Source: a virus | Taxonomy: Duplodnaviria; Caudoviricetes | Length of the DNA: 64,000 nucleotides | Reading direction: 5' to 3' (one strand) | IMG/VR virus record: IMGVR_UViG_3300033075_001514 | Span: 2,265-66,264 of that record | Shown here: in pieces, positions 1-64,000 of the stretch | Position numbering within the stretch: the stretch's first letter is position 1 | How the letters are laid out: each line of letters starts with the position of its first letter | The notes under the pieces: model-generated | Databases searched by the model: none | What the model was told of the DNA's origin: nothing | What the model saw: only the letters and a program-made list of their open reading frames with translations | Made by a program: the position numbers and the translations under genes

Positions 1-2
1 AA

Positions 3-164
3 ATCGAAATCGAAATCAACGGCACCAAGCGTACCGGCCTCATCGAAGAGTACATCGGTGGGAACGGGGAGTTCCCCGACATGTGGGACGTCCGGATTCT
101 GTGGAAGAACAAGATGCGGAACATCACCTACATCTGTGCTCAGGTCGACCGAGGCGTGCTGTGA
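3..164 (+). CDS. hypothetical protein, 5'-truncated by window edge
   Basis: Open frame from nt 3 (IEIEINGTKR...DRGVL*); its TGA overlaps the GTG of the next gene. Confidence 0.6.
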   Translation: MEIEINGTKRTGLIEEYIGGNGEFPDMWDVRILWKNKMRNITYICAQVDRGVL

Positions 165-361
165 CCTTCGAGTTCTCGCTGTACCCGCTCAAGGAGACCG
201 CCCGCAAGGGCTGGTTCGACGTCCCGGTCATTCGGGTCGAGGCTCCTACACTCGCTGAGGCCCACGCCATCGCGCTGCCCCAGGTCCCCGAGGGGTCCAG
301 GATTTGGGCCACGATTGAAGTCACCGCAGCCGACGATAAGCTTCGTGGTATGGTTCCTTAG
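161..361 (+). CDS. hypothetical protein
   Basis: GTGA start/stop overlap with upstream gene; in frame with track ORF 83..361. Confidence 0.55.
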   Translation: MTFEFSLYPLKETARKGWFDVPVIRVEAPTLAEAHAIALPQVPEGSRIWATIEVTAADDKLRGMVP

Positions 362-426
362 CCCAAGTCCGGTAGAGGCCCGAACTTAAAATCCGGAAAG
401 TGTGGGTTCGAATCCCACAGGAACTA
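352..426 (+). tRNA. tRNA-Leu(TAA), short variable loop
   Basis: Acceptor GGTTCCT/AGGAACT, anticodon loop CTTAAAA, T-arm GTGGG-TTCGAAT-CCCAC, discriminator A; no encoded CCA. Confidence 0.85.
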
Positions 427-452
427 CTGAAGTCCAACCTAGGAGTATTCAC

Positions 453-701
453 ATGAACGTCACCAGAAATCAACTCCCGCCCCCGCCCCCGGAGTACCGA
501 GTCGTCCTTGACCTCAGTCAAGAAGAGGCCAACCTGCTGAGGACGGCCTTCGCCTACTTTCAGACGACGGCGTATAACATCCCGTCGACCGTCGAGAAGG
601 AACAGCCCGCACGAAGGACGCTTGACCGAAAAATTGTCGATCCGCTGTACCGCAAACTCCTCGAAGTGACGGACTTCGTAAGTCCTGAGGACCTCAAGTG
701 A
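453..701 (+). CDS. hypothetical protein
   Basis: AGGAG SD at 441 then ATG 453; stop overlaps next GTG. Confidence 0.7.
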   Translation: MNVTRNQLPPPPPEYRVVLDLSQEEANLLRTAFAYFQTTAYNIPSTVEKEQPARRTLDRKIVDPLYRKLLEVTDFVSPEDLK

Positions 702-1318
702 ACGCGTTTTACCGCATCGCCCGCTACCTTCTCATCAAGGTCTATTTCGGCTTTGGCATCGCCAGGTTGTGGTATCTGACCTACCAGGCCATCTGGGAAA
801 AGTCCAAGCGAGCACCCCTCAAGCGGTTCTATTCGATTGAAAACCTGGCCGCATACGTTTCCAAGCTGAAGTGGCGTGCTGATTCGTGGCGCGAGATTGG
901 GGACGCTATCAGCGCCCCCACGGCTGTTCAATGGCGTGCTGACAACGACCCCAAGTCCTTCATTGGCGACTGTGACGAGTTCGCCGTATATATCGCTGCA
1001 GTACTCAGCAGTGAGCGCCACGAGCCAGGATTCTTCGACATCCGCTCTGCAAGGCTCCTGACGGTCATGTGGAACAAGACCGGCGGCTCGGAGTGGGAGG
1101 GCAATCGCAACGGCCTGGGTGGCCACAATGTTTGCCTGATTCGCTATTGGGACGGGACCTTCGCCTACATGGACTACGGGATGCCATCGACACCCCGTGC
1201 AACCGCTCAAGAGGTCGTTGAAGATGTCCGCAAGCGCTACGCCCAGGAGTACGAGCCCTTCGGATGGGTGGTCGCAGACCCCACAACCCTGAAGGTTATT
1301 CACGCGAGCCTCGAATGA
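698..1318 (+). CDS. transglutaminase-like/papain-fold cysteine protease-like protein
   Basis: GDCDEFA (Cys), GGHNVCL (His), YMDYG (Asp) in triad order. Confidence 0.6.
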   Translation: MNAFYRIARYLLIKVYFGFGIARLWYLTYQAIWEKSKRAPLKRFYSIENLAAYVSKLKWRADSWREIGDAISAPTAVQWRADNDPKSFIGDCDEFAVYIAAVLSSERHEPGFFDIRSARLLTVMWNKTGGSEWEGNRNGLGGHNVCLIRYWDGTFAYMDYGMPSTPRATAQEVVEDVRKRYAQEYEPFGWVVADPTTLKVIHASLE

Positions 1319-1524
1319 AAACCCAGCGAACTGACGCTCTCCCGATGACTGCCGACGAATGGAAAGCCCACTGGGCCTGGGTCGACCGGTGGATTGACGA
1401 GACCTTCACTCCTCAGGCTCAGAGCCCCGAAGACATCGCTAAGGTCCGCGTCGCCATTGGGAACATGAAGGAACTGGCCGAGAAGTACCCCAAAATCATC
1501 GTCGGCAAGCACGTCAAGTCTTGA
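1315..1524 (+). CDS. hypothetical protein
   Basis: ATGA overlap with upstream stop. Confidence 0.6.
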   Translation: MKTQRTDALPMTADEWKAHWAWVDRWIDETFTPQAQSPEDIAKVRVAIGNMKELAEKYPKIIVGKHVKS

Positions 1525-1549
1525 CGAGCAGCTTTGGGTGTGGTAATCT
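1521..1549 (+). promoter_or_regulatory. promoter for tRNA cluster (TTGACG-N17-TAATCT; contains GTAATCT motif)
   Basis: TTGACG 1521-1526, GTAATCT 1543-1549, tRNA-like element begins about 7 nt downstream. Confidence 0.65.
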
Positions 1550-1555
1550 TCGTTT

Positions 1556-1629
1556 TGCGGGTGGGGGGTTAGCCATCCCAGAGGGCCTCATAAGCCTTCC
1601 CAACAGAGTGCAATTCTCTCGACGCCGCA
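1556..1629 (+). tRNA. tRNA-like element, CAT anticodon (Met/Ile2), irregular acceptor stem
   Basis: Anticodon arm AGGGC-CTCATAA-GCCTT, D stem GGGG/TCCC, T loop TGCAATT; acceptor pairing needs bulges. Confidence 0.55.
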
Positions 1630-1646
1630 ATTATACAAGTGAATAC

Positions 1647-1718
1647 GCGGCCTTGGGTCATTGGTTGATCGCTTCGTTGCCAACGAAGATTAAACGGGTT
1701 CGATTCCCGTAGGCCGCT
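1647..1718 (+). tRNA. tRNA-Gly(GCC)
   Basis: Acceptor GCGGCCT/AGGCCGC, anticodon arm CTTCG-TTGCCAA-CGAAG, T-arm with GGTTCGATTCC. Confidence 0.85.
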
Positions 1719-1743
1719 TCCAAACAGCAGTAATCTTGGAAGC

Positions 1744-2178
1744 ATGGAAACCAAGATTTGCAGCCAGTGTAAAGTGTCGTTGGATCTCTCCTCTTTTCAC
1801 AAAAAGGGAGCCGGAACTAGGGATCGATGCAAAGCCTGCAGCAAGCTCTACCACAAAGCGCATTACGAAGCCAATAAGCAAAAATACTTCGACAACGCCC
1901 TCGCAACAAGACACCGACTCCAGGACTTTGTCGATAGCCTTAAAAGCGGCCCGTGCGTAGACTGCAAACAGAGCTTCCCACCAGTAGTAATGGATTTTGA
2001 TCACACGTCAGACAACAAAATAATGAACGTAAGCCGCCTGGTGTGTTGGGGGAGCTTGCAAAAAGTCCAAGAAGAAGTTGCCAAGTGCGAGCTTGTATGC
2101 TCCAATTGCCATAGAATCAGAACACACAATAGGCGCGGGCGTAGTCGAGCAGCAAGACGCAGGTCTTCCAAACCTTGA
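1744..2178 (+). CDS. HNH homing endonuclease
   Basis: CxxC pairs, CVDC..MDFDH..KCELVCSNCHRIRT; paralog of 27524..27937; GTAATCT 7 nt upstream. Confidence 0.8.
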   Translation: METKICSQCKVSLDLSSFHKKGAGTRDRCKACSKLYHKAHYEANKQKYFDNALATRHRLQDFVDSLKSGPCVDCKQSFPPVVMDFDHTSDNKIMNVSRLVCWGSLQKVQEEVAKCELVCSNCHRIRTHNRRGRSRAARRRSSKP

Positions 2179-2206
2179 GACGCGAGTGCAACTCTCGCCG
2201 CCCGCT
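2135..2206 (+). tRNA. tRNA-Gly(TCC)
   Basis: Acceptor GCGGGCG/CGCCCGC, anticodon loop CTTCCAA, T-arm GCGAG-TGCAACT-CTCGC, U73; overlaps 3' end of HNH ORF. Confidence 0.85.
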
Positions 2207-2350
2207 TATGAAATCATCGCCTGGCCCCGTAGTGTTCTTCCCTCGGAACCCCATCGCCGCCTCGATTGCCGTCGCAGTCGCAGCATTGGTGCTCAAGGCT
2301 CCCAAGAAGTTTCAGACCGCGTTCCTCGCTGCCATCAGGAGTATTCGCCA

Positions 2351-2518
2351 ATGAAGATGGTGACTTGTGGCTGTAAGTGGTGCCGTGGTTCGATGCGTTT
2401 CGCGCCCGTCAAGGCCAAGACGCAGTACCTCAAGCGAGCCGCTCGCCACAAGGCCAAGCAGGACCTGAAGCAAGGTAAAGAGCCTGAGAAGGTCTACCGC
2501 GTTCCGTACATGTACTGA
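2351..2518 (+). CDS. small basic CxCxxC protein
   Basis: MKMVTCGCKWCRG...; coupled (ATGA) to an upstream 48-codon ORF 2208..2354. Confidence 0.55.
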   Translation: MKMVTCGCKWCRGSMRFAPVKAKTQYLKRAARHKAKQDLKQGKEPEKVYRVPYMY

Positions 2519-2531
2519 GGCTCGCGAGCCC

Positions 2532-2561
2532 TTGACAGTCGTAGCAACTAAATGGTACAAG
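2532..2561 (+). promoter_or_regulatory. early sigma70-type promoter with conserved spacer TAGCAACTAAATGG
   Basis: TTGACA-N18-TACAAG, ATG 6 nt downstream; near-identical copies at 12308-12337 and 12737-12766. Confidence 0.75.
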
Positions 2562-2567
2562 TGCTCC

Positions 2568-2816
2568 ATGAACGACACCAAGACCATCTCAGTCGGCATC
2601 ACTACCCGCGCCATCACCAGCGGTGCGAATGGTTACCCGTCCATCACGGGCTACCGCGCGGAAATCTGGGCGCGCGGAACTAGCGGCACCCTCTACACGT
2701 CGACCAAGAAGGCCACTCCCGACGAGGCCAACGCTCTGGCCCACAAGTGGCTCGCTCGCCACCCCGAGTACACCTTCAGCATCGTCTTCCCGTCGGCGTT
2801 TTCGGTATGGCCATAG
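2568..2816 (+). CDS. early hypothetical protein (probably leaderless)
   Basis: ATG directly after promoter. Confidence 0.7.
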   Translation: MNDTKTISVGITTRAITSGANGYPSITGYRAEIWARGTSGTLYTSTKKATPDEANALAHKWLARHPEYTFSIVFPSAFSVWP

Positions 2817-2819
2817 TCC

Positions 2820-3284
2820 ATGCACCCCTTGGTCGCCAAGCTGCTGCTCTATGGCGCCATCGGGCTGCTGATTGAAGTCGGCTTCACGGGCCTGTGGTCG
2901 CTCGCCAGCCGCAACTGGAAGGCCTCAGGCCACACGTACCTCTGGATGCTGCCAGTCTACGGAATGACGGCCCTGGTGCTCGAAGCTGTCAGTGAGGCCC
3001 TGCCCTGGCCCTTCTACTTCAAGGTCCTGGTGTACCTGCCGGTCATCTACGGGGCCGAAGCACTCTCAGGCTCTGCCATCAAAATCGCCACCGGGCTACT
3101 CCAAAAGACCTTTGGGGGCCACGGTGGCGGTATCATTCCGTGGGACTACGGCTCCAGCCGCTGGACTCCTTTCGGCCTCATCAACTTCAAGTATGCACCT
3201 GCGTGGCTGTTGGTCGCCCTTGCCTTCGACCCGATTTCTGGTATGATGCGCAACGTCGTCAACTACCTCGCAAAGGTGCAATAA
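2820..3284 (+). CDS. multi-pass membrane protein, CmpB/TMEM229-like
   Basis: YGAIGLLIEVGFTG..GHTYLWMLPVYG..PWDYG..FGLI pattern, hydrophobic segments. Confidence 0.6.
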   Translation: MHPLVAKLLLYGAIGLLIEVGFTGLWSLASRNWKASGHTYLWMLPVYGMTALVLEAVSEALPWPFYFKVLVYLPVIYGAEALSGSAIKIATGLLQKTFGGHGGGIIPWDYGSSRWTPFGLINFKYAPAWLLVALAFDPISGMMRNVVNYLAKVQ

Positions 3285-4086
3285 ATGGAATCAGTCGAAG
3301 TCAAGGTTGGTCAGGTTTGGGGTATCGCCAAATTCCATGATCATTTTCAACCCTTTGAAGGGTATCGCGTCGAGAAGGTGACGGAAGTAAACGCCAACTG
3401 GGTCCGCCTCGTAGAGGTCCGACATGTCAAGAAAGGCACTACCCACACCTTGTGGACCAGACCCGAATGGTTCCCGGGACCCGACCTCAAGCTCATCGAG
3501 GAAGTACCTTGAGCGAATTCATCGACAAGAGCGGCAAGCCACTGGCTCCTGGAGACCTCGTGGTGTATGCCGTCACGATTGGCCGTTCAGGCGCCCTCGC
3601 GTACGGCAAGGTCCTGGGAATCACCGCCAATGGCAAGCTCAGGGTCCACAAGGTCGAAAGCCAGCGTGACTGGGACAATCGCGACCGCAATGTCTACATT
3701 CCGACACTCGCTCGCAAGTCGAGCTTGTTGATGTACGGGACTCGCGTGCTGATGATTCAGCCCGACCAGGTCCCGCCTGAGTACCTGCCCGTGTTCGACG
3801 CCATCAGGCCCCTCGAAGGCGGCAATTTCGAAGGCGAGGACGAAGAATGAAGTCCGGCCTCCAAAAAGCGAAGGAGCACTACGCGGAGCGCGACCACCAA
3901 ATCGACGCCGCCCTGAAGATCCTCCGGACCTTCGTGGCGCTCGACGTACACAATCTTCCGTTGGACCTCGTGCCCAGCCTCAAAAGGCCACTGGCCGACC
4001 TGCATCATGCAGCCCTCAGGGCGCTGTCCGAAACCAGCAAGCAAAAATTGGCCAAGTACTCGGCCCGTTTCGAAAGCGACAAATGA
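3285..4086 (+). other. three coupled hypothetical CDS (3285..3512, 3509..3850, 3847..4086)
   Basis: Overlapping start/stop codons, phage-typical codon use. Confidence 0.65.
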
Positions 4087-5030
4087 CCATTTCAGCCAGA
4101 ATCGTTGCAGACTCAATCCAGAAGAACGGCCGACACCGCCTCACGACTTTCGTCCTGAAGTATCCTCGGTTCGTGCATGCCGAGTTCATGACGCACCGCG
4201 TGTTCAGCCGCAACGCAGCCTCCAGCCGTGCCATCCCCATCCAAAAGATGATTGAGCGCATCATCAAGGAACCTGCTGTGCCCGTGCATTGGGGTCGCAA
4301 CCAGGCTGGCATGCAGGCCGCTGCCGAATTGACCGGCTGGCGCCTCTGGCTTGTCAAGCAAATCTGGCTCAAGGCCCGCTACGTTGCGATCGCTTTCGCT
4401 TGGCTGCTCTGGAAGGTCGGCCTCCACAAGCAAATTTCCAACCGCATCCTTGAGCCCTGGATGCACATCGAGGTGGTCTGCACCGGTACGGACTTCGCGA
4501 ATTTCTACGCCCTCCGCAACCACCCCATGGCTCAGCCCGAGATGCAAGAACTCGCCAAGGCCATGCTTCGCGCCCATGAGTGGTCGAAGCCCCAGGTCCT
4601 GAAGCCTGGCCAGTGGCATCTCCCGTTCATCAAGAACGAAGACATGGCCGAAATGTACATCGACCATCTCTTTGGCAAAGACCACCGTGTCAAGCCCCTG
4701 AACGCCGAGGGCTTCCAGTTGGAAGACCGCAAAAAACTCTTCGATTGGCACCTCGCTCAACTCAGCGCCGCTCGTTGCGCACGGGTGAGCTACCTGAAGC
4801 ACGACGGCTCAACGGCTACCACTGAAGAGGACATCGAACTCTACTTCAAGCTCATGGGCGGCAATCCGAAGCACGCGAGTCCCGCCGAGCACCAAGCCAT
4901 GGTACCGCTCAAGTCGAGAGTTCCGCAGTACATGGCTGCTAAAACGCGCTCGAATCTGAATGGCTGGCTACAATTTCGCAAGCTCCACGACGGCGAGACG
5001 GTCCATGAAGGGGTCCATGAAGGACCTTAA
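4083..5030 (+). CDS. thyX: FAD-dependent thymidylate synthase, phage type
   Basis: EFMTHRVFSRNAASSRAIP and HASPAEHQA motifs, SAARCARVSY. Confidence 0.85.
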   Translation: MTISARIVADSIQKNGRHRLTTFVLKYPRFVHAEFMTHRVFSRNAASSRAIPIQKMIERIIKEPAVPVHWGRNQAGMQAAAELTGWRLWLVKQIWLKARYVAIAFAWLLWKVGLHKQISNRILEPWMHIEVVCTGTDFANFYALRNHPMAQPEMQELAKAMLRAHEWSKPQVLKPGQWHLPFIKNEDMAEMYIDHLFGKDHRVKPLNAEGFQLEDRKKLFDWHLAQLSAARCARVSYLKHDGSTATTEEDIELYFKLMGGNPKHASPAEHQAMVPLKSRVPQYMAAKTRSNLNGWLQFRKLHDGETVHEGVHEGP

Positions 5031-6093
5031 GCTCGCCCTCCAGGCCATTGAAGACATGCGCGCCACAGGCCAGTTGGTCGACGACGTGTACTTCCAGTTG
5101 CTCGTCACCGTGGCCTCAGACTACGTCTGCGAAGAGCAGGACCTTGAGCAGGGCTTGATTCTGCTCAATAAATGCACCCCTGAGTACTTCGAGGGTCAAA
5201 TGGTCACCCAGATGTCCGACGACGAGGCCTTCGCTTCGTCGGTTGTCAAGATGTCCTACAAGCTCATGCAGCTAGGTGTCGTTGACACCGACATCGAATC
5301 TGCTAACATGCTCAGTGCGGAGGCGTAACCATGATTCCTGAGATTTTTGTGTACGCTGGCGACAGATCCGCCATTGCGAAGGTGACTTCGTATGAAGCGG
5401 CGCAGGCTATCTCCAGGCTCTACGGCGACGAAGTCATCGTTACCCGTGACCTGGCCTATTCGGGCATCGACGTCCGAATCATTCGGGACGGCAAGTTCCT
5501 CGACCTGTTGATGCGTGATGGCAAGTTTTACATCCCAAAGTGACCATGGACATCCCCGACCGCATCGTACCTGAATCCCGGCTTTGGCGCTTCAAGGCCA
5601 CGGTACTGCCCCTCAAGAAGGCAGAAGGTCCCTACCGCTTCAGGTCGCCCCTGTTCATCTATAGGCAGGGGGATCCCCAGCCTTTGGGTTGCGGTGTGGT
5701 GTTTTTGTCCGGCCACGCCTTGGTCGCTGAAATCGCTTTGGATTACTCGATTCCAGAGCGCCTCGAAGTCGAGACCGGCCGCCAGCATTGGATTTACCCC
5801 CACGTGACGTACGACCTCACCAAAAACGAAGTCAAAATCGATTACTTGGTGATTTCGCCCAACGCCACGACGGACGTTGAGCACGACCCGATTGGAACGG
5901 CCCTCCTATGAATACCAGGTGGTTGCGATTCATGGTGTGTTCGGTACTGTCGATCTTCGACATCATCCTGGGTGTCGTGGCTCAGAACACCCTCAGGAAC
6001 CACGACCTGGCTGAACTGTTTTTCTGGTCGGGGTTCTTGCTCGCGGTCGGTGCCCTTGCGAGCTATATGGCCCTGAGAGAAAACGACGACTAA
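5017..6093 (+). other. four hypothetical CDS (5017..5328, 5331..5543, 5540..5911, 5908..6093; last is 2-TM)
   Basis: Tightly coupled ORFs from track. Confidence 0.6.
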
Positions 6094-6099
6094 GGCCGT

Positions 6100-6106
6100 G
6101 TAATCT
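6100..6106 (+). promoter_or_regulatory. late promoter motif GTAATCT
   Basis: 7 nt before ATG 6114; one of about 19 copies upstream of late genes. Confidence 0.75.
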
Positions 6107-6113
6107 TCAGGGC

Positions 6114-6521
6114 ATGCACCTGTCCGCCCGAGTACTCAAAGATGTCCAGTCGGTTAATTCCTTTGAGGCCGACACTGAACTCTCGTGGACCGAGGGCGAC
6201 ACCCTTGACATCCACCTGCAGCTAATCGACGTCAGCCTCGACCGCGCCCTCCAAGGCTTTCAGCCCGAGGGGCGTAGGTACGTCCCCAACGCTGGTGCGA
6301 CGCTGTCGTGCGTCATCGAGAACATCGACGATGCCAAGAAAATCACCAGGTTGGCCTCTCAGCCATTCGCCAACGACGGCTCGATTTGGCGCCTGAGCAT
6401 TTTGGCGACTGACGTCATTCGTGGCACACCACAACTTCGCTTGACTCTGACCGAGGGGACCAAGGTCACCCGTGGTCTCGTCAGACTTGCGCTAAAGATT
6501 CATCCGCGCTCGAACTTGTGA
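6114..6521 (+). CDS. putative virion protein
   Basis: First gene after GTAATCT, upstream of neck gene. Confidence 0.55.
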   Translation: MHLSARVLKDVQSVNSFEADTELSWTEGDTLDIHLQLIDVSLDRALQGFQPEGRRYVPNAGATLSCVIENIDDAKKITRLASQPFANDGSIWRLSILATDVIRGTPQLRLTLTEGTKVTRGLVRLALKIHPRSNL

Positions 6522-6529
6522 GGTGACCC

Positions 6530-7372
6530 GTGACAATTCTAACGAACTCGAAACCGGGTGTTGGCGCGGTCTACCCGTCCAACGCCATCGATGCTGAACT
6601 CCAACGCCTTGAGCCAATGGTCGGGCCGTACCAAATCCGCACCAGACATCTCTTTGGCCTTGACCTTGTGTCCAAGATGAGGGATTCCATCACCAAGAAG
6701 CCCATGGTGATGACTGACGCCATCATCCAGGACATCATCATCGGTGCCATCAGCCAGGCCGAGACAGAGTGCATGATTGACATCAGCCCCGTACAGCGCC
6801 GCGAGAAGTACCCCTTTGACCGTCAAGCGTACGAGTCCTTCGGGTACATCAAGACCCTGCACAGGCCCGTAAATTCGCTTCAGAAGCTGTCCGTGACGCC
6901 CGCGAACAACATCGACGTATTCACGTTGCCCCTTGACTGGGTCGAAGTCGCGTACTTCCACCGTGGGCAAATCAACATCATCCCCATGACCGCAGCTTTC
7001 ATCCAGGGCGGAATGGTGCCAGCCAGCACTGCTGGCGGTGCGATTTTCTTTGCCATCATGGGCAACAGGTCATGGATTCCTGCGTACTGGCAGCTTGAGT
7101 ACATCACCGGATACCCTGACTCGACTGTGCCTCGCATCATCAACGAACTCATTGGCACGATTGCTGCCCAGGAAATCCTGTCGATGCTCGCTGCCACCAA
7201 CGCTGGCAACAATTCCCACAGCCTGGGGATCGACGGCCTCAGCCAGTCTGTCAGCACGCCAGGTCCTGAAATCTACAAGAACCGCTACAACGAACTGGCC
7301 GAAAAGCGTGCTAAGCTCGTCTCCAAGATTAAAAGCCTGTATGACCGGAAAATATTCTCCAGCCATGTCTGA
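6530..7372 (+). CDS. neck/head-tail connector protein (SPO1/Twort-type)
   Basis: LFGLDL..AISQAETECMIDISP..E..FDRQAYESFGY..RPV..PLDW..GQINIIP pattern recalled from Herelleviridae neck proteins. Confidence 0.65.
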   Translation: MTILTNSKPGVGAVYPSNAIDAELQRLEPMVGPYQIRTRHLFGLDLVSKMRDSITKKPMVMTDAIIQDIIIGAISQAETECMIDISPVQRREKYPFDRQAYESFGYIKTLHRPVNSLQKLSVTPANNIDVFTLPLDWVEVAYFHRGQINIIPMTAAFIQGGMVPASTAGGAIFFAIMGNRSWIPAYWQLEYITGYPDSTVPRIINELIGTIAAQEILSMLAATNAGNNSHSLGIDGLSQSVSTPGPEIYKNRYNELAEKRAKLVSKIKSLYDRKIFSSHV

Positions 7373-7895
7373 CGCACTGCGGTTAGACCTTAAGAATTGC
7401 GCAAATTGCCGGTCCGAGTTCGAGCCCGACACAAATAAGCGGAAGCTTTGCGTAAGCTGTCGTAGCCAGCGTAGTCAGAATTACTACCAGCGCAACAAAG
7501 AGCAAATCAAAGCCAAAGTTTTGGCACGGTACTACAAAAACTACGACAAGATCCGGGCTGACCAGGCCGAATATCGCGAGAAGACCGGGTACAATTCTAA
7601 GTACTATGCCGAAAACAAAGAGCATCTTAGAAGTCAAGCGCAAGCCGCCCATCGTGCTAATCCTGGAAAGAAGTATGGACTCTCTAAAGATGAATATTGG
7701 GCTATGGTCGATCGTCAAGCGGGACTCTGTGCAATTTGCAACGTCGTCATGGAAAGAGTCTGCGTAGACCACAACCACGCCACCAAGCAAGTTCGCGGAC
7801 TTTTGTGCCATCACTGTAATGTGACACTGGGACTCATGAAGGAGGACCCAGAGCGTCTCGAACGCGCGGCGGAATACATCAGGAGCCACGTATGA
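7365..7895 (+). CDS. endonuclease VII-like HNH homing endonuclease
   Basis: CAICN..VDHNHATKQVRGLLCHHCNVTLG. Confidence 0.85.
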   Translation: MSDALRLDLKNCANCRSEFEPDTNKRKLCVSCRSQRSQNYYQRNKEQIKAKVLARYYKNYDKIRADQAEYREKTGYNSKYYAENKEHLRSQAQAAHRANPGKKYGLSKDEYWAMVDRQAGLCAICNVVMERVCVDHNHATKQVRGLLCHHCNVTLGLMKEDPERLERAAEYIRSHV

Positions 7896-10816
7896 AACTC
7901 GGCAAGTCCCAAAGAGACAAGTCGGATGTCGAGGTAGCGTCAATCGCCGTCGTCAGAGACGGGGCGCTGCTTTGGATTCGTCGTGCCGACAACGCCCTTT
8001 GGACCCTGCCAGGTGGCCATCTAAACCCGGGCGAGGAGCCCCTGGACGGGGCGCTACGCGAACTTCGTGAAGAGACCGGCCTTACCCCGCCCGAAAGCGA
8101 CTTCGAGTTCCTGGGCGACGATTTGGTGCCCGGCAAGGCCCACCTCAGGATTTACTGCTTCGTGGTCGAAGTGCCACCTGACACGAAGGTCGATTTGTCC
8201 CAGGACCCTGACCAAGAGGCCTCTGGGTACGAGTGGAAGGACGAACTGCCCGAGTCCGACCACTGCTACGTCCCCCACGCTGACAACGTCATGCTCAAGT
8301 TCTTGCTCGAAAACGACGAGCTTTCCAAGGCCGAACAAAAGGAATGGCGAGCCAAGGACGGCCTCAAAATCCCTCACCACACAACTCCGGCCAGGGCTGA
8401 GTGGGACAAGGCCTACCACAAAAAGCTCGTGGAGTTCTTCGGTGCTGGTGACTCACAGCGCTTGAAGCCCGTCAAAATCCCCATCACGCCTCAAACGAGC
8501 GGCACAAATCCGGTAGTCAGCAAGGCCAGGTTTTCGCTCTACACGCGCATGTTGGCAGGTGGCGATAGGCTCCCGCCCGCAGTCGTCCGTAGGAATGGCA
8601 TTGGCTGGCACGTAGTCGACGGCAATCACCGCCTCGAAGCGGCCCTCAAGCGCGGCCTCAAGGAGATGGACGCCTACGAACTGGTCGATCCTCCCAAGAA
8701 GACCAAGAAGTCTGAAGAGCCTCTCAACAAAGGCGAGTTCAGAGCAGCCGCCTTTAAGCATAAGGACGGAACTGTCGTTGAGACTGGTTCCCACCACAAT
8801 ATCGAGCCCTGGCTGCAGGGCGGCTCGATGAACCACCGAACTGACGGACCGTGGAATTCTTCTGACTGGGAGGCCGGTTTCGTGACACACAACGGGGCCT
8901 TCATGAACAGGGATGAGGCCGCAAAGCACGTTGGACTTCAGGCCTGGAGTCCCGTGACCGGCAAGCCGCGCAACCTGGATTCCCAAGACCCCGAGGCTGG
9001 GCTTAAGAAGGCTGAAGACGACCTCGTTGCTGCCACCACCGAAAGCCTGGATAACTCCCTCCGCAAGCCACAGTACCGCTCAAGCCCCAACCCTCTCGCA
9101 GGTCACTGCTACGTGGCCTCAGAAGCGCTTTGGCACATGATGGGTGGCCATGAATCTGGCTGGGTGCCTCAGAATGTCAAGCACGAAGGCGACCAGCACT
9201 GGTATTTGAGGCACTCCAAGACTGGGCAGATCCTCGACCCAACTGCAAGCCAGTTCAGGACTCCAGTGCCCTACCACCAAGGTCGCGGTCGTGGTTTCTT
9301 GACCAAGCAGCCCTCGAAGCGCGCACAAGAGGTCATTAATCGAGTCCAGGCCAAGCTCGGTAAGGCCGAAGACCTGACCAAAGCCGGGAACCCCGTGACC
9401 GTTTACCGCCTGCAAAACAGGCGCGGCGAGGGCCCTTACGACGCTCTCGGCGGCGAGTACATGGACACTCACTTTCCCGACGCCGACGATGTCAGTCCCG
9501 AAGACGATTTCGAAAGCCACCAACTCGACGCACTCCACCGAAGCTTTCCGGCACCGAAGTTCGCCTTCGCTCATCCTGACCACGCACAAAAATGGTTCGG
9601 TACCAAAGGGCTCTCCAAGCTGAAGGCCTTGGGTTTCGAACTCTCGCCTATTCAGGCCTCCAAGGTCGAGTACTCAAGGTCCGGCAAGCAAGTCATTTTC
9701 CACCCAGCCAACCTGACCAAAGGGTTGTTCTCGACAGCCGCCCTGACAGGTGCAATGGCTCTCGGCCAGGTCGGTGGTGCGGAGCCAGACCCGAAGCCAG
9801 CCAAGGCCCTCATCGAAGCCACGCAACGAGCAGGCATCGCTGCAGAGCCCGTGAAGTGGTCAGCCCTCGGCCTCCACCAGGCCCTGATTCCCATCGCGCA
9901 CCTCGAATCCAGCTTCGGCCAGAACATCAATCACGCTCCAAACCCCAAAGGCGATTACCACACAGCCTACGGAGCACTGGGATTCAAGCCTGTGACTGCC
10001 CACGAAGAATACCTCAGGGCACCAGTCCTTCAAAAACTCTACGGCGACATGAAGGACCCTGCGGTATTCCTCAACAAATTCAAGACCGACCCCAAGTTCT
10101 ACAACTTGCTCGCAACCAGTCATTTCATGCGCTTGCAAAAGCAGCACGGCTCACCAGAACGCGCGGCCTACGCTTGGCGATGGGGCACGGGCGCTTGCCA
10201 GGGTGCGTCAGACGAACAGGTTGCAACCGAGCCCTACGTCATGAGATACCGCAGCCTCGCAGCCAATGCGGGACTCAAGAAAATGGCCATCAAGGACATC
10301 AAGCCCGGTACGCCCATTGACGAAACGACCTACGACTACACACACCTGATTAAGTCACCAGCGTTGCGTCGGAATTACGCCATGCACGTCACCCACGACC
10401 CATCAGCAGGCCAAAAGCCTACAGACCCAAACGCCCGTGAACCGCGCTCGATTGCCCGCGTGACTATTAAGCACAAGCAATCAGGCCAACTCGTTGGGTA
10501 CGTTGACGGGTCCTGGGACCGAACTGAAGCGGGCCACAAAGCCATTTTGCCGACGTATTCAGTCCTTCGCGACAAGGCTCTGAGGGGTAAGGGTCTGGGC
10601 AAGGCCATGTACGAGGCTCTGTACGCCCATGCCAACAACCACCTCGGCATTAAACATGCAGTTGGTGAAGAACACTCGACCTCTGCATCACGAGTCCACC
10701 AGGCCCTGGCCGAGAAGCATGGCTGGGAGTACCAACCCCAATGGGGCGCAAGGGACCAGACCGTCTCGCGCGACTTCGATGGCGCCTTTGGCCCCTACGA
10801 GTACAAACTCACCTGA
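7892..10816 (+). CDS. 974-aa multi-module protein: NUDIX, ParB-like, unknown, papain-like, ART-like?, transglycosylase-like, GNAT
   Basis: GGHLNPGEEPLDGALRELREETG; VVDGNHRLEAA; GHCY..HW..DPT; LESSFG..AAYAWRWG; LRGKGLGKAMY. Confidence 0.75.
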   Translation: MKLGKSQRDKSDVEVASIAVVRDGALLWIRRADNALWTLPGGHLNPGEEPLDGALRELREETGLTPPESDFEFLGDDLVPGKAHLRIYCFVVEVPPDTKVDLSQDPDQEASGYEWKDELPESDHCYVPHADNVMLKFLLENDELSKAEQKEWRAKDGLKIPHHTTPARAEWDKAYHKKLVEFFGAGDSQRLKPVKIPITPQTSGTNPVVSKARFSLYTRMLAGGDRLPPAVVRRNGIGWHVVDGNHRLEAALKRGLKEMDAYELVDPPKKTKKSEEPLNKGEFRAAAFKHKDGTVVETGSHHNIEPWLQGGSMNHRTDGPWNSSDWEAGFVTHNGAFMNRDEAAKHVGLQAWSPVTGKPRNLDSQDPEAGLKKAEDDLVAATTESLDNSLRKPQYRSSPNPLAGHCYVASEALWHMMGGHESGWVPQNVKHEGDQHWYLRHSKTGQILDPTASQFRTPVPYHQGRGRGFLTKQPSKRAQEVINRVQAKLGKAEDLTKAGNPVTVYRLQNRRGEGPYDALGGEYMDTHFPDADDVSPEDDFESHQLDALHRSFPAPKFAFAHPDHAQKWFGTKGLSKLKALGFELSPIQASKVEYSRSGKQVIFHPANLTKGLFSTAALTGAMALGQVGGAEPDPKPAKALIEATQRAGIAAEPVKWSALGLHQALIPIAHLESSFGQNINHAPNPKGDYHTAYGALGFKPVTAHEEYLRAPVLQKLYGDMKDPAVFLNKFKTDPKFYNLLATSHFMRLQKQHGSPERAAYAWRWGTGACQGASDEQVATEPYVMRYRSLAANAGLKKMAIKDIKPGTPIDETTYDYTHLIKSPALRRNYAMHVTHDPSAGQKPTDPNAREPRSIARVTIKHKQSGQLVGYVDGSWDRTEAGHKAILPTYSVLRDKALRGKGLGKAMYEALYAHANNHLGIKHAVGEEHSTSASRVHQALAEKHGWEYQPQWGARDQTVSRDFDGAFGPYEYKLT

Positions 10817-11220
10817 GTCAAGCTGATCTGAACTCCAATAGTCTGGATTTCGGGGTCGGCATTACGACCCGTATGGACGCCGACCATCCTGATTTCACAA
10901 GACTTGATGATGCCGACCTCTCGGTCACGCTCCATGAGTACCGTGTCGGGGTCTACCCAGCGCTCAAGTACTACACCACCCGCACCAGGATACAAATACC
11001 AGAGCATGTCGGCGTTCTTGAAAGGACGAATAGTGGCGTACACACCGCTTTCGGTCTTTTCGAGAATTGCCCAACCCATCCAGTCGGAAATGTCTTCGCT
11101 GTAGTTAAATGCGACAGGTACTTCGCCGATACGAACAGACATGCCAGCGGGGTCGAAGACGTCTCCCCTAGCTCCCATAGCGTCGGACTCGCCGTCGAAG
11201 TTCAGGATTTTGACTCTCAT
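10795..11220 (-). CDS. hypothetical protein, weak resemblance to HK97-type prohead protease fold
   Basis: D..GDVFDPAG..VPVAFNY..MG..GVYA..EIRMVGV pattern; catalytic His/Ser not evident. Confidence 0.45.
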   Translation of the reverse strand: MRVKILNFDGESDAMGARGDVFDPAGMSVRIGEVPVAFNYSEDISDWMGWAILEKTESGVYATIRPFKNADMLWYLYPGAGGVVLERWVDPDTVLMERDREVGIIKSCEIRMVGVHTGRNADPEIQTIGVQISLTQVSLYS

Positions 11221-11402
11221 GAGACCCTCGTAATCTAACCAGTTGAATTCAGGTCAATGGAGATTTCCCGACGGCTTAAACCACCACTTTACGGCCCCAC
11301 CGTGCCTATCGAGCCTAGCCGCAGTTTTTCCCGCGTTCGCCGTGAGCGCTATTGTTGTGTCTGGGCCTCGGCCAACCATCTTGCGCGCATCTCCAGGGCA
11401 CC

Positions 11403-11960
11403 TTACGTGAACAGCCCGTAGCCTGCGCCATCAGTGATGCCGCTGTACCCGAACAGCTTTTCAGTGGCCTCTTTGGAAAACACCAACGATGAATCCCCTT
11501 GCTGGCAGAACCAGAGGATATACAGAGCAAGCTCTTCCGTGTCAACCTGGGGGTACTTGAGGAGTTCTTCCCAGGTCTCGTCGGGGAGTTCCTTCTCACG
11601 GCGAGCACGCTCGACGGGCTCGTTGAAACCGTGCAGCATGTCGTATCCCGAGTCCAAAATCTCGAAATAGGCCAGGGGAGTCAAGCTGCGGTCCTCGTAG
11701 TCCTCGAAAATCGCCGTGGGGTGGGTCTCTCGGGGGAACTTCTTGCAGGCGTTTTTGAAGGCTGCGGCCACGTCCTTCATTGGCTTGTTACAGCCGAACA
11801 CGAAGTCTTTGGTCTTCCCGTGTCCGTCCGACGACCAGTCGCCCAGGTTGACCGTGAAGCGGTGCGGCAAGGACCCGCTCTTGGCGAATGCCCCCTTGAC
11901 GGTCTCGGTGTTGGCCTTCGTGGCTGACTCTTCAGAGGTGGGACGGGTGCGTGTTTTCAT
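11403..11960 (-). CDS. hypothetical protein
   Basis: 185-aa ORF coupled to upstream gene. Confidence 0.7.
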   Translation of the reverse strand: MKTRTRPTSEESATKANTETVKGAFAKSGSLPHRFTVNLGDWSSDGHGKTKDFVFGCNKPMKDVAAAFKNACKKFPRETHPTAIFEDYEDRSLTPLAYFEILDSGYDMLHGFNEPVERARREKELPDETWEELLKYPQVDTEELALYILWFCQQGDSSLVFSKEATEKLFGYSGITDGAGYGLFT

Positions 11961-12301
11961 TGGTTCGCTTTCTTGTACTTCTGGCCGGTGACGAATTTGG
12001 GCTCACCGAAGGTCAGGGCGATGGACTCTTGCTCGAAGCGGTGGGCGATGACTTCCAGGTCCTGCTCCATGTTGCGGGCGTTCATCGCACCGACTGGTGA
12101 AGACCCACCATGCAATGCACCAATGACGGTGAAGGACTCTTCCTGCACGTCGATGTAGACGGCCTGGCCGCAGCCCTGGAAGAAAACGGCACCGCCGTAC
12201 AGTCGTGCCACTTCCAGGACCTCTTGCTGGCAAGCTTGCCAGCGGCTGATGTCCATGGGGTTCGAACCGATGTTGCGACCGACCGAGATGATGAAGTTCA
12301 T
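11957..12301 (-). CDS. early hypothetical protein
   Basis: ATG 6 nt after TATACC -10 box. Confidence 0.7.
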   Translation of the reverse strand: MNFIISVGRNIGSNPMDISRWQACQQEVLEVARLYGGAVFFQGCGQAVYIDVQEESFTVIGALHGGSSPVGAMNARNMEQDLEVIAHRFEQESIALTFGEPKFVTGQKYKKANQ

Positions 12302-12307
12302 GGGTGG

Positions 12308-12337
12308 GGTATACCATTTAGTTGCTACGGGTGTCAA
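12308..12337 (-). promoter_or_regulatory. early promoter, conserved spacer copy 2
   Basis: TTGACA-cccgTAGCAACTAAATGG-TATACC. Confidence 0.75.
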
Positions 12338-12370
12338 GTAAACAAAGCCTCGACCTTTTGAAGGCCGCTC

Positions 12371-12730
12371 TCACATGCAAGCGCCGCACACGGGTCGCCC
12401 GTCATCGCGCTCGAACCCCGCAGGCATGTGCTTGCAGGTGCCACAGACCGGCGCGTCGTTGACGGCGTACGACTTGGCGGTGGGCTGCGAGTGCATGAAC
12501 GCGTAGGGCGAGCAGACCGACGGCGTCCAGAGCCAGTGCTTGGTGTTAATGAACCCGCCCGAACGGAGGTGCTTGGCGATTTCGTCGGCCTTGCGCTGGG
12601 CATTGGCCTTGTGGGTGTACTGAGCGGCGTGGGTCACAGCCTCAATCATGTCCTCGCAGGGCTCACGGAGATACGCCACGACCACGAACTTACCGTTCTT
12701 CATCGTCTGGACCGTCGTTGAGTAGGGCAT
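12371..12730 (-). CDS. early hypothetical protein with C-terminal CxxC..CxxC
   Basis: ATG 6 nt after TATAAG. Confidence 0.7.
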   Translation of the reverse strand: MPYSTTVQTMKNGKFVVVAYLREPCEDMIEAVTHAAQYTHKANAQRKADEIAKHLRSGGFINTKHWLWTPSVCSPYAFMHSQPTAKSYAVNDAPVCGTCKHMPAGFERDDGRPVCGACM

Positions 12731-12736
12731 GAACGA

Positions 12737-12766
12737 CTTATACCATTTAGTTGCTAGGACTGTCAA
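12737..12766 (-). promoter_or_regulatory. early promoter, conserved spacer copy 3
   Basis: TTGACA-gtccTAGCAACTAAATGG-TATAAG. Confidence 0.75.
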
Positions 12767-12968
12767 GGGGCTTCAGGCCTTTTGCTTTGGCTGAATACCA
12801 GCGATGGTAGTACTCATTCTGAAGACGTCGATGCTGCTCCTGGAGCCGAGGGTCTGCACGCCGTCGTGCCGTGAGGTAGCTCGCCCATGCGGCACGGCAC
12901 GCCGAACACCGGCATTGTAGGTTGTTGTAGCCGTTGGCCGTACCGTGTCGGGGGTCGTTCGGTTTCAT
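12747..12968 (-). CDS. small Zn-binding-like protein (HGT..GY..CRCxxCR)
   Basis: MKPNDPRHGTANGYNNLQCRCSACRAA motif. Confidence 0.6.
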   Translation of the reverse strand: MKPNDPRHGTANGYNNLQCRCSACRAAWASYLTARRRADPRLQEQHRRLQNEYYHRWYSAKAKGLKPLDSPSN

Positions 12969-12993
12969 GGGCTTTCGAACGGGGCTTGGCACC

Positions 12994-13332
12994 TTACTGG
13001 GGCGTGGGGAGATACAGCAACACGATGCTCTTGAATTCCTCATCGCACTTGTGCTTCTTGACGAGTGCCTTGATTTCTTCCAGAAGGTCCTTCTTGTCGG
13101 CCATTTCTTGCTCGTAGCGCATCGTCTGAGTGCATCGCCCCTCGACCTCGATGCGCTCAAAATTCGGCGACCACTGCTCGGCATAGCCGCAGCCAAACTT
13201 GCGGGTTTCCCAGGTCTGGCCGTTACAGTGACGATTGATTTGGCCCTTGAAGCCGACTGTGACCGAGTCCGAGACTGCATCTGCTCCACAAAACGGGCAA
13301 ACCCGGTTTTTGATGTACTTGAAGGGCTCCAT
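12994..13332 (-). CDS. early hypothetical protein, Cys-containing
   Basis: Preceded by TTGACG-N17-TATACC-N6-ATG. Confidence 0.7.
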   Translation of the reverse strand: MEPFKYIKNRVCPFCGADAVSDSVTVGFKGQINRHCNGQTWETRKFGCGYAEQWSPNFERIEVEGRCTQTMRYEQEMADKKDLLEEIKALVKKHKCDEEFKSIVLLYLPTPQ

Positions 13333-13338
13333 GGCGCA

Positions 13339-13367
13339 GGTATATCACACCGTAATCTAAACGTCAA
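13339..13367. promoter_or_regulatory. overlapping divergent early (-) and late (+) promoters
   Basis: Minus TTGACG 13362-13367 and TATACC 13339-13344; plus GTAATCT 13352-13358 lies inside the spacer. Confidence 0.7.
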
Positions 13368-15670
13368 TGGAAGCTGACGGCCTAGAACATCTGCTTGGTG
13401 TAGACGACCCGGTTGAGCGCAGGCTCGCCCTCAAGTCGCACCACGTTGAGCCCTATCACCTGAGAATCGCTCTGCAAGACGAGGATCCACAGGTCCGTGA
13501 AGCTGCAGCCAATCACCCCGAACTCACCCCCGAACTGATGCACGAACTCATCCACGGGGATGACCGATGGCTCGCTGCTCAAATCGTCCAAAGGCCTGAT
13601 ATCACTGATGAACAGCTTGAGCACGCGATGCAGCACGATGACTTGCACCATCACGTCGTGGCCCACAAGGCCCTGACAGAAGACCAGCGCAACAGGCTGG
13701 CTGACGATGCAACGGTTGCTGAAGGCCTGAAGGATGACCTGGCCAAGTCCGACCTCATCAAGAACATTGGGCATTTGTTGTACCCGCACTTCGGTGAAGC
13801 CAAGCTCCACCAACTCGGCGCGTACTTCCCAGAGAAGAACCGCCGCAAGAACGATTTCCGCACCACCAAGTCGAAGACCTCAGTGTCCCAGACCGGCGGA
13901 TATACTGACTACGGCGCCTTCAAGGACAAGGCCTTGCCTGAGAACCGCCGCAGGATGAAAATCCGTGTGAAGTGGCGCAAAGACCCACCGACCGAGGTCG
14001 ACGAGGGTGTCCGCAACCGCATGTTCGGGGATGCCGACAATAACGACGTGGGTCACCTCGCTGACCAGTTCAGGGCCGTTCGCCAGGTTGTCGGCTCTAA
14101 ATCCGACCATGCAAACGAGCAGCACGAACTCCAGCACGGAGTCTTTGGACGCTTGGCCCAGAAGTATGGCATGAAGTCCAGGGACGCCATCATCCATGAG
14201 ACCCTGGCAAGGCTCCCAGACGAGCACCGTGCTGCTCTGAAGGGCGTTTTCTCCCATGGCCCCAGGATGAGCTATCACCCTTCACAGTGGCCTGAAGAGA
14301 CCATTGCGTTCGCTCAGAACTATTTGATGGACCCGGTCTATCGACGCAAAATCCACGTTGCTCAGCGAATCGACCGCAACACCGAAGCGCAGCACGACCA
14401 GGTCAAGAAGGTCCGCAAGGCCTGGAACGAACTTCAGCGCATTGCCCAGAACCTCAAGCCAGAAGACCTGGGCTTGGTCCACAAAACCGAAGACCAAGTC
14501 CTGCTCGAAGCCGTTGAGACCCTGACCAAGGCTCGTGGGGCCGACAGCGACAGTATCGTCGACCACCTCGGCTTTGACGAGCGTCGACACGCCATCCTCG
14601 AAGCCATTGAATTCTTGACCGGTAAGCCGGTTGACCCAGACGCGTATCGAGCCAGACTCATGGACTGTGACGACGACATCGAAGCGGCCTTGTTGGCAAG
14701 CGGCCTGACCCTTGAAGACCGCTCAAAGCTCGAAGCCGTGCTGTCGCTTGGTGGTGAACTGTCCAAGGCCGAGCCCAAGCTCCCCAAGCAGGTTCTGCCA
14801 GCCAACCACTCTGCAGCCGAGATGGCCTCTGACTTGCAGTGGGCTATTGACAACAACCAAATCGAGACTGTTCACCTCGGTGGCAAGCACTCTGCTGGCA
14901 CCTTGATGGCCCGCAATGACGATGGTGATTTGTTCCTGCTCAAGCCAGGCTCTGGCAAGCAATCCCCCGCTGCAGGGGCAGCAGAAGACAAGGCCTCCCA
15001 GTCTCGTCGTGAAGCAGCATTTTCTGCCGTGGCTCGCCAGATGCATATCCCCCAGGTCCCCCAGGTCGAACTCGTCCTGGTTGACGGCAAAGAGGTCGCT
15101 GGCATTCGAATGCTGGGCCTTGATTGGACAGGCCTTGCCCGTGCGAGGGAAAAAGACTCGCAGGTTCCCCGCAGAGTGCTGAAGCAGCACCTTGACGATG
15201 GCTCGATTTTCAAGTGGGCCATCATGGACGGAATACTCGCGAACCCAGACCGTCATGGTAACAACCTCATGATTGGTCCTGAGGGTAAAGTTGCGTTGAT
15301 TGACCACGGCTCCGCTTTCGCAGGACCTTCGTTTGACCCAGGTCACGACTCGAAGTCTTTCGTTCCGTACTACCTGAGGATTTGGGGACCTGAAAAGGGT
15401 TGGTCGAAGCTCTCGCCCGAAGAGCGTCTCCGTGTCCTTCCGGTTCTTGGCGAAGAAGCGGACAACGAAATCAGAGAATGGGTTGAAAACCTCGATGTCG
15501 CTGCTCTGGCGGATACGATGTACCGCTACGGCATCGACCCTGGGCCAAGTCTCGAAAGATTCCAAGCCCTGCGGGGTTACATGGATACTACACCTGATAA
15601 GGTCTCGGAAATCATGAACAAGATGTGGATTGGATTGCTGCCGTGGAGAGGTTTCAAGCCACAGCGGTAA
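13367..15670 (+). CDS. 767-aa multi-module protein: HEAT/LRV-like repeats, unknown modules, C-terminal PI3/PI4-kinase/HipA-like kinase
   Basis: LFLLKP..REAA..LANPDRHGNNLMI..LIDHGSAF; N-terminal DEDPQVREAAANHP repeats. Confidence 0.75.
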   Translation: MEADGLEHLLGVDDPVERRLALKSHHVEPYHLRIALQDEDPQVREAAANHPELTPELMHELIHGDDRWLAAQIVQRPDITDEQLEHAMQHDDLHHHVVAHKALTEDQRNRLADDATVAEGLKDDLAKSDLIKNIGHLLYPHFGEAKLHQLGAYFPEKNRRKNDFRTTKSKTSVSQTGGYTDYGAFKDKALPENRRRMKIRVKWRKDPPTEVDEGVRNRMFGDADNNDVGHLADQFRAVRQVVGSKSDHANEQHELQHGVFGRLAQKYGMKSRDAIIHETLARLPDEHRAALKGVFSHGPRMSYHPSQWPEETIAFAQNYLMDPVYRRKIHVAQRIDRNTEAQHDQVKKVRKAWNELQRIAQNLKPEDLGLVHKTEDQVLLEAVETLTKARGADSDSIVDHLGFDERRHAILEAIEFLTGKPVDPDAYRARLMDCDDDIEAALLASGLTLEDRSKLEAVLSLGGELSKAEPKLPKQVLPANHSAAEMASDLQWAIDNNQIETVHLGGKHSAGTLMARNDDGDLFLLKPGSGKQSPAAGAAEDKASQSRREAAFSAVARQMHIPQVPQVELVLVDGKEVAGIRMLGLDWTGLARAREKDSQVPRRVLKQHLDDGSIFKWAIMDGILANPDRHGNNLMIGPEGKVALIDHGSAFAGPSFDPGHDSKSFVPYYLRIWGPEKGWSKLSPEERLRVLPVLGEEADNEIREWVENLDVAALADTMYRYGIDPGPSLERFQALRGYMDTTPDKVSEIMNKMWIGLLPWRGFKPQR

Positions 15671-15680
15671 TCTCATGCTC

Positions 15681-16232
15681 GTGAGAACCTACAAGCGCAT
15701 CGATTACACAGGCCACAGATTCGGATTAATCACCATCTTGGGAGATCGCCAAGTCCGCAGGGGCCCCAATCCCGTGACGACATGGCAGGCTGTCTGCGAG
15801 TGCGGAAACACCCTACGGGTCCAGATATCCAATCTCAGGTACGCGCGACGGCCAAGCTGCGGCTGCAACAGTCGCCTCGAAACGTCGGCCAGAATGTCCA
15901 AGAGGCCCGGATTCGCCGCTGAGACAATGGTGTTGGGCTACTACCAGAAAAACGCTCGCACGAGAGGTCTGACCTGGGACTTGACCCGCGACCAATTTTC
16001 TGAACTGATTGCCAAGCCTTGCCACTATTGTGGCGAGGTCGGTTCGATGACCAAGACCAAGCACAAGGACACAATTCGGTGCAATGGAGTCGATCGCGTT
16101 GACTCAAGCAAAGGATACGTTCCAGACAACGTCGTCTCTTGCTGCAAGACTTGCAACAATGCGAAGTCCAGTATGTCGGTCACCGAGTTCATCTCTTGGG
16201 CCAAGAGACTTGTTGCCCATCAGGTCATTTAA
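15681..16232 (+). CDS. HNH homing endonuclease
   Basis: CECG, SCGC, CHYCG..GVDRVDSSKGYVPDNVVSCCKTCNNAK; in-frame GTG 7 nt after GTAATCT (ATG 15675 alternative). Confidence 0.85.
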   Translation: MRTYKRIDYTGHRFGLITILGDRQVRRGPNPVTTWQAVCECGNTLRVQISNLRYARRPSCGCNSRLETSARMSKRPGFAAETMVLGYYQKNARTRGLTWDLTRDQFSELIAKPCHYCGEVGSMTKTKHKDTIRCNGVDRVDSSKGYVPDNVVSCCKTCNNAKSSMSVTEFISWAKRLVAHQVI

Positions 16233-17366
16233 GGCCCCATTTCCTCATCGATGTTTTTGAGGACCTGGGTCGGGTTGGCCTTGCCGTTGAGGTATTTCAT
16301 GACATCGGCCAGCACGAGGGACCTGGGCGCAGAGCGCAACCCAGCCCGACTTGCTGTACGGCCCATTACCGCCAGTACGGTCGGTCTCAGGTCATCGTCT
16401 GATGGGTACGCGTGAGGTTCGCTCACGACTTACCCACCATCTTGATGTCCCCTTCCATGGGGTCGAACTCCGGAACGGTGAGGACGGCCTTCTCGCTCAG
16501 AGTCATCGAGCCGCGCCTGAAGACCTTGACCCAGATATCTCCGTGCTCTTCGCCAGTGCCTTCCAGGACGAAGGTCATCTTGGGGAATACCGCTGAAATG
16601 GCGGCCATGTGCTCTTCGTGCTCGTACCACTTCATTTCGTCGCCACCCTTGTCGAAGAGGTACTCCAGGGTCTCGATGATGTCGGAGTCCAAAAGCTCTT
16701 CACAGCGAGCGGTCAGGGCCTTGCAGTCGTCGATGTACTCTTGGCGGTACTTCTTGGCCCCACCGGCTCCCACTTCGGCGTTGACCCGCGAGGCCTCGTC
16801 CAGAGCATTCAAGATGAACCTGGAGCACTCTTCGAACTGGTCTTCGTCTGAAAATGACCGCAGCTTGAATTGAGTGTAGTAACCCATGGTAGTCCTTTAC
16901 TTTTGCTCCAGGTGTTCTCCCCGCTCGTAGCGGAGTGCTGCAGTTTCTGGCCTGATTGCACCGCTTGCACCGCCCGGGTGCCACTTGTGCGTTCGCAGGT
17001 CGGCCACGATTGCGGCACGTTCCAGAAGACGACCTTCTGCAATGCCGCGCCTCACTGCATCGGCAATGCCAGGATCGACCTTCTCGAACTCGGGGCTCAC
17101 TTCCGCTTCCCCTTGGTGATGCTCGCCTTGAGCTTCTCCAGGGCGGCGATTTTGTCGTCGATGTCCCTGATGCGGTCCAGTTCGGCGTGCTTTGCGAGCC
17201 ACTTCTCCAGGTCAGGAGAACGCTGGCCCTTCGGCACCATTGGTCCGAACTGACACAGCAGTCTGGTTGCCTCGTCAGTCCTGACCTTCAGGGCGTCGTA
17301 CTTGCGCTGGACTGCCGCAAGGTCGTCGGTTGTAACGTAGCTGGGACCACCGTCTGTGCATGGCAT
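16229..17366 (-). other. four hypothetical CDS (16229..16426, 16423..16887, 16897..17100, 17097..17366)
   Basis: Coupled minus-strand ORFs. Confidence 0.6.
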
Positions 17367-17368
17367 GT

Positions 17369-18253
17369 TCAGGCTCCTGTGAGGGTCTTGCGGAACAACT
17401 TCGAAGCAGCGGCGCCAATGGCCCGTTCGGCTTCCTTGGAAGGCTCGATTTCCCCTGCACCTTCGCGGAGGACATCTTCTACCATAGCCCGAATGACATT
17501 GCCAGTATCTTTCATCTCCAGGTCGCGTTGCTCTGCTGCCTTGAGCTTGTCCATGACGTGCTGGAGGCGCATCTCGGTCACCCATTCAAGGGCGATGTCC
17601 TCGGCCTTCCTGAGGACTTCGAGCTTCCCCGGGTCAACGGTCGTGTCCTTCTTGCTGGCCCGCTCGCTGAACTCGACCCTCTTGTGCTTGGCGCAGATGC
17701 GTGAACCGTTGTTGAGCGTGACCTCGACGATGGGACGCAGAACCACACCCTCAGAAATCCGAGGCTCTGTGATGCCGTTCCTGACGGCCTGACGGCTGGG
17801 CAGGTCCCGCTGGGCGTCCAGGACCTCGCGGTCAGTGCTGACCCGTGCGTAGGGCACGAACTCCAGTCCAAGCTTCTGGACCAACAGGTCAGCCGAGTCG
17901 ACGTTCAGCCAGCGTTCGCCAATCTGGACGTCGAAAGCCACGAACTTCATGGTCTTGCCGTACGTGTCGGACATGCCCTGGAGCTTGCCGCCGTAGGCTT
18001 CGCCGTACACCGTGATTTGGGTCAACTGCAGGTCGGCCAAGAACGCTTCCTTGAGCTTGGCCTCGTCGAAGAGCTTGACGAAGGTGTCGTGGGTCGCGCC
18101 GCCTGAGTAGTAGATGAACTTGACGTCACCTTCAGGCGTACGCTCCATCCTGATGTGCGCGCTTGTGCCGTGGATTTTCTCCATGGCGAAGCACTCCCTG
18201 AACATCAAGATGTTGGCGTTCTTGTACAAATTATCGATGTGCATATATCCCAC
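17369..18253 (-). CDS. RNA ligase (Rnl2-like nucleotidyltransferase)
   Basis: EKIHGTS, GEAYG, FDVQIG, EGVVLRP, KHKR motifs; GGAGG SD before GTG 18253. Confidence 0.8.
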   Translation of the reverse strand: MGYMHIDNLYKNANILMFRECFAMEKIHGTSAHIRMERTPEGDVKFIYYSGGATHDTFVKLFDEAKLKEAFLADLQLTQITVYGEAYGGKLQGMSDTYGKTMKFVAFDVQIGERWLNVDSADLLVQKLGLEFVPYARVSTDREVLDAQRDLPSRQAVRNGITEPRISEGVVLRPIVEVTLNNGSRICAKHKRVEFSERASKKDTTVDPGKLEVLRKAEDIALEWVTEMRLQHVMDKLKAAEQRDLEMKDTGNVIRAMVEDVLREGAGEIEPSKEAERAIGAAASKLFRKTLTGA

Positions 18254-18570
18254 AGATTCCTCCAGGTATTCGATGGCGCGCTTAAGAACTTCACAGTCGT
18301 CTTGAAAGTTACCCAATGCGGTGTTGCATGCGTGACACAGCAAACCTCGCACTTTGCCAGTCTCGTGGTCGTGGTCGACATGAAGTCTGTTCCATCGATC
18401 GCGCGGCAACCTACCACAAATTTTACAAAGGCCCGATTGTGCTGCTACCATATTTTGGTAGGCCTCAATCGTAATTCCGTATCGGCCAAGCATATACTTG
18501 AACCGGACCTTTTCGCGGTTTTCTGGCTTTTCCCGCCATCGTTTTTCAGCCGCTCTGGCTCTTCCCGATG
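18254..18570 (-). CDS. endonuclease VII-like HNH domain reading in frame into the RNA ligase
   Basis: YGIT..CKICG..LHVDHDHETGKVRGLLCHACNTALG; no stop before ligase; start uncertain (ATG 18493 possible). Confidence 0.7.
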
Positions 18571-19378
18571 AAAATGTCCAGGTCCGAGTCGATGTTGACC
18601 CACACCTTGTCCAGGGGGTCGGCGCTGCTCTCGTAGACCCGAATGATGCCGTTGTAGGTGTCCTTGAAGTTGCAGTACTCGCCAAACCCCCTGGAGTTCA
18701 GTGTTTTCATGGTCAGAACTCGTAGCCGTTCTCAGCCATCTTCTTCGTCCACGCCGTCTGGCGCTTGGCCGACTTGGGCGGCGCGTAGACCTGCTTGTTC
18801 TCGTCAACGAAGCCTGCGCGGTTGACCTGGCCCAGACGGCCCTTGCCCTGCTTGCGCATCAACAGCGTGGTGGGGCTCAGCTTGATTTTCTCGCTCATGG
18901 TGGTGTTTCCTTGTGGTACTGCGGGGTTAGTCGTTGCGGAGGATTTGGATGACCATCCCCGACCGGATGACGAGCAGGCCGCTCGCAATCGTGGTGATTT
19001 GAAGGAATCGAAGGGTGTGTTCGAGGGCCTCACTGATGAAGTACACGCCCAGAGAAATCATGGCGACTTGGACGACGAAGGCCATGAAACCCGCGATGAA
19101 ATTTGCTTGACTGTCGGTCATTGTTACTCCATATCGTACTGCTGTTCTTGTGCGTTGTTGAGTTCTTCGACCATGCCGACGACCCGCTGAGCGGCGACGA
19201 CCCAGTTGCGGGGCTCGGCCGAGAGGTCGAGTTCGGCCAGTGCGTCCGAGGCCCACTCGTTGAAGGCACGCTTGGGGTTGTTGGGGCGGGCGAACTTGAA
19301 GTAGTCGCGAACGGCCTGGGCCTGAAGGGCACGGTACGCATCGCGGAGCATCGGGGTATCCATCTCGTTGAGGTTCAT
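18546..19378 (-). other. four small hypothetical CDS (18546..18710, 18713..18898, 18927..19121, 19124..19378)
   Basis: Compact ORFs downstream of early promoter 19386-19414. Confidence 0.55.
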
Positions 19379-19385
19379 GGCGACC

Positions 19386-19414
19386 GTTATACACTAAATC
19401 GAGGAGGACTGCAA
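19386..19414 (-). promoter_or_regulatory. early promoter
   Basis: TTGCAG-N17-TATAAC-N7-ATG. Confidence 0.65.
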
Positions 19415-19825
19415 GGGCTTGTTGAGGATTTCTGCGATTGTCTGGAGGTCTGCGGTCGTGACCGACTCCGCGCTGCCGTAATTCCCGAAGACCGCCCGAA
19501 TCTTCTCAAGCAGCGCAGGTCTGGTCACGTAAATCTCGACCAGGTTCTCGCGGCTCGAATAGGCACGGGCCTTCGAACCGTTGGCTTTGGCCTCGACGTA
19601 CCTCTCTGAGTCCTTATTGACGATGAAGGTGTAGGTCCTTTGCCCCTTAACCATGTTGCCAGCCCAGTCGACGTACTTGAAGGTGACCTCGACATCGAAG
19701 TACTTGGTCCCGGCCTTCACGACTTCGCCCTCCACGTAGAGGTCGTCGACTCGGTTCTCCTTGGAGATGTCGTGGCTGTCGCGGGGGATCACGAACATCT
19801 TTTGTCCAATGACGGGCTTGCTCAT
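19394..19825 (-). CDS. early hypothetical protein
   Basis: TTGACG-N17-TATAAG-N7-ATG upstream (19833-19861). Confidence 0.7.
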   Translation of the reverse strand: MSKPVIGQKMFVIPRDSHDISKENRVDDLYVEGEVVKAGTKYFDVEVTFKYVDWAGNMVKGQRTYTFIVNKDSERYVEAKANGSKARAYSSRENLVEIYVTRPALLEKIRAVFGNYGSAESVTTADLQTIAEILNKPLQSSSI

Positions 19826-19832
19826 GGGTCAC

Positions 19833-19877
19833 CTTATACACGACTAAATGCCCGCCGTCAAGCCTGCATCGTAATCT
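19833..19877. promoter_or_regulatory. back-to-back early (-) promoter and late (+) GTAATCT
   Basis: Minus -10 19833-19838 and -35 19856-19861; GTAATCT 19871-19877. Confidence 0.7.
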
Positions 19878-19896
19878 GTGATGTCGAGAGGTTACG

Positions 19897-20193
19897 ATGC
19901 AAATCACCCAGAACGAAATTGAGTTCAAGCGGAAGGTCGGCAAGTCCGGCTCCAGGGACATCTACCACGTCAAGACCCGTGGAGGTTTGCACGTCATGGC
20001 CCGTTCTGACGGTACTGTGCTTGGTGCTGGTCCCCACAGGGCTGTCGCTCGCCATCTGGCCCAGAAGTTCGAGCCTGAGGCCGAATGGACTGAACTGAGC
20101 AAGTCCGACCACGTCGACTTCGAGGTCTTCGAGCATCTCGTGCCCAAGTACGAAGACATCACCATCAAGATGCGTGCCATCCAGGAAGACTAA
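19897..20193 (+). CDS. late hypothetical protein
   Basis: GAGAGG SD, after GTAATCT. Confidence 0.7.
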   Translation: MQITQNEIEFKRKVGKSGSRDIYHVKTRGGLHVMARSDGTVLGAGPHRAVARHLAQKFEPEAEWTELSKSDHVDFEVFEHLVPKYEDITIKMRAIQED

Positions 20194-21051
20194 ATGTCAC
20201 GTCGACCAGTCAACGACCTCATTACGGAAATCCCTCCGCATCAAATCAGCTTTGACGCAGAGGCGTTCGATGATGCTGTCCGCTCCCAGGGTGTCAGGCT
20301 CGTGCATTACGCTGCGACCAGGTGCCCCGTCGGCATGACCGACATGGACGAAATCCGTCGGCCGCACCCTGACCACGAGGGCTGCACCAACGGGTTTTTG
20401 TACACCAAGACCGGCACGATTACCGCACTGTTCACAGGTAACTCGAAGCACAAGAACCCTGAGGAAATGGGGTTCTGGGACGGCTCGACCGTTCAGGTGA
20501 CCTTCCCCCGCCAATACGATGAGACCGGCGAGCCAATTTTCGTCGCGCCCTTCGACCGGTTCTACCTCGAAGAGGAAGACATCGTCGTCCCCATTTGGCA
20601 GCTATTCATGCACCACGAGTCGGGCATTGACCGCCTGAAGTACCCCGTCGCCCAAATCCAGCAACTCATTGATTCGGCTGGCTTGCGGTACACCCAGGGC
20701 TCTGACTTCAGCGTCACGTCCAGTGGTGAACTCCGTTGGACTGGCCGTCGACCCATCCCCAACCTCGACCTGGGCGGACCCGCTCCTACTCGCGGTGCTG
20801 TGTGCTCGGTACGGTATTTGTATCGACCGTATTGGTACGTCGGCCAAATCGTCCATGAACTCCGTGTGACTCAGATTTCCGATGGTCCCGACAGGTCCAT
20901 CCAGCGCATGCCTCAAGCCGTGGTTCTGCATCGTGAATACGTGGCTTTGACTCGTGAGCAAGAAGAGCCCGGCGAACCAGGCGGTGCGATTGACGCAGAC
21001 GCCATGCGCAGGGTACTCGGCCCGTCTTCTGGCGGCTTTAGCCCTCGGTAA
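20194..21051 (+). CDS. neck/head-closure protein (SPO1/Twort-type)
   Basis: FDDAVRSQGV..ATRCPV..CTNGFLY..FDRF pattern recalled from Herelleviridae neck proteins. Confidence 0.6.
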   Translation: MSRRPVNDLITEIPPHQISFDAEAFDDAVRSQGVRLVHYAATRCPVGMTDMDEIRRPHPDHEGCTNGFLYTKTGTITALFTGNSKHKNPEEMGFWDGSTVQVTFPRQYDETGEPIFVAPFDRFYLEEEDIVVPIWQLFMHHESGIDRLKYPVAQIQQLIDSAGLRYTQGSDFSVTSSGELRWTGRRPIPNLDLGGPAPTRGAVCSVRYLYRPYWYVGQIVHELRVTQISDGPDRSIQRMPQAVVLHREYVALTREQEEPGEPGGAIDADAMRRVLGPSSGGFSPR

Positions 21052-21061
21052 TCTTACAGCC

Positions 21062-22021
21062 ATGAAAAAGAGTGCGGTCGATTTCCTAACAGACGTGCTC
21101 GGTGCAGAGGGCGCGAAAGCGCTTTCCAGGACCGCGACCAAAGAGCCAGCGCTCGGCGCCTTGCTCGTACCCAGGGCTGCCCTGGCCTGGATTCACCAGA
21201 CCGACGCTTTCGAGGGTGTTGTTCCAGGAATACCGAACTCTTACCTCAAGTTCCAGAAGTCCGAGTCGGGGCTGACTGGAATCGTCACCCTCCCTGAGTT
21301 GAACTATGAATTCGCTGGCACGACACCTGAACACGTTGCGGCTGCACTTGCTGTTACAGTGGGTTCAGATTTATCCGAGATTGGTGCTATTCGTGACGTG
21401 ACCTTGTCGCGCCTCGGCAAGTCCATTGAGGTCCTGGTCAAGGCCCAGACCTTCGCTCGCACCCTCGCCAAGAAAATCCTTGACCCGGCCGTTGGCTACA
21501 ACCTCCGTGAAGAAGAACTCGAAGACGGCCTCAGGGTACATGCATACGACCGACACGGCAAGCACCTCGCTTCGGCCTGGTTCCAGAACCAAGAAAATCA
21601 GTTGACCCCGGTCAATACGGACACCAACGAAGAAGAAGAGGATGAGGGCCTCAAGCAAGCGCTCTACGACCACGCCAAGAAGTTCAGCGGCAAGAACATC
21701 AAGAAGACGGAGCTTCCTGGGGCTACCCACAAGCCGAGTCAGCAGCAGGGCCCACAAGAACCCACAGCGCCAACCAAGCAGCCGAAGATGACCAAGCCCA
21801 AGCTCCCCAAGGTTCCGGCCTTGAAGGTCGAGAAATCCGAGGCTACCAAAGAGTGCCCCATTTGCGGCGGTACCCAGTTCCAGGGCGGCAAGTTCCGTGG
21901 GTGCCTGTGCCACCGAGACCTGGCCAAGCATGTCAAAGCGACCTCGTACTCTGACGGCGTGGTACTCGAATTTAGCTCGCGTGAGGCCTTCGTGGCGTTC
22001 CGCAAGATTTTGAAGGACTGA
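21062..22021 (+). CDS. late multi-module protein (GNAT-like remnant, C-terminal CPICG..CLC Zn finger)
   Basis: GTAATCT 7 nt upstream; modules separated by LAKK, IKKT, VEKS. Confidence 0.6.
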   Translation: MKKSAVDFLTDVLGAEGAKALSRTATKEPALGALLVPRAALAWIHQTDAFEGVVPGIPNSYLKFQKSESGLTGIVTLPELNYEFAGTTPEHVAAALAVTVGSDLSEIGAIRDVTLSRLGKSIEVLVKAQTFARTLAKKILDPAVGYNLREEELEDGLRVHAYDRHGKHLASAWFQNQENQLTPVNTDTNEEEEDEGLKQALYDHAKKFSGKNIKKTELPGATHKPSQQQGPQEPTAPTKQPKMTKPKLPKVPALKVEKSEATKECPICGGTQFQGGKFRGCLCHRDLAKHVKATSYSDGVVLEFSSREAFVAFRKILKD

Positions 22022-22024
22022 CCC

Positions 22025-22444
22025 ATGCAAGGCAAGTGGCAGAACCGCCAGATTTTCAAGGACACCCACAAGGACGACCTTGAACGTCGTGCTGCGCTCA
22101 AAGAGTTCGAAGATGGCATGCCCCGCAAGCAGGCCGAAGATGCAGCCTACCAAGAGTACCTGACTGAGCACCACTCGGCCGCTGCAGCGCACCATTTGAG
22201 AGGTCTACGAGCAGCCCAGGCCTCAGGCGACATCGACGAGGCCCGAATCCACGGTGAGGCTTACCACCAGCATATGACCAAGCTCGGCCACGATTCCATG
22301 GACCAAGTCCCCGATTCCATCGCCAAGCTCGTTGAAGACGAAGGCAAGCCCAGACACTACAAGTTCAAGGCACACGCCGCTGACGCCTTGCTGATGAAGG
22401 AGGACTCCGATGGCGAACCTGAAGACCAAAAGACTGTGGGATGA
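22025..22444 (+). CDS. late hypothetical protein
   Basis: LERRAALKEFEDGMPRKQAE motif; coupled to upstream gene. Confidence 0.65.
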   Translation: MQGKWQNRQIFKDTHKDDLERRAALKEFEDGMPRKQAEDAAYQEYLTEHHSAAAAHHLRGLRAAQASGDIDEARIHGEAYHQHMTKLGHDSMDQVPDSIAKLVEDEGKPRHYKFKAHAADALLMKEDSDGEPEDQKTVG

Positions 22445-23882
22445 AGCCTGGTCGAAGCTGAGCAACTTCTTTTTCACACCTAGTGCTTTCGTTGAGTCGC
22501 CGTTCGGTGCAGGTCCCGTGGAAATCACGGAGCCCATGACGCTGTACGTCGCGACGACCGGCAACGATGCCAATCCGGGGACGGCGGACCTGCCGTTTCG
22601 CACTATCCAGGCCGCATTCAACTCGCTGATTGGCAAGTCCCTGCTTTCTAAGGTCAGTATTTTGGTGGGGTCTGGAAGCTTTAGTGCATTCAGCCTCGAC
22701 TTCAAACTCCTAAAAACACCGTTTGGTAGTACCAAATCCGATAACGATTACGGTGTCAGTATCGAAGGTACACTCGCCCCGGCGACGCTCACTACCGGTA
22801 CGACGACAGGAACTACTGGTCCTTCGGATACGGCGATAGTGGACCTTGCTGGTGTCCTAACGGCTGTTACCCAAAACTGGACGGTAGACGAACTAAAGGG
22901 CAAATTCATCCGTTGGACCACAGGTGGTGCATCCGGCACCTACCCAATCCTCGCCAATACAGCGACAACGTTGACGTATGCCATTAACAGCCCGTTCAAC
23001 AACTCCACTTACGAAATCGTTGAGTGCGCGACCAACATCGACACTGGCTCGGTAACTCCGTTTGCGTCTTCGACGACCGCCGATCAGTTTAGAGTGATTT
23101 TGGCTAACAACCCTGACTTTCGCACAACGAACAACAACGCCGTCCAGTTCCTGAACATCACCAGCCCCCCTACTACGAACGCCAAAGCCGCACTTTTGTT
23201 CGGAACTGTGCAGATGACATCGTGTCGACTGCAAAAGAGCGCTATCGGATCAACACCTGTTCTTCAGATGGCAGGTCACAGACCGGCCCTAATACGCTGT
23301 ATGGTTCAGGCGGACGGGACGAACGCGATCGGTATCCAGTTTAGCGGTTCGGTTTCAGACGTAAGCGTGAATTCATGTTTCATCAATGCGTCGACCACTA
23401 ACAATACGCTCGGGATAAATACCCTGAACGTCCAAAACGGAATTTCTGTAAACCTAAGTGGCAGTACTACGATTTCCGGCTTCGGGGTCGGCGTATCGGC
23501 GAGTGGCGCTCCTGCGCAGCTTAACACCGGAACTGCTACTCGATTCATTAACTGTACGACCGCAATTTCTTTGGGCGTCAACACGAACCTGCATCACTCC
23601 AGTATGGCGTGCATCGCGTACTTTAGCGGCTGCGGTACTATCGCCTCTTTAACCGGCCCTATGTTTTTGCACTTGGCGGCAGGCACGACCGGTGTAACGA
23701 ATACGAACGGCGCTGTATTGGCTCAAGGCGCTCGCTGCAAAATCGCAGCCACTACTACGCTGGGTGCCTCTACTGAGCTTTCTGTCGATGGCGTCACAGG
23801 AACCCTTGCTACCATGCGCGGGAACTCACCTAAGGTCTTCCCCTTGACACCGAACGCCTACGGCACGTATATTTACGAATGA
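22410..23882 (+). CDS. tail fibre/spike-like protein with beta-helix (DUF1565-like) motifs
   Basis: YVATTGNDANPGTADLPFRTIQAA; Thr/Asn/Gly-rich beta-helix-like C-terminus. Confidence 0.6.
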   Translation: MANLKTKRLWDEAWSKLSNFFFTPSAFVESPFGAGPVEITEPMTLYVATTGNDANPGTADLPFRTIQAAFNSLIGKSLLSKVSILVGSGSFSAFSLDFKLLKTPFGSTKSDNDYGVSIEGTLAPATLTTGTTTGTTGPSDTAIVDLAGVLTAVTQNWTVDELKGKFIRWTTGGASGTYPILANTATTLTYAINSPFNNSTYEIVECATNIDTGSVTPFASSTTADQFRVILANNPDFRTTNNNAVQFLNITSPPTTNAKAALLFGTVQMTSCRLQKSAIGSTPVLQMAGHRPALIRCMVQADGTNAIGIQFSGSVSDVSVNSCFINASTTNNTLGINTLNVQNGISVNLSGSTTISGFGVGVSASGAPAQLNTGTATRFINCTTAISLGVNTNLHHSSMACIAYFSGCGTIASLTGPMFLHLAAGTTGVTNTNGAVLAQGARCKIAATTTLGASTELSVDGVTGTLATMRGNSPKVFPLTPNAYGTYIYE

Positions 23883-24382
23883 ACAAAATCTGGCTCATCG
23901 TGCTTCTCGCAGTCTCGGCTTGTGGGCCTGTGCCTACCACTACCAGGTGTGGCCTGGGCATGCTAGAGCAATCTGCTGACTGGCTCACCATCGAGAAGGT
24001 CCAAGAGGCCGAGGACCGAATTCTCCAGTTCGTTCAAGGCATTAGCGACGACCGTATTAATTCTCCGGAAAAAGCGTGCGCGGCCCTGAAGTGGGGCAAC
24101 GTCTGGGGCGTCAACGAAACTCACTGGGTCGACAAATGGGGCCGTGACGTCTCGGGCCTGACTTACTGCCCTGAACGGGTCATCGTGGTCGGCCGCCCAT
24201 TCGAACTAGGTGCGTGGCAACGGTCAGCCCTCGCCCACGAACTCATTCATTGGACTCAACGGTGCGAAGGCACTGGTGCAGCAACCGCCGTTGACATCGG
24301 TCACGAAAACTGGCATGAAGATGGTGTATACTCGACCCTGGAGCGAATCAACGCTCTCAACGTATCAAGGACAAACCCATGA
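23879..24382 (+). CDS. lipoprotein with HExxH zinc-peptidase motif
   Basis: Lipobox VSAC at residue 15; ALAHELIHW. Confidence 0.6.
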   Translation: MNKIWLIVLLAVSACGPVPTTTRCGLGMLEQSADWLTIEKVQEAEDRILQFVQGISDDRINSPEKACAALKWGNVWGVNETHWVDKWGRDVSGLTYCPERVIVVGRPFELGAWQRSALAHELIHWTQRCEGTGAATAVDIGHENWHEDGVYSTLERINALNVSRTNP

Positions 24383-24419
24383 TTGCTGAACATTGCGACG
24401 CACATTGCGTCGGCACCCG

Positions 24420-25190
24420 ATGAAAAGGACTCGCTTCGACCAACTGACGCCGGAACTGCAGAAACAGTACCGACGCAAAGAAGCGGAGTATCGTCGAGCG
24501 CGTCGGAAGATCAACCCGGAGCAGAGGAAGCGAGAGGTCGCCTATTCGCGGAAGTGGAGAGAGGAGAATCCTCTTGTACACCTTGCGAATCGCCAGCGGT
24601 GGGTCGAAGCCCAAAAGGACGGCCGCCCACAGATCTACTTCGTGCAAACGGAGAGCGGTCCGATCAAAATTGGGTTTGTGAAGAAAAAAGTGACAGCCCG
24701 TTTGAGGGACCTTCAGGTTGGAAATCACGAACGTCTCGTATTGATTGGCTGGAAGCTGGGCTCGTTGGCCGAGGAGCGCGAGCTACACCGAAGCTTTCAA
24801 CACCTGCGGATTCGGGGGGAGTGGTTTCGTCCGGGCCCAGAGTTGCTGGAACTGGTGAAGAAATACCCCCCCTACTATCATTACTGCATCGTTAGAGCCG
24901 ACCTCCCGCTAGGAGTGCAACTGGCTCAGACGGTGCATGCCGCTGGCGAGTCTTCGCCCGGCGACCTACCCTCAGACACTCGCGCTGTGATGCTCCACGC
25001 TGCTGGAGTCGAGGAGCTTTTGGCTCTTGAGGCCAAGTTGCAGGCCGCTGGCGTGTCCTTTACTTCAATCCGAGAACCTGATATGCCGTGGGACGGCCAA
25101 ATCATGGCAATCGGTCTGAAGCCGTGTATCCGAACCAAAGCCCTTCGGAAGTTGATGTCCGGGCTTCCACTCGCAGGAGCAAAACCATGA
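24420..25190 (+). CDS. GIY-YIG (T5orf172-like) endonuclease fused to peptidyl-tRNA hydrolase 2 domain
   Basis: IYFVQ..PIKIG..R..LQVGN..E..LH..F..RIRGEWF, then IVRADLPLGVQLAQTVHA..IREPD..MAIG. Confidence 0.7.
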   Translation: MKRTRFDQLTPELQKQYRRKEAEYRRARRKINPEQRKREVAYSRKWREENPLVHLANRQRWVEAQKDGRPQIYFVQTESGPIKIGFVKKKVTARLRDLQVGNHERLVLIGWKLGSLAEERELHRSFQHLRIRGEWFRPGPELLELVKKYPPYYHYCIVRADLPLGVQLAQTVHAAGESSPGDLPSDTRAVMLHAAGVEELLALEAKLQAAGVSFTSIREPDMPWDGQIMAIGLKPCIRTKALRKLMSGLPLAGAKP

Positions 25191-25639
25191 AGAAATTCAA
25201 TCGTGCAGCATGGCTCAAGGACCTGAGGGAGACCGAAAGCCAAATCTCAGCCCTCAAGAAGCAAATCCACCAGCCCCACACCGTCCAGAGGCCGGAGAGA
25301 TACCCATGGGAAGCGGGCTACGGTCTCGTCCAGGGTCCCGACGGCCCTGTGCGGGTCTCCAAGCTGGTCTGCAAGCTCCAGCAACTGACTGCAACGGCGA
25401 CCGCACTCTACGCCCTTCGCCGCCAGGTCAAGTTCAAGGTACACCCGGTCAACAAGGCCTGGGTCTGGAAGGAGTACAAAAACTACATGGGCGGCATGTA
25501 CCGCTACGTCTCGTTCACGTACCCAGCGCACTGGCTGGCAGTCTTGTTCGGAGAACGCGAAGCCGTACTCAACAAGCAAATCCTGGAGCACTTCGACACG
25601 TCCAAGTACTTCACCGAAGTCGAAGGGGCGGCGCCATGA
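25187..25639 (+). CDS. hypothetical protein
   Basis: AGGAG SD, ATGA overlap. Confidence 0.65.
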   Translation: MKKFNRAAWLKDLRETESQISALKKQIHQPHTVQRPERYPWEAGYGLVQGPDGPVRVSKLVCKLQQLTATATALYALRRQVKFKVHPVNKAWVWKEYKNYMGGMYRYVSFTYPAHWLAVLFGEREAVLNKQILEHFDTSKYFTEVEGAAP

Positions 25640-25785
25640 AACCACCATGGCGATCTCCCGCACGAGCAACTGGACCCAGACTGCAAGCACGTCGGACGCT
25701 TTTGAGTCAGATGGGCAAAGGACCCTAACCTCTGCGGCAAGGCGCTCTTGGATTCTCGCGGCTTCCTTCTCGATATCCATGGGGC

Positions 25786-26205
25786 TCATTGAGCGTCCTC
25801 CCGCTTTTTTGAACGTTCGGGGTCGAATCCGTCGGGGTACCGTTTGCGGAGCTTTTCGATGTTCGCACCGGCCACATCGCTCAGCTTCAGTCCAAGTGCG
25901 CCAGCGATCGCTGCAACGTACCAAAGCACGTCGCCAAGTTCTTTCTTGACATTCTCCCGGTCGAGGGCGTGTCCGTGGCCCAGGTGCTTCTTGATGAGGT
26001 CCTGGACTTCGCCCGATTCACCACCGAGCCCGAGCCCGAAGACGGCGAGCCGCTCGCGGTTCGAGATGGTCATCGCTGCGGTTCGCTGCGTCTCGGTTTG
26101 GTATCCGTCAAGAGTCAAGGCTTCGGCTCGAAGTCTTTCTTCTCTGAGAATTTTGAGGTCGCAGATTTCGTCATCAAGAACGCCGTAGTACAGCCGCCCA
26201 ACCAT
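25786..26205 (-). CDS. mazG: MazG-like nucleotide pyrophosphohydrolase
   Basis: GLGGESGEVQDLIKK..KELGDVLWY..NIEKLRKRYP; start uncertain. Confidence 0.85.
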   Translation of the reverse strand: MVGRLYYGVLDDEICDLKILREERLRAEALTLDGYQTETQRTAAMTISNRERLAVFGLGLGGESGEVQDLIKKHLGHGHALDRENVKKELGDVLWYVAAIAGALGLKLSDVAGANIEKLRKRYPDGFDPERSKKREDAQ

Positions 26206-26332
26206 CTGCTCTTGAGACTGGACACGTGCAGCAATCTCTACTTCGAGTTCTGCGACGTCGAGTGTCCCCCATTGGCTACGTGCGACTTCAGGTCGGAGAA
26301 GTGGCCAGGACCTCAGTTTCGAACCAGCGATA

Positions 26333-27520
26333 CTAATTCATCACTCGACCATCAGCCAGGGCCTTGACGACCTTCGCCGCACACATTGGACAGGTCGGCA
26401 AGGCCACGAGTTCTTTGGCGATGAGGGCTTTGGCGTCCTGGACTGCGAATGCGTCCAGGTCGTCGAATTCGAGTTCAGCACCACAAGCAGCAACCCACCC
26501 AGGCGAACCAGAAGGCACCGGCTCGTGGGGATACTTCAGCTTGTAAATGGCCCGAACGGTCGCGTGCTTGACGTCGCTCATGGCTTCTTGGGCTCCTCTG
26601 CCTTGAACTCGTTGCAGAGACAACGCGCGCAGGGGTCCTTCTTCATCGCGTAGTGGTCGCATTCCGAGTGCCCGCATACGCAGAACTGTTCGGTGATGAC
26701 TCTGCCGTCTGGCAGCGTGACGGACATCGGTTCCGGGTGAGACTTGCTCATAGGCACAAAATACCACGCCCCGACACCTTTAGCAAGTGTCGGGGCGGTT
26801 TCATTCGGGACGATCTTGCAGGAACTCGATGAAGGCGAGCCAAATGCGCTTGTGGAGCAGCCAGCGCTTCATCAGGTCCTCGACAATCAGCATGCCGAGG
26901 GCGCTGAGAGCTACGGTCGTGACGAAAAACATCACGAAGTATCCGATGCATTGCGCGATGTAGTTCATCATGGGACGTCCTCGATGAGCTTCCAGTGGGA
27001 CGGCATATTTTTCGTGCCCCTGTACCGGCCGTACGTCCACGACTTCGTTTCTCTGACTGCGAAGCCCTGACCTGGCCAAACTTCGGTGACACGGTACCCC
27101 ACGCTCTTGCCACGAACCGCAGGGTTGATTTCGTCACGGTCAGGCCAGTCAACACCCCAAAGCTGTCCTACCTTGATGTCGGTCATCTCAGTACTCGACG
27201 ACTTCGAGGGTGGCCAGGTCGTGCTGGGTCAGTTCGTACGTCTCGTTGGGCACGATGTGTGCAGCGAAGAACTTGAAGTACGTGGCCTGGTCACGGTGCT
27301 TCTTGAGCTTGGACTTCAGCGAAGAAACCGCACCGCCTGTTCCATTGGAGAACTTGCCCATGAGCGAGGCCTCTTCGTCCATGTCGTCGAGCAACTCACC
27401 CATGCGGACGACCTCGGCTTTCAGAAGCTCGACGCGCTCGGTGTGATACCTCGCACGTGCCTCCACCAGGTCCTTCAGTTCGTTGCTCGTGATTGCCAGT
27501 CTCAGTTCTTTGATTGCCAT
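26333..27520 (-). other. cluster of small hypothetical CDS (26333..26581, 26968..27186, 27188..27520 and short ORFs between)
   Basis: Coupled minus-strand ORFs. Confidence 0.55.
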
Positions 27521-27523
27521 GCG

Positions 27524-27937
27524 CTACTCCTTTTTACTGCGTTGATAGGTTCGATTCGCGTGGCAGTTGGCGCACACGACTTCGCATTTTGCTACTTCAA
27601 GATCGATCAACTTTTGGCTTCCTAGCGTAGCCATCATAGACACGTTATACTTCTTGGCACCTTCCACATGGTCGAATTGCATAACCCAAGGCGGGAAGGT
27701 CTCTTGACAGTCCGCGCAAGGCCTGCTCTTCAGGCTTTTTATGTAGACGTTGAGGTCTCGGCGCTGTTTTTTGTTCCTCGACTTGTAGTAGTCTTTATTC
27801 TTGGTGTAATGGTCTTTCGACCTCGGGCGCATTTTTTGCTTATGGCACGACTTACAGTTGGAACGAAGTCGACCTGGTACTACTTGGTAGAATTCTACCT
27901 CTTCTTTTTCTTGATTGCACTCGCTACACGTTTTCAT
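27524..27937 (-). CDS. HNH homing endonuclease
   Basis: CADC..MQFDH..KCEVVCANCH; GTAATCT (27945-27951, minus) 7 nt upstream. Confidence 0.8.
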   Translation of the reverse strand: MKTCSECNQEKEEVEFYQVVPGRLRSNCKSCHKQKMRPRSKDHYTKNKDYYKSRNKKQRRDLNVYIKSLKSRPCADCQETFPPWVMQFDHVEGAKKYNVSMMATLGSQKLIDLEVAKCEVVCANCHANRTYQRSKKE

Positions 27938-28048
27938 GTAGCGGAGATTACCGTTCATTACTCGGTAATGAACGCCCCGTATCGGAGTCGAACCGATTTT
28001 TGCAAGGTCATTACTCTTGCCGTGGTAGCCGTTCCCACTAACGAGGCT

Positions 28049-28498
28049 TCAGTTCTTCAGCGGGTCCTTTTCCTTGGGCATCGTCTCGACGGCCTCGGAA
28101 AAGCTTTCCAGGTTCTTGACACGGTTGTGGTATTCCTTGACCGTGTCCCTCAGCTTGGCGATTTCCTGCTCGTAAAGCTCCCGGGCGTTCTTGAGTTCGT
28201 CTTGGGCCGCATGGATGTGCCCGACCAGCGAACGCTTGTCCCGCTCGAAGTTCACGATTCGATTACCAAAGGCCTCGCGGTCTCGAATCAGCATGGAGCG
28301 AAGCTGGAGGATTTCTTCCAGGGCTGTACTCAGGTCGGTCGGTAGGGGAGACTCAAGGGCTCCTGCGTGGATTTTCACTGTTGCGGCTCCAAGTCCATGA
28401 CCGTGTCTTCTTCCTTGAAGCAGCCAGCTTTGACCGCCTTGAACGTCGGTGTATTCTTGAGGTGTACTAAACCACATCGCCAGCAAAACGTCAACCAC
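28049..28498 (-). CDS. coiled-coil hypothetical protein (start uncertain)
   Basis: Heptad-rich ORF. Confidence 0.5.
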   Translation of the reverse strand: MVDVLLAMWFSTPQEYTDVQGGQSWLLQGRRHGHGLGAATVKIHAGALESPLPTDLSTALEEILQLRSMLIRDREAFGNRIVNFERDKRSLVGHIHAAQDELKNARELYEQEIAKLRDTVKEYHNRVKNLESFSEAVETMPKEKDPLKN

Positions 28499-28534
28499 GG
28501 AAGACGTTTAGGGGTCATCCAGCGATGCGGGACC

Positions 28535-28957
28535 TTATCTGACACGCCCTTTTTGGACATCATGCTTCTCCAGGTAAAAAGCCGCAGCCCTCAATCGGCT
28601 GGGGTCGTCTTTAAAGAACCCAAGGGCTCGGTTGCAGGCGTCGCAAAGCAACTCTCTTATCTTTCCGGTTTCGTGGTTATGGTCTACCACGAGCTTCAGC
28701 ACTCTACCGTTCGGCGGCCCTCTGCAAATAGCACACTTGCCATTTTGGTTTTCTACTAAGCTCCGATAGGCGACAAGCGACAGGCCGTAAGTTCTTTTGA
28801 GATGCCCTTCGATTTCTGTATTGGGATGTTTCTTCCGAGACTTCCGCACCGCCTCGTTCGTCTTCTCTTTGTTCTTCTCCCTATACCGACGCTGGTACTC
28901 GCGCATTTTCTCTTTGTTTACGAGCGCCCACTGTTTCCGTTTTTCTTTAGGTGTCAT
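28535..28957 (-). CDS. endonuclease VII-like HNH homing endonuclease
   Basis: CAICRG..LVVDHNHETGKIRELLCDACNRALG; GTAATCT (28965-28971, minus) 7 nt upstream. Confidence 0.85.
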   Translation of the reverse strand: MTPKEKRKQWALVNKEKMREYQRRYREKNKEKTNEAVRKSRKKHPNTEIEGHLKRTYGLSLVAYRSLVENQNGKCAICRGPPNGRVLKLVVDHNHETGKIRELLCDACNRALGFFKDDPSRLRAAAFYLEKHDVQKGRVR

Positions 28958-29002
28958 GCCGGACAGATTACGTTCCGTGTCCGCTGACTCGTAACGAAGT
29001 TT

Positions 29003-29800
29003 TTAGAGCCTTGGTAGGGTCACGTAGGTTCGGGTTGGGAACATCTCTCCCGCAATCTGGTGAACCGTACTCCGCAAGGCTTCGAGGCCGTGCTTTTTGT
29101 TGTTTACCAGCTTGACGTTGAACCACCAGTCCGGAATGGTGTCCTGTTCAGTCTCTGAAGCGTGCTTGGCAGCATCGCCTTCCAGTCCTCGGGCGGCAGG
29201 ATTCCAAACCTTAACGGCGATACCACCCCAGCCACGTACCGATAGGATTTCGTTGGAAAATCTCCCGTCGGTCACGATGACGACGTTGGTCTGCTTGGGC
29301 GTGGTCGAGCCGTGGATTTTGTCGTACCCGATGCGTCCGGCGAGGCACTCGTCGGCGGCCTTCTTCGCGCACTTGACCCAGACGTCCTGGTCCAAATACC
29401 GACCGAACTCCGTCCCGAGGGTCTGGAGCACGGACCTGGCGGTGATGCCCCCGGTGGAACCCAAGTCTCCGACATGGATGTGAAACCAGGAATGCAGGGC
29501 ATTGGCAACGTCCTGCCCGGGCTTGCCGGTGGCCTCTGCTACTTCGCCAATCCACCGTTCCAGCCGGGCACCAGACGAACCGTAGTTCACAGCCAGGGCC
29601 CTGCGGTCGAACGCCGTGCTGCGAAGCTCTGATGGCCCCCACAGCACGTCCTCGGGCATTTCCAGTACGTGGTACCCGAACCGCTTGATGGGGTCAGCCA
29701 GAGCGATTCGCTGGGCGAAGCCGAGTTCTTGCTCCAGCATCTCGCCGACGGTGTCCTTGCCCGAGCCAGCCTTGCCCGACAGCAAAATCAGCGGGTACAT
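29003..29800 (-). CDS. deoxynucleoside monophosphate kinase
   Basis: LSGKAGSGKDT, ALADPIK, RSVLQTLGTE, TDGRFSNE, H.SE. Confidence 0.85.
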   Translation of the reverse strand: MYPLILLSGKAGSGKDTVGEMLEQELGFAQRIALADPIKRFGYHVLEMPEDVLWGPSELRSTAFDRRALAVNYGSSGARLERWIGEVAEATGKPGQDVANALHSWFHIHVGDLGSTGGITARSVLQTLGTEFGRYLDQDVWVKCAKKAADECLAGRIGYDKIHGSTTPKQTNVVIVTDGRFSNEILSVRGWGGIAVKVWNPAARGLEGDAAKHASETEQDTIPDWWFNVKLVNNKKHGLEALRSTVHQIAGEMFPTRTYVTLPRL

Positions 29801-30740
29801 TACTTGCCCCCGGTGAACTCGGCCATGTCAACCGAAGCGGTGTGGATGACCTCGTTGTTCTCGTACGTCTTGAGCGCATCACCCAGCATTGCGACTCGCA
29901 ACAGGCCCAGGGCGACGACCGTCTTGAAGGGGTCAGTGCCCATCAGGGCGGCGATGAGCGCACCCAGACCGCAGAACACGATGGTCCGGGTAATCAGACC
30001 TGCGCCACGGATGAAGACGATTTTGCCAGCGATCTTCTTCGACGCCGTCAAGCACTCGTCGTCGGTGAGGTTCTTGCCTCGCATGGCTGCTGCGATTTTC
30101 AGTTCGTCCGCTGCGGCCTTCAGTCGTGAATCGATGCTCATCGTCTTGCCTTTCGTTTGGCGAGGATTTTCTCGCGTGCTTCTGCCCTGATGTTCGTACC
30201 GATGACCCACGCAGCCACGTCTTCCAGACGCATCTCGTAGGTGTTGTGGTAGTTCTTCGGCCTTACTACCACGAGGTTGCTGGAGCGGTCAATGGTGACC
30301 GTCGCTTCGGACTTGGTGTTGAACGCCCGAGGGCCGCCGTAGACCTTGAAGATGGACTTAGACATCGCGCTGCGCCTCCTCGACGGCGGGCGTCATACGG
30401 ACAACCGTGTGGCCTCTCGACGCGACTCGTCGTGCGGCAGCTTCGGAGTCGTACACGAACACGCCCGGCTGGCCATTGCGAACGAGAACGTACAAATCTC
30501 GCACCTTGGTCGCCTTCACTTCTGTCGCGTCCATTAGAACCCCACCTGCTCGACGCTGACCACGCGCCCGAAGTCGGTGTCCTGGCCGGGACCACAAGAA
30601 ACGTAGCTGCGCGGCTGGTTGAGGTACCGCACGCTGATGCCGTTGGGGGTTGCGTAGCTGACACGGCACATCACGAAGTCCTTGGCCTTCATGAGCTTGA
30701 TGCGACAGTATTCGGCGTTGAAGGGCAACGTGTCGAGCAT
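29800..30740 (-). other. small hypothetical CDS (29800..30141, 30138..30365, 30534..30740 and one between)
   Basis: Coupled ORFs under promoter 30771-30799. Confidence 0.55.
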
Positions 30741-30770
30741 GGGCGTCTCCGTTCGTCGAGTGTGGAATAC

Positions 30771-30799
30771 GTTATACAGTAAACCCAGCCAGATGTCAA
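30771..30799 (-). promoter_or_regulatory. early promoter
   Basis: TTGACA-N17-TATAAC; leadered, with GGAG SD before ATG 30740. Confidence 0.7.
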
Positions 30800-30802
30800 G
30801 AC

Positions 30803-31909
30803 TCAGCGGCACAGCGAGTTGTTGACGATGGTCGTCAAGTCCTGGGGCAAAGACATGGCCCTGATGTCCTTCAGGGTCGCAGAGAGTCCCATTGCCAGAG
30901 CCTGCCATTCCTTGTCGGTCGCGTTCACAAATAGTAGAGTCGTGTACCCCGCGCAAGTCCCTACGACTCCTGCGACGCTTTTGTAGGGCGCGTTGTAGCT
31001 CTGGGGCGATTCGTCCGACAACATCACGATGACCCGCTTGGCCCCCTGATTCCAGGTCAGTCCCAGAGTTCCCGAACAAATTCCGTGCATTGCATCGAGG
31101 GTCGGTTCGTCACCGGAACCCCGAATCGCTTTTTGGGCCAAGAAGAACGTAGCGAAACTGTTGGCGTCCGTGAAGTCCGTGATGAGGGTTGGGCCGATGA
31201 CCGCAATCCAGTACGGGTCGCCTGGGGTCAAGGGCGTCTCAGGCGGCGCCGCAATCAAAGCCCACCGAATGGCGGTGTCATTCGCATACCTGGCCGCAAA
31301 GCCCGTGACTGACATGGCGATGGAGTTCGCGATGGTGGTCATCGAGCCAGAGTTGTCCATCACGAACACGATGTCGATTGGCATTGTGACGGCCAGTTCT
31401 TCGTCGATTTGACCGTCACAGTCATTGTCGACACCGTCACAAGTCTCGGCCTGGGGTAATACCTGGCCGCTGCACTCCATTTGCCCGCGTACGCACCTGT
31501 TGACGCCAGGTCTGCAGGGGCCGTTCGTGACGGTCGACCTCGGGACACCTTCGTAGCAAAAAGCCACGTCCCCGGTGATTTCGTCCACGAGCCCATTGCA
31601 GTCGTTGTCGTACCCATCGCAGACTTCCGGCCCAGTGGGCCTGCAGCAACCCGGCAAGAACTCGTCTGTCTGGCCGTCGCAGTCGTTGTCGGCACCGTCG
31701 CAGACCTCGGCCGTGGGAAAAACCTCACCCTGGCAGACCTGTTCGCCTCCATCCTCGGCACACGCCAAAATCCCGTACTTACAAGGGCTTCGGACGTCCT
31801 CGTTGAACCCGGAATAGCATTCTCGGCCGCATTCCGTAACGGGCTTGACAATGACGGTTTCGCACGTACAGCCCACGACCAACAGGACCAGCAGCCCGAT
31901 TCGGTTCAT
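30803..31909 (-). CDS. lipoprotein with Cys-rich (MopE-like/myxobacterial) repeats and vWA domain
   Basis: Lipobox VVGC; three E.CDG.DNDC.G..DE repeats; DIVFVMDNSGSM MIDAS motif. Confidence 0.8.
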   Translation of the reverse strand: MNRIGLLVLLVVGCTCETVIVKPVTECGRECYSGFNEDVRSPCKYGILACAEDGGEQVCQGEVFPTAEVCDGADNDCDGQTDEFLPGCCRPTGPEVCDGYDNDCNGLVDEITGDVAFCYEGVPRSTVTNGPCRPGVNRCVRGQMECSGQVLPQAETCDGVDNDCDGQIDEELAVTMPIDIVFVMDNSGSMTTIANSIAMSVTGFAARYANDTAIRWALIAAPPETPLTPGDPYWIAVIGPTLITDFTDANSFATFFLAQKAIRGSGDEPTLDAMHGICSGTLGLTWNQGAKRVIVMLSDESPQSYNAPYKSVAGVVGTCAGYTTLLFVNATDKEWQALAMGLSATLKDIRAMSLPQDLTTIVNNSLCR

Positions 31910-32154
31910 TTCTTCTCCAAGCGCTTCTTGAGTTCCATGCCCAAGACACCACCAATGAAAATTCCCACCAAGTAGGGCATGGCCAACGCCGTGTCCTTGC
32001 TGATATCGACGAACACGTATAGAACGCATCCCGTCAACAAGGTGTTCATGGTCGCAGCCAGCAGGGTTCGGTTCTGGGCAGTGAGGTAAAACACCAGGGT
32101 CGCCATCAGGTCGACGCCGACTCCTGACAAGAATGGACCCAAAAACCGAAGCAT
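31906..32154 (-). CDS. small membrane protein
   Basis: Hydrophobic 82 aa; TTGACG-N17-TATGCA-N6-ATG upstream. Confidence 0.65.
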   Translation of the reverse strand: MLRFLGPFLSGVGVDLMATLVFYLTAQNRTLLAATMNTLLTGCVLYVFVDISKDTALAMPYLVGIFIGGVLGMELKKRLEKK

Positions 32155-32160
32155 CGTAGG

Positions 32161-32199
32161 TGCATATCAGATGGACAGCGGCCCGTCAAGGCGTAATCT
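32161..32199. promoter_or_regulatory. back-to-back early (-) and late (+) promoters
   Basis: Minus -10 32161-32166 and -35 32184-32189; GTAATCT 32193-32199. Confidence 0.7.
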
Positions 32200-32206
32200 C
32201 TAAACC

Positions 32207-34774
32207 ATGTCAACCCTCCAATCCGGTCGCGTGTATTTGTCCATCGCCACCGACTCCACCAGCAAAGAGCTAATTCGTGCCACGAGGGCGGACGACCCTG
32301 ACCGTGTGCGTCAGATTCACCAAGCAATTGAAACCGCGAACGATTTGTGGCGTTCATGGGCTCTTGCGAACTCAGGCGAAATCCTTTCGGCCAGTGGCTC
32401 GGAACTCAGGATTCGCATCCCAACCGAAAAACTGAACGATGTCGGGGACCTGCGTCGTCGCTACGCTACCTCGACCGACTCGACCGTCAGTATCGGCTTC
32501 GGGACCAAGCTGTCCGAGGCTGACCAGGCCTTGAAGGCTGCCCAGTCGACTGGTGGCGACCAGATTCTGATGTACAGCCCCAAAATCCTGGACCTCATTC
32601 AGGAGCAAGAAGAACCTGACAAGCCCGCACTGAAGAAGGCCGACGACATCGGCATGAACAAGCCAGCGGCCGGTGGGGGCATGACTGCTGCTCAAGAGCC
32701 CATGGCCCCCGCTGCCATCGCTACGGAAGGCGAGGCTTCGGAGCACGAAGAGAACGAAGCTCTGCGCGAGCAGATGGCGAACGGTGGCGACGTCCAGAAT
32801 CCCGCCGACGACATCCATGCGCAACTCGGCCAGATGGCTACGCAACAGGCTCAGAAGGACGACCAGGAAGCCCAGGCTCAGCAGGCCCAGCAGCAACAGG
32901 CCCAGGGCCAGGACGACATCCGTTCGCAAGTAGTGAAGATCCTGAAGGTCTTCAAGGACCGCTCGCAGGAACTGGAAGGTCTCCAGGAACAAGACCCAGA
33001 GCTTTACGAGTCCCTGACTGGCATGCTGCAAATCATGATTCAGATGTCGAAGGACTACTTCGGCGCACAGGTCAACGAGCAGGACGCACAGCAGGTCCAG
33101 AAGTCCGAAGACCTGTTCAAGGCCCTCCCCCGCAACGAGGCCGAGAATCAGGCCAACATGCAGCACGAGTCCGTTCTTCAGGACATGGTCGGCGAAAAGG
33201 GCACGACACGCGCAGGCACAGACTTGCCTGCTGAAGTCAAGGTGGGCCAGCGCACCAGCATCGGACCGATGGGGAACCTGAGGCCCGAGAAGCGGACCCA
33301 GAGTTCGCAAAACCGCACGATGACTGCCAACTATCAAAACAAATCCGGCTACGGTTTGAAGTTCGTAGAAGGTCCGAATGCCGTGGCCGGTGTCTACGAC
33401 ACTTTGGATCCTCTGGAAGCCGAAACTCACGCTCAATTTCCAATTCCTGGTTTTAGAGGGGCCAATGGGAACTGGCGCTTCGAGCACCTTCCCACTTACG
33501 GAGGTCCGCTGAACGCTCCCAATCGGCCCGTCATTTCCTCCCGCGTGGAGGCCGTTGCCGGTGACGGTAGTCGCGTCCAATTCAAGTTGACGCCGACAGG
33601 TGTCCAGGTTCACCCGGACTACGATGGGAGCCTCAATAGCCGCGCTACGCCCGAGATGGTCGAACACCTCAACCAGCACACGGCCCACCTGCGCAACAGC
33701 CTCGACCCGAACGCAAGTCAGTTCGGTACCGATGCCGTCCACCCCGCCATCGCGGCTAGCTCTGCGGCCAAAATCCCGAACGCAGCCGAGATGCGTAGCG
33801 CGATGGGTCGTTCGCCCGTCTTCAAGAAAAAGCTCGGCAAGGCCGACTTGATGCCCGGCGGCAAGGGCGACAATAAGCCCGACACCGACTTCGACCACGA
33901 AGAACTCGCTGCAGGTATCAGGGCTGAAGCCTCGGAGCACGGTCTCGACCTGGCCAGGGCCAAAGAGGTCGCCAAGGACCACCTGACCGAAGACCCGAAG
34001 TACTACACCAAGCTGAAGGTAATGGAAAAGGCTTGGCCTCGCAATGAACATGAGAACAAGGCCAATGCCGCAGCCCATCCAGTCATGGAAGACGCAATCC
34101 TGGAACAGGGTGGCGGCAAGGAAGTCCACGACCGCTATGAAGCCCCGCGCGCAATCTCCAGGGCGCTCATAACCCACAACCTGCACCGAGAAAACCGTTC
34201 TGCTGCGGCACAGGTCGGGTATGACGAAGCCTCTACCGCTGAGGAGGGCAACGCAACATACGACAACGCAGCCCTTCAGGACCCCGGCGGTCGTATTCCT
34301 CGAATTCCGTTGGAGCCCCACAACACTTGGGAACCTACGGTCGAGTACCCCGCCAAGAGCAACCCCAATTACGGGGACGGCTACAACGACCACGCCTTCT
34401 GGAACGGTGTCGACCACCTGACTACTCCGGGCCACGTCGGCAATCCGGACCCCCATTCGAACGCCGCCCAAATTCCAAACAAGGCAGACATGATGGCGGC
34501 CAAGGCTCGCTCGCCAATCATGGCCAGGGCCAAGCAGGACATGTCTAAAGCGGCCCTCGAAGCAGGCAAAACCGGTCGCCACCAGGTCAATTACCCCGTT
34601 GGCACGCAAATTGACGGCGCACCAGCAGGTGGCAAGGACGCTGGACAGCTAAAAGTCCAAGACCCGGTGACCGGCAAGACAAAATGGCGCTCGGTTAGGG
34701 CCGGAATCGTCATGGCACCCGACGGAACGCCGACTTCGAGCCGTAATCCAGGCGGTTCGGGCGGCGGCCAGTGA
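32207..34774 (+). CDS. 855-aa multi-module protein: degenerate mCpol/GGDEF-like domain, Gln-rich helical region, DUF5661-like module, repeated modules
   Basis: TVSIGFGTKLSEADQALKAA; PGGKGD..EH..A.DHL.EDPKYYTKL. Confidence 0.65.
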   Translation: MSTLQSGRVYLSIATDSTSKELIRATRADDPDRVRQIHQAIETANDLWRSWALANSGEILSASGSELRIRIPTEKLNDVGDLRRRYATSTDSTVSIGFGTKLSEADQALKAAQSTGGDQILMYSPKILDLIQEQEEPDKPALKKADDIGMNKPAAGGGMTAAQEPMAPAAIATEGEASEHEENEALREQMANGGDVQNPADDIHAQLGQMATQQAQKDDQEAQAQQAQQQQAQGQDDIRSQVVKILKVFKDRSQELEGLQEQDPELYESLTGMLQIMIQMSKDYFGAQVNEQDAQQVQKSEDLFKALPRNEAENQANMQHESVLQDMVGEKGTTRAGTDLPAEVKVGQRTSIGPMGNLRPEKRTQSSQNRTMTANYQNKSGYGLKFVEGPNAVAGVYDTLDPLEAETHAQFPIPGFRGANGNWRFEHLPTYGGPLNAPNRPVISSRVEAVAGDGSRVQFKLTPTGVQVHPDYDGSLNSRATPEMVEHLNQHTAHLRNSLDPNASQFGTDAVHPAIAASSAAKIPNAAEMRSAMGRSPVFKKKLGKADLMPGGKGDNKPDTDFDHEELAAGIRAEASEHGLDLARAKEVAKDHLTEDPKYYTKLKVMEKAWPRNEHENKANAAAHPVMEDAILEQGGGKEVHDRYEAPRAISRALITHNLHRENRSAAAQVGYDEASTAEEGNATYDNAALQDPGGRIPRIPLEPHNTWEPTVEYPAKSNPNYGDGYNDHAFWNGVDHLTTPGHVGNPDPHSNAAQIPNKADMMAAKARSPIMARAKQDMSKAALEAGKTGRHQVNYPVGTQIDGAPAGGKDAGQLKVQDPVTGKTKWRSVRAGIVMAPDGTPTSSRNPGGSGGGQ

Positions 34775-35595
34775 TTTTCTTGAACATAGACCTCTCTGCG
34801 GCCCTCGAACTCCGGAAAGAATTCGAGCCGAAGGTCCAAAGAGCGATGAACGAAGCCGCGAGAGACCTCGCGACGCAGGTCCATGCCCACATTCTTGAAG
34901 AAGTCCAGCAAAAACTGCACTCGACACGCGAAAAGTACATCGCGGGGCTCGATTTCAAGCAAATCAACGACTCGACATGGGTGATTTCACTCGACAAGAC
35001 CGCAATGTGGATTGAAGAGGGCATGCCAGAGCACGAAATGCTTGACAATCTCCTCAGTTCGCCCAAGGCCAAGACCGCCAAGGACGGCTCGAAGTACCTG
35101 GTCGTGCCTTTTGACCACAAAACAGGCCCAACCCAGCAGACTCAGGCACAAAAGTCGCTCACGGACACCATCAAGCAAGAGATGGCCAAGCGCAAAATCC
35201 CGTACGGCAAGGTCGAGACCGACGCTGACGGCAAGCCCAAAATCGGACTACTGCACAAATTCGACGTTCTCAAGTCCCCGCTCAAGACCCAGAACGGCCC
35301 AGGTCAAGGCAAGGGGCCGATCGGCCAGGTCCGACAAGGCCCTACAGGTATCCCCTTCCTTCAGGGTGTGCGCGTGTACCAGAAAAAAATCAAGGACGCA
35401 GCAGGTAAAGAAGGCGTCAAGCGAGGCATCATGACCTTCAGGGTCGCCTCAAGCAAGCACAAGGGCTCGGGTCGGTGGGTTCACCCAGGCCTGGAAGCCA
35501 AGCGGTTCTTTGAAGAGGCCCAAGAGTGGGCGCTCAATCAGTGGACCGAGAAAATCATGCCAGACATCATGAGGCGTCTTGAGAGTTCCCTTTAA
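34771..35595 (+). CDS. putative neck/tail-completion structural protein
   Basis: MTFRVASSK..WVHPG motif recalled from SPO1/Twort-type morphogenesis genes; synteny. Confidence 0.5.
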   Translation: MIFLNIDLSAALELRKEFEPKVQRAMNEAARDLATQVHAHILEEVQQKLHSTREKYIAGLDFKQINDSTWVISLDKTAMWIEEGMPEHEMLDNLLSSPKAKTAKDGSKYLVVPFDHKTGPTQQTQAQKSLTDTIKQEMAKRKIPYGKVETDADGKPKIGLLHKFDVLKSPLKTQNGPGQGKGPIGQVRQGPTGIPFLQGVRVYQKKIKDAAGKEGVKRGIMTFRVASSKHKGSGRWVHPGLEAKRFFEEAQEWALNQWTEKIMPDIMRRLESSL

Positions 35596-35905
35596 GGGCG
35601 CTTTTGACGGTCTGGAGTGCTCTCAAGGTCGTATTCAGGGCGTCGACCATGTCCGTGGCGCTGATTCGGTCATGCGGGTACGTCGCATTGAATTCGTTGG
35701 CGGTCTTGACCATGGCTTCCATGATGGCCGACCTGGTCGAGCGCAGCCAATCGGCCCTGTAGCCTTCGACCTTCAGGCCCGCTGCGATGCGGTCCTTCAT
35801 GATTTGGCGCTGTAGGGCGCCCCACCTGAGCTTGACCTTCTCGGAGGTCACTGCGTAGTGGATAATTCCTGCCGCTGCTTCGATTTGTTCTTTGGTGAGC
35901 TTCAT
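35567..35905 (-). CDS. hypothetical protein
   Basis: TGgTATGAT-N6-ATG upstream. Confidence 0.6.
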   Translation of the reverse strand: MKLTKEQIEAAAGIIHYAVTSEKVKLRWGALQRQIMKDRIAAGLKVEGYRADWLRSTRSAIMEAMVKTANEFNATYPHDRISATDMVDALNTTLRALQTVKSALKGNSQDAS

Positions 35906-35995
35906 GCAGTCATCATACCATGTAATCTTTTCTTCGTTCTCAGGTTGCCGTGCCGAACACGGGTAATCTTCAGGTTGTTCATCAGGAGTCACTAA

Positions 35996-36397
35996 ATGGC
36001 TATCTCAATCCGTACCACCCTTCGCAACACCCGGCTCGACGCCATCACCACCGACGTCGGTGCGACTGGCACGCTGCGATTCTATGACGGCACCCCTCCC
36101 GCCTCGGCCAACGCTGCACTCTCGGGTAACACCCTTCTGGCAACGCTGAACTGCTCTGCGACCTTCGCCCCCGCCTCTGCTTCTGGCGTTCTGACTGCCA
36201 ACGCGATTTCGTCTGCGACGGCCGCTGCAACTGGCACCGCGAGCTTCTTCCGCTTGCTGCGCCCTGACGGTACGACTGTCGTCCTCCAAGGCACTGTCAA
36301 CACCTCGGGCGCCGACCTCAACCTCAACAGCGTCAGCATCACTTCGGGCGGTACCGTCTCGGTGTCCTCGTTCGTGCTCACCGAAGCCAACGCCTAA
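35996..36397 (+). CDS. small virion/fibre-associated protein
   Basis: RNTRLDAIT..LRFYDGT.P..LLATL..ATGTASFFR..G.V..SGADLNL family pattern; GTAATCT at 35963 plus AGGAG SD. Confidence 0.65.
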   Translation: MAISIRTTLRNTRLDAITTDVGATGTLRFYDGTPPASANAALSGNTLLATLNCSATFAPASASGVLTANAISSATAAATGTASFFRLLRPDGTTVVLQGTVNTSGADLNLNSVSITSGGTVSVSSFVLTEANA

Positions 36398-36411
36398 TTG
36401 AAAGGTGAGTC

Positions 36412-36702
36412 ATGGCTAGCGGGACCGGTACTGCGACAATCGACTTTGGTGCCCTTCCAGGCGCCAACGAAGCGTCTGTCGTTGTCACCGGCATCGCTGC
36501 CATTGGCGGCAGCGCCAAAGCCGAAGCGTTTTTTATGCGCTCGACGAGCGCCGACCACACAGCCAACGACCATTCGTACGCTGCCATGCTGTGTGGCCTG
36601 TCGACTGGTAACGTGACTGCCGCAACCGGATTTACCATCTACGCCCGCTCTACAGAAAAATTGACCGGGGAATTCACGCTCCAGTATGTGTGGGCGGACT
36701 AA
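36412..36702 (+). CDS. small virion/fibre-associated protein
   Basis: Beta-rich small protein inside fibre module. Confidence 0.55.
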   Translation: MASGTGTATIDFGALPGANEASVVVTGIAAIGGSAKAEAFFMRSTSADHTANDHSYAAMLCGLSTGNVTAATGFTIYARSTEKLTGEFTLQYVWAD

Positions 36703-36711
36703 GGAAACATC

Positions 36712-38148
36712 ATGGCTCTCGACGCAAACATTCGTGGCGCATCCAACCTCGCTGAGGTGACCGCCGACAACAACCTCAAGGTGGTCACCCCCACGGTTCC
36801 TGCTCAGGCGGGCTTCGTCAAGATTGCCGGTGAACTCTCTGCCGCTGGTGACCCGTACGGTCTCCTGAATGAAGCTGTGCGTACCTCAGCCCAGGGCCGC
36901 ATGACGGTCGGTCAGCCGGTCTCTTTGTTTAACGAATTCTTCAACAACACGACACTCAACAGCGCCATCATGCAGGCCCCAGTCACGACAATGACTGTGA
37001 CGGTCGCAGGTGGTTCGCTGAACTTGAACGCGTCAGCAATCACAACTCTCAACACTGTTGCTCGTGTTTCGACGTATGCCCATTTCCCCTTCCAGGCGGA
37101 TATGGCCACGTACACGACGTTCGACGCACTGCTCACGCAGCCACCCCAAAACAATGCAGTCATTGAGATGGGATTTGGAATCGCATCCGCATCTGCGACT
37201 CCCACTGACGGAGCGTTCTTCCGATATACGTCGACTGGTACTCTCATCGCTGTCGTGAACACCAACGGCGCGGAAATCACTTCATCGTCGCTGACGGTGC
37301 CCGCAGACAACGTTCAGCATCGCTACAAAATCGTTGTCGAAAACGATCGTGTGTTTTTCTCCATCGACGGCGCAGTGCAAGCCGTTCTTTCGACACCGAA
37401 CACTTCTGGATTCCCTGTCTACACTCCCTCGCAGCCGTGGTTTGCGCGCGTCATCAACACGGGCATCGCTCCGACGCTTGCGAACGTACTGAAGATTGGC
37501 TACATCTGTGTAGGTCTTCAGGACGCCGCTGCTCTGGCCCTGGACGTTGGTTCACTCGCAGCGTACACCGGTCGTCACGGCGGACAGGGTCAAACCGGTT
37601 ACACGATGGGCTCGACCGCCCTGTATACCAACTCTCTCGCCCCTGGTGCTGGTGCTGCCATTGCCAACGCCACGGCAGGTGCTGGTGCTCTCGGTCTCGG
37701 TGGACAGTTCTCTGTGTTGCCTACTCTAGCCGCGAACACGGACGGTATTCTCTGTTCCTACGCGAACCCCGTTCCTACTGCAGCCATTCCAGGTAGGACT
37801 CTGCTCGTCAAGGGAATCAAAATTCAGGGTATCGTATCGACCATCTTGGCGGGTGGACCGGTCTACTACGCGTACGCTGCGTGCTATGGCCACACGAACG
37901 TTTCCCTGGCGACCACTGAATCGGCGACGGCCAAGGCACCTCGACGTATCCCCCTTGGCTACGAGTCTTACGCTGCCACGGCAGCCGTAGGTACTCTCGG
38001 TTCAGCGAATGGTGTGTACATGCAGTTCGTGAACCCCATCCCTGTGCTGCCTGGTGGGTTTTTCGCCATCTCGGCCAAAAACATCGGTACCGTAACTACG
38101 ACTGGTGTAATCACCATCCTCGTCGCAATCGACGCCGTGTTTATCTAA
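36712..38148 (+). CDS. fibre/decoration protein with concanavalin-like segment
   Basis: GAFFRY..HRYKIVV..VFFSIDG; Thr/Ala/Gly-rich. Confidence 0.55.
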   Translation: MALDANIRGASNLAEVTADNNLKVVTPTVPAQAGFVKIAGELSAAGDPYGLLNEAVRTSAQGRMTVGQPVSLFNEFFNNTTLNSAIMQAPVTTMTVTVAGGSLNLNASAITTLNTVARVSTYAHFPFQADMATYTTFDALLTQPPQNNAVIEMGFGIASASATPTDGAFFRYTSTGTLIAVVNTNGAEITSSSLTVPADNVQHRYKIVVENDRVFFSIDGAVQAVLSTPNTSGFPVYTPSQPWFARVINTGIAPTLANVLKIGYICVGLQDAAALALDVGSLAAYTGRHGGQGQTGYTMGSTALYTNSLAPGAGAAIANATAGAGALGLGGQFSVLPTLAANTDGILCSYANPVPTAAIPGRTLLVKGIKIQGIVSTILAGGPVYYAYAACYGHTNVSLATTESATAKAPRRIPLGYESYAATAAVGTLGSANGVYMQFVNPIPVLPGGFFAISAKNIGTVTTTGVITILVAIDAVFI

Positions 38149-38169
38149 AGTCTCAGCGGGAGGTGACAT

Positions 38170-41100
38170 ATGTCTCTCCTACTCGCCCTAACGGGCTCAG
38201 GGCTCAACGCCCTTCGCTTCAACGCAGCCGCTGATACGTTCACGATGCCGTCCGCTGCCGTCCCCTCGGGGTCCGGCGCCTGGACCGTTGCAACTTGGGT
38301 TCGGCTCGTCAATGACCGCAATGATGTAACGACTATTTGGTCGCTCGACGGCCTTTTTTCGTCGTCATGGCATTCGCTCCAGTGTGACTCGTCTGGCACG
38401 AGCCTTCGCCTCTATGAGACGGGCACGACTGTAACAACCATCGCCACGCTGACCGTCGGTACTTGGTACTACGTCGTCGTTCGTAAGAGCGCTGGCGGCA
38501 CCATCAAGACGTACATCGGTGACGAAGCCGGTGGTGCGTTGACGACCGGTTCAGGTAGCGTCACCAACATTACATATTCCGGCGACGGGTATGTCGGCGG
38601 AAATGCATACAGCGAATTCCTCGACGGCCGCATGTGGGGTATGCGTGTCTGGGACGCCGAATTGTCCGACGCTGAAGTTGACGCGGAATTCACTGCCAGC
38701 ACCGCTGCCAGAACAAGTAACCTCCGCGCACAGTGGCTTCTCGACAATCTCACCGTACCTGGCGACGATACATCTGGCAACAATCGAGACCTCACCAATG
38801 CCGGTGGCTCGTGGACCCTTGAAGCTGGTCCGGTACTGCCCGCAGCACCGGCTTCGTTTACCGGTACGCTGGCCAGGACTCTTGCCAACGACACTCTTGC
38901 CGCGTCCGGAACGCTTGACTCGACTGGTTCTCTCGCAAGAACTCTTGCTGATGTGACACTCAGTGCCGCCGGAACGCTTGTTTATTCTGGTACCCTTGCA
39001 AGGACTCTCGCAGACGCGACCCTCAGCGCCTCCGGTGCACTGACTTTCTCGGGTACGCTCGCAAGAACTCTTGCAGATGCAACGCTCGCTGCGTCCGGAA
39101 CGCTCGAATACTCAGGAACCGTTGCTCGGACTCTCGGTGACGTAACCTCGACAGCCAGTGGCTTGTTTAGCGCTCCGATTACCGGGACACTTGCAAGAAC
39201 TCTTGCGGATGACACCCTCAGTGCGTCCGGCACACTGGTCTATTCAGGTACCCTTGCTCAGACACTGGCCGACGCTACACTCGTCGCATCTGGCGCCCTG
39301 GTCTATTCAGGCACCCTCGCAAGGACTCTCGCTGACGCTACGCTCGCTGCGTCCGGAAATCTGGCCTACTCGGGTACTCTGGCCCGTACACTGAGTGATG
39401 CAACGCTCGCTGCGAGCGGCTTGTTCAGTGCCCCGATTACCGGTACGCTGGCCAGGACTCTTGCCAACGACACTCTCGCCGCATCTGGCACCCTGGACTC
39501 TTCAGGCTCGCTTGCAAGAACCCTTGCTGATGCAACGCTGAGTGCTTCTGGAGCCCTGGTCTATTCAGGTACGCTGGCTCGTACACTTGCAGATGCAACC
39601 CTCAGTGCATCTGGCACGCTGATTTACTCGGGTACGCTGGCAAGAACCCTTGTTGACGCAACCCTCAGTTCGTCCGGTACCGTCATCAATCCGGTCACTG
39701 GTACCCTTGCACGCACGCTCGCGAACGCGACACTCGTAGCGAGCGGAACGCTTGACTCGACTGGCTCGCTGGCCAGGACGCTTGCCAACGCGACTCTCAG
39801 TGCATCGGGTGCATTGGTCTATTCAGGTACCGTCGCAAGGACCCTCGCCAACGCAACGCTCAACGCGTCAGGTACGCTTGACTCGACCGGTACCCTGGCC
39901 CGTACTCTCGCGGATGCGACACTTAATGCGGCAGGAACTCTCGATTCGACCGGCAGCCTTGCTCGCACCCTTAGCAACGCGACGCTTAACGCGAGCGGCA
40001 TCTCGATTGACCCCATCACCGGCTCGCTCGCCAGGACGCTTGCTGGCGACACCCTCAGTGGCGTTGGGTTCTTCGGCCAGGGCTACAATGGTACACTCAA
40101 TGTAACACTCGGAGGAGTTCAGTCCTTTACTACGGGCGACAGCTTGGAGCCATACCGGCCCTTTAGCTCAGTTCAGGCCTTTATCCAACCCATGAATATT
40201 CCAACAGACGTAAGTAACACGATTGTCCTGGGTATCCACCAGTCCGACGTCATCATCCGCAGTGCCATCATCACGGCTCTGGCCGACATGCGTGCCAACC
40301 CTTGGGTCCTCGACCGCGTATTTGCATCGCTCGTTCAGGACTCTCTGACCGCCAAGGACAAGGGGCAACGCGAACTCCAGGCCGCCAAGAATTGGTTCCT
40401 CCGCACGAACATCCCCGTCCTGGTCACCCCGGTCATGGACGAATTCAAGACGCCGTGCATCAGCATCACACTCGTTGACTCGTCGGAAGTCCCCAGCGAA
40501 GCCACGACGTCGGACACCCACTACGAGCCCTTCGAGTACGACGACTCGACCTCGCCTGCACTCACCACCGGATTTACTCCACAGTCCTACAACCCGCTGA
40601 CCGGCGAAATCACCCTCGCACCCGATGCTCTGCCTCCTGGCGTGTACGTCGGTCCTGGCATGTTGATTGTCGACAAATACGGCACTGCGCACGAAATCCT
40701 GCGCATGGGCGATTCGACCGACCAGTTCTACATTGCCGCGAACGTCCAGGCCAACTTCAACGGCGCCGTGCTCAAGGGCATCAGGCCCTCCATCATCACG
40801 TCGGTCGAGTCAAGCTCGTTCAAGGAGACCTACCGTATCGGCCTCCACGTCGGCGCAGAGCCCGCGTACCTCATTTGGCTGCACTCCATCGTTGTGTTCG
40901 CGCTGCTGCGCTACAAGGAAGTCCTGCTTGAAGGTCGAGGCTTCGAGCGCAGCACCTTCAGCAGCAACGACCTCAGCCGCGACACCGTCTTCGAGACCGA
41001 GAATATCTTTACTCGCTACTTGACCATCAGCGGTCACGTGCGCCAGTACTGGCCCAAGATTGTGTCGCGTCCCATCGACGTTGTCCAGGGCGAGTTCCGC

Positions 41101-41208
41101 GTCAGCGGCGAAGATGCCGACGTACGGCTTGCGGACACGGGCGAAGACCCGAACGAGGCATTGTGGATGGGCAACCTCGATTCGATTGACGCCTCAAAAC
41201 GTAAGTGA
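38170..41208 (+). CDS. LamG-like domain + about 19 tandem repeats + C-terminal tail-terminator-like domain
   Basis: WTVATWVR..GTWYYVVV..LDGRMWGMRVWDAELSDAEV; repeats; globular C-terminus in the position preceding the sheath. Confidence 0.65.
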   Translation: MSLLLALTGSGLNALRFNAAADTFTMPSAAVPSGSGAWTVATWVRLVNDRNDVTTIWSLDGLFSSSWHSLQCDSSGTSLRLYETGTTVTTIATLTVGTWYYVVVRKSAGGTIKTYIGDEAGGALTTGSGSVTNITYSGDGYVGGNAYSEFLDGRMWGMRVWDAELSDAEVDAEFTASTAARTSNLRAQWLLDNLTVPGDDTSGNNRDLTNAGGSWTLEAGPVLPAAPASFTGTLARTLANDTLAASGTLDSTGSLARTLADVTLSAAGTLVYSGTLARTLADATLSASGALTFSGTLARTLADATLAASGTLEYSGTVARTLGDVTSTASGLFSAPITGTLARTLADDTLSASGTLVYSGTLAQTLADATLVASGALVYSGTLARTLADATLAASGNLAYSGTLARTLSDATLAASGLFSAPITGTLARTLANDTLAASGTLDSSGSLARTLADATLSASGALVYSGTLARTLADATLSASGTLIYSGTLARTLVDATLSSSGTVINPVTGTLARTLANATLVASGTLDSTGSLARTLANATLSASGALVYSGTVARTLANATLNASGTLDSTGTLARTLADATLNAAGTLDSTGSLARTLSNATLNASGISIDPITGSLARTLAGDTLSGVGFFGQGYNGTLNVTLGGVQSFTTGDSLEPYRPFSSVQAFIQPMNIPTDVSNTIVLGIHQSDVIIRSAIITALADMRANPWVLDRVFASLVQDSLTAKDKGQRELQAAKNWFLRTNIPVLVTPVMDEFKTPCISITLVDSSEVPSEATTSDTHYEPFEYDDSTSPALTTGFTPQSYNPLTGEITLAPDALPPGVYVGPGMLIVDKYGTAHEILRMGDSTDQFYIAANVQANFNGAVLKGIRPSIITSVESSSFKETYRIGLHVGAEPAYLIWLHSIVVFALLRYKEVLLEGRGFERSTFSSNDLSRDTVFETENIFTRYLTISGHVRQYWPKIVSRPIDVVQGEFRVSGEDADVRLADTGEDPNEALWMGNLDSIDASKRK
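38860..40110 (+). repeat. coding tandem repeat, 21-23 aa unit (GTLARTLADATLSASGTLVYS)
   Basis: 19 clear units plus 1 degenerate; longer ..PI/PV units at positions 5, 9, 13, 18. Confidence 0.9.
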
Positions 41209-41226
41209 ACCGGTAATCTCTAAGTC

Positions 41227-44200
41227 ATGGCAATTCCAGGTCACCTGCGCAACCACCCCCTATTTTCCGGCGGCCGGTTTGGTCTCATGAGCGGCGAAAG
41301 CCCCAGGTTTCCTGCTACCCAAAAGCCAACCCACGAGAACCTGGTCAATCATCTGAGGAATCAAGGGATTGGGTTCGAAGAGACCCACGGTCGCTACGAC
41401 GACCCAGAACGCTCAGTCATTATTCACTCGCCTACCCGCGAGATGATGGCTGACCTCGGCAAGCACTTCGGCCAAGAGTCCGTGGTGTTCTCTGACAAGG
41501 GCAAGCACGAATTGCTCTACACCAACGGCGAGCACGAAGGCAAGTCGCGCCTGACGAAGCCTGGCTCTGAACCCATCGATTGGTTCCACGAAGCTCCGTC
41601 GAATTACTACACGCACCTGCCCAACCACGGTTATTTCGGAATCAACTTCGACTTCGATTCGGACCCCCAGCACCACGGCCCGGTCCAAGCCGCTCCTTCA
41701 GCGCCTGCGCCGATGACGAAGCACGACTTCAAGGAAGCGGCGTTCTTGCACTCTCCTACGGGTCAGGTTGTCGCGACGGGACACCGCCACGACCTTGAGC
41801 ACCCTTCGATGGACCTCAAGGCCTTCAATCGCGGCGAGTACGTCGATGGTTTTGTTGACTCGAAGGGCAAGTTCTTTGACCGCAACCAGGCTCTCGCAGT
41901 CATTCGGCGCGAAGGTATGCCCGACCCCGTGTTGCCAAGCGGCGAGGTCGAGGTCCATTCAGACGACCTGGACATGCCATATAAGGTACACGGTGGACTC
42001 AACAAGGCTGGTCAGCCCTCGGATATCCTCCAGGTGCTGGCTGATGAACTTGAGATGCAGGGCTGGTCACCGAACGAAATTCCCCAGGCTACGGGGGTCG
42101 GTGCCATTGATTCGGATCGGTCCAAGTTGGCCGGTCACCGTGGCGCCGATTGGGCTACGGCGATTTCTCAGAGAACGAATCGCCACGCCGACAACCTTGA
42201 GGCCTTGGCCCAAGAGCGTGGACATACACACGGCAACACTTCACTGGAACGTGACCAACTTGGCAGAACGGCCGAACAACAAGCAATGCACGACATCGCA
42301 TTGGCCGACAAGAGCCGTGACTCCGGCGATGCAAATTACGTTGGGGACAATCCGTTCCACCACAACAATCTTCCCGGCGTGTTGGACGCCGACAACTTCG
42401 GCAAGGACTTGACCGACAGGTCAGGTAAAGTCCCCGTCCCCTTTTCTGCAAGTCCTACCGAAGCTGCTACGTCTGTCGCTGGCAACATGCCGACGGGTAA
42501 CGAGATGCGCGCCGCATGGAAGTCTCACCCCCATGCGTACGAATGGCACGACGGCCACTCAGACCACCACCGACTCGCACCCAACCTGGAAGCGATCCAG
42601 AAGTCCTTCGGGCTCTGGAAGGCAGATCTACCCAAGAACGACCAGGCCGCTGGCGTTGGCGCACCGACGTATGCCAAGTTCGCTGGTCCATACGGTGAAG
42701 TCCGTGGTCGTGCTACGCCCAGTGACCTGACGCACTATAACTACCACGGGAAGCTCCCCGAAATCGAAGCTCTCGTCAAAAAGCACGGATTCAAGACCTA
42801 CTTCGCTGGCGGTAAATACGGCAAGCCCGACCTCCAGGCCAAGAACTACAACAACGGCCACTTGATGATTTACGACCCGACTCCTTCGTCGGGCGGCGAC
42901 TTCAAGGACCACCAGTACACGAACGCGTGGCGTCAAATCCACGAGCTTTCGCACGCACTCACTTACCCCGAACTGAACTCCATTTACGGCGAAGGTCGTC
43001 GAATCGGCAAGCTCGGTACTCACCGTACCCCGAACGAAGCCATGCGCGCCGTACATTGGGAATGGCTCGCAGCCCACAAGCAGCGCGACTTGAGCGCCAA
43101 GCTCGGCATTCACGTGCCCGACGAGGTGTTCCACAAGGAACTCAACACCGTCATGCACGACGCTGTACGCCGTGCTGTGACTGGCCAGTTCACTGAGCCT
43201 GCGGGCGAGGGTTTTGTACCCCACAGCCACAAGGTCCCCCTCCACATCGCCCTCGACACCGTTCGCAACGAAGCACAGGCCATGGGCATCCAGCACCCCC
43301 ACGGGCTCGCGAAGCGTCCGATGATGAAGGCCTGGCCTGCAGGCGCTACTGAGACCCAGGATTCGCCTGAGAACCAAGCCAACGCAGCAGCGCACAAAAC
43401 CATCACTGAACGCGCCGAGGTATTTGGTGACAAGCAGGAAGAGCAGGGCTTGCCTCGTACGGGCGTTCACCCGAATGCGCTTTCGAGTATTCGAAGTAGA
43501 GCCCAAATTGGCGGCTCGCAAGACCAGCAACTTGGGCGTATTAGTACGGCTCGCCACACGAACGACATTGCAAGGTTCAATGCTGGCTGGCCTGGTTCAG
43601 ACCCAGTGATGCCAGCAAAGGCCTACATCGACGGTGGCGGCTATGACGAAGCGCCGTACGACAGCAAGGGCGACTTGAACGACCAAAACTACTGGGCCGG
43701 AATCGGTCGTGCCGCTGGTATTCAGAAGTCTGACCCCGGCGCTCCGCTTCACGCTGATGCCAATACATTCCTTGCCGCTCTGAAGGGTCTACCCAAGGGC
43801 TCGCCTGAACGCGGTAAATTCGTCACGCAGCACATGAACCACGGTCCGTTCTTGGCCGCTCTCCAGGCTCATCCTCAAGGCGTCCAAATCCACAAAATGC
43901 TCACCGGGTTCTTGAACTCGAAGGCAAACGCCGGTCCTGGTCTGCCAATGAAGACCGTCGCAAAATCAGAGCCTCACGTAATCTTGTCGAAGCAAGGGAA
44001 CACCATGTCCGAAAAGACCTACACACCACAAGAAGCCGTCGAAGTACTCAAGAAGGCGGCCTCTGACAAAATCAAGGCCATGGAGTATCGGCTTCAGGAC
44101 CTCCGCAAGCGTGAGCTTTCGAAGGGGTTGATTCCAACTCACAAGCACAACACCGGCTCGTCGGCCAGTGCTGCGATGGAAGACGTCCCGCCCTCGAAGC

Positions 44201-45144
44201 TAAATGCTCCCGGCAAGGACGACAAGCTCATCGGTGGCACTGCGACCCAAAAGGGCGAAGAGTCGTCGACTGAAGACTCGTCGCACGGTCCCGAAGAGAC
44301 CTCGGGCGAAATCAGCGCTGCTGATATGGCCAAGGCTCTGCTTTGCAAGAAGTGCGGCAAGACCCACGACCTTGAAAAGGCGTGCGATGGCATGGACAAG
44401 GCTGAACTGGTCGACGCCAAGGGCAACACCGAGTCCAACTCGGAAGAGTCCGCAGCCACGATGCCTGACGATGCCGTCAAGCACGTCAACAAGCCCACCA
44501 AGTCGAAGCCTGGCTCGGGTGGTGTAATCACCAAAGGCAAGAAGCTCGGTAAGTCGCTCGGTGAAATCCGCTCGCTTGCTAAGGCAATGGCCCCTCCGAC
44601 CGCCAAGCCGCCAAGCGGCACCAACATGGCGACCAAGGTCCCCACGAGCGCTCCCAAGGCTCCTGCCATCGCCAAGGCTGTCGACAAAATCGTCGTCCCC
44701 AAGTCCCAGAAGCCCAAGGTCCCCAGCAACGAGCGCGACCACACTGTCCAAGTCAGCAAGGACAAGACGGTGTATGAGGCCAAGAAGCCTGAGCTTGAAA
44801 AGGGCGTGATGTCTGACATCGCGGCCAAGAACAACGCAGGTGCTCCTACTACTGGCGCGACGATGGTCGGCGGGTCGAGTGACCCCTCGAAGGTCAAGCT
44901 CCCAACCCCTGGCCAGCAAGAAAAGCGCGCGAACATGTTCGGCGCTGCAATGGCCGGTGAATATCAGCCGCCAGGAACTCAGCCCACCGCCAAGCTCGCC
45001 GCACCGGCCAAGCCCGCAACCGCGCTCGCTTCGCCCAAGGCTGCAGGTATTGCTGCAAAGCCAGCCGTTTCTGCAAGTCCAGTCATGAATGCTGCACGTC
45101 CTTCCAAGCCCGGGATTTTTGCCCGGCTCATGTCTAAAAAGTAA
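41227..45144 (+). CDS. 1305-aa multi-module protein incl. HExxH module and Ala/Lys/Pro-rich C-terminus
   Basis: GTAATCT 7 nt upstream; IHELSHAL; about 14 hydrophobic-x-K-[ASG] motifs. Confidence 0.7.
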   Translation: MAIPGHLRNHPLFSGGRFGLMSGESPRFPATQKPTHENLVNHLRNQGIGFEETHGRYDDPERSVIIHSPTREMMADLGKHFGQESVVFSDKGKHELLYTNGEHEGKSRLTKPGSEPIDWFHEAPSNYYTHLPNHGYFGINFDFDSDPQHHGPVQAAPSAPAPMTKHDFKEAAFLHSPTGQVVATGHRHDLEHPSMDLKAFNRGEYVDGFVDSKGKFFDRNQALAVIRREGMPDPVLPSGEVEVHSDDLDMPYKVHGGLNKAGQPSDILQVLADELEMQGWSPNEIPQATGVGAIDSDRSKLAGHRGADWATAISQRTNRHADNLEALAQERGHTHGNTSLERDQLGRTAEQQAMHDIALADKSRDSGDANYVGDNPFHHNNLPGVLDADNFGKDLTDRSGKVPVPFSASPTEAATSVAGNMPTGNEMRAAWKSHPHAYEWHDGHSDHHRLAPNLEAIQKSFGLWKADLPKNDQAAGVGAPTYAKFAGPYGEVRGRATPSDLTHYNYHGKLPEIEALVKKHGFKTYFAGGKYGKPDLQAKNYNNGHLMIYDPTPSSGGDFKDHQYTNAWRQIHELSHALTYPELNSIYGEGRRIGKLGTHRTPNEAMRAVHWEWLAAHKQRDLSAKLGIHVPDEVFHKELNTVMHDAVRRAVTGQFTEPAGEGFVPHSHKVPLHIALDTVRNEAQAMGIQHPHGLAKRPMMKAWPAGATETQDSPENQANAAAHKTITERAEVFGDKQEEQGLPRTGVHPNALSSIRSRAQIGGSQDQQLGRISTARHTNDIARFNAGWPGSDPVMPAKAYIDGGGYDEAPYDSKGDLNDQNYWAGIGRAAGIQKSDPGAPLHADANTFLAALKGLPKGSPERGKFVTQHMNHGPFLAALQAHPQGVQIHKMLTGFLNSKANAGPGLPMKTVAKSEPHVILSKQGNTMSEKTYTPQEAVEVLKKAASDKIKAMEYRLQDLRKRELSKGLIPTHKHNTGSSASAAMEDVPPSKLNAPGKDDKLIGGTATQKGEESSTEDSSHGPEETSGEISAADMAKALLCKKCGKTHDLEKACDGMDKAELVDAKGNTESNSEESAATMPDDAVKHVNKPTKSKPGSGGVITKGKKLGKSLGEIRSLAKAMAPPTAKPPSGTNMATKVPTSAPKAPAIAKAVDKIVVPKSQKPKVPSNERDHTVQVSKDKTVYEAKKPELEKGVMSDIAAKNNAGAPTTGATMVGGSSDPSKVKLPTPGQQEKRANMFGAAMAGEYQPPGTQPTAKLAAPAKPATALASPKAAGIAAKPAVSASPVMNAARPSKPGIFARLMSKK

Positions 45145-45153
45145 GCAAGACCA

Positions 45154-45819
45154 ATGGGTTGCATTTACACATACTCGGATCCCCGAAACGGCGAGGTTCG
45201 TTATGTAGGCAAGACTGACCGGACCTTAGAGGTCCGTGCGATTGAGCACAGATACGCCTCTAGAAAAGGGAGGACGCATCTGTATACTTGGATGCGTTCT
45301 TTGCCGACTTCGGCCCTCATCGAGGTTCTTGAAGACTCGCCAGCAGACATCAATGAAGCCGAAGTTTTTTGGATTACCCAACTAAAGGCTTGGGGGTTTC
45401 GGCTCGTCAATCACACTGAAGGTGGCGAGGGAATTTCAGGTTGGCACCACTCCGAGACTACCAAGAGGCACCTGTCGACGACGCTTTCCGGCAGGGCGCA
45501 ACCCCCTGGTTGCGCGCAAAACATTCGATTCGCACAAAAAGCAAACGTCGGTAGCAAAAAGCCGAAATCCAAAGAAACCATAAAGATTGCCATGGAGGCT
45601 AGCAAGAGTGCCGAAGCTCGAATTGCTCGTTCGAGGGCGCTTGGTGGCACGGCGGTGCTGTGCGAATCGACAGGAATCGTCTATCAGACGGTCGCCGAAG
45701 CGGCAAGACAACTTAACCTCGACCCTTCAAGCGTCCGGAAGGCGGCCAAGGGTCTACTGCATTCAACTGGGGGCATGAAGTTTAAGACCCTGGACCCAAC
45801 ACCTCATCAAGCAAAGTAA
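45154..45819 (+). CDS. GIY-YIG homing endonuclease with NUMOD-like tail
   Basis: CIYTY..VRYVGKT..R..H..E..WI..LVNHTEGGEG..YQTVAEAARQL. Confidence 0.85.
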   Translation: MGCIYTYSDPRNGEVRYVGKTDRTLEVRAIEHRYASRKGRTHLYTWMRSLPTSALIEVLEDSPADINEAEVFWITQLKAWGFRLVNHTEGGEGISGWHHSETTKRHLSTTLSGRAQPPGCAQNIRFAQKANVGSKKPKSKETIKIAMEASKSAEARIARSRALGGTAVLCESTGIVYQTVAEAARQLNLDPSSVRKAAKGLLHSTGGMKFKTLDPTPHQAK

Positions 45820-45844
45820 TCTCGCTCTTTGCAGGAGTACTAAA

Positions 45845-48388
45845 ATGGCCAAAAGCTTTTCTGATAGTTCCGGAACACTGTACCGCCCTGGCGCATACAG
45901 TCAATATAAGGTCGCTTCGAGCCCTTCTGGCCTCGCTACGACTGGCGTTCTGATGCTCGTCGGTGAAGCCGACGCAGGACCCGTGTATTCGCTGGAGTCC
46001 GACCTGGAAGCCAACGCGTTTGGTCCCGACCAACTGGCCGATGTCGAAGCCAAGTACGGCTCGGGTCCTCTCGTTGACGCCTTCCGCGCTGCGACTTCGC
46101 CTGCTGACGACCCCGACATCACTGGCTCGTTCAGTTCGGCCATCCTCGTCAAAACCAACACCTCGGCCAAGGCCAGCGGAGTTCTCCCCGCCATCGGCGG
46201 TGGTACTTACGCGACCCTCCTCGACAAGTCGTACGGTAAGGGCGGCAACGGCATCGCTTTCCGCTCGCTGAGCGCAACCGCCGAAGTCGTTCCTACGACC
46301 GGCGCTTTCACGTACATCCCCGCTGTCGGTGCAATCGACTACCGCATCCGTTCGAACGGTGCTGCAGCCGTCGGTACGACCATTTCGGCGAACACGACCC
46401 CCACCGCGCTCGTGACCCTACTTGACGCCCTCGCTGGCGTCACTGTTACGGGTGGAGCTTCGCGGTCGATTCTGACTGCAACTGGCGGCCGTACCATCGC
46501 CATCGACGCCTTCCCCGCCTCGACGACGGCCAACACCATCCTCGTCACGATTTCCGCTCCCTGGGACAACATCCCCACCATCGGCGACACCTTCGTCATC
46601 CCAGCGACTGCCCCCGCGCTCCTGCGCGACCCCGCTGGTGGCTCGACTGACGAAAACGTCGGTGCGTACGTCATCACTGGCGCGACTTCGCTGACCATCA
46701 CGGCCGTCAAGCTCTCTGACGCCGGTCGCGGTGGCGCAGTCGCCGGAACCATCACGGCTCCTGCCGACACGGCCGCTCCTGTCGCCCTCGTTGCGGCTAC
46801 CGACCTGGTCGCCTACGCCCCCATCACCATCACCCAGGACGCGGCGGCCGTTGTCTCGGGCTACGCCAAGTCGCTCGAAATCGCTGAACTGACCTCGGGT
46901 GCGGACCTGCTGTCGCGTACCGCGTACGTCCTCGGTACCACGACCGCTGTCACCTGGGTTTCGAAGACCTCGGCCCCTGTCCTGCTCGGTTCGTCGGCCG
47001 AATACCGGGTCCAGCTTGACATCAACAAGAACGCAACGCTCCAGTCGGAGTCGTTCACTGCCGGTGGCGACATTGCCCTCAAGATTGGTTACGCGGGCAC
47101 TACCGCCGTAATGACCTTGACCGACACCACCCTGACCACGACGGTCACTGGTGGCTCGGGTGCGAACCTCTCGCTGACCCTGGCCGACTACAGCAATATC
47201 CAGGCCATGGTTGACTACATCGCCACCCAGGCTGGATATACTTGCACCACCGGCACCGCGTCGCTCGGCCAGCTTCCTCTTGCCGCCCTTGACAACGTCG
47301 CCGCAGTCGGAATTTGCGGCCAGTTCGGCACGACCCCCGGTCAAATCAAGACCGACGCATACTCGTTCTTCGACGAAGTCAACTCGAACTCGGGTGTGCT
47401 CCAGGTCAACGACCCCGCAGCCCAGGCCGCTTCGGGTCTCCCCGACGTCATGGCTGCCCAGGTTTTCATGACTGGCGGAACCAAGGGTGGCACGACCGAT
47501 GCAGTCGTCACCGCCGCAATCGCCGCACTTGAGACCGTTCAGGGAAACTTCCTCGTTCCTCTGTTCAGCCGCAACGCAACCAGCGACATCGCCGACGGTC
47601 TGACCGACGCTGCGTCGACCTACACCATCGCGTCGATTCACGCTGCTGCCCGTTCGCACGTTCTGGCACTCAGCACCCTGAAGCGTCGCCGCAACCGCCA
47701 GGCCTTCCTCTCGATTGCCTCGGCCTTTGCGACCGCAAAGAACACCTCGGCAAACATCGCGAGCTTCCGCTCGTCGATGGCTTTCCAGGACTTCCGCCAG
47801 AACGGCGCCAACGGCATCCAGACGTACCTCCCTTGGATGGGCGCGGTTCTTGCTGCTGCCATCCAGGCCGCTGGGTTCTACCGCAACATCGAGTTCAAGG
47901 GCGTCAACACCGTCGGCGTGCTGTCCCGTGCCAACGACTTCAACGCCAAGAACGACTCCCAGGTCGAACAGGCTCTCAAGGCCGGTCTGCTGGTCGCTGT
48001 ACCTGCCCGCACAGGTGGCTACATCTTCGCCTCGGACCAAACCACCTACGGCAAGGACAACAACTTCGTCTTCAACTCGATTCAGGCCGTGTACGCCGCT
48101 GACACCGTCAGCCTCACCATGGCTCAGAGGATGGAGACCGCCTTCGTCGGCCAGTCTGTCGCTGACGTCAGCGCCCCTGTTGCTCGCGCCTTCGCTGAAG
48201 GCGTCCTCGCCGACATGCTCCGACTGAAGCTCATCGCTCCTTCGGACGGTGCCGAAAAGGGCTGGAAGAACCTTGGAATCAAAATCCGTGGCAACGCCAT
48301 GCTTGTGTCTGTCGAAATCAAGCTCGCGACCGCCATTGACTTCATCAAGATCGACTTCCTCGTTTCGCAGGTCGAGCAGTCGGCCTAA
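45845..48388 (+). CDS. tail sheath protein
   Basis: RPGAYS..VLMLVGEADAGP N-terminus and sheath C-terminal pattern; 847 aa; upstream of tube gene. Confidence 0.85.
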   Translation: MAKSFSDSSGTLYRPGAYSQYKVASSPSGLATTGVLMLVGEADAGPVYSLESDLEANAFGPDQLADVEAKYGSGPLVDAFRAATSPADDPDITGSFSSAILVKTNTSAKASGVLPAIGGGTYATLLDKSYGKGGNGIAFRSLSATAEVVPTTGAFTYIPAVGAIDYRIRSNGAAAVGTTISANTTPTALVTLLDALAGVTVTGGASRSILTATGGRTIAIDAFPASTTANTILVTISAPWDNIPTIGDTFVIPATAPALLRDPAGGSTDENVGAYVITGATSLTITAVKLSDAGRGGAVAGTITAPADTAAPVALVAATDLVAYAPITITQDAAAVVSGYAKSLEIAELTSGADLLSRTAYVLGTTTAVTWVSKTSAPVLLGSSAEYRVQLDINKNATLQSESFTAGGDIALKIGYAGTTAVMTLTDTTLTTTVTGGSGANLSLTLADYSNIQAMVDYIATQAGYTCTTGTASLGQLPLAALDNVAAVGICGQFGTTPGQIKTDAYSFFDEVNSNSGVLQVNDPAAQAASGLPDVMAAQVFMTGGTKGGTTDAVVTAAIAALETVQGNFLVPLFSRNATSDIADGLTDAASTYTIASIHAAARSHVLALSTLKRRRNRQAFLSIASAFATAKNTSANIASFRSSMAFQDFRQNGANGIQTYLPWMGAVLAAAIQAAGFYRNIEFKGVNTVGVLSRANDFNAKNDSQVEQALKAGLLVAVPARTGGYIFASDQTTYGKDNNFVFNSIQAVYAADTVSLTMAQRMETAFVGQSVADVSAPVARAFAEGVLADMLRLKLIAPSDGAEKGWKNLGIKIRGNAMLVSVEIKLATAIDFIKIDFLVSQVEQSA

Positions 48389-48391
48389 CCA

Positions 48392-48817
48392 ATGGATGCC
48401 CTGACTTACAAAGGAAAGGCCAGGGCGCGTGCGAAGGCCTATTACGAACAAAACCGAGATCGCATCAACGCCGCTCTGCGCGAAAAGCGCAAGAGCGGAC
48501 AGGCCACCAAGTCGACGAAATACGTACGAAAATGGAGAGCCGAGAACCCCCAGCGGGCATTGGCTCTCAAGCTCAAAAAGTACGGAATCTCGGTAGAGTT
48601 CTACCAGGACCAACTAGAACAGCAACAGGGGAACTGCAAAATCTGTTCTGAGAAAATGATTCCGCCGAACGTCGACCACGACCACAAGACCGGGACCGTC
48701 CGTGGACTTCTGTGCAGTCGATGCAATACCGCTATCGGACTCTTAAGAGAAAGTAAGAGCAATTTAATCAACGCTCTCGCTTATCTCGAAGCATCAACCA
48801 GTAATCTGGTCCAGTAA
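48392..48817 (+). CDS. endonuclease VII-like HNH homing endonuclease
   Basis: CKICS..VDHDHKTGTVRGLLCSRCNTAIG. Confidence 0.85.
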   Translation: MDALTYKGKARARAKAYYEQNRDRINAALREKRKSGQATKSTKYVRKWRAENPQRALALKLKKYGISVEFYQDQLEQQQGNCKICSEKMIPPNVDHDHKTGTVRGLLCSRCNTAIGLLRESKSNLINALAYLEASTSNLVQ

Positions 48818-48831
48818 GAAGGAGATTTCAA

Positions 48832-49302
48832 ATGGCTAGCAAAACGATGAATGGCGCCAGGGGGAAGGTATACATCGCCGACCCCAACACCGGCAAGCCC
48901 GAACTGATTGGTATTTTCTCGACAATCAGTTGGGGTCTCCAGTACGACGTCCAGCCCGTATTCCTCCTTGGCCGCCACGGCGCCGATGAACTCGTCTACA
49001 CGGCCCAGGAACCCGTCACCGTCAACTGCTCGGGCTTCCGAGTCGTCGGCGCAGGTGCCCACCGCCTTGCGAAGGTCCCCAACACCAAGGACCTTCTGAC
49101 GCACGAATACATCCAGCTTGTGATTGCTGACCGCCAGACCGGCCGAGACATCGCTCGAATCCACTCCGTACGCCCCACCAGCTACTCGACGACCCTGAAC
49201 GCCCGCAACCTCGAAGAGATTTCCATCAGTTACATGGGCTTGCTCGTAGACGACGAAGACACCCAGCTTGCTGAACGTGCTGACGCCACGACCCTTCCGT
49301 AA
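48832..49302 (+). CDS. tail tube protein
   Basis: Follows sheath; strong AAGGAG SD; GTAATCT 48801; beta-rich tube-like sequence. Confidence 0.75.
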   Translation: MASKTMNGARGKVYIADPNTGKPELIGIFSTISWGLQYDVQPVFLLGRHGADELVYTAQEPVTVNCSGFRVVGAGAHRLAKVPNTKDLLTHEYIQLVIADRQTGRDIARIHSVRPTSYSTTLNARNLEEISISYMGLLVDDEDTQLAERADATTLP

Positions 49303-49334
49303 TCCGCTACCAACGTTTTGAACGGGCGCCCCGC

Positions 49335-49922
49335 TTGGTACTTGTACTGAGTGGGGCGTTCTGTTATGTTGCGCGCGCAACGCTCAAGACCGTTAAATTC
49401 CTTGGCTCTGGAAGCGAGAAAAACTGCTTCCTTCTGAACGACGGACGTGTCGGGCTCTTTGAGCGAGATGGTTCCGAAAAGTACCTCAAAAAGGAACACC
49501 TGGCGCTCAAGCGCCTTGCGAAGGTGGGGGTCCCCACGTTCCAGGTCGAACTACTGGAGGTCGAGTTGGAGAGTCGACGACGAGAACTCGCCCTGGTGGG
49601 ACGGCGCTACGACCACCACGCCTTGTCAGGCGACACCGACGAAGAGTTGTACGTCGGAGACTTTGAAACCCGATTCAGCAAAATCCTCGCCATCGCCCAA
49701 AAACTCCGCGATGCGAAGATGGAGGTCTCGGACCCCCAGTTTTTGTTTGACGCCGAAGGCGACATCGTGCTATGTGACCCAGGTCGCGTACGGAAGATGT
49801 CTTCCAGACACGTCTGCAGCCAAGGATGTGCATCAGGGTGCAGGGTTGCGTGGTGCTGGCAAGCCATTGAAGGTTGGGTCAAGAAGCTGCGGCGCTTGGC
49901 CCCTACGAAAGGCAAAGGATGA
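49335..49922 (+). CDS. divergent protein-kinase-like protein (start unresolved)
   Basis: FLGSGSEK Gly-loop, E..AL..L..GVP, DPQFL, DPG in kinase order. Confidence 0.5.
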   Translation: MVLVLSGAFCYVARATLKTVKFLGSGSEKNCFLLNDGRVGLFERDGSEKYLKKEHLALKRLAKVGVPTFQVELLEVELESRRRELALVGRRYDHHALSGDTDEELYVGDFETRFSKILAIAQKLRDAKMEVSDPQFLFDAEGDIVLCDPGRVRKMSSRHVCSQGCASGCRVAWCWQAIEGWVKKLRRLAPTKGKG

Positions 49923-50154
49923 CCGGAGAACTTGCTATTGCAATCGGCCTCGGCGTAACCGCAACGTTTATGTTGGGGATTTTTTGCGGCCACGTCCTCA
50001 CTTTCGTACCACCCAACCAAGAATCGAATCTGCTCACCGAGTGGATTCGGACCCGTCACGAATACCGGATGCGCCTGCTCGCGCACCGTGAGCGCTGGTT
50101 CGAAATTGAAGCAGCACAACCGCGCCCTGGTGAGTGGCGCATGGAGTCAAAATA

Positions 50155-50898
50155 ATGCTGAAAGAGTCCTACATTTGGTGTGACCTGGAAACAACCGGCC
50201 TCGACCGCAAGACCGACGTCATCATGGAGGTCGGGATTTTGGTCAAGGGGGTGGAGTATTCCACGCCGATTTACAACCCCCCGCAAGACCTCCGCATGGA
50301 CGACTACGTCCGCAAGATGCACGGGCGCACGGGCTTGACGGCCAAGTGCGACGTCATGGGAATCAGCATCGCTCGTGCTGACGTCGCGGTCATGCAGCGT
50401 CTGATGGACGCGGGTATCAAACCCGGCACGGGCATTTTGGCTGGTTCGTCGATCCACTTCGACCGTGGCTTCATCGACGAATATATGCCCGGGTTCTCGC
50501 GCATGCTCAGCCACAGGATGGTCGACGTCAGCAGCTTCAAGCTCGTCCTGAAGGACCTCAGGCCCGACCTTTACGACCAGCTTTTCAAGAACTCGCCCTA
50601 TCCCGAGCACTCGGTGATGGCCGACATCAGGCAGTCCATGGCCGACCTGGAGACCTGCCTCACAGGTCTTGCTGGACCTGACCCGGCCCCTGCTCAATCC
50701 AAGTCTAAGTCCAAGTTTAAGGTGGGCGACAAAGTGCGCCTGAAGGCCTTCCCCGAAGGGCCGTATTACAGGGTCTTCGCTCCGTCGACTGAGGCACCTT
50801 CGAGGATCGACCTTGTGATGGAGGGTTCGGAAAGTCCGAATTACGAGACCTGGGACTGGGAGAAAAACCTCGAACTCGTGCCAAAGGAAACGCCCTAA
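50155..50898 (+). CDS. orn: oligoribonuclease-like DEDDh exonuclease with C-terminal extension
   Basis: IWCDLETTGLD, AGSSIHFDRGF, HRMVDVSS, H..MADI. Confidence 0.8.
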   Translation: MLKESYIWCDLETTGLDRKTDVIMEVGILVKGVEYSTPIYNPPQDLRMDDYVRKMHGRTGLTAKCDVMGISIARADVAVMQRLMDAGIKPGTGILAGSSIHFDRGFIDEYMPGFSRMLSHRMVDVSSFKLVLKDLRPDLYDQLFKNSPYPEHSVMADIRQSMADLETCLTGLAGPDPAPAQSKSKSKFKVGDKVRLKAFPEGPYYRVFAPSTEAPSRIDLVMEGSESPNYETWDWEKNLELVPKETP

Positions 50899-51451
50899 TG
50901 GGCGTCTTCAGGGCGAACGCCCAGTACATCGTCAACAAAGCGTACCTGATTTCGAGCCCCGCCGACGTCGAAGCTGCCATCGAAGATGCGCGGTTCCGCT
51001 TGACCGCGAGCGCTCTGGTGGGTATGCTCGTAGGTGTTGTCGTAACATCCACCGCAGTACTTCTCATGCTGAAAGCAACTGGAAAACTATGACCAAAACC
51101 AAGACGAAGACTCTCACCCTCAAGCAAGTCCTCCGCGAGGCTCGTAAGCTCATCCTGAAGCACGGGAACTGCAAGGGCCTGGCTGTCGACGAACAGGGCC
51201 GATTCTGCGCCCTCGGTGCCATCAACCGAATCACGAACACCTTCAGCATTGCGACCGACAGCAATGCAGCGAACAACCATGCCCGCATGTTGCTGGCGAA
51301 TGCCATTCCGGGTTCTTCCGTTAAGTATCATGACCCTACCAGGGACTTCCAGTACGCCACCAATCGCGTCATCACGTACAACGACGCTCCCGGTACCCGC
51401 AAGCGTCAAATCGTCAGGCTGTTCGAACGCGCCATCGAGGAGGCGAAGTAA
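50898..51451 (+). other. two hypothetical CDS (50898..51092, 51089..51451)
   Basis: Coupled ORFs. Confidence 0.6.
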
Positions 51452-51927
51452 TGGAAATCACAATTTCGGCACGAGGTACTGTCGAGCCGCCCAAGTACGT
51501 GAGCGAAATGGGCGTCTACGTCGCCGGTAAGTTCGAGGAGGTCGACGCCGTCCGCGCAGCCCAGGCCGCCCTTCAGGACGCGGGATTCGGGATTACCCAC
51601 GACTGGACGGGTGAGTCCACGGCTGGCAAGTCGCCCGAGGAAATCGGACCGTTTTTGGCAATTTGCGCCGAAAACGACTACGTCGGCGTGACCGAAGCCG
51701 ATGCGGTGTTGCTGCTCAACCACGACCGCGCCTTCGGAGCCATGGTTGAGATGGGCATGGCAATCGCCAGGGGCATCCCGGTGTTCGTCGTTGGACACAA
51801 AATCCGCGACAACATCTTCTTCCACCTGAACTCCGACTTCGGGGTCTACCTCTTCGACACCGTCGAGGAAGCCATCCAGGCCCTCAAAGACATGCGCGCT
51901 GCCCTCGACGGCCTGACTGACGGCTAA
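51451..51927 (+). CDS. nucleoside 2-deoxyribosyltransferase-like protein
   Basis: VYVAG..ND..V.EADAVL..GAMVEMGMAIA.G.PV. Confidence 0.75.
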   Translation: MEITISARGTVEPPKYVSEMGVYVAGKFEEVDAVRAAQAALQDAGFGITHDWTGESTAGKSPEEIGPFLAICAENDYVGVTEADAVLLLNHDRAFGAMVEMGMAIARGIPVFVVGHKIRDNIFFHLNSDFGVYLFDTVEEAIQALKDMRAALDGLTDG

Positions 51928-52195
51928 GCCATGTCAAACCAGCCCAGTTGGGACGATGTGATGCGTACACTGGCGGATATTGCCAATCCGGAGCCCGCCA
52001 GGACCGTCCCAGTTGAGCCCGAAGAGAGCGACTCGACCGACCCCGCAAGTGGAAACATGCGAGATTGTTACATTTGCGGGTGTCGGCTCGACATGCCTGA
52101 GCACATGATTTACCGTCGGGCAAACGCCCGATACGTACTCAGTACATGCATGCCGTGTGCCGACCAATACATTCTAGACACGTAATCTTTGCGGT

Positions 52196-52606
52196 ATGCC
52201 ACCCGCAATTGATTTCGGCCCCCAGCTTTCGTCCCATGAAGACCGCCTCCAACGAGTTGAGGCGAACTCAGAAGAGACGCGTGTACTTGTCGCCGAGATC
52301 GGCACGAAAATCGACCACTACGAACAAGTCCACTCGCGTAGTCGAGCGGAACTGTCAGACAAGATTCAAAGCGGCTTTGAGCGCATCAACGAAGACCAGA
52401 GAACCCTTCTGGACCGTTTGGAGGCGCACGCCGCTGACCTGCGAGACCACAAGTCCCGCATCGAAATCACCGAAAAGCACATGAATGAGGCCCAGGGCCG
52501 GGCGACCGCCCGCATGGATGTCCTCAAGAAACTGGCGATCGGCGTGCTGCTCGCTGCGTGTGGCGTTCTGGGTACCAAGCTCGCAGAGACCCTGGTGAAC
52601 CCATGA
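52196..52606 (+). CDS. late coiled-coil protein with C-terminal TM anchor
   Basis: GTAATCT 7 nt upstream. Confidence 0.6.
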   Translation: MPPAIDFGPQLSSHEDRLQRVEANSEETRVLVAEIGTKIDHYEQVHSRSRAELSDKIQSGFERINEDQRTLLDRLEAHAADLRDHKSRIEITEKHMNEAQGRATARMDVLKKLAIGVLLAACGVLGTKLAETLVNP

Positions 52607-52878
52607 CTCCCGAGAAGCCCGTAAAGCGCCCTGACGATGGCGGCTACAAGTCCCGCAAGCTCACGCTGGCGTACGTAGCCCTGGTCCTGATGACCGTGGG
52701 GTTCTTTGCGACCGCTCGTTGGCCGAGCTTGGCGTCGACCTACATGGAATTCAACATGGCGGTATTGGCTGCGGCTTCAATCTACACTGGCGGTAACACC
52801 CTCAGCAAGTGGATTAACGCTCGCAAGGTGGCAACGAAGAAGCCGAAGTCGCCAGCCGCGCCACCACCTGGGAAGTAA
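52603..52878 (+). CDS. holin-like 2-TM membrane protein
   Basis: SRKL + TM + TM + basic tail; late operon. Confidence 0.5.
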   Translation: MTPEKPVKRPDDGGYKSRKLTLAYVALVLMTVGFFATARWPSLASTYMEFNMAVLAAASIYTGGNTLSKWINARKVATKKPKSPAAPPPGK

Positions 52879-52972
52879 CTTCAACGTCCTGTCGTAATCA
52901 TGCTGCGCGCGACGTGGAGCGAATACCCAGCCGTCAAGATTTTGAATGCGACCGAGTCCTTGGATTCGTCGC

Positions 52973-53239
52973 TCACAGCCCGAAACCCATCAAGAGCTTG
53001 ACAGCCTTGGCGTCCAGGCGCTCTTCTTCAGTCATGGGACCCGCGCCAAGTAGCTTGGCGAGGTCTTCGACGAATTCGTCGGCCCTGAAGCTGCAAACGA
53101 CTCTGCCGGAGCCATCGGACTTCTTTGCCAGAATGCCAAGTTCGATTCCCACCGAGGCGTCGGCTTCGATAGCCTCTTCGATGGCGAACCTCAGGTGAGG
53201 CAGTATTTGCAGCATTTTGTTGCGGATTTCGTCGTTCAT
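52973..53239 (-). CDS. hypothetical protein
   Basis: Coupled to SEC-C gene. Confidence 0.55.
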   Translation of the reverse strand: MNDEIRNKMLQILPHLRFAIEEAIEADASVGIELGILAKKSDGSGRVVCSFRADEFVEDLAKLLGAGPMTEEERLDAKAVKLLMGFGL

Positions 53240-53433
53240 GGTTCCCCCATTGCAATCTGCGCCAAAGCAACTGCCATCAACAGCTTGTCGCTCCGTCTAC
53301 GTCCGACGTATGTCCGCCTGAAATCGTCCTCGCGCAAGGCCTCTTCGTGAGCAGCCTCGATTTGCCAGCACAAGCAGAGCTTGCGCTTTTTCCCCGAACC
53401 GCAAGGACAGGGCTTGTTGCGGTCATTCGCCAT
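53236..53433 (-). CDS. SEC-C motif mini-protein
   Basis: RNKPCPCGSGKKRKLC; TTGACC-N17-TATAAG-N6-ATG upstream (53440-53468). Confidence 0.75.
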   Translation of the reverse strand: MANDRNKPCPCGSGKKRKLCLCWQIEAAHEEALREDDFRRTYVGRRRSDKLLMAVALAQIAMGEP

Positions 53434-53445
53434 ACCGACCTTATA

Positions 53446-53982
53446 TCAACGAAGGTCCCACTGGTCAAGAGCGCGGCGGCGCCTTTCGGCCTGACGGTAC
53501 AAATCCGGGTCGCCGTCCAGGGTCACCCGGGCGTCTGGAGTCGTAGTAACAAAACCCGACCAGTTGCTCGAATTCCTCAGCATGATTGTTCCGGACTCCA
53601 ACTCCAGTTGTTTTGGCCCCACGGAGCCCGCCTGGCGGTCCAAGGTCGAATCTTCGTCCATGAACCCTAGTTCGGCCCTGATTTGGAGGAACAAGTGTTC
53701 TACGGGCCTCCTGGAGCACCAAAGCCCCATTCCGTTGGCCCTGTTGATACGCCAAACCAGGGGGACTTCGTACGAAATTCCCTGGTACCTTACGAACTCG
53801 ACCGCTCGCGTGAGACAGTAACCGTTGATTTTCCCACGAATGCGGAGCACGTAGTCGCGGATCGCCCTGTCATGGTCATAAACGTCGAGGCGGTAGCCTT
53901 GCTCCATCAGGAGGTCAAAGGCTACCGCCTCAAATCCATCGTTGCCGGGGTGTTCGGACTCTCGTTGAGGCTGGGGGCTCAC
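53446..53982 (-). CDS. hypothetical protein
   Basis: 178-aa ORF. Confidence 0.6.
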   Translation of the reverse strand: MSPQPQRESEHPGNDGFEAVAFDLLMEQGYRLDVYDHDRAIRDYVLRIRGKINGYCLTRAVEFVRYQGISYEVPLVWRINRANGMGLWCSRRPVEHLFLQIRAELGFMDEDSTLDRQAGSVGPKQLELESGTIMLRNSSNWSGFVTTTPDARVTLDGDPDLYRQAERRRRALDQWDLR

Positions 53983-54132
53983 GGGTCGAATCTTAGCAGA
54001 ACCGTCCTGTGAAGTCCGTCAAGGGGCTGGTTGTGCTGGTAGAACGGCACGCCGCCACAGGTCCTGCGCATGTTGGCGATTTCCTTCTGGCCCGCAGCCA
54101 AGCTGCGCACACATGCACCGCAGAGCTTTGGG

Positions 54133-54303
54133 TCAATCCCACCCGTTGCTGGGTGCCACGGGGATCGGCACATCGTGCAGAGGTCGTCCCCCGTCGCCTG
54201 AATCTTCATACGGTGCCGGAGCAGGAAGCTGGGGTCGTTGCTCTTCCCGGTCGCGTCTCTCAAGTTTTTGGAGGTCATCGATAATCCAGGCTGGAGGGGT
54301 CAT
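54133..54303 (-). CDS. small late protein (MTPPAWIIDDLQKLE...)
   Basis: Not in track; TAATCT (54311-54316, minus) exactly 7 nt upstream of ATG. Confidence 0.55.
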   Translation of the reverse strand: MTPPAWIIDDLQKLERRDREEQRPQLPAPAPYEDSGDGGRPLHDVPIPVAPSNGWD

Positions 54304-54365
54304 GTGCTGTAGATTATGCCCAAAGGAAACTCAGATTACCAGCGTTAAATGTAATCTGCAAGCTT

Positions 54366-55040
54366 ATGAGGCTTCTAATCGCTCTTGTTGTGTTGTTTGT
54401 TGGGATGTGCTGCGCTCCTACCAAGTCGGTCACGAAGGCCGATTTGAAGTCTGCTGAGCCATATGTCCCGCGAATCTCGCTGGTTGGCAGCATCGACGAG
54501 GATTCGGTTGCCGCTGTAACGACCGCCTTGCAAGCCGTAGCCAAGGAGAATCCCGAAGCGGTCGTCTTCGAGATTGACTCACCAGGCGGTGAAGTCGGCG
54601 CAGGCCTGCAGCTTGCGAAGGTCCTGGAAGACTATCCGGTCCGCCTGATTTGCGTCGTCGATGGAGACGCGGACTCAATGGCATTTTTCTTGCTGCAGTC
54701 CTGTCCCGTGAGGTTGATGACCAAGAGGTCTTCCCTCATGATGCACAGGCCGTATCTGGTCATCAATCGCCCCGCCTCAGACCTCGACGACCAAGACCGC
54801 GAGAACATCGAGGCCAGGATGACCGTCCTTGCACACGCCATGTTTGAGCACTACGCCCACCGAATGGGTACCACCGCTGAGGCTCTTGCCATCAAGGTCC
54901 CCGGCAAGAAGACCTGGTGGATGGGGTGGTCCGAAGCCGTATGTGTCAACGCGGTTGACGGCGTCGTGCAATCGGTCCCAGGGGTCCTTGCCTCGTTGCG
55001 GTCGGCCGGTGCCCTCCCAGAAGTCACGGGCTGTAAATAA
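54366..55040 (+). CDS. ClpP-like serine peptidase with N-terminal signal/TM segment
   Basis: IDSPGGEV, DSMA (Ser), LMMHRP (His); GTAATCT 8 nt upstream. Confidence 0.75.
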   Translation: MRLLIALVVLFVGMCCAPTKSVTKADLKSAEPYVPRISLVGSIDEDSVAAVTTALQAVAKENPEAVVFEIDSPGGEVGAGLQLAKVLEDYPVRLICVVDGDADSMAFFLLQSCPVRLMTKRSSLMMHRPYLVINRPASDLDDQDRENIEARMTVLAHAMFEHYAHRMGTTAEALAIKVPGKKTWWMGWSEAVCVNAVDGVVQSVPGVLASLRSAGALPEVTGCK

Positions 55041-55041
55041 G

Positions 55042-55455
55042 CTACGCAACCACTTCGTGGATCCACTTGATGGTTTTGTAGACATCCTTGGCAATCAAGG
55101 ACTGAACCAGGTTGTACCCGCCACGAGACACGGTCAAGACTCTGACTGAACTCGGTCGGTATTCCCGGATGGCAAAAATCCAGAGGTCTGCGGCGATGCT
55201 TTTGCCACGCAACTTCGGAATGACCCAGGTCCCCTTGGCGTTGAGCCGTCCGCGCTTTGTCACCGTGAAACGGAAGTACCCGATGATGTTGTCGTCGGCG
55301 TCGTACGCAACAACCGCTTGTTTTGCGCTAAGGCCGATGAGGCGGTTGTTAAAGAAAGCGAGACCTGACCGCGAGAGCTTTCCTTTGAACTCAGAGTCCT
55401 CAGGCCAATAGCTCGTCAGCGGGTGCTTCTTGGGTCCGAAGCTCTTGATTTTCAC
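55042..55455 (-). CDS. GNAT-like acetyltransferase
   Basis: TWVIPKLRGKSIAADLW; GTG start with GGAG upstream. Confidence 0.6.
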   Translation of the reverse strand: MKIKSFGPKKHPLTSYWPEDSEFKGKLSRSGLAFFNNRLIGLSAKQAVVAYDADDNIIGYFRFTVTKRGRLNAKGTWVIPKLRGKSIAADLWIFAIREYRPSSVRVLTVSRGGYNLVQSLIAKDVYKTIKWIHEVVA

Positions 55456-55709
55456 GTTCTCGTTGCTCCAGCATCCTGTCAAAGTCGTACTTGTCGCAAA
55501 TGAGGGCGTTGCAACCTTCACAGAGGGCGAAGTCGCCCCACAACTGACAAGCACCTAGGGTCGTGAGTCTGCGGCAAAAATCACAGTTGATTTGCTCGCC
55601 GTTCCAAACGATTCTTCGGTCATCGCGTTCTCGGTCCACGGTACTCTTTCACAACGGCTCGGCCCCAATCAATCTGGGCCGAGTTCGGGTCAATGACGTT
55701 GCCCTGCAG

Positions 55710-56984
55710 TCAGCCGCCGAAGCCCATCTTGCGCCTGGGAGCCGTGGTCTTGTCGCCGCCCTGCCAGCCAGCGTCATACGCCTTTTGGTAGACCGTGGCA
55801 AGCGAACACGCAGGCAGAACGTCGTCCTTGTCGGTCAGGCGCTTGAAGACCGCTGTCGCCGTGTCGGAGTCAAGGTCGCCGACCACGACGTGGGTCGAAA
55901 GGCGGCCGGGCCTGAGGATTGCCGCGTCGAATTCCTGGTGGTCGCGGTTCGTGGTAGCGACCACGCGAACGTCGATGGCGCTGCCGATGATGCCGTCGCC
56001 CAGGTTCAGGAGCGAACTGATGGTGCTCGTGTCACCTTCCCGACGAGGAGCCAGCGCATCGTCGGCGTCTTCGAGAATCAAGACGATGGGGTCTTCGTCC
56101 ATCTGGGCACGGAACTCGACCAGGGCGGCCATCCCCGAGGGGTCCAACAGCGCCGCCAGGGCCTGCTGGGGGACGACGACGAACACGGCGCTCTTCACGT
56201 TCCGGAGCAGGCCACGAATCAGGTAGGTCTTGCCAGTGCCCGGGGGGCCCGAAATCACGCTCAGGCGGCCACGGGGAACCTCGTCAACCAATTCCTTCGA
56301 AATGCGCTTGAAAGCGTCCCGGACCGCCGGAGTGTAGTTCTCGGGAATCATGTCGGCCCCGCCCTTGCCGATGGGCTGGAACTTGGGCCCATCCTTCGTC
56401 ATGGCCATCATGTACACCGTGCCGTCGTGCTGGCGCCGCTCGCAGTGCTCGATGAACCACTCAGCCAGTTCGTCGATGATGGCAGGGTGCATCGTGGTGA
56501 GGCTACAATCGACGTTTTCTTCCTTGGCCTCTTCCGGAGTCGAGGGTCCGGCCAGACGAGCGAATGTATTGTAACCAAGGTAGGTCTCGGCGACGGTCGT
56601 AACCGCAGGCTCTTCGTCATCGGGCACGTGCAAGTACTTTGACTCAGAGACCTTCCTCAGAGAGTCGTCGTGTTTCTTGATGATGGCGAGGAGTTCCTCG
56701 GACCAGTTGACGTCCCGGTATTCCTCTTTGAGGAACATGCTCAGGTTTATGTTCTGACCCGAACCGGTTCCACGTGCGTGGGCCGCAGCGGACATGGCAA
56801 TCGTGATGTAGTCAAAAGTGACGATGCGGTCAAGATTGATGTTTTCCATCCAGGACGTCGTGGCATCTGCAGCGGACTTAGTCATTTTGGGTGCTTCCTC
56901 TTCGTGGCCAAAAAACAATTCGTACAAATCGTCGCTCATCGGATCTTCGCTCATCGGATTTTCCGCAAGATGGCCGTGTGCCAC
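55710..56984 (-). CDS. AAA+ ATPase
   Basis: GPPGTGKT, LILEDAD, ATTN..D.AILRPGR. Confidence 0.85.
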   Translation of the reverse strand: MAHGHLAENPMSEDPMSDDLYELFFGHEEEAPKMTKSAADATTSWMENINLDRIVTFDYITIAMSAAAHARGTGSGQNINLSMFLKEEYRDVNWSEELLAIIKKHDDSLRKVSESKYLHVPDDEEPAVTTVAETYLGYNTFARLAGPSTPEEAKEENVDCSLTTMHPAIIDELAEWFIEHCERRQHDGTVYMMAMTKDGPKFQPIGKGGADMIPENYTPAVRDAFKRISKELVDEVPRGRLSVISGPPGTGKTYLIRGLLRNVKSAVFVVVPQQALAALLDPSGMAALVEFRAQMDEDPIVLILEDADDALAPRREGDTSTISSLLNLGDGIIGSAIDVRVVATTNRDHQEFDAAILRPGRLSTHVVVGDLDSDTATAVFKRLTDKDDVLPACSLATVYQKAYDAGWQGGDKTTAPRRKMGFGG

Positions 56985-57232
56985 TTCAGCGAGCTTTCCA
57001 GAGTTGCCAGACCTTCTTCGGTCGGCACGTACCCCTTTGGAGTCTTGACCAAATACCTCAGGGCCAAGAGGTTCTCGAAAACGGCCCGAAACCTTGAATG
57101 AACATAAACGTACGCATCTTCTGATGCGATGTACGCCGCGAAGCAGATTGTATCGCTATCCCGAGGTCCGAAAGTCCGTGCCGAATGCATCAGCAAGAGT
57201 TCCTGGGCGTCGAAGTAGCGTCCTTCAATCAT
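56951..57232 (-). CDS. hypothetical protein
   Basis: Coupled ORF. Confidence 0.55.
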   Translation of the reverse strand: MIEGRYFDAQELLLMHSARTFGPRDSDTICFAAYIASEDAYVYVHSRFRAVFENLLALRYLVKTPKGYVPTEEGLATLESSLKWHTAILRKIR

Positions 57233-57930
57233 TAGTAGTAACCGTCGTGCGTATGGGCCAGACGCTCAAAAACCAGCGCAGCCAGTTGTTGGCTGATAGT
57301 ATCAGTATCCGGCTTGACTGGCAAGGGGCTCTTCGCTTCGACGTCGGCCCAGGACTTGGTGTGGGCCTCGAACTCGCTGACAATGCGGTCCCAAGGCACC
57401 TCGTTGCGGCGGATCTGCAAGAAGAACTCCCGGTCCTCGGGGCGTCGAACCCGCAGCTTGCCCGTCAGGAGCGTCTCGGCGCCCATACGAGCGAGCCTGA
57501 CCAGGTGCATGGTGTCCTTGCCGTCGTACTGGTATGGGTCGTAGACCGGGAAGTCGCGACTCTTCAGGACCCGCATGTAGTTGCCCTTGGCGTAACCCAT
57601 GTAGGTCTTGGCGATTTGGCGGCTCAGGAAAGAGTCCCGAAGGTCGAGGATCGACTGGGCGAACGGGGTCTTCTTGACGATGCAGTCGTCGGGCGCGAAG
57701 GCGGTTTCGATGACGTTGGGGTTGGCCTGGCAGCACAACTTCACGTAGTGCCGGATTTCCCAAAAAGCCTCGTCCCGCTCGGCGGTGTTCGTGACGGCAG
57801 ACCGGCTGGTGTCGATGCCACAGGTCTCACGGAGAGTGGGCATGAAGAACCCGCGCTCGTCAACGTCCGACGTCGGCAGGTTCGTACCATACATGTAACT
57901 ACCTGCCCTTACTACGAATTCTGGGGTCAT
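57232..57930 (-). CDS. Pol-beta superfamily nucleotidyltransferase (YcgL-like)
   Basis: GSYMYGTNLPTSDVDERG, ANPNVIE, MHLVRL. Confidence 0.8.
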   Translation of the reverse strand: MTPEFVVRAGSYMYGTNLPTSDVDERGFFMPTLRETCGIDTSRSAVTNTAERDEAFWEIRHYVKLCCQANPNVIETAFAPDDCIVKKTPFAQSILDLRDSFLSRQIAKTYMGYAKGNYMRVLKSRDFPVYDPYQYDGKDTMHLVRLARMGAETLLTGKLRVRRPEDREFFLQIRRNEVPWDRIVSEFEAHTKSWADVEAKSPLPVKPDTDTISQQLAALVFERLAHTHDGYY

Positions 57931-58463
57931 CAGTCGATACCCCCGCCGCTGTCGAAGGTACCGCCATCTGAGCCGCTGTCGTAGCTTGAGCCGCTGTCGT
58001 AGCTCGAACTCGAATCGGAAGACCCGTAGTCAGACGGGGTGGGGTCAGAGAACTCCGAGACGGTCGACTGGTGGTACGACGAAGTCGAACCGGCCTCGGT
58101 CAGGACGCTTGCGTACAAATACGTCGTCACGGGGTCTAGGGTGGGGTCGGGGCTCGGCGACGGGCTAGGGGTCGATTCAGAACCAGCCCCGTTCAACATC
58201 GCGGCGGGGGCACGCCGACCGGTAAAGACTTCTCGCTTGAACGACTCTCCTGGTACAGAGTAAAGAAAACGTGCCGCACGCCGCTCCCTGGCCAACTGGC
58301 GGGCCCATGCTCGGTCGGCACGAATAGTCTTGACCAGGTTGACCGCGAAGAAAATCAGCGCAAAGAGCGCGAAGACGGCGATAATCGACATCAGCATCGC
58401 CGCACCCAAATCGGAATTATCAATCATTTGATCTCCAGGAGAACCGTGTGGAAAGCGCGCCAC
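57930..58463 (-). CDS. membrane protein with Ser/Asp/Gly low-complexity tail
   Basis: N-terminal TM; SSSYDSGSSYDSGS tail. Confidence 0.55.
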   Translation of the reverse strand: MARFPHGSPGDQMIDNSDLGAAMLMSIIAVFALFALIFFAVNLVKTIRADRAWARQLARERRAARFLYSVPGESFKREVFTGRRAPAAMLNGAGSESTPSPSPSPDPTLDPVTTYLYASVLTEAGSTSSYHQSTVSEFSDPTPSDYGSSDSSSSYDSGSSYDSGSDGGTFDSGGGID

Positions 58464-58993
58464 AACTCGTTGTGAATGCCATGCGACTTGAGGGCGTACT
58501 CGAACTCGTCAGCTTCCTTGCGGTACATCTTTTGCTGGCGCTTGTTGTCTGTCCGGACGGCAAACCGCATGTTCGCGATGCGGTCGGCAAGCTTGAGAGC
58601 GACGGCGTCAGGGCTTGACTTGATTTTGACGTAGGTCAGTGCCTTGCGCTCAGCCCTGGTGGGCGCGTCTGCATCGGTCACGCACTCGACCAAGTTCGCG
58701 ACCTTCCGGCCGCAAAAGTACTCGATGGTTGCCAGAGTCAGCCCAGTGTCCTCGACCGCATCGTGCAGCCAGGCCGCAGCGAGCAGGTCCTTGTCGATGT
58801 AGTCGAACTCCAACAGGACGTCGACCACGTCGGCCAGGTGCGTGGTGTACGGCGAGTCGTCGTACCGCTGGCCACGGTCGAGATGCACCATGGCGGCCAG
58901 GTTGCGGGCCATGGCGACGCGGTCGTTTGCCTTGAACTCGTCGGGCTGCGCAGGCGAAAAGAGCTTGGGGTCGGTCGGAAAAAGCTGAGTCAT
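58424..58993 (-). CDS. HD-domain hydrolase, RelA/SpoT (Mesh1/SAH)-like
   Basis: PYTTHL..AAWLHDAVEDT..LKLADRIAN. Confidence 0.8.
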   Translation of the reverse strand: MTQLFPTDPKLFSPAQPDEFKANDRVAMARNLAAMVHLDRGQRYDDSPYTTHLADVVDVLLEFDYIDKDLLAAAWLHDAVEDTGLTLATIEYFCGRKVANLVECVTDADAPTRAERKALTYVKIKSSPDAVALKLADRIANMRFAVRTDNKRQQKMYRKEADEFEYALKSHGIHNELWRAFHTVLLEIK

Positions 58994-59283
58994 GGCTGGA
59001 CCTCGTGTGAGCCGGTGATAGTGAGTTCGTACGTCGAGTTCTGGGTGTTGAACAGAATCACTGCGCCGTCTTCGCCTTCGGAAATACTGACGATTTCGGT
59101 CACCGGGGACGTCGCCACGACCCTGAAGTCATTCTCTTCAGTCAACGACTTGGCCGTGACGACGAACTGGCGTCCTTCTGTGGGTCGATTGGTGAACGAG
59201 CACTCCACGTCCTTCGTTCGCAGTGGAGCATCTGACTGGAAGTCGGTGATTTTGCCGACCTTGACGAGCTTACCTGATTCCAT
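58990..59283 (-). CDS. hypothetical protein
   Basis: Coupled ORF. Confidence 0.55.
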   Translation of the reverse strand: MESGKLVKVGKITDFQSDAPLRTKDVECSFTNRPTEGRQFVVTAKSLTEENDFRVVATSPVTEIVSISEGEDGAVILFNTQNSTYELTITGSHEVQP

Positions 59284-59803
59284 GACCGTACACCCTTCGC
59301 TTGTAGGCTTTGACGATTGCTCTTTTCCGCCTCCGCTCTTCACGCTTGCGGCTACGGCGCTTCTTCTTCGTCTCGATTGGACTGTACCTGTCTCGGCCAG
59401 CCTTTGCAAGCTCGTCGCAGCGGTCATTGAAGATGTCGCCCGAGTGGCCACGTACCCACCGCGTACGCGCGTTGGTGACCTTGTAGAGTTCCTGGAGAGC
59501 AAGGACGATGTCCTTGTGCGTGTTGGCCTGGTACAGACCCGAAGCCAGGTTCAGGCAGTACGTCGAGTCGGAGACGATTTCGACGTTGTTGCCGATGTGC
59601 AGACCCCGGTCAACGACAGCCCTGAGACCGTGCAGGGCGCCCTGAAGCTCGGCGATGTTGTTGGTGCCAACGGGGGCACCTTCTGAGCCTGCGCAGATGA
59701 TGGTGTCCCAGTCGGTGACCAACCAGCCCCAGCCGATGGGACCGGTCGAGTTGCCTACTGACGAACCGTCGGCGTACACTGAGATGGTCTTGGGCTGAAT
59801 CAT
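59270..59803 (-). CDS. rnhA: ribonuclease HI
   Basis: ADGS, TNNIAEL, SDSTY, WVRGH, NDRCDELA. Confidence 0.9.
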   Translation of the reverse strand: MIQPKTISVYADGSSVGNSTGPIGWGWLVTDWDTIICAGSEGAPVGTNNIAELQGALHGLRAVVDRGLHIGNNVEIVSDSTYCLNLASGLYQANTHKDIVLALQELYKVTNARTRWVRGHSGDIFNDRCDELAKAGRDRYSPIETKKKRRSRKREERRRKRAIVKAYKRRVYGHGIR

Positions 59804-59807
59804 GCGG

Positions 59808-62586
59808 TCAGTTTAGCATGCTTTTGTCGACAGGTCCAGGCTCCACCGCATCAATTTCTTCTTGGGTCGTCGTTCCAGCTTCCTTGAAGGCCTGGATAAT
59901 CGCTGGCTGATAGTCCTTGATGACCTGGAACCCAGGTTTGAGGTGCTCGGGTGCGCGGTCGTCAGACGGGTCAAAGAAGGTCCCGTTCACCAGCAAGGTG
60001 GCCTTGTCGAACAGGGCGCTCGAAATGACACACGGGCAAGCTTGCGCGCCGGTCGAGGCGAGGGTCCACGCCCAAACAGCCAAAACCTCCAGCAATTCGT
60101 CGTAATACTTGACGCTTACTTGGACCGCCTTGGCCATTTCGTTGCGGTCGGTTCCCATTCCGATGGTGAACGCAAGGTCGATCGCGCGCTTGGTGGCAAC
60201 CATGGCCTTGAGGACCTCGACCTCGGTCGTCGACAAGACTGGAATTCGGAAGACGCTCATGTGATTCCCAAGACCTCTCGGTAGTGACGGTGGGCTGCTT
60301 TCTTTTCTGCTTCGCGTCTGGCTGCGTTCTGGCGTTTTTCTTCTTCGAGGTCTCGGGCGCGGCTCGCGACTTCGGCTTCGTAGATGTCGGTGAGTTCTTT
60401 GGGCGCCTTGCCTGAGGCATCTTCGGTGTGACAGTAGAACAACACATCGCCAACGGGCCCCGTCGGGTTCTTGAGAGTGACCTGGCCGAACGTCACGCCC
60501 CTACAGTGGTGGCCGAAGTCCGCATTCACGCAGTAAATCGGGCCCGTGTGGACTTTGGCCTTAATCGGCAGGGCATTCTTCAGGTGAGCGAAACGATTGG
60601 CCATTTCGCCCAAGGTCATCGCTGCGTCCCACCTGTCCTGCACCAAGGATTGCGGATCGATGGGGTAAATGCCATGAGAACCGACCGACACGTAGAGTCC
60701 GGAGTCTACTCTGCGCTTCTCGCAATTCAGGCAGTCCATGTGGGTACTTGCGTACCACTCCAGGTCGGACGAAGCCGTTTCAGGATTTGCAAGATAATCG
60801 CATTTCGCGTATCCAGGCGCGAGGATGCCGGTGTCTTCAAAGAGGTGCTCTGCCGCGAAGTTGCAGTGCATGATGAAATCGTTGGTCTCGCGCCGGAAAT
60901 CCTCTCTGGAGCGCTTGTCCATGATTTTCGCGGGCGGCTTCACGATTTTGATTTTGTAGTACCCATGAAGCTCTGGCACATAGTTCCACTTACCTGCCAA
61001 CTTGGCGTACAGTTTCTTGGTCGCCTCGAACGAGCGTGCCAAAATCGCGTGGTTCCGGTCGCTCGGGTCTTCGTAGATGAGCAGATGGAATTCTCCCGTA
61101 AGGTTCGGGAACTTGACGATTGGCGGGTACCTTACTTTGAATTCCTTGAAGTCCATTTTCAGAATCTTTCTTCAGCCCAGTAAGGGCTATCATTGGGCTT
61201 GAGGTTAAGCAAGCAGAAATCGCGAACCATTCTGCGCTGGATTTCAGTCGGCCGCTTAGCTTTTACTGAGTCTTCAAGGTCCGAGTAGTGGAAAAACCAC
61301 TGGGTGCCCTCATCCCAGCCGCCGTTTTGAACCTTGACCCACCCCTGGGTCTCCAGGGTCCGTTCGTCGTAGCACTCCTTTTCGTTGCGCCAAATAATCG
61401 ACGCCAGCCACGAATGCTGATGGTACTTGCAGGGGTAGAACTGGCCTTGGGGACTCAGCCAGCCATTGGTACCAGTAATTCCGTAGGTGCAGGGCGGATC
61501 GACCCGCTCGATTTTTGGGTCGTAGAAGTCTCCCACCAGGCGCTTGCGGCCGTCGATGATGTCGTAGGTCTCTTCCTCGCTGATTACGTCCCCGAACTTG
61601 GACTTGACGAGTTCGAGCGCCTCACGTTCGGCGGTAGGTCCGCCGCCGTATTTCATGATTTCTTTCAAGGCGGCCAAGAAGGTCTCAAGCGTCTCTGTCT
61701 TGGGCTTCTTGGCGCGCGAGGTCTTCTTGGTGACCATGTTCATTCCTCTTCGTCGGGCGGCTGCAGGGTCTTCAGGAAGGTCTCTTCGTCGGGCAGGGCA
61801 TCGAAGCTGAACGACGCGATTTCCTTGATGGGGTAGTAGGAATACATCCTTGCGAAGAGCACGCTGTTGGTGCGGTGAGACTTCACCGACTTCTCCATCA
61901 AGAAGTAGAAGAAATCACCCTCGACCAGCGGGGTCTGGTTGAAGCCCTTGAAGCACCGAAGCTTGCGCTCGACCAGGTCGACCATGTAAGCCCACTCGCA
62001 GAACAGCGAATCCGCAGCGAAGTCGATTTGGTTGTAGACCTCGATAGGACCTTCCGTGTCCGCGATGAAGTCGAGGATCCCGGTGCCAAGGTCCCGGAAG
62101 AACTGGGGATGGGTGGCCTTGGTGACCGCTTCGCCCATCTGCTCAAGCTCTTCGAGGCGCTCCGGACTGGCAACTGTGATGCGCTTCACAGCCTGACGGA
62201 ACTGGCCCTCCAGCATCTGGCTCTTGAGGAACTTCAGGACTTCGAGGCCGTTGCCGGACGGGTAACCGTCCCACTGGCCGTACTGCCCGAAGAGAAGGTT
62301 TTCGTCACGAACGATAGTCAGGTTGCGAGTTCCCATGTGCTACTCCTTGAGTGGCAAAATTCCACGTTGAATGTTCATCGTTTACGGCCGCCAGCCAATA
62401 CCCTACGACTTCGCCATCCAGGACAACGAACGAACTACCCTCCCCGCCCTCGTTTTGCATGAAATCGATGATGGCGGGGAGGGTGTCGTCTGTGACACCG
62501 CAGAACATTGACTCGTCAGTCAGAAGGTTGGTGTACCTGACCTCAAGTCCTTCAGCGGTGGTGTGAAGGTCCCAGCGTGCTTGCAT
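59808..62586 (-). other. hypothetical CDS run (59808..60260, 60257..61156, 61159..61743, 61740..62336, 62305..62586)
   Basis: Coupled minus-strand ORFs. Confidence 0.65.
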
Positions 62587-62587
62587 T

Positions 62588-62767
62588 TTAGGGCCCGATT
62601 TTGACGCAAGAAATTCCGCTCTGGGAGGTAAAGACGCAGTTGAAGTAGCAAACGACGCCAGTCTTCGGGTCGACGTTCTTGCAGACCACGTTGTTGCTGC
62701 CCGTGGAGGTACCCGACTGCACGCATCCGGAAAGCATCAGCATCGCTACGACGAACAACGTTTTCAT
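62588..62767 (-). CDS. small Cys-rich lipoprotein
   Basis: GGAGG-like SD absent but clean lipobox LSGC; GVVCY..GISCV C-terminus. Confidence 0.6.
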   Translation of the reverse strand: MKTLFVVAMLMLSGCVQSGTSTGSNNVVCKNVDPKTGVVCYFNCVFTSQSGISCVKIGP

Positions 62768-62819
62768 TGTGCCGCCTTTCGAACTCGCTTTTAGCACTTA
62801 TTGACGTCCTTGGCAAGCA

Positions 62820-63742
62820 TTAACCACCAGCCGCATGCCAAGCTCGCAAGCGACTTACGCAAGCGGCCAGTTTTTGGCGGGCACCTGGGAGGTCCTGGAC
62901 CCACTCGTCGGCGGCTTTGAGGACCGCGTTTTCGATTTGAATCAAGTCCGCAGGGCGGCGCTCGATTTTCTTCTTGACATCTTCGATTGCGAAGTACGCG
63001 AGCAAGACGAAAACGAGCGTCAGGAAGTAGAACAAATTGGCCACGAAGTAGCCGTTGGCGAAGAAGTCGCTCACTTGGCCGCCCCGTCCATCGCGGCGAG
63101 GACTGAGCGCGCGGCGAGGCATTCAGAGTCGTAGCAGTTGGAGGAGTCGCAGTCGGAGCCGCACCGAACGGCCTCGCACACCGCCCGCGCCGCGTGCACC
63201 TGCGCCCGCAGCGCGCCGCGCTCAGCCTCGACTCCCTCAAACTCCAGCGTCAGTTCCTTGCCAGCCGCGCGAACCATCGCCAACTCGGCGGTGAGGTCCG
63301 CGTAGGCCATCTCCTGCTCTGCCGCGTATCGCTCAGCGTCTCGAAGCTGTCGACGCCACTCGTCGCGCTCGGCCTCGGCTTTCTCGCACGCCTTGGCCGT
63401 TGCCGCGAACAGCGCCTCGCTCCGCTCCAACTCCGCGATGCGGTCGGCCAGCGGCGTCGCGGAAAGAGTAACAGTGCGCACCGCTTCGACAGCCAGATAG
63501 ACGCCATCGCTTTCACACTCCATCGGGTTCAGCGCATCAATCGCCTGCACGCACGCCTCCCGCTGCTCCTCCCTGGCCGCCGCAACGGCCGCAGCCCTGC
63601 GCGCGTCCTCGCCGTCGATGTGCGCGAGCAGAACGTCGAACTCCCACGTTTGGAGCGCCATCGTCGGCCCGGCAGTCGGCAGCGCCTCCCGGATTCGGGC
63701 CTTCACCACAACCAGTGCCGCCGCCTTCACGTCGTCGTTCAT
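62820..63742 (-). other. two hypothetical CDS (62820..63122, 63071..63742) in a GC-richer block
   Basis: Ala/Arg-rich coiled-coil ORFs; visibly higher GC. Confidence 0.5.
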
Positions 63743-64000
63743 GTGCCCTCGCTCTCGTGTTCGCCGCGCACACCGAGCGCCGCAATGAGGGCAACCAAGA
63801 AAAGCCACAGTTCCCAGATGTACTCGTTGACAAATTCCGCCAGCGTCATCACTCCTCCTTTGCGTGCTCGCCACGCGCAATAGCATCTGCCGCGTCGCCG
63901 ACCCATGTCTCATCGTCCGCCTCGCGCAGCCACGCCACCACACGCGCGCGCTCGTCCGCGACGCCTCGGGCGTAGTCGACGCTGAGCGCAGCACGGTCGC

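Follow-up and report, generated by a model that had tools for sequence, protein, structure and literature searches.

GTAATCT as a probable -10-only late promoter that would give leaderless mRNAs in an Mx1-like phage

The window (the whole stretch of 64,000 nt that was analysed) covers the structural-gene region of an uncultured Mx1-like phage and belongs to a partial contig of 66 kb. Genes lying behind the heptamer GTAATCT encode sheath, tube and virion structural proteins, a ClpP-like protease and homing endonucleases, and also large proteins syntenic with the Mx1 structural module. The copies of the motif and their neighbors are:

1543..1549, plus strand: GTAATCT with TTGACG 17 nt upstream (1521-1526); no adjacent ORF start; tRNA-Gly(GCC) (1647-1718) follows after 97 nt
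1730..1746, plus strand: GTAATCT-N7-ATG 1744; HNH endonuclease gene (1744-2178), directly behind tRNA-Gly
6100..6116, plus strand: GTAATCT-N7-ATG 6114; 135-aa protein
11230..11259, plus strand: GTAATCT, 20-nt gap, ATG 11257; 54-aa ORF with no clear SD, uncertain as a gene
13352..13369, plus strand: GTAATCT-N8-ATG 13367; 767-aa PI3/4-kinase-like protein
15667..15683, plus strand: GTAATCT-N7-GTG 15681; HNH/EndoVII-like endonuclease; motif on the TAA of 13367-15670
19871..19899, plus strand: GTAATCT, 19-nt gap, ATG 19897; SD GAGAGG from nt 9 past the motif
21048..21064, plus strand: GTAATCT-N7-ATG 21062; 319-aa protein; motif on the TAA of a virion protein gene (20194-21051)
27935..27951, minus strand: GTAATCT-N7-ATG 27937; HNH endonuclease, paralog of that at 1744, 21 nt behind tRNA-Ile
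28955..28971, minus strand: GTAATCT-N7-ATG 28957; endonuclease VII family protein
32193..32209, plus strand: GTAATCT-N7-ATG 32207; 855-aa protein; in a divergent intergenic region
35922..35928, plus strand: GTAATCT, upstream tandem copy, 34 nt before the next; abuts ATG 35921 of a minus-strand ORF
35963..35998, plus strand: GTAATCT, 26-nt gap with SD AGGAG, ATG 35996; virion structural protein, heading an operon that extends to 41208
41213..41229, plus strand: GTAATCT-N7-ATG 41227; 1305-aa protein
43978..44010, plus strand: GTAATCT, 23-nt gap with AAGGGA, ATG 44008; in-frame start inside ORF 41227-45144
45816..45847, plus strand: GTAATCT, 22-nt gap with SD AGGAG, ATG 45845; tail sheath gene; motif overlaps the TAA of a homing-endonuclease-like ORF (45154-45819)
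48801..48834, plus strand: GTAATCT, 24-nt gap with SD AAGGAG, ATG 48832; tube-like virion protein gene
52182..52198, plus strand: GTAATCT-N7-ATG 52196; 136-aa protein; motif on the TAA of 51931-52185
54333..54339, minus strand: GTAATCT, upstream tandem copy, 15 nt before ATAATCT
54301..54317, minus strand: ATAATCT-N7-ATG 54303; 56-aa ORF overlapping a conserved 99-aa ORF that starts at 54278
54351..54368, plus strand: GTAATCT-N8-ATG 54366; 224-aa ClpP-like, head-maturation-protease-like protein

A rescan found all GTAATCT coordinates in the first-pass annotation to be correct, but its list was incomplete, as the plus-strand copy at 43978 had been overlooked. Next to three of the copies (1543, 11230 and 35922) there is no convincing gene start. 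Doubt attaches to the 54303 ORF, as substitutions in the overlap favor neither reading frame. The arrangement is the same in one relative (L005). A strong terminator hairpin (49324-49361) lies after the tube-like gene.

There are 20 exact copies of GTAATCT in the 64-kb window, against 2.90 +/- 1.63 expected from 100 dinucleotide-preserving shuffles, whose maximum was eight. One-mismatch variants (68 matches across variants) are at background, so the signal is the exact 7-mer; among these variants only ATAATCT shows the N7 spacing. Comparing the copies within the window, we found no conservation of the flanks or of the -35 position, no -35 partner and no TG extension. Four of the N7 genes encode homing endonucleases, which could bring the motif along within a mobile cassette, although the unconserved flanks do not suggest this. 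That GTAATCT is a chance or compositional repeat, or the remnant of such a repeated cassette, is next to impossible: none of the 100 shuffles reached 20 copies, and non-mobile orthologs retain the motif in phages with sheath protein identities of 40-60%.

Although called genes cover 90% of the window, 14 of the 20 copies are fully intergenic; four others lie on the upstream stop, another falls within the final codons of the ORF before it, and the remaining one is at a conserved internal start. Every copy points the same way as its downstream gene. Copies stand almost exclusively at gene boundaries, and the minus-strand gene clusters are not preceded by the motif but carry TTGACA/TATAAG-type promoters. 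In the 34-nt divergent gap 13333-13366, the copy at 13352 is interleaved with an early promoter for the minus-strand gene at 13332, leaving no room for any leader. The stop overlaps (15667, 21048, 45816 and 52182, where three had been counted before) could mean that the TAA within the motif is a stop-restart junction for translational coupling, with no promoter involved. This explanation is hardly credible, as 16 of the 20 copies overlap no stop, several of the intergenic copies have no co-directional upstream gene, three copies face minus-strand genes, and the invariant G, the TCT and the N7 spacing would be left unexplained.

An ATG lies exactly 7 nt after eight of the 20 copies (1744, 6114, 21062, 27937, 28957, 32207, 41227 and 52196) and 8 nt after two more (13367 and 54366), giving 10 of 20 at a gap of 7-8 nt (fixed-offset P ~1e-10). 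With the GTG at 7 nt (15681) and the ATG at 7 nt from the ATAATCT at 54311 on the minus strand (54303), the twelve start codons at 7 or 8 nt described in the first-pass annotation are all accounted for. GTG is a poor leaderless start in Escherichia coli, which counts against the leaderless reading at 15681. At the N7 sites the base preceding the start codon is a pyrimidine in 10 of 10 cases and C in nine of 10 (38% C at other gene starts), in agreement with the known preference of RNA polymerase for initiating at a purine after a pyrimidine. The longer gaps of 19 nt (19897), 26 nt (35996), 22 nt (sheath, 45845) and 24 nt (tube, 48832) each contain GAGAGG, AGGAG or AAGGAG, bearing out the earlier association of long gaps with an SD. 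SD cores downstream of the motif start at +8/+9 or beyond, with a peak at +9, and never crowd the first 8 nt, whereas for the control motif [AG]AATCT their distribution is flat.

The -10 hexamer is likewise followed by an ATG at 5-7 nt in seven early promoters of the sigma70 type (TTGACA-N17/18-TATAAG-like), where 0.08 such cases would be expected. The leaderless design is therefore likely to be general in this phage and not peculiar to late genes. One detail speaks against the promoter reading: if TAATCT is the hexamer, the A of the ATG is the 8th nucleotide downstream, whereas the distance at the early promoters of this phage (N6) and the commonest sigma70 hexamer-to-start distance are each one nucleotide shorter.

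The fixed spacing of 7-8 nt to the ATG would also fit a motif that works as RNA, GUAAUCU being either a processing site at which polycistronic RNA is trimmed to a 5'-AUG or a non-SD sequence that recruits ribosomes from a set distance to the start codon; GGAUCAC in the conserved 3' tail of 16S rRNA can pair with GUAAUCU at six of seven positions. We consider this quite improbable. The motif also stands at a variable 19-26 nt ahead of SD-led genes, where it would be useless for placing ribosomes, and between divergent genes, where there must be a promoter and no other candidate exists. The better-pairing variant GTGATCT is not enriched, the spacing is too long for an SD distance, the +8 boundary of the SD cores is what a transcript 5' end should produce, and the early -35/-10 promoters have the same hexamer-to-ATG geometry.

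The closest sequenced relative is Myxococcus phage Mx1 (OR576727), with a syntenic structural module and a sheath protein 43% identical to that of the window phage; published work on Mx1 includes no promoter analysis (PMC10720576). As in the window, [CT]AATCT precedes the orthologous late genes: it is found <=60 nt upstream of 18 of 52 late-cluster starts in Mx1 (2% expected, P ~1e-17), including the orthologs of seven motif-bearing genes (6114, 13367, 19897, 32207, 41227, sheath and tube). Unlike the window, Mx1 has mostly CAATCT and not GTAATCT, and most of its late genes have SD leaders of 10-44 nt. For example, the orthologs of 6114 (Mx1 gene at 23137), 19897 (at 30724) and 32207 (at 33963, 24-nt leader) all have CAATCT with an SD. 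There are five N7-ATG cases in Mx1 (7617, 36563, 75289, 121405 and an unannotated HNH ORF behind tRNA-Gln), the last being homologous to 1744 and preceded by TAATCT. The sigma70-type promoters of Mx1 have the ATG 24-27 nt downstream, and hence are not leaderless.

Among 17 IMG/VR relatives (GC 32-67%), 14 have [T/C]AATCT and an SD before the sheath gene, and SD leaders on sheath and tube genes are retained throughout the family, which would be compatible with the first-pass proposal that abundant proteins have SD-led mRNAs and low-copy ones leaderless mRNAs. The N7-N8 spacing is maintained at orthologs of 41227, 52196 and 54366 despite divergent gap sequences: [C/T]AATCT-N7-ATG for 41227 in L007, L008 and L018/19, N7 (L005, L011) or N8 (L007) for 52196, and N8 again for 54366 in L005. 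The nested arrangement at 43978, an internal motif plus start, is conserved in eight of eight relatives. Family-wide, the ATG peak at a gap of 7-8 nt is about 2-fold over background.

The first-pass annotation had proposed a phage-encoded sigma factor as reader of the motif. We found no sigma homolog on the partial 66-kb contig, but the relatives encode one: the Mx1-family sigma (340 aa) has >600 homologs, and many of these come from contigs of about 170 kb. The protein matches SigA from region 2 to region 4.1 and always terminates at that point, short of region 4.2, which reads the -35; this agrees with a -10-only promoter, and the best fold matches of its predicted model (pLDDT 83) are SigA in holoenzymes. 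In three relatives (L082, L098 and L085) GTAATCT-N7-ATG and the family sigma gene occur within 10 kb. Judging from the relatives, the late motif is most likely read by the sigma of the phage family itself. The same promoter and leaderless layout could instead depend on the host's primary sigma, which a phage factor bound to RNA polymerase would divert to the motif. TAATCT conforms to the TANNNT pattern of primary sigmas, the contig has no sigma gene, the family sigma is tied to the motif by co-occurrence only, and such a factor is inferred for the TAGGGT late promoters of phage Lalka27a by its authors (bioRxiv 10.64898/2026.04.20.719267). We nevertheless regard a redirected host sigma as unlikely, since the family universally encodes a sigma lacking region 4.2, matching a promoter without -35, and since the -35 and TG extension that a host sigma normally needs are both missing at the motif, while the phage's early promoters do carry TTGACA.

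Beyond the observed statistics, placement and conservation of position and spacing, our preferred reading, with a probability of roughly two in three (0.68), is that GTAATCT is a late-class, -10-only promoter of an Mx1-like phage, with transcription starting about 8 nt on and leaderless mRNAs at the N7/N8 sites. The late promoter is probably real and its mRNAs probably leaderless; start site, sigma assignment and late timing we infer. The promoter reading of the first-pass annotation came through every computational test able to contradict it. TAATCT would be a -10 hexamer of the TANNNT type (A at -11, T at -7), with the G immediately upstream adding specificity and the -35 element unused. RNA polymerase with a late specificity factor, most likely the family sigma with its regions 2 and 3, would melt the DNA at the motif. 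At 12 sites (N7/N8) the mRNA would begin at the AUG or 1 nt earlier and be translated leaderless; at most others its 5' end would fall just ahead of the SD box, leaving a leader of 12-19 nt. This SD-led class would include sheath, tube, the operon head and the nested start at 44008, which with 43978 may form an internal promoter and start within ORF 41227-45144.

Similar arrangements are known. Late transcription in phage T4 uses the sigma gp55, gp33 and the gp45 clamp at the late promoter TATAAATA. Like GTAATCT, this is a -10-only promoter with 7-8 invariant bases ahead of the structural genes of a large myovirus, and its reader is a phage sigma without a -35-binding domain, as proposed here. 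T4 late mRNAs differ in having SD leaders, and gp55 is far smaller than the 340-aa family sigma, which retains regions 2, 3 and 4.1. In the leaderless genes of Deinococcus-Thermus and mycobacteria, as in the window, TANNNT stands a few fixed nucleotides before an ATG/GTG, without an SD and with a spacing requirement (PMC12340547; PMC4633059); in Deinococcus a -10 element adjacent to the ORF has been validated experimentally (PMC12340547). Those are general host promoters read by the primary sigma, whereas GTAATCT is a class-specific, invariant phage 7-mer. Transcripts of the Thermus phage Lalka27a are mostly leaderless (bioRxiv 10.64898/2026.04.20.719267), a pattern seen earlier in YS40 according to that preprint, which cites Sevostyanova et al. 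2007 (PMC1885378). At its late promoters Lalka27a has TAGGGT, a class-specific TANNNT element that resembles a -10, and no usable -35; transcription starts ∼6 nt downstream so that most transcripts begin with the first base (A or G) of the start codon, and other promoter classes likewise yield leaderless transcripts (bioRxiv 10.64898/2026.04.20.719267). The window phage differs in its consensus (GTAATCT, [C/T]AATCT family-wide), its unrelated family (Mx1-like, about 170 kb, contractile tail) and its likely reader (a phage-encoded sigma, where the Thermus phages are thought to use a modified host holoenzyme); start sites have been mapped in the Thermus phages and are deduced from sequence here. 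The GTAATCT arrangement would be a new, well-supported example of an already known phage strategy.

The 64-kb window belongs to a single 66,264-bp contig (GC content ~58%), which among GenBank phages shows similarity to Myxococcus phage Mx1 only (OR576727; 169.6 kb, 55.5% GC), and at the protein level: the tail sheath is 43% identical to its Mx1 counterpart, and megablast with 10 kb of the window found no nucleotide match to GenBank phages. When all window ORFs were compared with Mx1 by local tblastn, the 21–43 kb region of Mx1 proved syntenic with the window, the genes in common running from thymidylate synthase and several large virion-associated proteins through to sheath and tube. PHROG and Pfam scans gave the following annotations (the endonuclease genes have foreign codon usage and were skipped by the gene caller, and were taken in from their PHROG hits):

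20194 and 35996: virion structural proteins
45845: tail sheath
48832: tube-like protein
54366: ClpP-like protease
1744, 15681, 27937 (-), 28957 (-) and 45154: five homing-endonuclease-type genes

Based on synteny and annotations, the contig therefore represents ~40% of an Mx1-like genome (expected ~170 kb), with the late structural module at its centre. Two strong terminator hairpins were observed, one with a 17-bp stem at 49324–49361 (+), just 3' of the tube gene, where it closes the sheath–tube transcription unit, and one with a 13-bp stem at 26767–26797 (-). The HNH/EndoVII-like protein encoded at 15681–16232 (+) also matches the PHROGs 'decoy of host sigma70' (E 1e-9) and 'Srd anti-sigma factor' (E 4e-8), probably reflecting a shared domain, not function.

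GTAATCT is found 20 times in the window, where 2.90 ± 1.63 copies would be expected, and the highest count among 100 dinucleotide-preserving shuffles was 8; these shuffles, together with the comparative data below, exclude chance occurrence of the motif. The first-pass annotation had listed 19 copies and read them as a -10-only late promoter recognized by a phage sigma factor and giving leaderless mRNAs; all 19 coordinates are correct, and the copy at 43978 (+) completes the list. Eight copies are followed by an ATG after exactly 7 nt (N7) and two after 8 nt (N8). Across the window ATG occurs at 0.0134 per position, which gives P ~1e-10 for an ATG at a fixed offset. A ninth N7 copy precedes a GTG (15681), and a single variant, ATAATCT at 54311 (-), precedes ATG 54303 at N7, so that the twelve N7/N8 sites reported earlier (ten ATG at GTAATCT, plus these two) are all recovered. 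The remaining gaps are 19–26 nt long, making the distribution in the window bimodal (7–8 or at least 19 nt), and five of the long gaps hold a Shine-Dalgarno (SD) box: those before 19897, 35996, the sheath (45845) and the tube (48832), as already described, and that before an internal start at 44008. Although called genes occupy 90% of the window, 14 copies are fully intergenic, and each copy is directed toward a co-oriented downstream gene or tRNA. Four copies (three by the earlier count) overlap the TAA stop codon of the upstream ORF; coupling of termination and restart at this TAA could thus apply to at most four of the 20.

TAATCT is invariant in 21 out of 21 sites, with T at -12, A at -11 and T at -7 as in TANNNT promoters. 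None of the one-mismatch variants other than ATAATCT shows enrichment or N7 spacing in the window. No conservation is seen outside the 7-mer (upstream positions carry at most 0.42 bits each), so the motif has neither a -35 hexamer nor a TG extension; from its sequence, GTAATCT is a putative -10-only promoter class. The sole copy with a -35-like box is that at 1543 (TTGACG exactly 17 nt upstream; 1521–1549 (+)), so that host sigma and late factor alike could read it; this copy sits 97 nt upstream of tRNA-Gly(GCC). The Mx1 form CAATCT was also considered as a window promoter and rejected: all 24 copies appear to lie inside genes, and none resembles a promoter.

HNH endonuclease paralogs are found directly 3' of tRNA genes, each with its own putative N7 late promoter (1647–2206 (+) and 27524–28047 (-)), and tRNA-Gly(TCC) is overlapped by 44 nt by the preceding ORF 1744–2178. 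In Mx1, an unannotated HNH homolog (48109–48677) with TAATCT-N7-ATG lies between tRNA-Gln and tRNA-Lys.

Several GTAATCT copies are inside divergent intergenic regions, where a promoter must exist. For example, within the 34 nt of 13333–13366 the GTAATCT for 13367 (+) is interleaved with a TTGACG-N17-TATACC promoter for 13332 (-). Downstream of the motif are structural genes and homing endonucleases, whereas the early-type clusters on the minus strand have TTGACA/TATAAG sigma70-type promoters instead, in agreement with the first-pass reading. The motif is confined to late structural transcription units and is conserved among relatives; from its placement and orientation, the class of genes it precedes and this conservation, GTAATCT is therefore very probably a late promoter element.

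In Mx1, [CT]AATCT is found at most 60 nt upstream of 18 out of 52 plus-strand late-cluster starts (expected 2%; P ~1e-17), including the orthologs of window genes 6114, 13367, 19897, 32207 and 41227, the sheath and the tube. The sheath ATG is preceded by [T/C]AATCT and then an SD in 14 of 17 IMG/VR loci from uncultured relatives (homolog identity 38–63%, GC 32–67%). Across 82 non-redundant related loci, the base directly before AATCT is C or T in candidate promoters (the motif plus a plausible start); [AG]AATCT is commoner overall, yet is not used as a promoter. The first hexamer position in relatives is thus C or T, with A at -11 and T at -7 kept, and strict use of GTAATCT is seen in the window's clade (the window and loci L005, L007 and L011). 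Most relatives have mixed C/T at -12, and the T-only loci that carry the sigma gene are too few for covariation of sigma residues with the promoter base.

Spacing is largely kept among orthologs: for 41227, GTAATCT-N7-ATG is found in L007 and L008 and CAATCT-N7-ATG in L018/19, with N9 in L011 and N11 in L009; the gaps for 52196 orthologs are N7, N8 and N7, and that for the 54366 ortholog in L005 is N8. The gap sequence itself differs in every case compared (41227, 52196 and 54366). Orthologous genes that are predicted to be leaderless in one phage and SD-led in another would provide a clean natural comparison, and Mx1 and its host M. xanthus can be cultured.

The internal start mentioned above lies in ORF 41227–45144, a virion protein gene of 1305 aa, which holds a candidate late promoter (43978), an SD and an in-frame ATG (44008) that predict a separate C-terminal product of 378 aa. 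The internal [C/T]AATCT, SD and start are kept in eight out of eight relatives, and the start is in frame wherever checked (by an open frame in L007 and L011, and by coordinates in phase in L008, L009 and L018).

Judged by geometry, the N7/N8 genes would likely be expressed from leaderless or 1-nt-leader mRNAs: at all 12 sites the 14 nt before the start consist of motif and gap and have no GGAG-like sequence. All ten N7 sites have a pyrimidine directly before the start codon (C in nine), in keeping with the tendency of RNA polymerase to initiate at a purine preceded by a pyrimidine. Family-wide, SD cores 3' of [CT]AATCT start no earlier than +8/+9 and peak sharply at +9, whereas they are distributed flatly after the control [AG]AATCT. 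The ATG peak, the pyrimidine and the SD-core position point to a predicted transcription start at ~+8 after the hexamer; the bimodal gaps are then expected, because such a transcript would have either no leader or one of SD size. By ortholog alignment these start codons mark genuine N-termini: homology to Mx1 and IMG/VR orthologs starts at or a few residues from the ATG (6114, 41227, 52196, 54366 and 21062), and the in-frame sequence upstream of these ATGs is closed or non-homologous. Two weak points are that the A of the ATG is the eighth nt after TAATCT, which puts it 1 nt farther off than at the early promoters, and that one N7 site starts with GTG. Two overlapping ORFs follow ATAATCT at 53979–54303 (-): one of 56 aa from ATG 54303, and a Cys-rich one of 99 aa in another frame, from ATG 54278, which has no SD. 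Both are open at the same lengths in L005 (about 10330–10620 (-)), and the substitution pattern in the overlap favours neither frame; the start at 54303 is doubtful.

The window contains 20 matches to TTGACA (at most one mismatch)-N16–18-TATAAT (at most two mismatches). In seven of them the hexamer is followed 5–7 nt later by the ATG of an ORF of 65–167 codons, against 0.08 in simulated sequence; matches to the generic sigma70 consensus are not above shuffles in the window, and significance applies to this ATG-proximal subset only. The early promoters are:

2532–2570 (+): ATG 5–7 nt after the -10
23844–23881 (+): ATG 5–7 nt after the -10
12299–12337 (-): ATG 5–7 nt after the -10
12728–12766 (-): ATG 5–7 nt after the -10
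13330–13367 (-): ATG 5–7 nt after the -10
19823–19861 (-): ATG 5–7 nt after the -10
53431–53468 (-): ATG 5–7 nt after the -10
19376–19415 (-): further early promoter listed with these

Their forms are TTGACA/TTGACG/TTGACC-N17/18-TATAAG/TATACC/TACAAG/TATATT, and several 'TTG start codons' in ORF lists are really the -35 box. This second, unrelated putative promoter class of the window phage has the same ATG-abutting design, unlike Mx1, where the ATG is 24–27 nt downstream of sigma70-type matches. If the signal acted at the RNA level, as a processing site or as a ribosome site other than an SD, a fixed spacing would likewise result, but this leaves unexplained why the motif stands before SD-led genes at variable distance, what serves as promoter in the divergent gaps, why SD boxes have a boundary at +8, and why the arrangement parallels that of the early -35/-10 promoters.

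Mx1 has a 'putative RNA polymerase sigma factor' annotated adjoining the terminase gene, at 2071–3078. No homolog is found in the 66-kb contig (~40% of the expected genome) at E ≤ 10, by tblastn or by an HMM built from 37 family sigmas, as expected because the Mx1 sigma gene falls in a region outside the contig. A search with a homolog of the Mx1 sigma (from locus L026) collected over 600 family members, and contigs of 160–176 kb carry many of them. The 37-member profile matches primary sigmas in PDB over region 2, region 3 and up to the 'LSxxExxxLRLxG' of region 4.1 (E ~3e-8), and all 37 aligned sigmas end within 10 residues after this helix; they therefore lack the region 4.2 helix-turn-helix that reads the -35. 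An AlphaFold model (pLDDT 82.8) has SigA chains in holoenzyme structures as its best fold matches. In three loci with GTAATCT-N7-ATG sites (L082, L085 and L098) the sigma gene is at most 10 kb away. A -10-only promoter calls for just such a sigma, one that has no region 4.2, and we give about even odds that the family sigma would be the reader of the motif; a host sigma redirected by a phage factor is a possible alternative. Phages with this region-4.2-less sigma form a very large uncultured group (A1 alignment, loci L027–L105), with sigma-locus GC from ~37% to 69% (the lowest among the sheath relatives is 32%) and Mx1 as the sole cultured member found. For the combined statement (late promoter and leaderless N7/N8 starts, with the family sigma as the most likely reader) we put the probability at about two in three.

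A broader and more tentative reading is that [C/T]AATCT may serve as the late promoter throughout this very large group of Mx1-like phages (~170 kb, almost without cultured members), with their own region-4.2-less sigma as the reader, and that the leader of an ortholog toggles between zero and SD depending on the mRNAs that the host ribosome can use. Being leaderless at early and late promoters alike, the window phage would then have a host that translates leaderless mRNAs proficiently, in contrast to that of Mx1. If so, host translation mode could be read from promoter-to-ATG spacing, and so could expression tuning, given that the SD is always retained at sheath and tube.

T4, where a truncated sigma reads -10-only late promoters, provides the model, and its gp55 is the classical analogue of the family sigma. 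Mapping in the Thermus phage Lalka27a has shown late promoters with a class-specific TANNNT element that yield leaderless transcripts (bioRxiv 10.64898/2026.04.20.719267), and likewise, as summarized there, in the Thermus phage YS40 (PMC1885378). A -10 element adjacent to the ORF has been experimentally validated in Deinococcus (PMC12340547), and this arrangement is common in mycobacteria (PMC4633059). The Mx1 genome announcement (PMC10720576) contains no promoter analysis, and we found no published regulatory analysis of the Mx1-like family. With the present analysis, one cultured member and hundreds of metagenomic relatives gain a promoter consensus and a probable logic of transcription, by which start codons and transcription units can be assigned straight from sequence (e.g. 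the nested start in the 1305-aa gene). Other phages already provide precedents for the mechanism, with its -10-only late promoter, phage sigma and leaderless late mRNAs; the added interest lies in the large uncharacterised phage family, its conserved consensus and the contrast between leaderless and SD-led starts at orthologous genes.

Follow-up and report, generated by a model that had tools for sequence, protein, structure and literature searches.

Polyvalent proteins have already been described in phages and conjugative elements (Iyer, Burroughs, Anand, de Souza and Aravind, 2017; PMC5512222), where 2–15 unrelated effector domains are joined in one polypeptide, encoded near virion genes and predicted to be packaged and injected. 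They are thought to be a main route by which phages and plasmids deliver counter-defence enzymes along with their DNA. Herpesvirus UL26 begins with an assemblin protease, continues with a release site at which it cleaves itself and ends in a C-terminal part that is kept in the procapsid, and in T4 the injected enzyme Alt is matured by head-protein processing. T4 gp21 cuts at L/I-x-E, and gp175 of phiKZ and gp245 of SPN3US cut at S/A/G-x-E (AXE), with 19 head proteins being cleaved in phiKZ and 201phi2-1 (PMC10052503, PMC5694885).

The window analysed here, a stretch of 64,000 nucleotides, covers the late genes of an Mx1-like myophage whose genome is incomplete (~41%). Genomes of this kind are ~165–180 kb in length with 55–58% GC, and the sole cultured relative infects Myxococcus. 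Five late proteins of 974, 767, 319, 855 and 1305 aa are polyvalent proteins, as seen from their multi-domain and permuted architectures and their late, virion gene setting; on either side are genes for sheath, tube-like and other virion structural proteins (PHROG/Pfam annotation of the window). The repertoire of NUDIX, ParB-like, GNAT, ART-PolyVal and putative zincin-like peptidase domains, and the highly variable architectures, are like those of the polyvalent proteins described earlier (PMC5512222). That account proposed embedded peptidases and defined no site, whereas here there is a defined linker signal that also occurs in the capsid protein, scaffold and portal and at the putative release site of the protease in relatives, and this points to the prohead protease. 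The capsid, portal, scaffold and protease genes were not found on the 66-kb contig, including the 2.2 kb outside the window, so the link to head maturation is taken from relatives of 40–60% identity.

A sequence-only reading of the window had described four large proteins and a smaller one as strings of unrelated modules with a hydrophobic-x-Lys-small motif at most boundaries. The four large ORFs lie as claimed (7892–10816, 13367–15670, 32207–34774 and 41227–45144), each of the motif sites it listed is found where it was placed, and Pfam/PHROG matches to NUDIX, YunG-like, GNAT, HEAT, PI3/4-kinase-like, mCpol, DUF5661 and SAM-lyase-like domains agree with the modules being unrelated. Scored as [LMIV]-x-K-[ASG] against 2000 residue shuffles that keep the composition of each protein, the pooled five proteins carry 42 motifs compared with 13.9 ± 3.6 expected, a count that none of the 2000 shuffles reached. 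The remaining 67 window proteins carry 38 against 34.7 expected (p 0.30), and what the reading had observed holds, on firmer ground than that reading itself could give. P1 is most enriched for K, P3 for L and P1' for S/M/A, and the signal can be refined to [E/D]-[E/D]-P-L-x-K↓[A/S/G/M/T]-E, the arrow standing between P1 and P1'. Sites are often doubled at a distance of 6–10 aa, as in LGKAEDLTKA, VQKSEDLFKA and IQKSFGLWKA. The signal is constrained at the protein level and not at the DNA level; codon usage at the sites varies, which rules out a recombination site or internal start in the DNA as the origin of the motif. In the complete relative G001, large non-head proteins (tail, replication) have motif counts at expectation, and in its large polyvalent proteins the total is also not enriched (6 vs 4.8; 5 vs 3.6), yet the joints carry sites.

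Half of the homology breakpoints in the five window proteins (20 of 40) lie within 10 aa of a site, against 8.1 expected (0 of 5000 randomisations). Among 76 database homologues of the 974-aa protein, 60% of motif sites fall at homology breakpoints, compared with 9–21% for control motifs, in which P1 was R, E, D, G or A or the motif was reversed, and 22% for any Lys. Seen from the other side, 262 of the 534 breakpoints in this set (49%) carry a site, where 72 (13.5%) are expected, and about half have no motif within 10 aa. A second family, the 31 members related to the 855-aa protein, has 56% of its motif sites at breakpoints and 5–32% for the controls. Across more than 100 relatives, the motif marks the places at which modules change order, become fused or come apart, so that its suggested placement at module boundaries was confirmed in the window and replicated in two homologue families. 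The motif is short and degenerate, and the proteins are Lys-rich (5.5–9%, against 1–3% in tail proteins), which might suggest that the matches are a product of chance or of the composition of Lys/Ala/Ser/Glu-rich linkers. This is hardly credible and is rejected here because the composition-preserving shuffles and the breakpoint controls both go against it, as does an independent preference for Glu at P2', which reaches 5.2 times expectation at breakpoint-linked PHI-x-K sites although P2' played no part in their selection.

The 974-aa protein is encoded at 7892–10816 (plus strand). Its 76 homologues are 560 to 1660 aa long and differ in their domain sets, and its module order is permuted relative to the homologues in Mx1 and G001. 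From the N-terminus, Pfam and PHROG matches and homology outline a NUDIX domain (aa 16–115), a ParB-like module (~147–280), an unassigned segment (281–373), a YunG-like/phrog_12251 module (374–491), a phrog_1106-like module (498–610), a module with a hydrophobic N-terminus (611–797) and a GNAT domain (798–974). ParB is also matched by PHROG in the G001 homologue and as PF02195 in P0033, and the ART-PolyVal domain PF18760 occurs in the Mx1 homologue and in P0040/P0070. Seven of the nine breakpoints match sites, at K146, K280, K373, K497, K610, K797 (LKKM) and K821. By a stricter score, in which the ends of HSPs at a site are set against HSPs spanning it, LSK↓A at the NUDIX/ParB-like boundary (K146, 8321–8332) is a borderline junction, with 32 ends vs 37 spanning; its equivalents are LAK↓A in Mx1 and LSK↓A in G001. 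The other junctions, all on the plus strand, are LNK↓G (P1 = K280, 8723–8734; 37 ends vs 6 spanning), LKK↓A (K373, 9002–9013; 36 vs 7), the double junction LGK↓AEDLTK↓A (K491 and K497, 9356–9385; 33 and 32 vs 4 and 2), LTK↓G (K610, 9713–9724; 30 vs 6) and LKK↓M at the start of the GNAT module (K797, 10274–10285; 68 vs 30). The module after K373 sits at the N-terminus of the Mx1 homologue, the one after K610 is opened by LSK↓S in Mx1 and LEK↓A in G001, and [LV]KK↓[MA] opens the GNAT module in the window, Mx1 and G001 alike, although the module upstream of it is a different one in each of the three. Some sites are internal to modules: the two caveats raised earlier, VSKA (K211) and the LGKA of GNAT (K904), hold, and LIKS (K821), which had not been flagged, also falls within a module under the stricter score.

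The 767-aa protein (13367–15670, plus strand) has a HEAT/LRV-like N-terminus and a C-terminal PI3/4-kinase/HipA-like domain (Pfam); HEAT/LRV and kinase were the only matches when ten inter-site segments were searched with Pfam. Its linker sites, on the same strand, are LAK↓S (13739–13750), VHK↓T (14477–14488), LTK↓A (14522–14533) and LSK↓A (14759–14770). As module joints these are not backed by shuffling breakpoints, and what does speak for them is their conservation within linkers of variable length in 15 collinear homologues. In G001 the 974-aa and 767-aa proteins are fused, with LTK↓SEQ at the joint, and Met1 of the window protein aligns exactly to P1' after PHI-x-K in seven distinct fused homologues. 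A wider comparison of database N-termini with internal sites gave 19 exact matches among 583 events, of which the 767-aa case is the only clean one, the test being noisy because many ORFs are truncated. In the 319-aa protein (21062–22021, plus strand) the site VEK↓SE (21827–21838, plus strand) precedes a Cys-rich C-terminal module, and is VVK↓SE in Mx1 and VGK↓SE in G001. The 855-aa protein (32207–34774, plus strand) includes an mCpol-like domain (aa 13–123), DUF5661 (567–608; both Pfam) and an 'A[LW]PRNE.EN.AN' module that is present twice; its junctions, again on the plus strand, are VQK↓SEDLFK↓A (33095–33124), LGK↓A (33833–33844), MEK↓A (34022–34033) and MSK↓A (34541–34552).

The 1305-aa protein (41227–45144, plus strand), compared by tblastn with 12 relatives, is even richer in the motif than had been proposed: about 14 were claimed, and the actual count is 18, with 4.8 expected. 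It consists of a SAM-lyase-like module (aa 31–104, Pfam), an insert found only in the window (170–428), an HExxH module, an AWP module (702–826) and a Lys/Ala/Pro-rich tail (~1030–1305) with about 10 closely spaced sites. The double site IQK↓SFGLWK↓A (K459 and K465, 42595–42624, plus strand) lies in the linker ahead of the HExxH module, and MMK↓A (K701, 43321–43332, plus strand; 15 HSP ends vs 2 spanning) directly after it. In the first of these linkers, PHI-x-K↓[AS] is kept in six of nine aligned relatives, the rest of the linker being unalignable, and L017 has ALAK↓E in its place. The AF2 model gives aa 428–468 a pLDDT below 50 with the fold beginning at about aa 472, and thus predicts sites that fall within a low-pLDDT segment, next to a module folded with confidence. 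Further junctions on the plus strand are IQK↓S (K834, 43720–43731; 9 ends vs 0 spanning) and VAK↓S (K913, 43957–43968; 12 vs 2).

The HExxH module itself (IHELSHAL; aa 466–700, 42622–43326, plus strand; AF2 mean pLDDT 79) is a putative zincin-like peptidase, and could be a rival processing protease, cutting the joints in the head or after injection as a zincin/MPTase-like enzyme. Neither this module nor the known class of polyvalent proteins figured in the sequence-only reading. The module is the best-conserved part of the 1305-aa protein (45–62% identity), and in the aligned segment H145, E146 and H149 stay invariant or nearly so in 11 sequences. The top VIA-align match is ArdC (6sna), the C-terminal domain of which is the prototype of the MPTases, PprI/IrrE is also among the matches, and there is a protein-atlas lead to Peptidase_M78. 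Self-processing of polyvalent proteins has also been proposed before, by Iyer et al. (PMC5512222). Against this, the fold matches are weak (VIA Z 4.3; best Foldseek E 0.2), a PDB profile search with the module gave nothing significant and Pfam no match, and neither the complete Mx1 genome nor G002 yielded the module, although joints and capsid protein have the motif in both. The motif also occurs at the capsid N-terminus, where the mature form of a Staphylococcus-phage homologue starts, and that phage group uses a prohead protease. All things considered, it is quite improbable that the HExxH module cuts the joints, and the prohead protease is the better candidate.

Evidence for the prohead protease comes from the head genes of the relatives, whose capsid protein is a homologue of SPO1 Gp6.1 (9vel; E 1e-23) and of the capsid protein of a Twort-like Staphylococcus myophage (5lii / 9row; E 7e-8), and judged from them the head module of the window phage would be of the SPO1/Twort (Herelleviridae) type. 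PHI-x-K↓[AST] follows a variable leader of 6–46 aa in 92 of 95 diverse capsid homologues, with identities down to ~27%. The Staphylococcus-phage capsid is in the PDB in forms of 463 and 439 aa, the shorter starting at Ser25 after VVK24, and this start aligns to the P1' position of LLK↓A in the relatives; the sole experimental anchor for the cut is the length of the deposited PDB sequence. The link to Herelleviridae, given in the sequence-only reading as capsid cleavage at K/S, thus holds in the relatives. The scaffold of G001 has 7 motifs against 1.6 expected and its portal 6 against 2.5, with sites at the portal ends, and the Mx1 scaffold also keeps the motif. In related phages the same signal is thus found at the capsid N-terminus, many times over in the scaffold, at both kinds of further site in the head, namely the ends of the portal and the position directly after the protease domain.

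The protease was recognised by its fold alone. Pfam, PHROG and PDB sequence searches with the candidate protease proteins of G001 and Mx1 gave nothing, and the Pfam Peptidase_S78 and S77 models had no match, even at E <= 1, in the genome of the window phage, Mx1 or three relatives. With an AF2 model as query, the N-terminal 170 aa of a head-cluster protein from a complete relative match herpesvirus assemblins and T4 gp21 with Foldseek probabilities up to 0.99, at modest E-values of 3e-3 to 0.1. The domain has an invariant Ser124 and a near-invariant His45, and is followed by VRK↓ALEAGNYN with an invariant Lys217 and then by a cargo of more than 1000 aa, made up of a conserved core and variable domains (kinase, GGDEF, ART, ParB).

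The proposed system is like those of T4 and phiKZ, where an assemblin-fold protease cuts capsid, portal, scaffold or inner-body, and ejected proteins at a three-residue motif; here the assemblin fold is seen in the relatives. It differs from them in having Lys and not Glu at P1, in sites that lie between enzyme modules and not just after a propeptide, so that as many as about seven products would come from a single gene, and in modules that are shuffled together with their sites between genes and genomes. Like the herpesvirus UL26 assemblin–scaffold fusion, the head-cluster protein of the relatives has, by fold match, an N-terminal assemblin-fold domain and then a putative release site, but the site is Lys↓Ala instead of Ala↓Ser and the C-terminal part is a conserved core with variable effectors. 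With Herelleviridae (SPO1, Twort-like) it shares the homologous capsid and the aligned PHI-x-K↓[AS] at the start of the 439-aa chain, and differs in host, genome and the fusion of the relatives' protease to its large cargo. To our knowledge, polyvalent substrates have not been described in Herelleviridae.

It could also be argued that the motif is an uncut linker signal, a boundary or capping element or one for docking to scaffold or capsid interior, which moves along with each module, and that the proteins act as intact multi-enzyme chains in the manner of N4 vRNAP or ArdC, which are transferred at full length. Several polyvalent proteins are delivered uncleaved (PMC5512222), and the motif often belongs to the conserved N-terminal edge of a module, as with [LV]KK↓[MA] of GNAT. 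In the capsid protein L-x-K-A-L-E-A-G is almost invariant, and could be a structural element instead. On the other hand, it is only at their edges that folds with no relation to one another have these four to six residues in common, the close doubling of many sites resembles spacer-peptide excision, and a separate gene, that for the 767-aa protein, begins exactly at P1'. The scaffold, which must leave the head, carries seven copies, and in the capsid homologue a deposited mature chain starts at the matching position. This makes an uncut signal rather unlikely. Since the joints share the capsid-trimming signal of the relatives, the capsid-maturation protease probably cuts the polyvalent precursors at the L-x-K↓ joints into separate enzymes. 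The five late genes would encode precursors in which unrelated enzyme modules are held on short disordered linkers bearing the signal, and these would become part of the prohead core. There, an assemblin-fold Ser/His prohead protease would cut after Lys, removing the capsid leader, shredding the scaffold, freeing itself from its own cargo and dissecting the polyvalent precursors into single-domain proteins that would remain in the head, exit with the DNA and act early in the host. In the earlier proposal of packaged head polyproteins cut by the prohead protease, module shuffling, the motif at the joints and the capsid link stand, and cleavage, packaging and injection are what we infer from them.

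More tentatively, and with some doubt, it might be speculated that the payload is of a plug-and-play kind across the clade, any module flanked by L-x-K↓[A/S]-E being insertable into any head-targeted polyprotein, including the C-terminal extension of the protease. If the cutting proposal is true, a release site of its own on each module would explain why modules move freely between genes, and by means of the motif the payload that is injected could be read straight from the sequences of over 100 genomes of uncultured phages. The present work supplies a rule at the level of residues, L-x-K↓[A/S/G/M/T]-E, and an exact list of predicted products, with the assemblin-fold prohead protease fused to cargo as the candidate enzyme. 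Mx1, which in the literature is a genome announcement, is a cultivable phage of Myxococcus xanthus and offers a model for the proposal.

Some smaller features of the window may be added. Its phage comes from a soil setting and is kin to Myxococcus phage Mx1, and the Mx1-like clade, with genomes of ~160–180 kb, is large and mostly uncultured. A GTAATCT box lies 7–8 nt upstream of four of the five polyvalent genes, being absent at the 7892 gene, and is also seen ~22 nt upstream of the sheath gene; from its sharing, it may reflect late co-expression of polyvalent and sheath genes. The box is 8 nt upstream of the ATG of the 767-aa gene, and at 21048–21054 it is followed after 7 nt by the ATG at 21062, in support of the start that had been chosen for the 319-aa protein, though the longest ORF begins at 20954.

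The four large open reading frames and the smaller one described in the sequence-only reading are all present, starting at 7892 (974 aa), 13367 (767 aa), 32207 (855 aa), 41227 (1305 aa) and, for the small protein (319 aa), at 21062; this start is preferred over that of the longest ORF for the GTAATCT box that ends 7 nt before it. Pfam and PHROGs place NUDIX, YunG-like and GNAT modules in the 974-aa protein, HEAT/LRV-like repeats and a PI3/4-kinase/HipA-like domain in the 767-aa protein, mCpol and DUF5661 in the 855-aa protein, and a SAM-lyase-like module in the 1305-aa protein, which also carries a conserved HExxH module. Since the homologue of the 974-aa protein in Myxococcus phage Mx1 contains PF18760 ('ADP-ribosyltransferase in polyvalent proteins'), the candidates belong to the polyvalent-protein class described by Iyer et al. 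2017 (PMC5512222). They are shuffled members of it. Five modules common to the 974-aa protein and a 1479-aa protein of Mx1 occur in a different order, and a 1622-aa protein of the related IMG/VR genome G001 is a fusion of the window's 974-aa and 767-aa proteins in which the internal order differs again. A database search returned 76 homologues of the 974-aa protein, 560–1660 aa long, with many domain combinations and mostly on contigs of 160–180 kb.

The motif [LMIV]-x-K-[ASG] occurs 42 times in the five proteins, where shuffling the residues within each protein gives an expectation of 13.9 ± 3.6 and none of 2000 shuffles reaches 42. The remaining 67 called proteins of the window hold 38 matches against 34.7 expected, and the 76 homologues 516 against 284. 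In a position scan, Lys is the residue most enriched at P1 (1.8-fold), the position before the putative cut; at P3 it is Leu (2.5-fold), and at P1' the values are 2.9-fold for Ser, 2.5-fold for Met and 1.75-fold for Ala. Codon choice at the sites is free, which places the constraint at the protein level.

The motif is also junctional, as had been claimed from the sequence. Boundaries were defined, with the motif ignored, as points where local similarity to relatives begins or ends while both proteins run on. Of the window's 40 breakpoints so defined, 20 have a site no more than 10 aa away; the expectation is 8.1, and none of 5000 randomisations matched the observed count. Seven of the nine breakpoints of the 974-aa protein coincide with sites (Lys at 146, 280, 373, 497, 610, 797 and 821), K146 being borderline and K821 inside a module under a stricter ends-versus-spans count. 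Of the motif sites in the 76 homologues, 60% are at breakpoints (66% for L-x-K-[SAM]). Six control patterns, one of them the reversed motif and the others with R, E, D, G or A in place of Lys at P1, score 9–21%, and Lys in any context 22%. Counted from the breakpoints, 262 of 534 have a site no more than 10 aa away where 72 would be expected, and the distances peak from -5 to +10. In an independent family of 31 members around the 855-aa protein the share is 56%, with 5–32% for control patterns and 33% for Lys in any context. The motif is thus real and specific, and chance or composition as its cause is excluded by the shuffle and motif controls. When PHI-x-K positions (PHI being a hydrophobic residue) at breakpoints were chosen without regard to the residues downstream, P1' was A, S, G or M in 64%, Glu at P2' was 5.2 times expectation, and Pro was preferred at P4 and acidic residues at P5–P6, which gives a signal of roughly [E/D]-[E/D]-P-L-x-K|[A/S/G/M/T]-E, the bar marking the putative cut. 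It is frequently doubled, at a spacing of 6–10 residues.

Individual cases follow the same pattern. A module starting A[LW]P[RA][NG]E.EN.AN ('AWPRNE.EN.AN') occurs twice in the 855-aa protein (33122-33170 and 34031-34080) and once in the 1305-aa protein (43330-43380), every copy directly after K|A, with similarity between aa 606-735 and aa 699-826 at a BLAST E of 7e-4. For aa 428-700 of the 1305-aa protein, AlphaFold (mean pLDDT 79) models a disordered stretch at 428-468 containing IQK|S and LWK|A, then a confident fold at about 472-692 with MMK|A directly after it, and in an alignment of 11 relatives the linker upstream of the HExxH module cannot be aligned in sequence or length except for the word PHI-x-K|[AS]. 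The C-terminal ~280 aa of the same protein (44300-45144, plus strand) are of low complexity, rich in Lys, Ala, Pro and Ser, and carry about 10 sites with few residues between them, resembling a scaffold or an internal DNA-binding protein destined for shredding. In homologues with an internal NUDIX module, PHI-x-K|[ST]E precedes it, so the MKLGK|S with which the 974-aa protein starts (7898-7909, plus strand) looks like a kept site that would cut off just five residues. Aligned residue for residue with seven different fused homologues, Met1 of the 767-aa protein falls on P1' after PHI-x-K (LTK|SEQD, IKK|TEHD, LLK|TEHD, MKK|SEND and others); judged from these alignments, gene splitting in evolution fell at the predicted bond. 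The internal sites of this protein are not shuffling points, and they are kept in 15 collinear homologues within linkers of variable length.

The window covers nearly all of a 66,264-bp contig with a CheckV completeness of about 41%, and a search of the contig found no capsid, scaffold, portal or protease gene, so that head maturation can be read from relatives only. Mx1 (169.6 kb; tail sheath identity 43%) is the only one among the isolated-phage records searched. There are 21 related loci in IMG/VR, among them G001, a complete genome of 164,871 bp with terminal repeats, and G002 and G003, which are 80–84% complete. In the capsid proteins of Mx1, G001, G002, G003 and the more distant G005, PHI-x-K|[AG]-L-E/T-(A/T)-G comes after an N-terminal leader that varies. 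Searching 1.8 billion cluster representatives gave 94 full-length homologues, with identities as low as about 27%; when the query is counted in, 93 of 95 sequences have Lys in the aligned column and 92 of 95 the full PHI-x-K-[A/S/T], after leaders of 6–46 residues. Homologues in the PDB are Gp6.1 of 9vel (E 1e-23), which we take to be the capsid protein of Bacillus phage SPO1, and the capsid protein of 5lii, presumably from a Twort-like Staphylococcus phage. The latter is deposited at 463 aa (5lii) and at 439 aa (9row, 9rox, 9roz), the shorter chain starting at Ser25, right after V-V-K24, and K24 aligns with the Lys of LLK|ALEAG. The K|S maturation site given for Herelleviridae-type capsid precursors in the sequence-only reading thereby gains support. 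In G001 the proteins significantly enriched in the motif include the scaffold candidate (7 versus 1.6 expected), the mCpol protein (5 versus 1.6) and the portal (6 versus 2.5), which has sites in each of its two terminal extensions, and two small unannotated proteins are nominally enriched; the large tail, replication and other proteins of this genome are at expectation. It could be argued that the signal is a boundary or docking element that is never cut. We regard this as unlikely: sites are often doubled, a gene has been split precisely at P1', seven copies lie in the scaffold, which has to be removed, and the Staphylococcus-phage chain in its mature form starts at this position.

Between the portal and scaffold genes of Mx1 and G001 lies a protein of 1239 or 1282 aa, annotated by the Mx1 authors as a putative prohead protease, in which no sequence model recognised a peptidase. 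Its 111 homologues share a conserved core and differ in the C-terminal effector (PI3/4-kinase, GGDEF, ART-PolyVal, ParB or intein). AlphaFold modelled the first 320 residues at pLDDT 83, with a beta-rich domain at aa 1-170 whose best ~45 Foldseek matches are nearly all herpesvirus assemblins, plus T4 gp21 (probability up to 0.99, E from 3e-3). Among 51 sequences Ser124 (GFSIEGS) is invariant and His45 nearly so. Lys217, too, is invariant; it stands in VRK|ALEAGNYN...ALQxED, which duplicates the N-terminus of the mature capsid protein. In G001 this copy is at aa 215-245 of locus L035 (G001:77206-81054, minus strand; K|ALEAGNYN.APS..TGGAALQ.ED) and in Mx1 at aa ~242-270 of L001:13002-16721, right after the protease domain and with the invariant Lys; it may be a capsid-anchoring or substrate-mimic segment. 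In G002 and G005, which are more distant, a separate ORF of 255 or 273 aa encodes the protease domain by itself. From the assemblin-like fold, the protease postulated in the sequence-only reading therefore exists in this phage group, heading a polyprotein and followed by a site of the same kind. A different processing enzyme might be sought in the HExxH module of the 1305-aa protein, as Iyer et al. proposed such processing for polyvalent proteins, but its best structural match, to ArdC, is weak (Z 4.3), and neither the complete Mx1 genome nor G002, both of which keep the motif, has such a module, making this role highly improbable.

The same motif is thus found in relatives at the capsid maturation position, in the scaffold, at the portal ends and at the protease release site. 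We consider it fairly probable that the prohead protease would cut the sites in the prohead, and that the products would remain in the head and be injected. Some prohead proteases are known to cleave many internal head proteins at motifs of three residues, with L/I-x-E in T4 and S/A/G-x-E in phiKZ and SPN3US (PMC10052503); here, in contrast, the P1 residue is Lys, not Glu. Polyvalent proteins are likewise already known. What appears new is the combination in which their inter-module linkers bear the capsid-maturation site, with Lys at P1, together with the fact that modules are portable along with their sites and that the protease is fused to cargo; a literature search found no paper describing this.

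The window contains 20 copies of GTAATCT where 2.9 would be expected, nearly all of them on the coding strand (e.g., 6100-6106, 13352-13358, 21048-21054, 32193-32199, 41213-41219 and 45816-45822). Its spacing to the ATG is 7–8 nt for the genes at 13367, 32207 and 41227; the sheath gene has a copy about 22 nt upstream, and no copy precedes the 7892 gene. This placement fits a separate suggestion from the sequence, of a late promoter whose mRNAs are leaderless or nearly so. Among the neighbouring genes, a Lys-poor (1.3%) protein of 1012 aa (38170-41208, plus strand) has the motif no more often than by chance; only its last ~330 aa are common to most relatives, whose version is of about that length, and the N-terminal ~680 aa are an extension otherwise found only in one related locus (L004). 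Between the 1305-aa gene and the sheath gene is a 221-aa ORF (45154-45819, plus strand) with a low coding score and a homing-endonuclease PHROG match (phrog_314, E 1.6e-10). Minus-strand blocks of small genes (10795-13332, 16423-19825 and 25786-32029) break up the late plus-strand genes, and stretch the distance from thymidylate synthase to sheath to 41 kb, versus 18 kb in Mx1.

Follow-up and report, generated by a model that had tools for sequence, protein, structure and literature searches.

The motif of the T4 head protease ends in Glu. In T4 (Alt, IPI-III) and in phages of the phiKZ/SPN3US type (PMC10052503), one short motif is found in capsid, portal, scaffold-type and cargo proteins alike, and the cargo exits with the DNA. 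For phages of the phiKZ type, such a common motif, which also ends in Glu, is where the prohead protease cuts ejection proteins as well as the portal and the capsid (PMC10052503). In T4, phiKZ and SPN3US, cleavage mostly trims an N-terminal propeptide.

A second class to be considered is that of the polyvalent proteins of phages and conjugative elements, for which a "packaged and injected" logic has been put forward (Iyer, Burroughs, Anand, de Souza and Aravind, 2017; PMC5512222). According to the retrieved passages of that article, these proteins combine many unrelated effector-type domains in one chain, are encoded by late or virion genes and show extensive mosaicism; the repertoire includes GNAT, ParB-like, ART, kinase, peptidoglycan-targeting and MuF domains. 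The same passages mention transfer without processing for some polyvalent proteins (e.g., N4 virion RNA polymerase, ArdC and TraC1) and propose that peptidase domains may release neighboring effector domains (Iyer et al., 2017).

The 974-aa protein analyzed here is encoded by an uncultured phage related to Myxococcus phage Mx1 and belongs to the polyvalent proteins as understood by Iyer et al. (2017), its effector-type domains being arranged in seven modules of a single chain. A family or fold can be assigned to five of these modules. The protein itself has none of the Pfam "PolyVal" signature domains, and its link to them runs via homologues sharing its modules. As the class has already been described, the gene is a further well-resolved example and not a first discovery; the first-pass annotation did not name the class. 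Compared with the retrieved passages of PMC5512222, this family differs in several respects. NUDIX is mentioned there once, yet it is the commonest module here, and neither a Lys linker common with head proteins nor a hydrophobic segment preceding a transglycosylase appears in those passages.

The gene, its surroundings and its relatives

In the window, i.e., the whole stretch of 64,000 nucleotides that was analyzed, the gene occupies positions 7892..10816 of the plus strand (stop codon included), with 974 open codons from an ATG start. AGGAG lies 6 nt upstream of the start, which overlaps the stop of the endonuclease VII ORF just upstream, and a GTAATCT motif at 6100 heads the gene run upstream. 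Overlapping ORFs in other frames or on the opposite strand, such as 8453-8986 (minus) and 9592-10320 (plus), were set aside as by-products of a G+C-rich coding sequence because the long frame has homologues over its full length. The source contig is Mx1-like (myophage) DNA. The gene sits in a late, structural-gene block that is syntenic with Mx1 and in which it separates thymidylate synthase and the head genes from the tail sheath.

A total of 78 homologues of 535-1700 aa were found, in which BLAST of the segments reveals dozens of different module orders; a whole-protein scan of viral contigs returned no relative. At every homologue locus retrieved, all taken from contigs encoding the homologous proteins, the upstream 135-aa and 280-aa proteins and the downstream PI3/4-kinase protein are present. 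In one relative, a Peptidase_C39 gene lies directly upstream. The relatives P0003 (95% identical) and P0004 (79%) have whole modules inserted or replaced, and other relatives harbor ART-PolyVal (PF18760), PBECR5 (PF18814), Phage_Mu_F (PF04233), mCpol and PI3/4-kinase domains in the same shuffled framework. The syntenic orthologous locus of Mx1 encodes WNM70333.1 (1479 aa; OR576727.2), which is annotated as a NUDIX hydrolase only. Five modules are common to both proteins, at 31-67% identity, namely Cys, SLT-like, ParB, GNAT and NUDIX, and the linker motif is the same, but the module order is permuted; WNM70333.1 has three further modules, one of them ART-PolyVal, but no modules 3 and 5.

Seven modules in one chain

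The first-pass annotation had divided the ORF into seven modules and named most of them from motifs. The ORF is real, its frame being open and all quoted motifs having been located, and the division agrees with BLAST of the segments against the 78 homologues, in which each segment behaves as an independently moving unit. Five of the seven names hold (NUDIX, ParB/Srx, Cys-His-Asp, lytic transglycosylase and GNAT), while the ADP-ribosyltransferase (ART) call found no support.

Module 1 (aa 1-146; 7892..8329, plus strand) is a NUDIX hydrolase ending at LSK146|A. It matches PF00293 at E 6.8e-17 (62.2 bits vs. a cutoff of 21.1), and its Nudix box at aa 42-64 is complete, fitting the full Gx5Ex7REUxEExGU pattern by regular expression. 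Sequence matches in the PDB are an ADP-ribose pyrophosphatase (3.3e-7), RppH and Ap4A hydrolases. Module 2 (aa 147-280; 8330..8731, plus strand) is a ParB/Srx-like N-terminal domain ending with a double linker, TKK273|S ... LNK280|G. Its DGN-x-R motif is invariant (DGNHR at aa 243). In the match of the profile A2 to the ParB structures 7bnr/7bnk (E 3.4e-5), DGNHR falls on GERR; R247 never varies, and His or Ala takes the place of the first Arg of GERR. The homologue P0033 gives a Pfam ParB_N match (1.3e-5), and a weak match of the module to phrog_1033 was observed. At the other end of the chain, module 7 (aa 798-974; 10283..10813, plus strand) is a GNAT acetyltransferase matching PF00583 (2.1e-5, 25.2 bits vs. 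a cutoff of 20.7), with the acetyl-CoA motif A (Q/R-x-x-G-x-G/A) present as RGKGLG at aa 898 and a PDB match to phosphinothricin acetyltransferase (0.0037). It starts with MAIKD, as do most GNAT modules of the family.

Module 4 (aa 374-497; 9011..9382, plus strand) is a YunG-family Cys-His-Asp module, also ending with a double linker (LGK491|A ... LTK497|A). It matches phrog_12251 at 2.5e-26, whereas its match to YunG (PF24585) is weak, at 20 bits vs. a cutoff of 27. GHCY, QHWY and ILDPT are located at aa 404, 435 and 447, and C406, H436 and D449 are invariant in 58 sequences, along with the elements GHCY..E, HW, D.T..Q and FLT. The AF2 model (pLDDT 93.5) has as its top VIA matches LapG (Z 5.8), NAT (Z 5.0), PeiW, transglutaminases and protein-glutaminase; nearly all top rows are Cys-His-Asp enzymes of the transglutaminase fold, the best Z being only 5.8. 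A profile search against PDB sequences gave no match, and Foldseek found one viral protein at 1e-5 in BFVD. The resemblance of the model to transglutaminase/papain-fold enzymes, as called at first pass, is moderately supported at the level of the fold, with modest Z scores. LapG, NAT and protein-glutaminase have a like Cys-His-Asp order and resemble the model in fold type, but LapG-type enzymes are much larger than the module (~115 aa). The module is also widespread outside polyproteins, as 552 proteins of 30-534 aa match it and most of those listed are ~105-150 aa long and 50-70% identical. No function has been assigned to YunG.

Module 6 (aa 611-797; 9722..10282, plus strand; end at LKK797|M) consists of a hydrophobic segment, a spacer and a domain with a predicted lytic-transglycosylase fold. 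The Gly/Ala/Leu-rich segment (aa 611-633, GLFSTAALTGAMALGQVGG...; 9722..9790, plus strand) comes directly after the LTK|G linker and is the hydrophobicity peak of the whole protein (Kyte-Doolittle 19-aa maximum of 1.16 at aa 612). It is present in 57 of 60 distinct SLT modules, in 50 cases directly after hydrophobic-x-K-[GSANT]. The motifs LESSFG, YGALG and AYAWRWG are found at aa 671, 693 and 759. For the core, modeled by AF2 with a pLDDT of ~90, the top Foldseek matches are all lytic transglycosylases (probability 1.00; 19 best rows). By VIA, the model matches Slt from Pseudomonas aeruginosa with Z 11.2 (rmsd 2.5 Å, 119 aligned residues, Slt residues 478-620), followed by Slt70 (10.6), phiKZ gp144 (8.6) and T7 gp16 (8.3), and this comparison confirms the fold that the first-pass annotation had suspected. 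For module 4, Foldseek, which that annotation had proposed as a check, found nothing in the PDB at E <= 0.001 (E 0.18 or worse). T7 gp16, an ejected core protein, is among the fold matches of module 6. E672-S673 is invariant in 10 sequences (E62-S63 in A1), and the aligned ranges, which do not amount to a residue-by-residue superposition, place this pair at Slt E503; since E503Q is called an inactive mutant in the title of the Slt structure entry, that residue is essential for activity. Like the SLT-type (GH23) enzymes Slt70, P. aeruginosa Slt, MltE and phiKZ gp144, and like T7 gp16, with which the fold is common (Z 8.3-11.2), module 6 has an invariant Glu-Ser after the first core helix and an AYxxxxG motif. 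Unlike GH23, it forms a distinct sequence family, with the Gly/Ala-rich segment in front; no SLT family was found with 10 members against Pfam at E up to 10, nor any match with the profile against PDB sequences.

Modules 3 and 5 are of other kinds. Module 3 (aa 281-373; 8732..9010, plus strand), with the pattern GEFR...GF.T..G.F..R.EA and GFVTHNGAFMNRDEA at aa 329, ends at LKK373|A and moves as one piece in at least 8 relatives, and a paralogous copy is found in the 1305-aa protein of the window (E 4e-7). It was left unassigned at first pass and stays so, the Atlas match to PF26092 T4_Y16D (score 0.82, TM 0.59) being a weak lead only. Module 5 (aa 498-610; 9383..9721, plus strand; end at LTK610|G), with VYRLQ at aa 504 and QVIF at aa 600, is of the PF26820 Phage_T4_Y00F type. 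It matches phrog_1106 (1.6e-8) and the PF26820 structure in the Atlas (TM 0.74), and in precomputed annotation PF26820 is confined to the 7 relatives bearing module 5. The T4 Y00F-like family is found in 971 representative proteins, standalone and embedded. The speculative first-pass call of an ART was not borne out by sequence comparison, as Pfam scans of 43 members found nothing, ART families included, the profile had no match among PDB sequences and hhalign against the ART-PolyVal segment of Mx1 (a single-sequence template) gave a probability of 0.1%. The sole lead in that direction is one Atlas structural row, RES NAD+ phosphorylase, with TM 0.47.

Lysine linkers at module junctions and in head proteins

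All six module junctions of the 974-aa protein carry a hydrophobic-x-Lys-small motif of the form hydrophobic-x-Lys-(Ala/Ser/Gly/Met); many copies are doubled, and many have Glu as the next residue. In the family, this loose motif is present in 125 of 139 distinct linkers, at 10.7 times its density inside modules (0.32 per 100 aa), and the strict form [LIVMF]xK[AS][ED] occurs 58 times in linkers vs. once in 37,065 interior residues, although the homologues are kin and these counts are not fully independent. Away from the junctions, the loose motif occurs four times in the 974-aa protein (aa 3, 209, 819 and 902). The module swaps in P0003 and P0004 are bounded exactly by the motif.

As neither the window nor the 66-kb contig contains capsid, scaffold and protease genes, the comparison with head proteins rests on Mx1 and metagenomic relatives. 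In Mx1, the portal has the linker motif close to each of its ends, and a scaffold-like protein of 290 aa has it four times. Most other products of the first 42.7 kb lack it, the helicase, sigma factor, ThyA and dNMP kinase among them; the large terminase has two matches. At the N-terminus of the capsid protein, L-x-K-[AGT]-[LMFIV]-E-A-G is kept in all 45 relatives compared and follows a variable stretch of ~9-17 aa, and the Mx1 protease protein repeats this motif as FAK-AMEAGNFNA. The putative "prohead protease" of Mx1 is identified only by its annotation and a weak PHROG match (1e-4), and its N-terminal region has no sequence relative in Pfam or the PDB. No capsid-targeting signal was identified for the 974-aa protein, and virion proteomics was not found in the Mx1 genome announcement (PMC10720576). 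Cutting after Glu (K-[AS]-E|), the pattern of T4 and phiKZ, was also considered, but Lys was preferred as the residue at the cut: Glu is missing from many linkers (LTKG, LKKM, LKKGLP, LQKMAIKD), whereas Lys is constant.

Probable cutting and ejection, and other readings

The first-pass annotation had argued that a peptidoglycan hydrolase fused with cytoplasmic enzymes makes most sense if the protein is cut and ejected from the head. The linker motif common with head proteins favors this indirectly. Further arguments are the polyvalent class to which the relatives tie the protein, the place of the gene in the late block, the cassette swaps at the motif and the precedent of the phiKZ-type proteases. 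The analysis establishes the modules with their families or folds, the shuffling and the common motif; packaging, cutting and its exact bond, ejection and all substrates are inferred. A polyprotein cut by the head protease and ejected with the DNA is the best reading, to which we give a probability of roughly 0.6. The precursor would enter the prohead, where the head-maturation protease would cut the six linker regions, probably after Lys (K146, K273/K280, K373, K491/K497, K610 and K797), yielding seven fragments of ~10-20 kDa that would exit the capsid together with the DNA when the phage infects. Such sites would split many enzymes of one chain, in contrast to the propeptide trimming of T4, phiKZ and SPN3US. 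The transglycosylase fragment, starting with a freed Gly and the hydrophobic segment, would open peptidoglycan in the periplasm, like T7 gp16, while the remaining six would act in the cytoplasm. As a periplasm-acting transglycosylase and its hydrophobic segment adjoin cytoplasmic enzymes, the pieces would have to be separated. Putative substrates are of the ADP-ribose, dinucleotide or cap type for the NUDIX fragment and DNA or NTPs for the ParB/Srx fragment; the transglutaminase-fold Cys enzyme and the GNAT fragment may target host proteins or small molecules.

The protein might instead stay uncut and work, whether packaged or not, as one multi-domain effector whose Lys linkers are only flexible soluble spacers kept by descent. 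The unprocessed transfer of N4 virion RNA polymerase, ArdC and TraC1 mentioned in the retrieved passages of PMC5512222 offers precedents, and a motif so short, rich in Lys/Ala/Ser and also present inside modules at the background density given above, could merely mark flexible linkers. However, spacers do not need a hydrophobic-x-Lys-small signature of the regularity seen here; its occurrence in the scaffold-like protein, at the portal ends and at the capsid N-terminus would be left unexplained, and a hydrophobic segment with a periplasmic transglycosylase in mid-chain among cytoplasmic enzymes is topologically awkward. We consider this reading unlikely.

Less probable again, with only a slim chance, is a cytoplasmic polyprotein that processes itself, its linkers being cut by the Cys-His-Asp module or another phage cysteine peptidase and its pieces acting late and unpackaged. 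About 30 of the 78 relatives are without the Cys module and keep the linkers, and the module is found in hundreds of standalone proteins outside polyproteins; its invariant Cys, His and Asp do lie on a predicted fold resembling that of the proteases LapG and PeiW, peptidase domains have been proposed in the retrieved passages of PMC5512222 to free neighboring effectors, and the Peptidase_C39 gene upstream of one relative would fit. The motif is nevertheless common to capsid, scaffold and portal, the usual substrates of a head protease, and the gene is placed among structural late genes. That the linkers are mainly recombination joints, codon microhomology allowing cassette swaps and cleavage being secondary, is very improbable: module order is massively shuffled, swaps are bounded exactly by linkers and DNA repeats of 12-30 nt connect junctions 8319/9354, 8723/9713 and 9372/9711, but these repeats are short and, bar one exact 12-mer, 70-76% identical, no more than the peptide motif implies, the motif in single-module head proteins is unexplained, and this reading is compatible with cutting and ejection and not exclusive of it.

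Within the preferred reading of a polyprotein cut in the head and ejected, a broader proposal can be made tentatively, at somewhat less than even odds. In Mx1-like phages, one Lys-specific code of the head protease (hydrophobic-x-Lys|small) would mature heads, dice giant late proteins, anchor the transglycosylase piece and mark swap breakpoints. Capsid, scaffold and portal may be matured by it, and several late proteins may be cut into twenty or so swappable single-enzyme pieces; the freed Gly-led hydrophobic peptide may hold the transglycosylase piece in the membrane during ejection, and the linkers may double as breakpoints for the exchange of effector cassettes between phages.

Should the linkers prove to be genuine sites of the head protease, the injected enzyme arsenal would be readable from sequence, with its pieces and their exact ends predictable. 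Candidate early effectors and anti-defense enzymes could then be catalogued from hundreds of metagenomic polyproteins, taking in two widespread families without assigned function, the YunG-like and the T4 Y00F-like. Mx1 and Myxococcus xanthus can both be cultivated, which makes the idea directly testable.

The gene, its neighbourhood and its protein class

The polyprotein is encoded by 974 open codons on the plus strand (7892-10816), with an AGGAG sequence six bases 5' of an ATG that overlaps the stop codon of the preceding ORF. A string check of the translation recovered every motif quoted in the first-pass annotation at its position. The preceding ORF (7383-7895, plus strand) is of the endonuclease VII/HNH type (Pfam PF02945, 2.6e-22) and, because Mx1 has no such gene at the same position, it resembles a homing-endonuclease-type insertion into the late operon.

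The window covers 64 kb of one 66,264-bp contig, at 57.7% G+C, and the sole cultured phage related to it is Myxococcus phage Mx1 (169.6 kb, contractile tail). Gene order around the polyprotein is as in Mx1: thymidylate synthase, conserved proteins of 135 and 280 aa, the multi-module gene, a PI3/4-kinase-like protein, unnamed proteins, tail sheath and tube. In Mx1 this block is preceded by genes for the terminase, the portal, a 1239-aa "putative prohead protease", a scaffold-like protein and the capsid protein; these fall outside the contig, and head proteins were compared on Mx1 and its relatives. Over 1,500 relatives of the Mx1-type capsid protein score at E <= 0.001; the best 120 of them are 58-82% identical, and many of these lie on 160-180 kb contigs. 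The phage group is therefore, judging from sequence, a large and mostly uncultured clade.

Two smaller features of the window can be mentioned here. A small opposite-strand gene cluster (11403-13332, minus strand) separates the polyprotein and kinase genes, which are adjacent in Mx1; comparable small insertions on the minus strand occur in other relatives. Two 144-aa ORFs (1744-2178, plus strand; 27524-27958, minus strand) match a single Mx1 stretch at 48.2-48.6 kb, among tRNA genes, with 40-43% identity, and look like copies of a small repeated mobile-type gene.

Polyvalent proteins, as described by Iyer et al. (2017; PMC5512222), carry 2 to 15 unrelated effector domains per chain, are strongly mosaic, are encoded beside late or virion genes and have been proposed to pass with the DNA. 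By its modular sequence, the 974-aa protein is a member of this class. A search of 5.8 billion proteins returned 78 homologues of 535-1700 aa, on which the modules map in dozens of distinct orders and contents; other members add ART-PolyVal, PBECR5, PI3/4-kinase, mCpol, DUF5661 and a Phage_Mu_F domain with an intein. The class itself is already known, as is the 1479-aa Mx1 homologue (WNM70333.1), whose five matching pieces together span 70% of the query and which was deposited as a NUDIX hydrolase and nothing more. The kinase protein (13367-15670, plus strand; 767 aa, with a PI3/PI4-kinase-like C-terminal domain, Pfam 1.7e-6, and two strict linker motifs, [LIVMF]xK[AS][ED]) is the conserved downstream neighbour at every fetched locus. 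Here it has a gene of its own, but several relatives have it as part of the polyvalent chain, so that gene borders in the block are fluid. An 855-aa protein (32207-34774, plus strand), with an N-terminal mCpol (8e-7), a DUF5661 (6.4e-8) and three strict linker motifs, is another polyvalent-type chain, like two of the polyprotein's relatives (P0068 and P0072).

Seven modules

The NUDIX, ParB/Srx and GNAT assignments of the first-pass annotation all hold. Module 1 (aa 1-146) matches the NUDIX family in Pfam (6.8e-17) and has a complete Nudix box at aa 42-64. Its closest solved structures are ADP-ribose pyrophosphatase, NudJ, Ap4A hydrolase and RppH, and therefore its substrate cannot be assigned. 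Module 2 (aa 147-280) matches ParB structures at 3.4e-5 with an eight-sequence profile, its DGNHR lying opposite the GERR box, and one homologue matches Pfam ParB_N (1.3e-5). Module 7 (aa 798-974) scores above the Pfam cutoff for GNAT, with RGKGLG as motif A. Module 3 (aa 281-373) has no known function, and its only lead, from language model and structure, is a weak one to Pfam T4_Y16D. A diverged second copy of this module (34% identity, E 4e-7) can be found at aa 163-223 of a 1305-aa protein (41227-45144, plus strand), which has four strict linker motifs and a weak N-terminal SAM-lyase-like match (0.004).

Module 4 (aa 374-497) has a match to phrog_12251 (2.5e-26) and a weak one to Pfam YunG. 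A search confined to proteins of 30-534 aa gave 552 matches, those listed being mostly about 105-150 aa and 50-70% identical, and GHCY..E, HW, D.T..Q and FLT are invariant in 58 sequences. The papain/transglutaminase-like fold read from these motifs finds partial backing in an AlphaFold model (pLDDT 93.5): Foldseek gave no significant match, and the structure aligner VIA placed LapG first (Z 5.8), followed by arylamine N-acetyltransferases, pseudomurein endoisopeptidases, transglutaminases, protein-glutaminases, SseI, SpvD and OspI, nearly all of them Cys-His-Asp enzymes of the transglutaminase/papain fold. Since the Z values are modest, this fold is considered probable rather than proven. In a 95%-identical relative (P0003, aa 271-418; nucleotides 2600-3043 of its locus), an extra module of about 136 aa between ParB and module 3 shows its own C...HWW...FDPKG pattern and is possibly a second module of the Cys-His-Asp type.

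Module 5 (aa 498-610), for which an ADP-ribosyltransferase had been guessed, belongs instead to PF26820 (Phage_T4_Y00F) and matches phrog_1106. Precomputed PF26820 matches occur in exactly seven relatives, the ones carrying this module, and a structure-based Atlas row agrees (TM 0.74). Pfam scans, a PDB profile search and hhalign against the Mx1 ART-PolyVal segment revealed no sequence link to ADP-ribosyltransferases, the sole hint in that direction being an Atlas row for a RES NAD+ phosphorylase (TM 0.47). A profile search collected 971 representative proteins in which the module stands alone at about 110-150 aa or is embedded in larger multi-domain proteins.

In module 6 (aa 611-797), a spacer connects a hydrophobic Gly/Ala/Leu segment to a helical domain that has no match in Pfam or PDB sequence searches. 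The predicted fold (core pLDDT about 90) bears out the lytic-transglycosylase-like call, superposing on Pseudomonas aeruginosa Slt with Z 11.2 and an rmsd of 2.5 Å over 119 residues; further lytic transglycosylases follow (Slt70, Z 10.6; MltC; MltE; phiKZ gp144, 8.6), and the T7 core protein gp16 reaches Z 8.3. Glu672-Ser673 and AYAWRxG are invariant. The hydrophobic segment lies upstream in 57 of 60 distinct copies of the transglycosylase unit and begins directly after a linker motif, usually as K-G, in 50 of them.

Lysine linkers and a probable link to head maturation

All six junctions of the polyprotein are of the form hydrophobic-x-Lys-small, in order LSKA; TKKS and LNKG; LKKA; LGKA and LTKA; LTKG; and LKKM. 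Across the family, the loose motif [LIVMF]xK[ASGMV] is present in 125 of 139 distinct linkers, at 10.7 times its density within modules, and 58 occurrences of the strict motif fall within 4,501 linker residues, against a single one within 37,065 interior residues. Among 87 multi-domain proteins from an unbiased library search, 67 have the motif in front of module 5. Two relatives, 95% and 79% identical to the 974-aa protein, differ from it in whole modules that are inserted or replaced, with ends exactly at linker motifs.

The strict motif is also found in Mx1 head proteins, with four copies in the 290-aa scaffold-like protein and matches near each end of the portal. The polyvalent protein of Mx1 and several unnamed proteins encoded ahead of the sheath have one to three copies each. 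The terminase has two motif matches; the helicase, sigma factor, phosphoesterase, ThyA, dNMP kinase and sheath lack the strict motif. The capsid protein opens with some 9-17 variable residues, after which L-x-K-[AGT]-[LMFIV]-E-A-G stands in every one of the 45 relatives inspected, and FAK-AMEAGNFNA recurs in the protease protein downstream of its N-terminal region. In Mx1 coordinates, the capsid gene lies at 19703-21103 and the 1239-aa protease gene at 13002-16721; after the first 240 or so residues the latter repeats the capsid N-terminal motif as K-AMEAGNFNA.PSTL..GSA.Q, and the remainder of the protein has no Pfam match.

Head proteases of the T4 type work on one short motif common to head and cargo proteins. 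Those of the phiKZ/SPN3US type likewise act on one short motif that capsid, portal, scaffold-type and cargo proteins have in common, which mass spectrometry has shown for SPN3US (PMC10052503). Because the sharing seen in Mx1 resembles these systems, a head protease probably cuts the polyprotein into seven pieces inside the prohead. The cut would fall after Lys, since no other residue is constant and Glu is missing from many linkers. That the chain acts uncut, as a multi-domain effector, is unlikely, and processing in the cytoplasm by its own Cys module, the probable transglutaminase/papain-type fold, is less likely still. Least probable is that the linkers serve as recombination joints only, an explanation compatible with head-protease cleavage. 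The short DNA repeats at the junctions do not exceed what is expected from the peptide motif.

A proposed course from late expression to ejection

The heptamer GTAATCT occurs at 20 sites in the window versus 2.9 expected, a number reached in none of 100 shuffles, mostly on the plus strand and just upstream of late-gene starts (e.g., 6100, 13352, 32193, 41213, and 45816), which suggests a late-promoter element; the site at 6100 heads the gene run containing the polyprotein. Expression of the gene would be late, together with that of the structural genes upstream of it. Three features add to the part of the class description (PMC5512222) considered here, namely a regular lysine linker that head proteins have as well, the swapping of cassettes precisely at such linkers, and a hydrophobic leader on the transglycosylase piece. 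The analysis shows the modules with their families and folds, their shuffling and the statistics of the motif. Packaging, cleavage and ejection, like all substrates of the modules, are what we infer: the precursor would be taken into the prohead, cut at its linkers and ejected with the DNA, whereupon the transglycosylase piece would act in the periplasm, its freed hydrophobic N-terminus in a membrane, and the other pieces would act in the cytoplasm.
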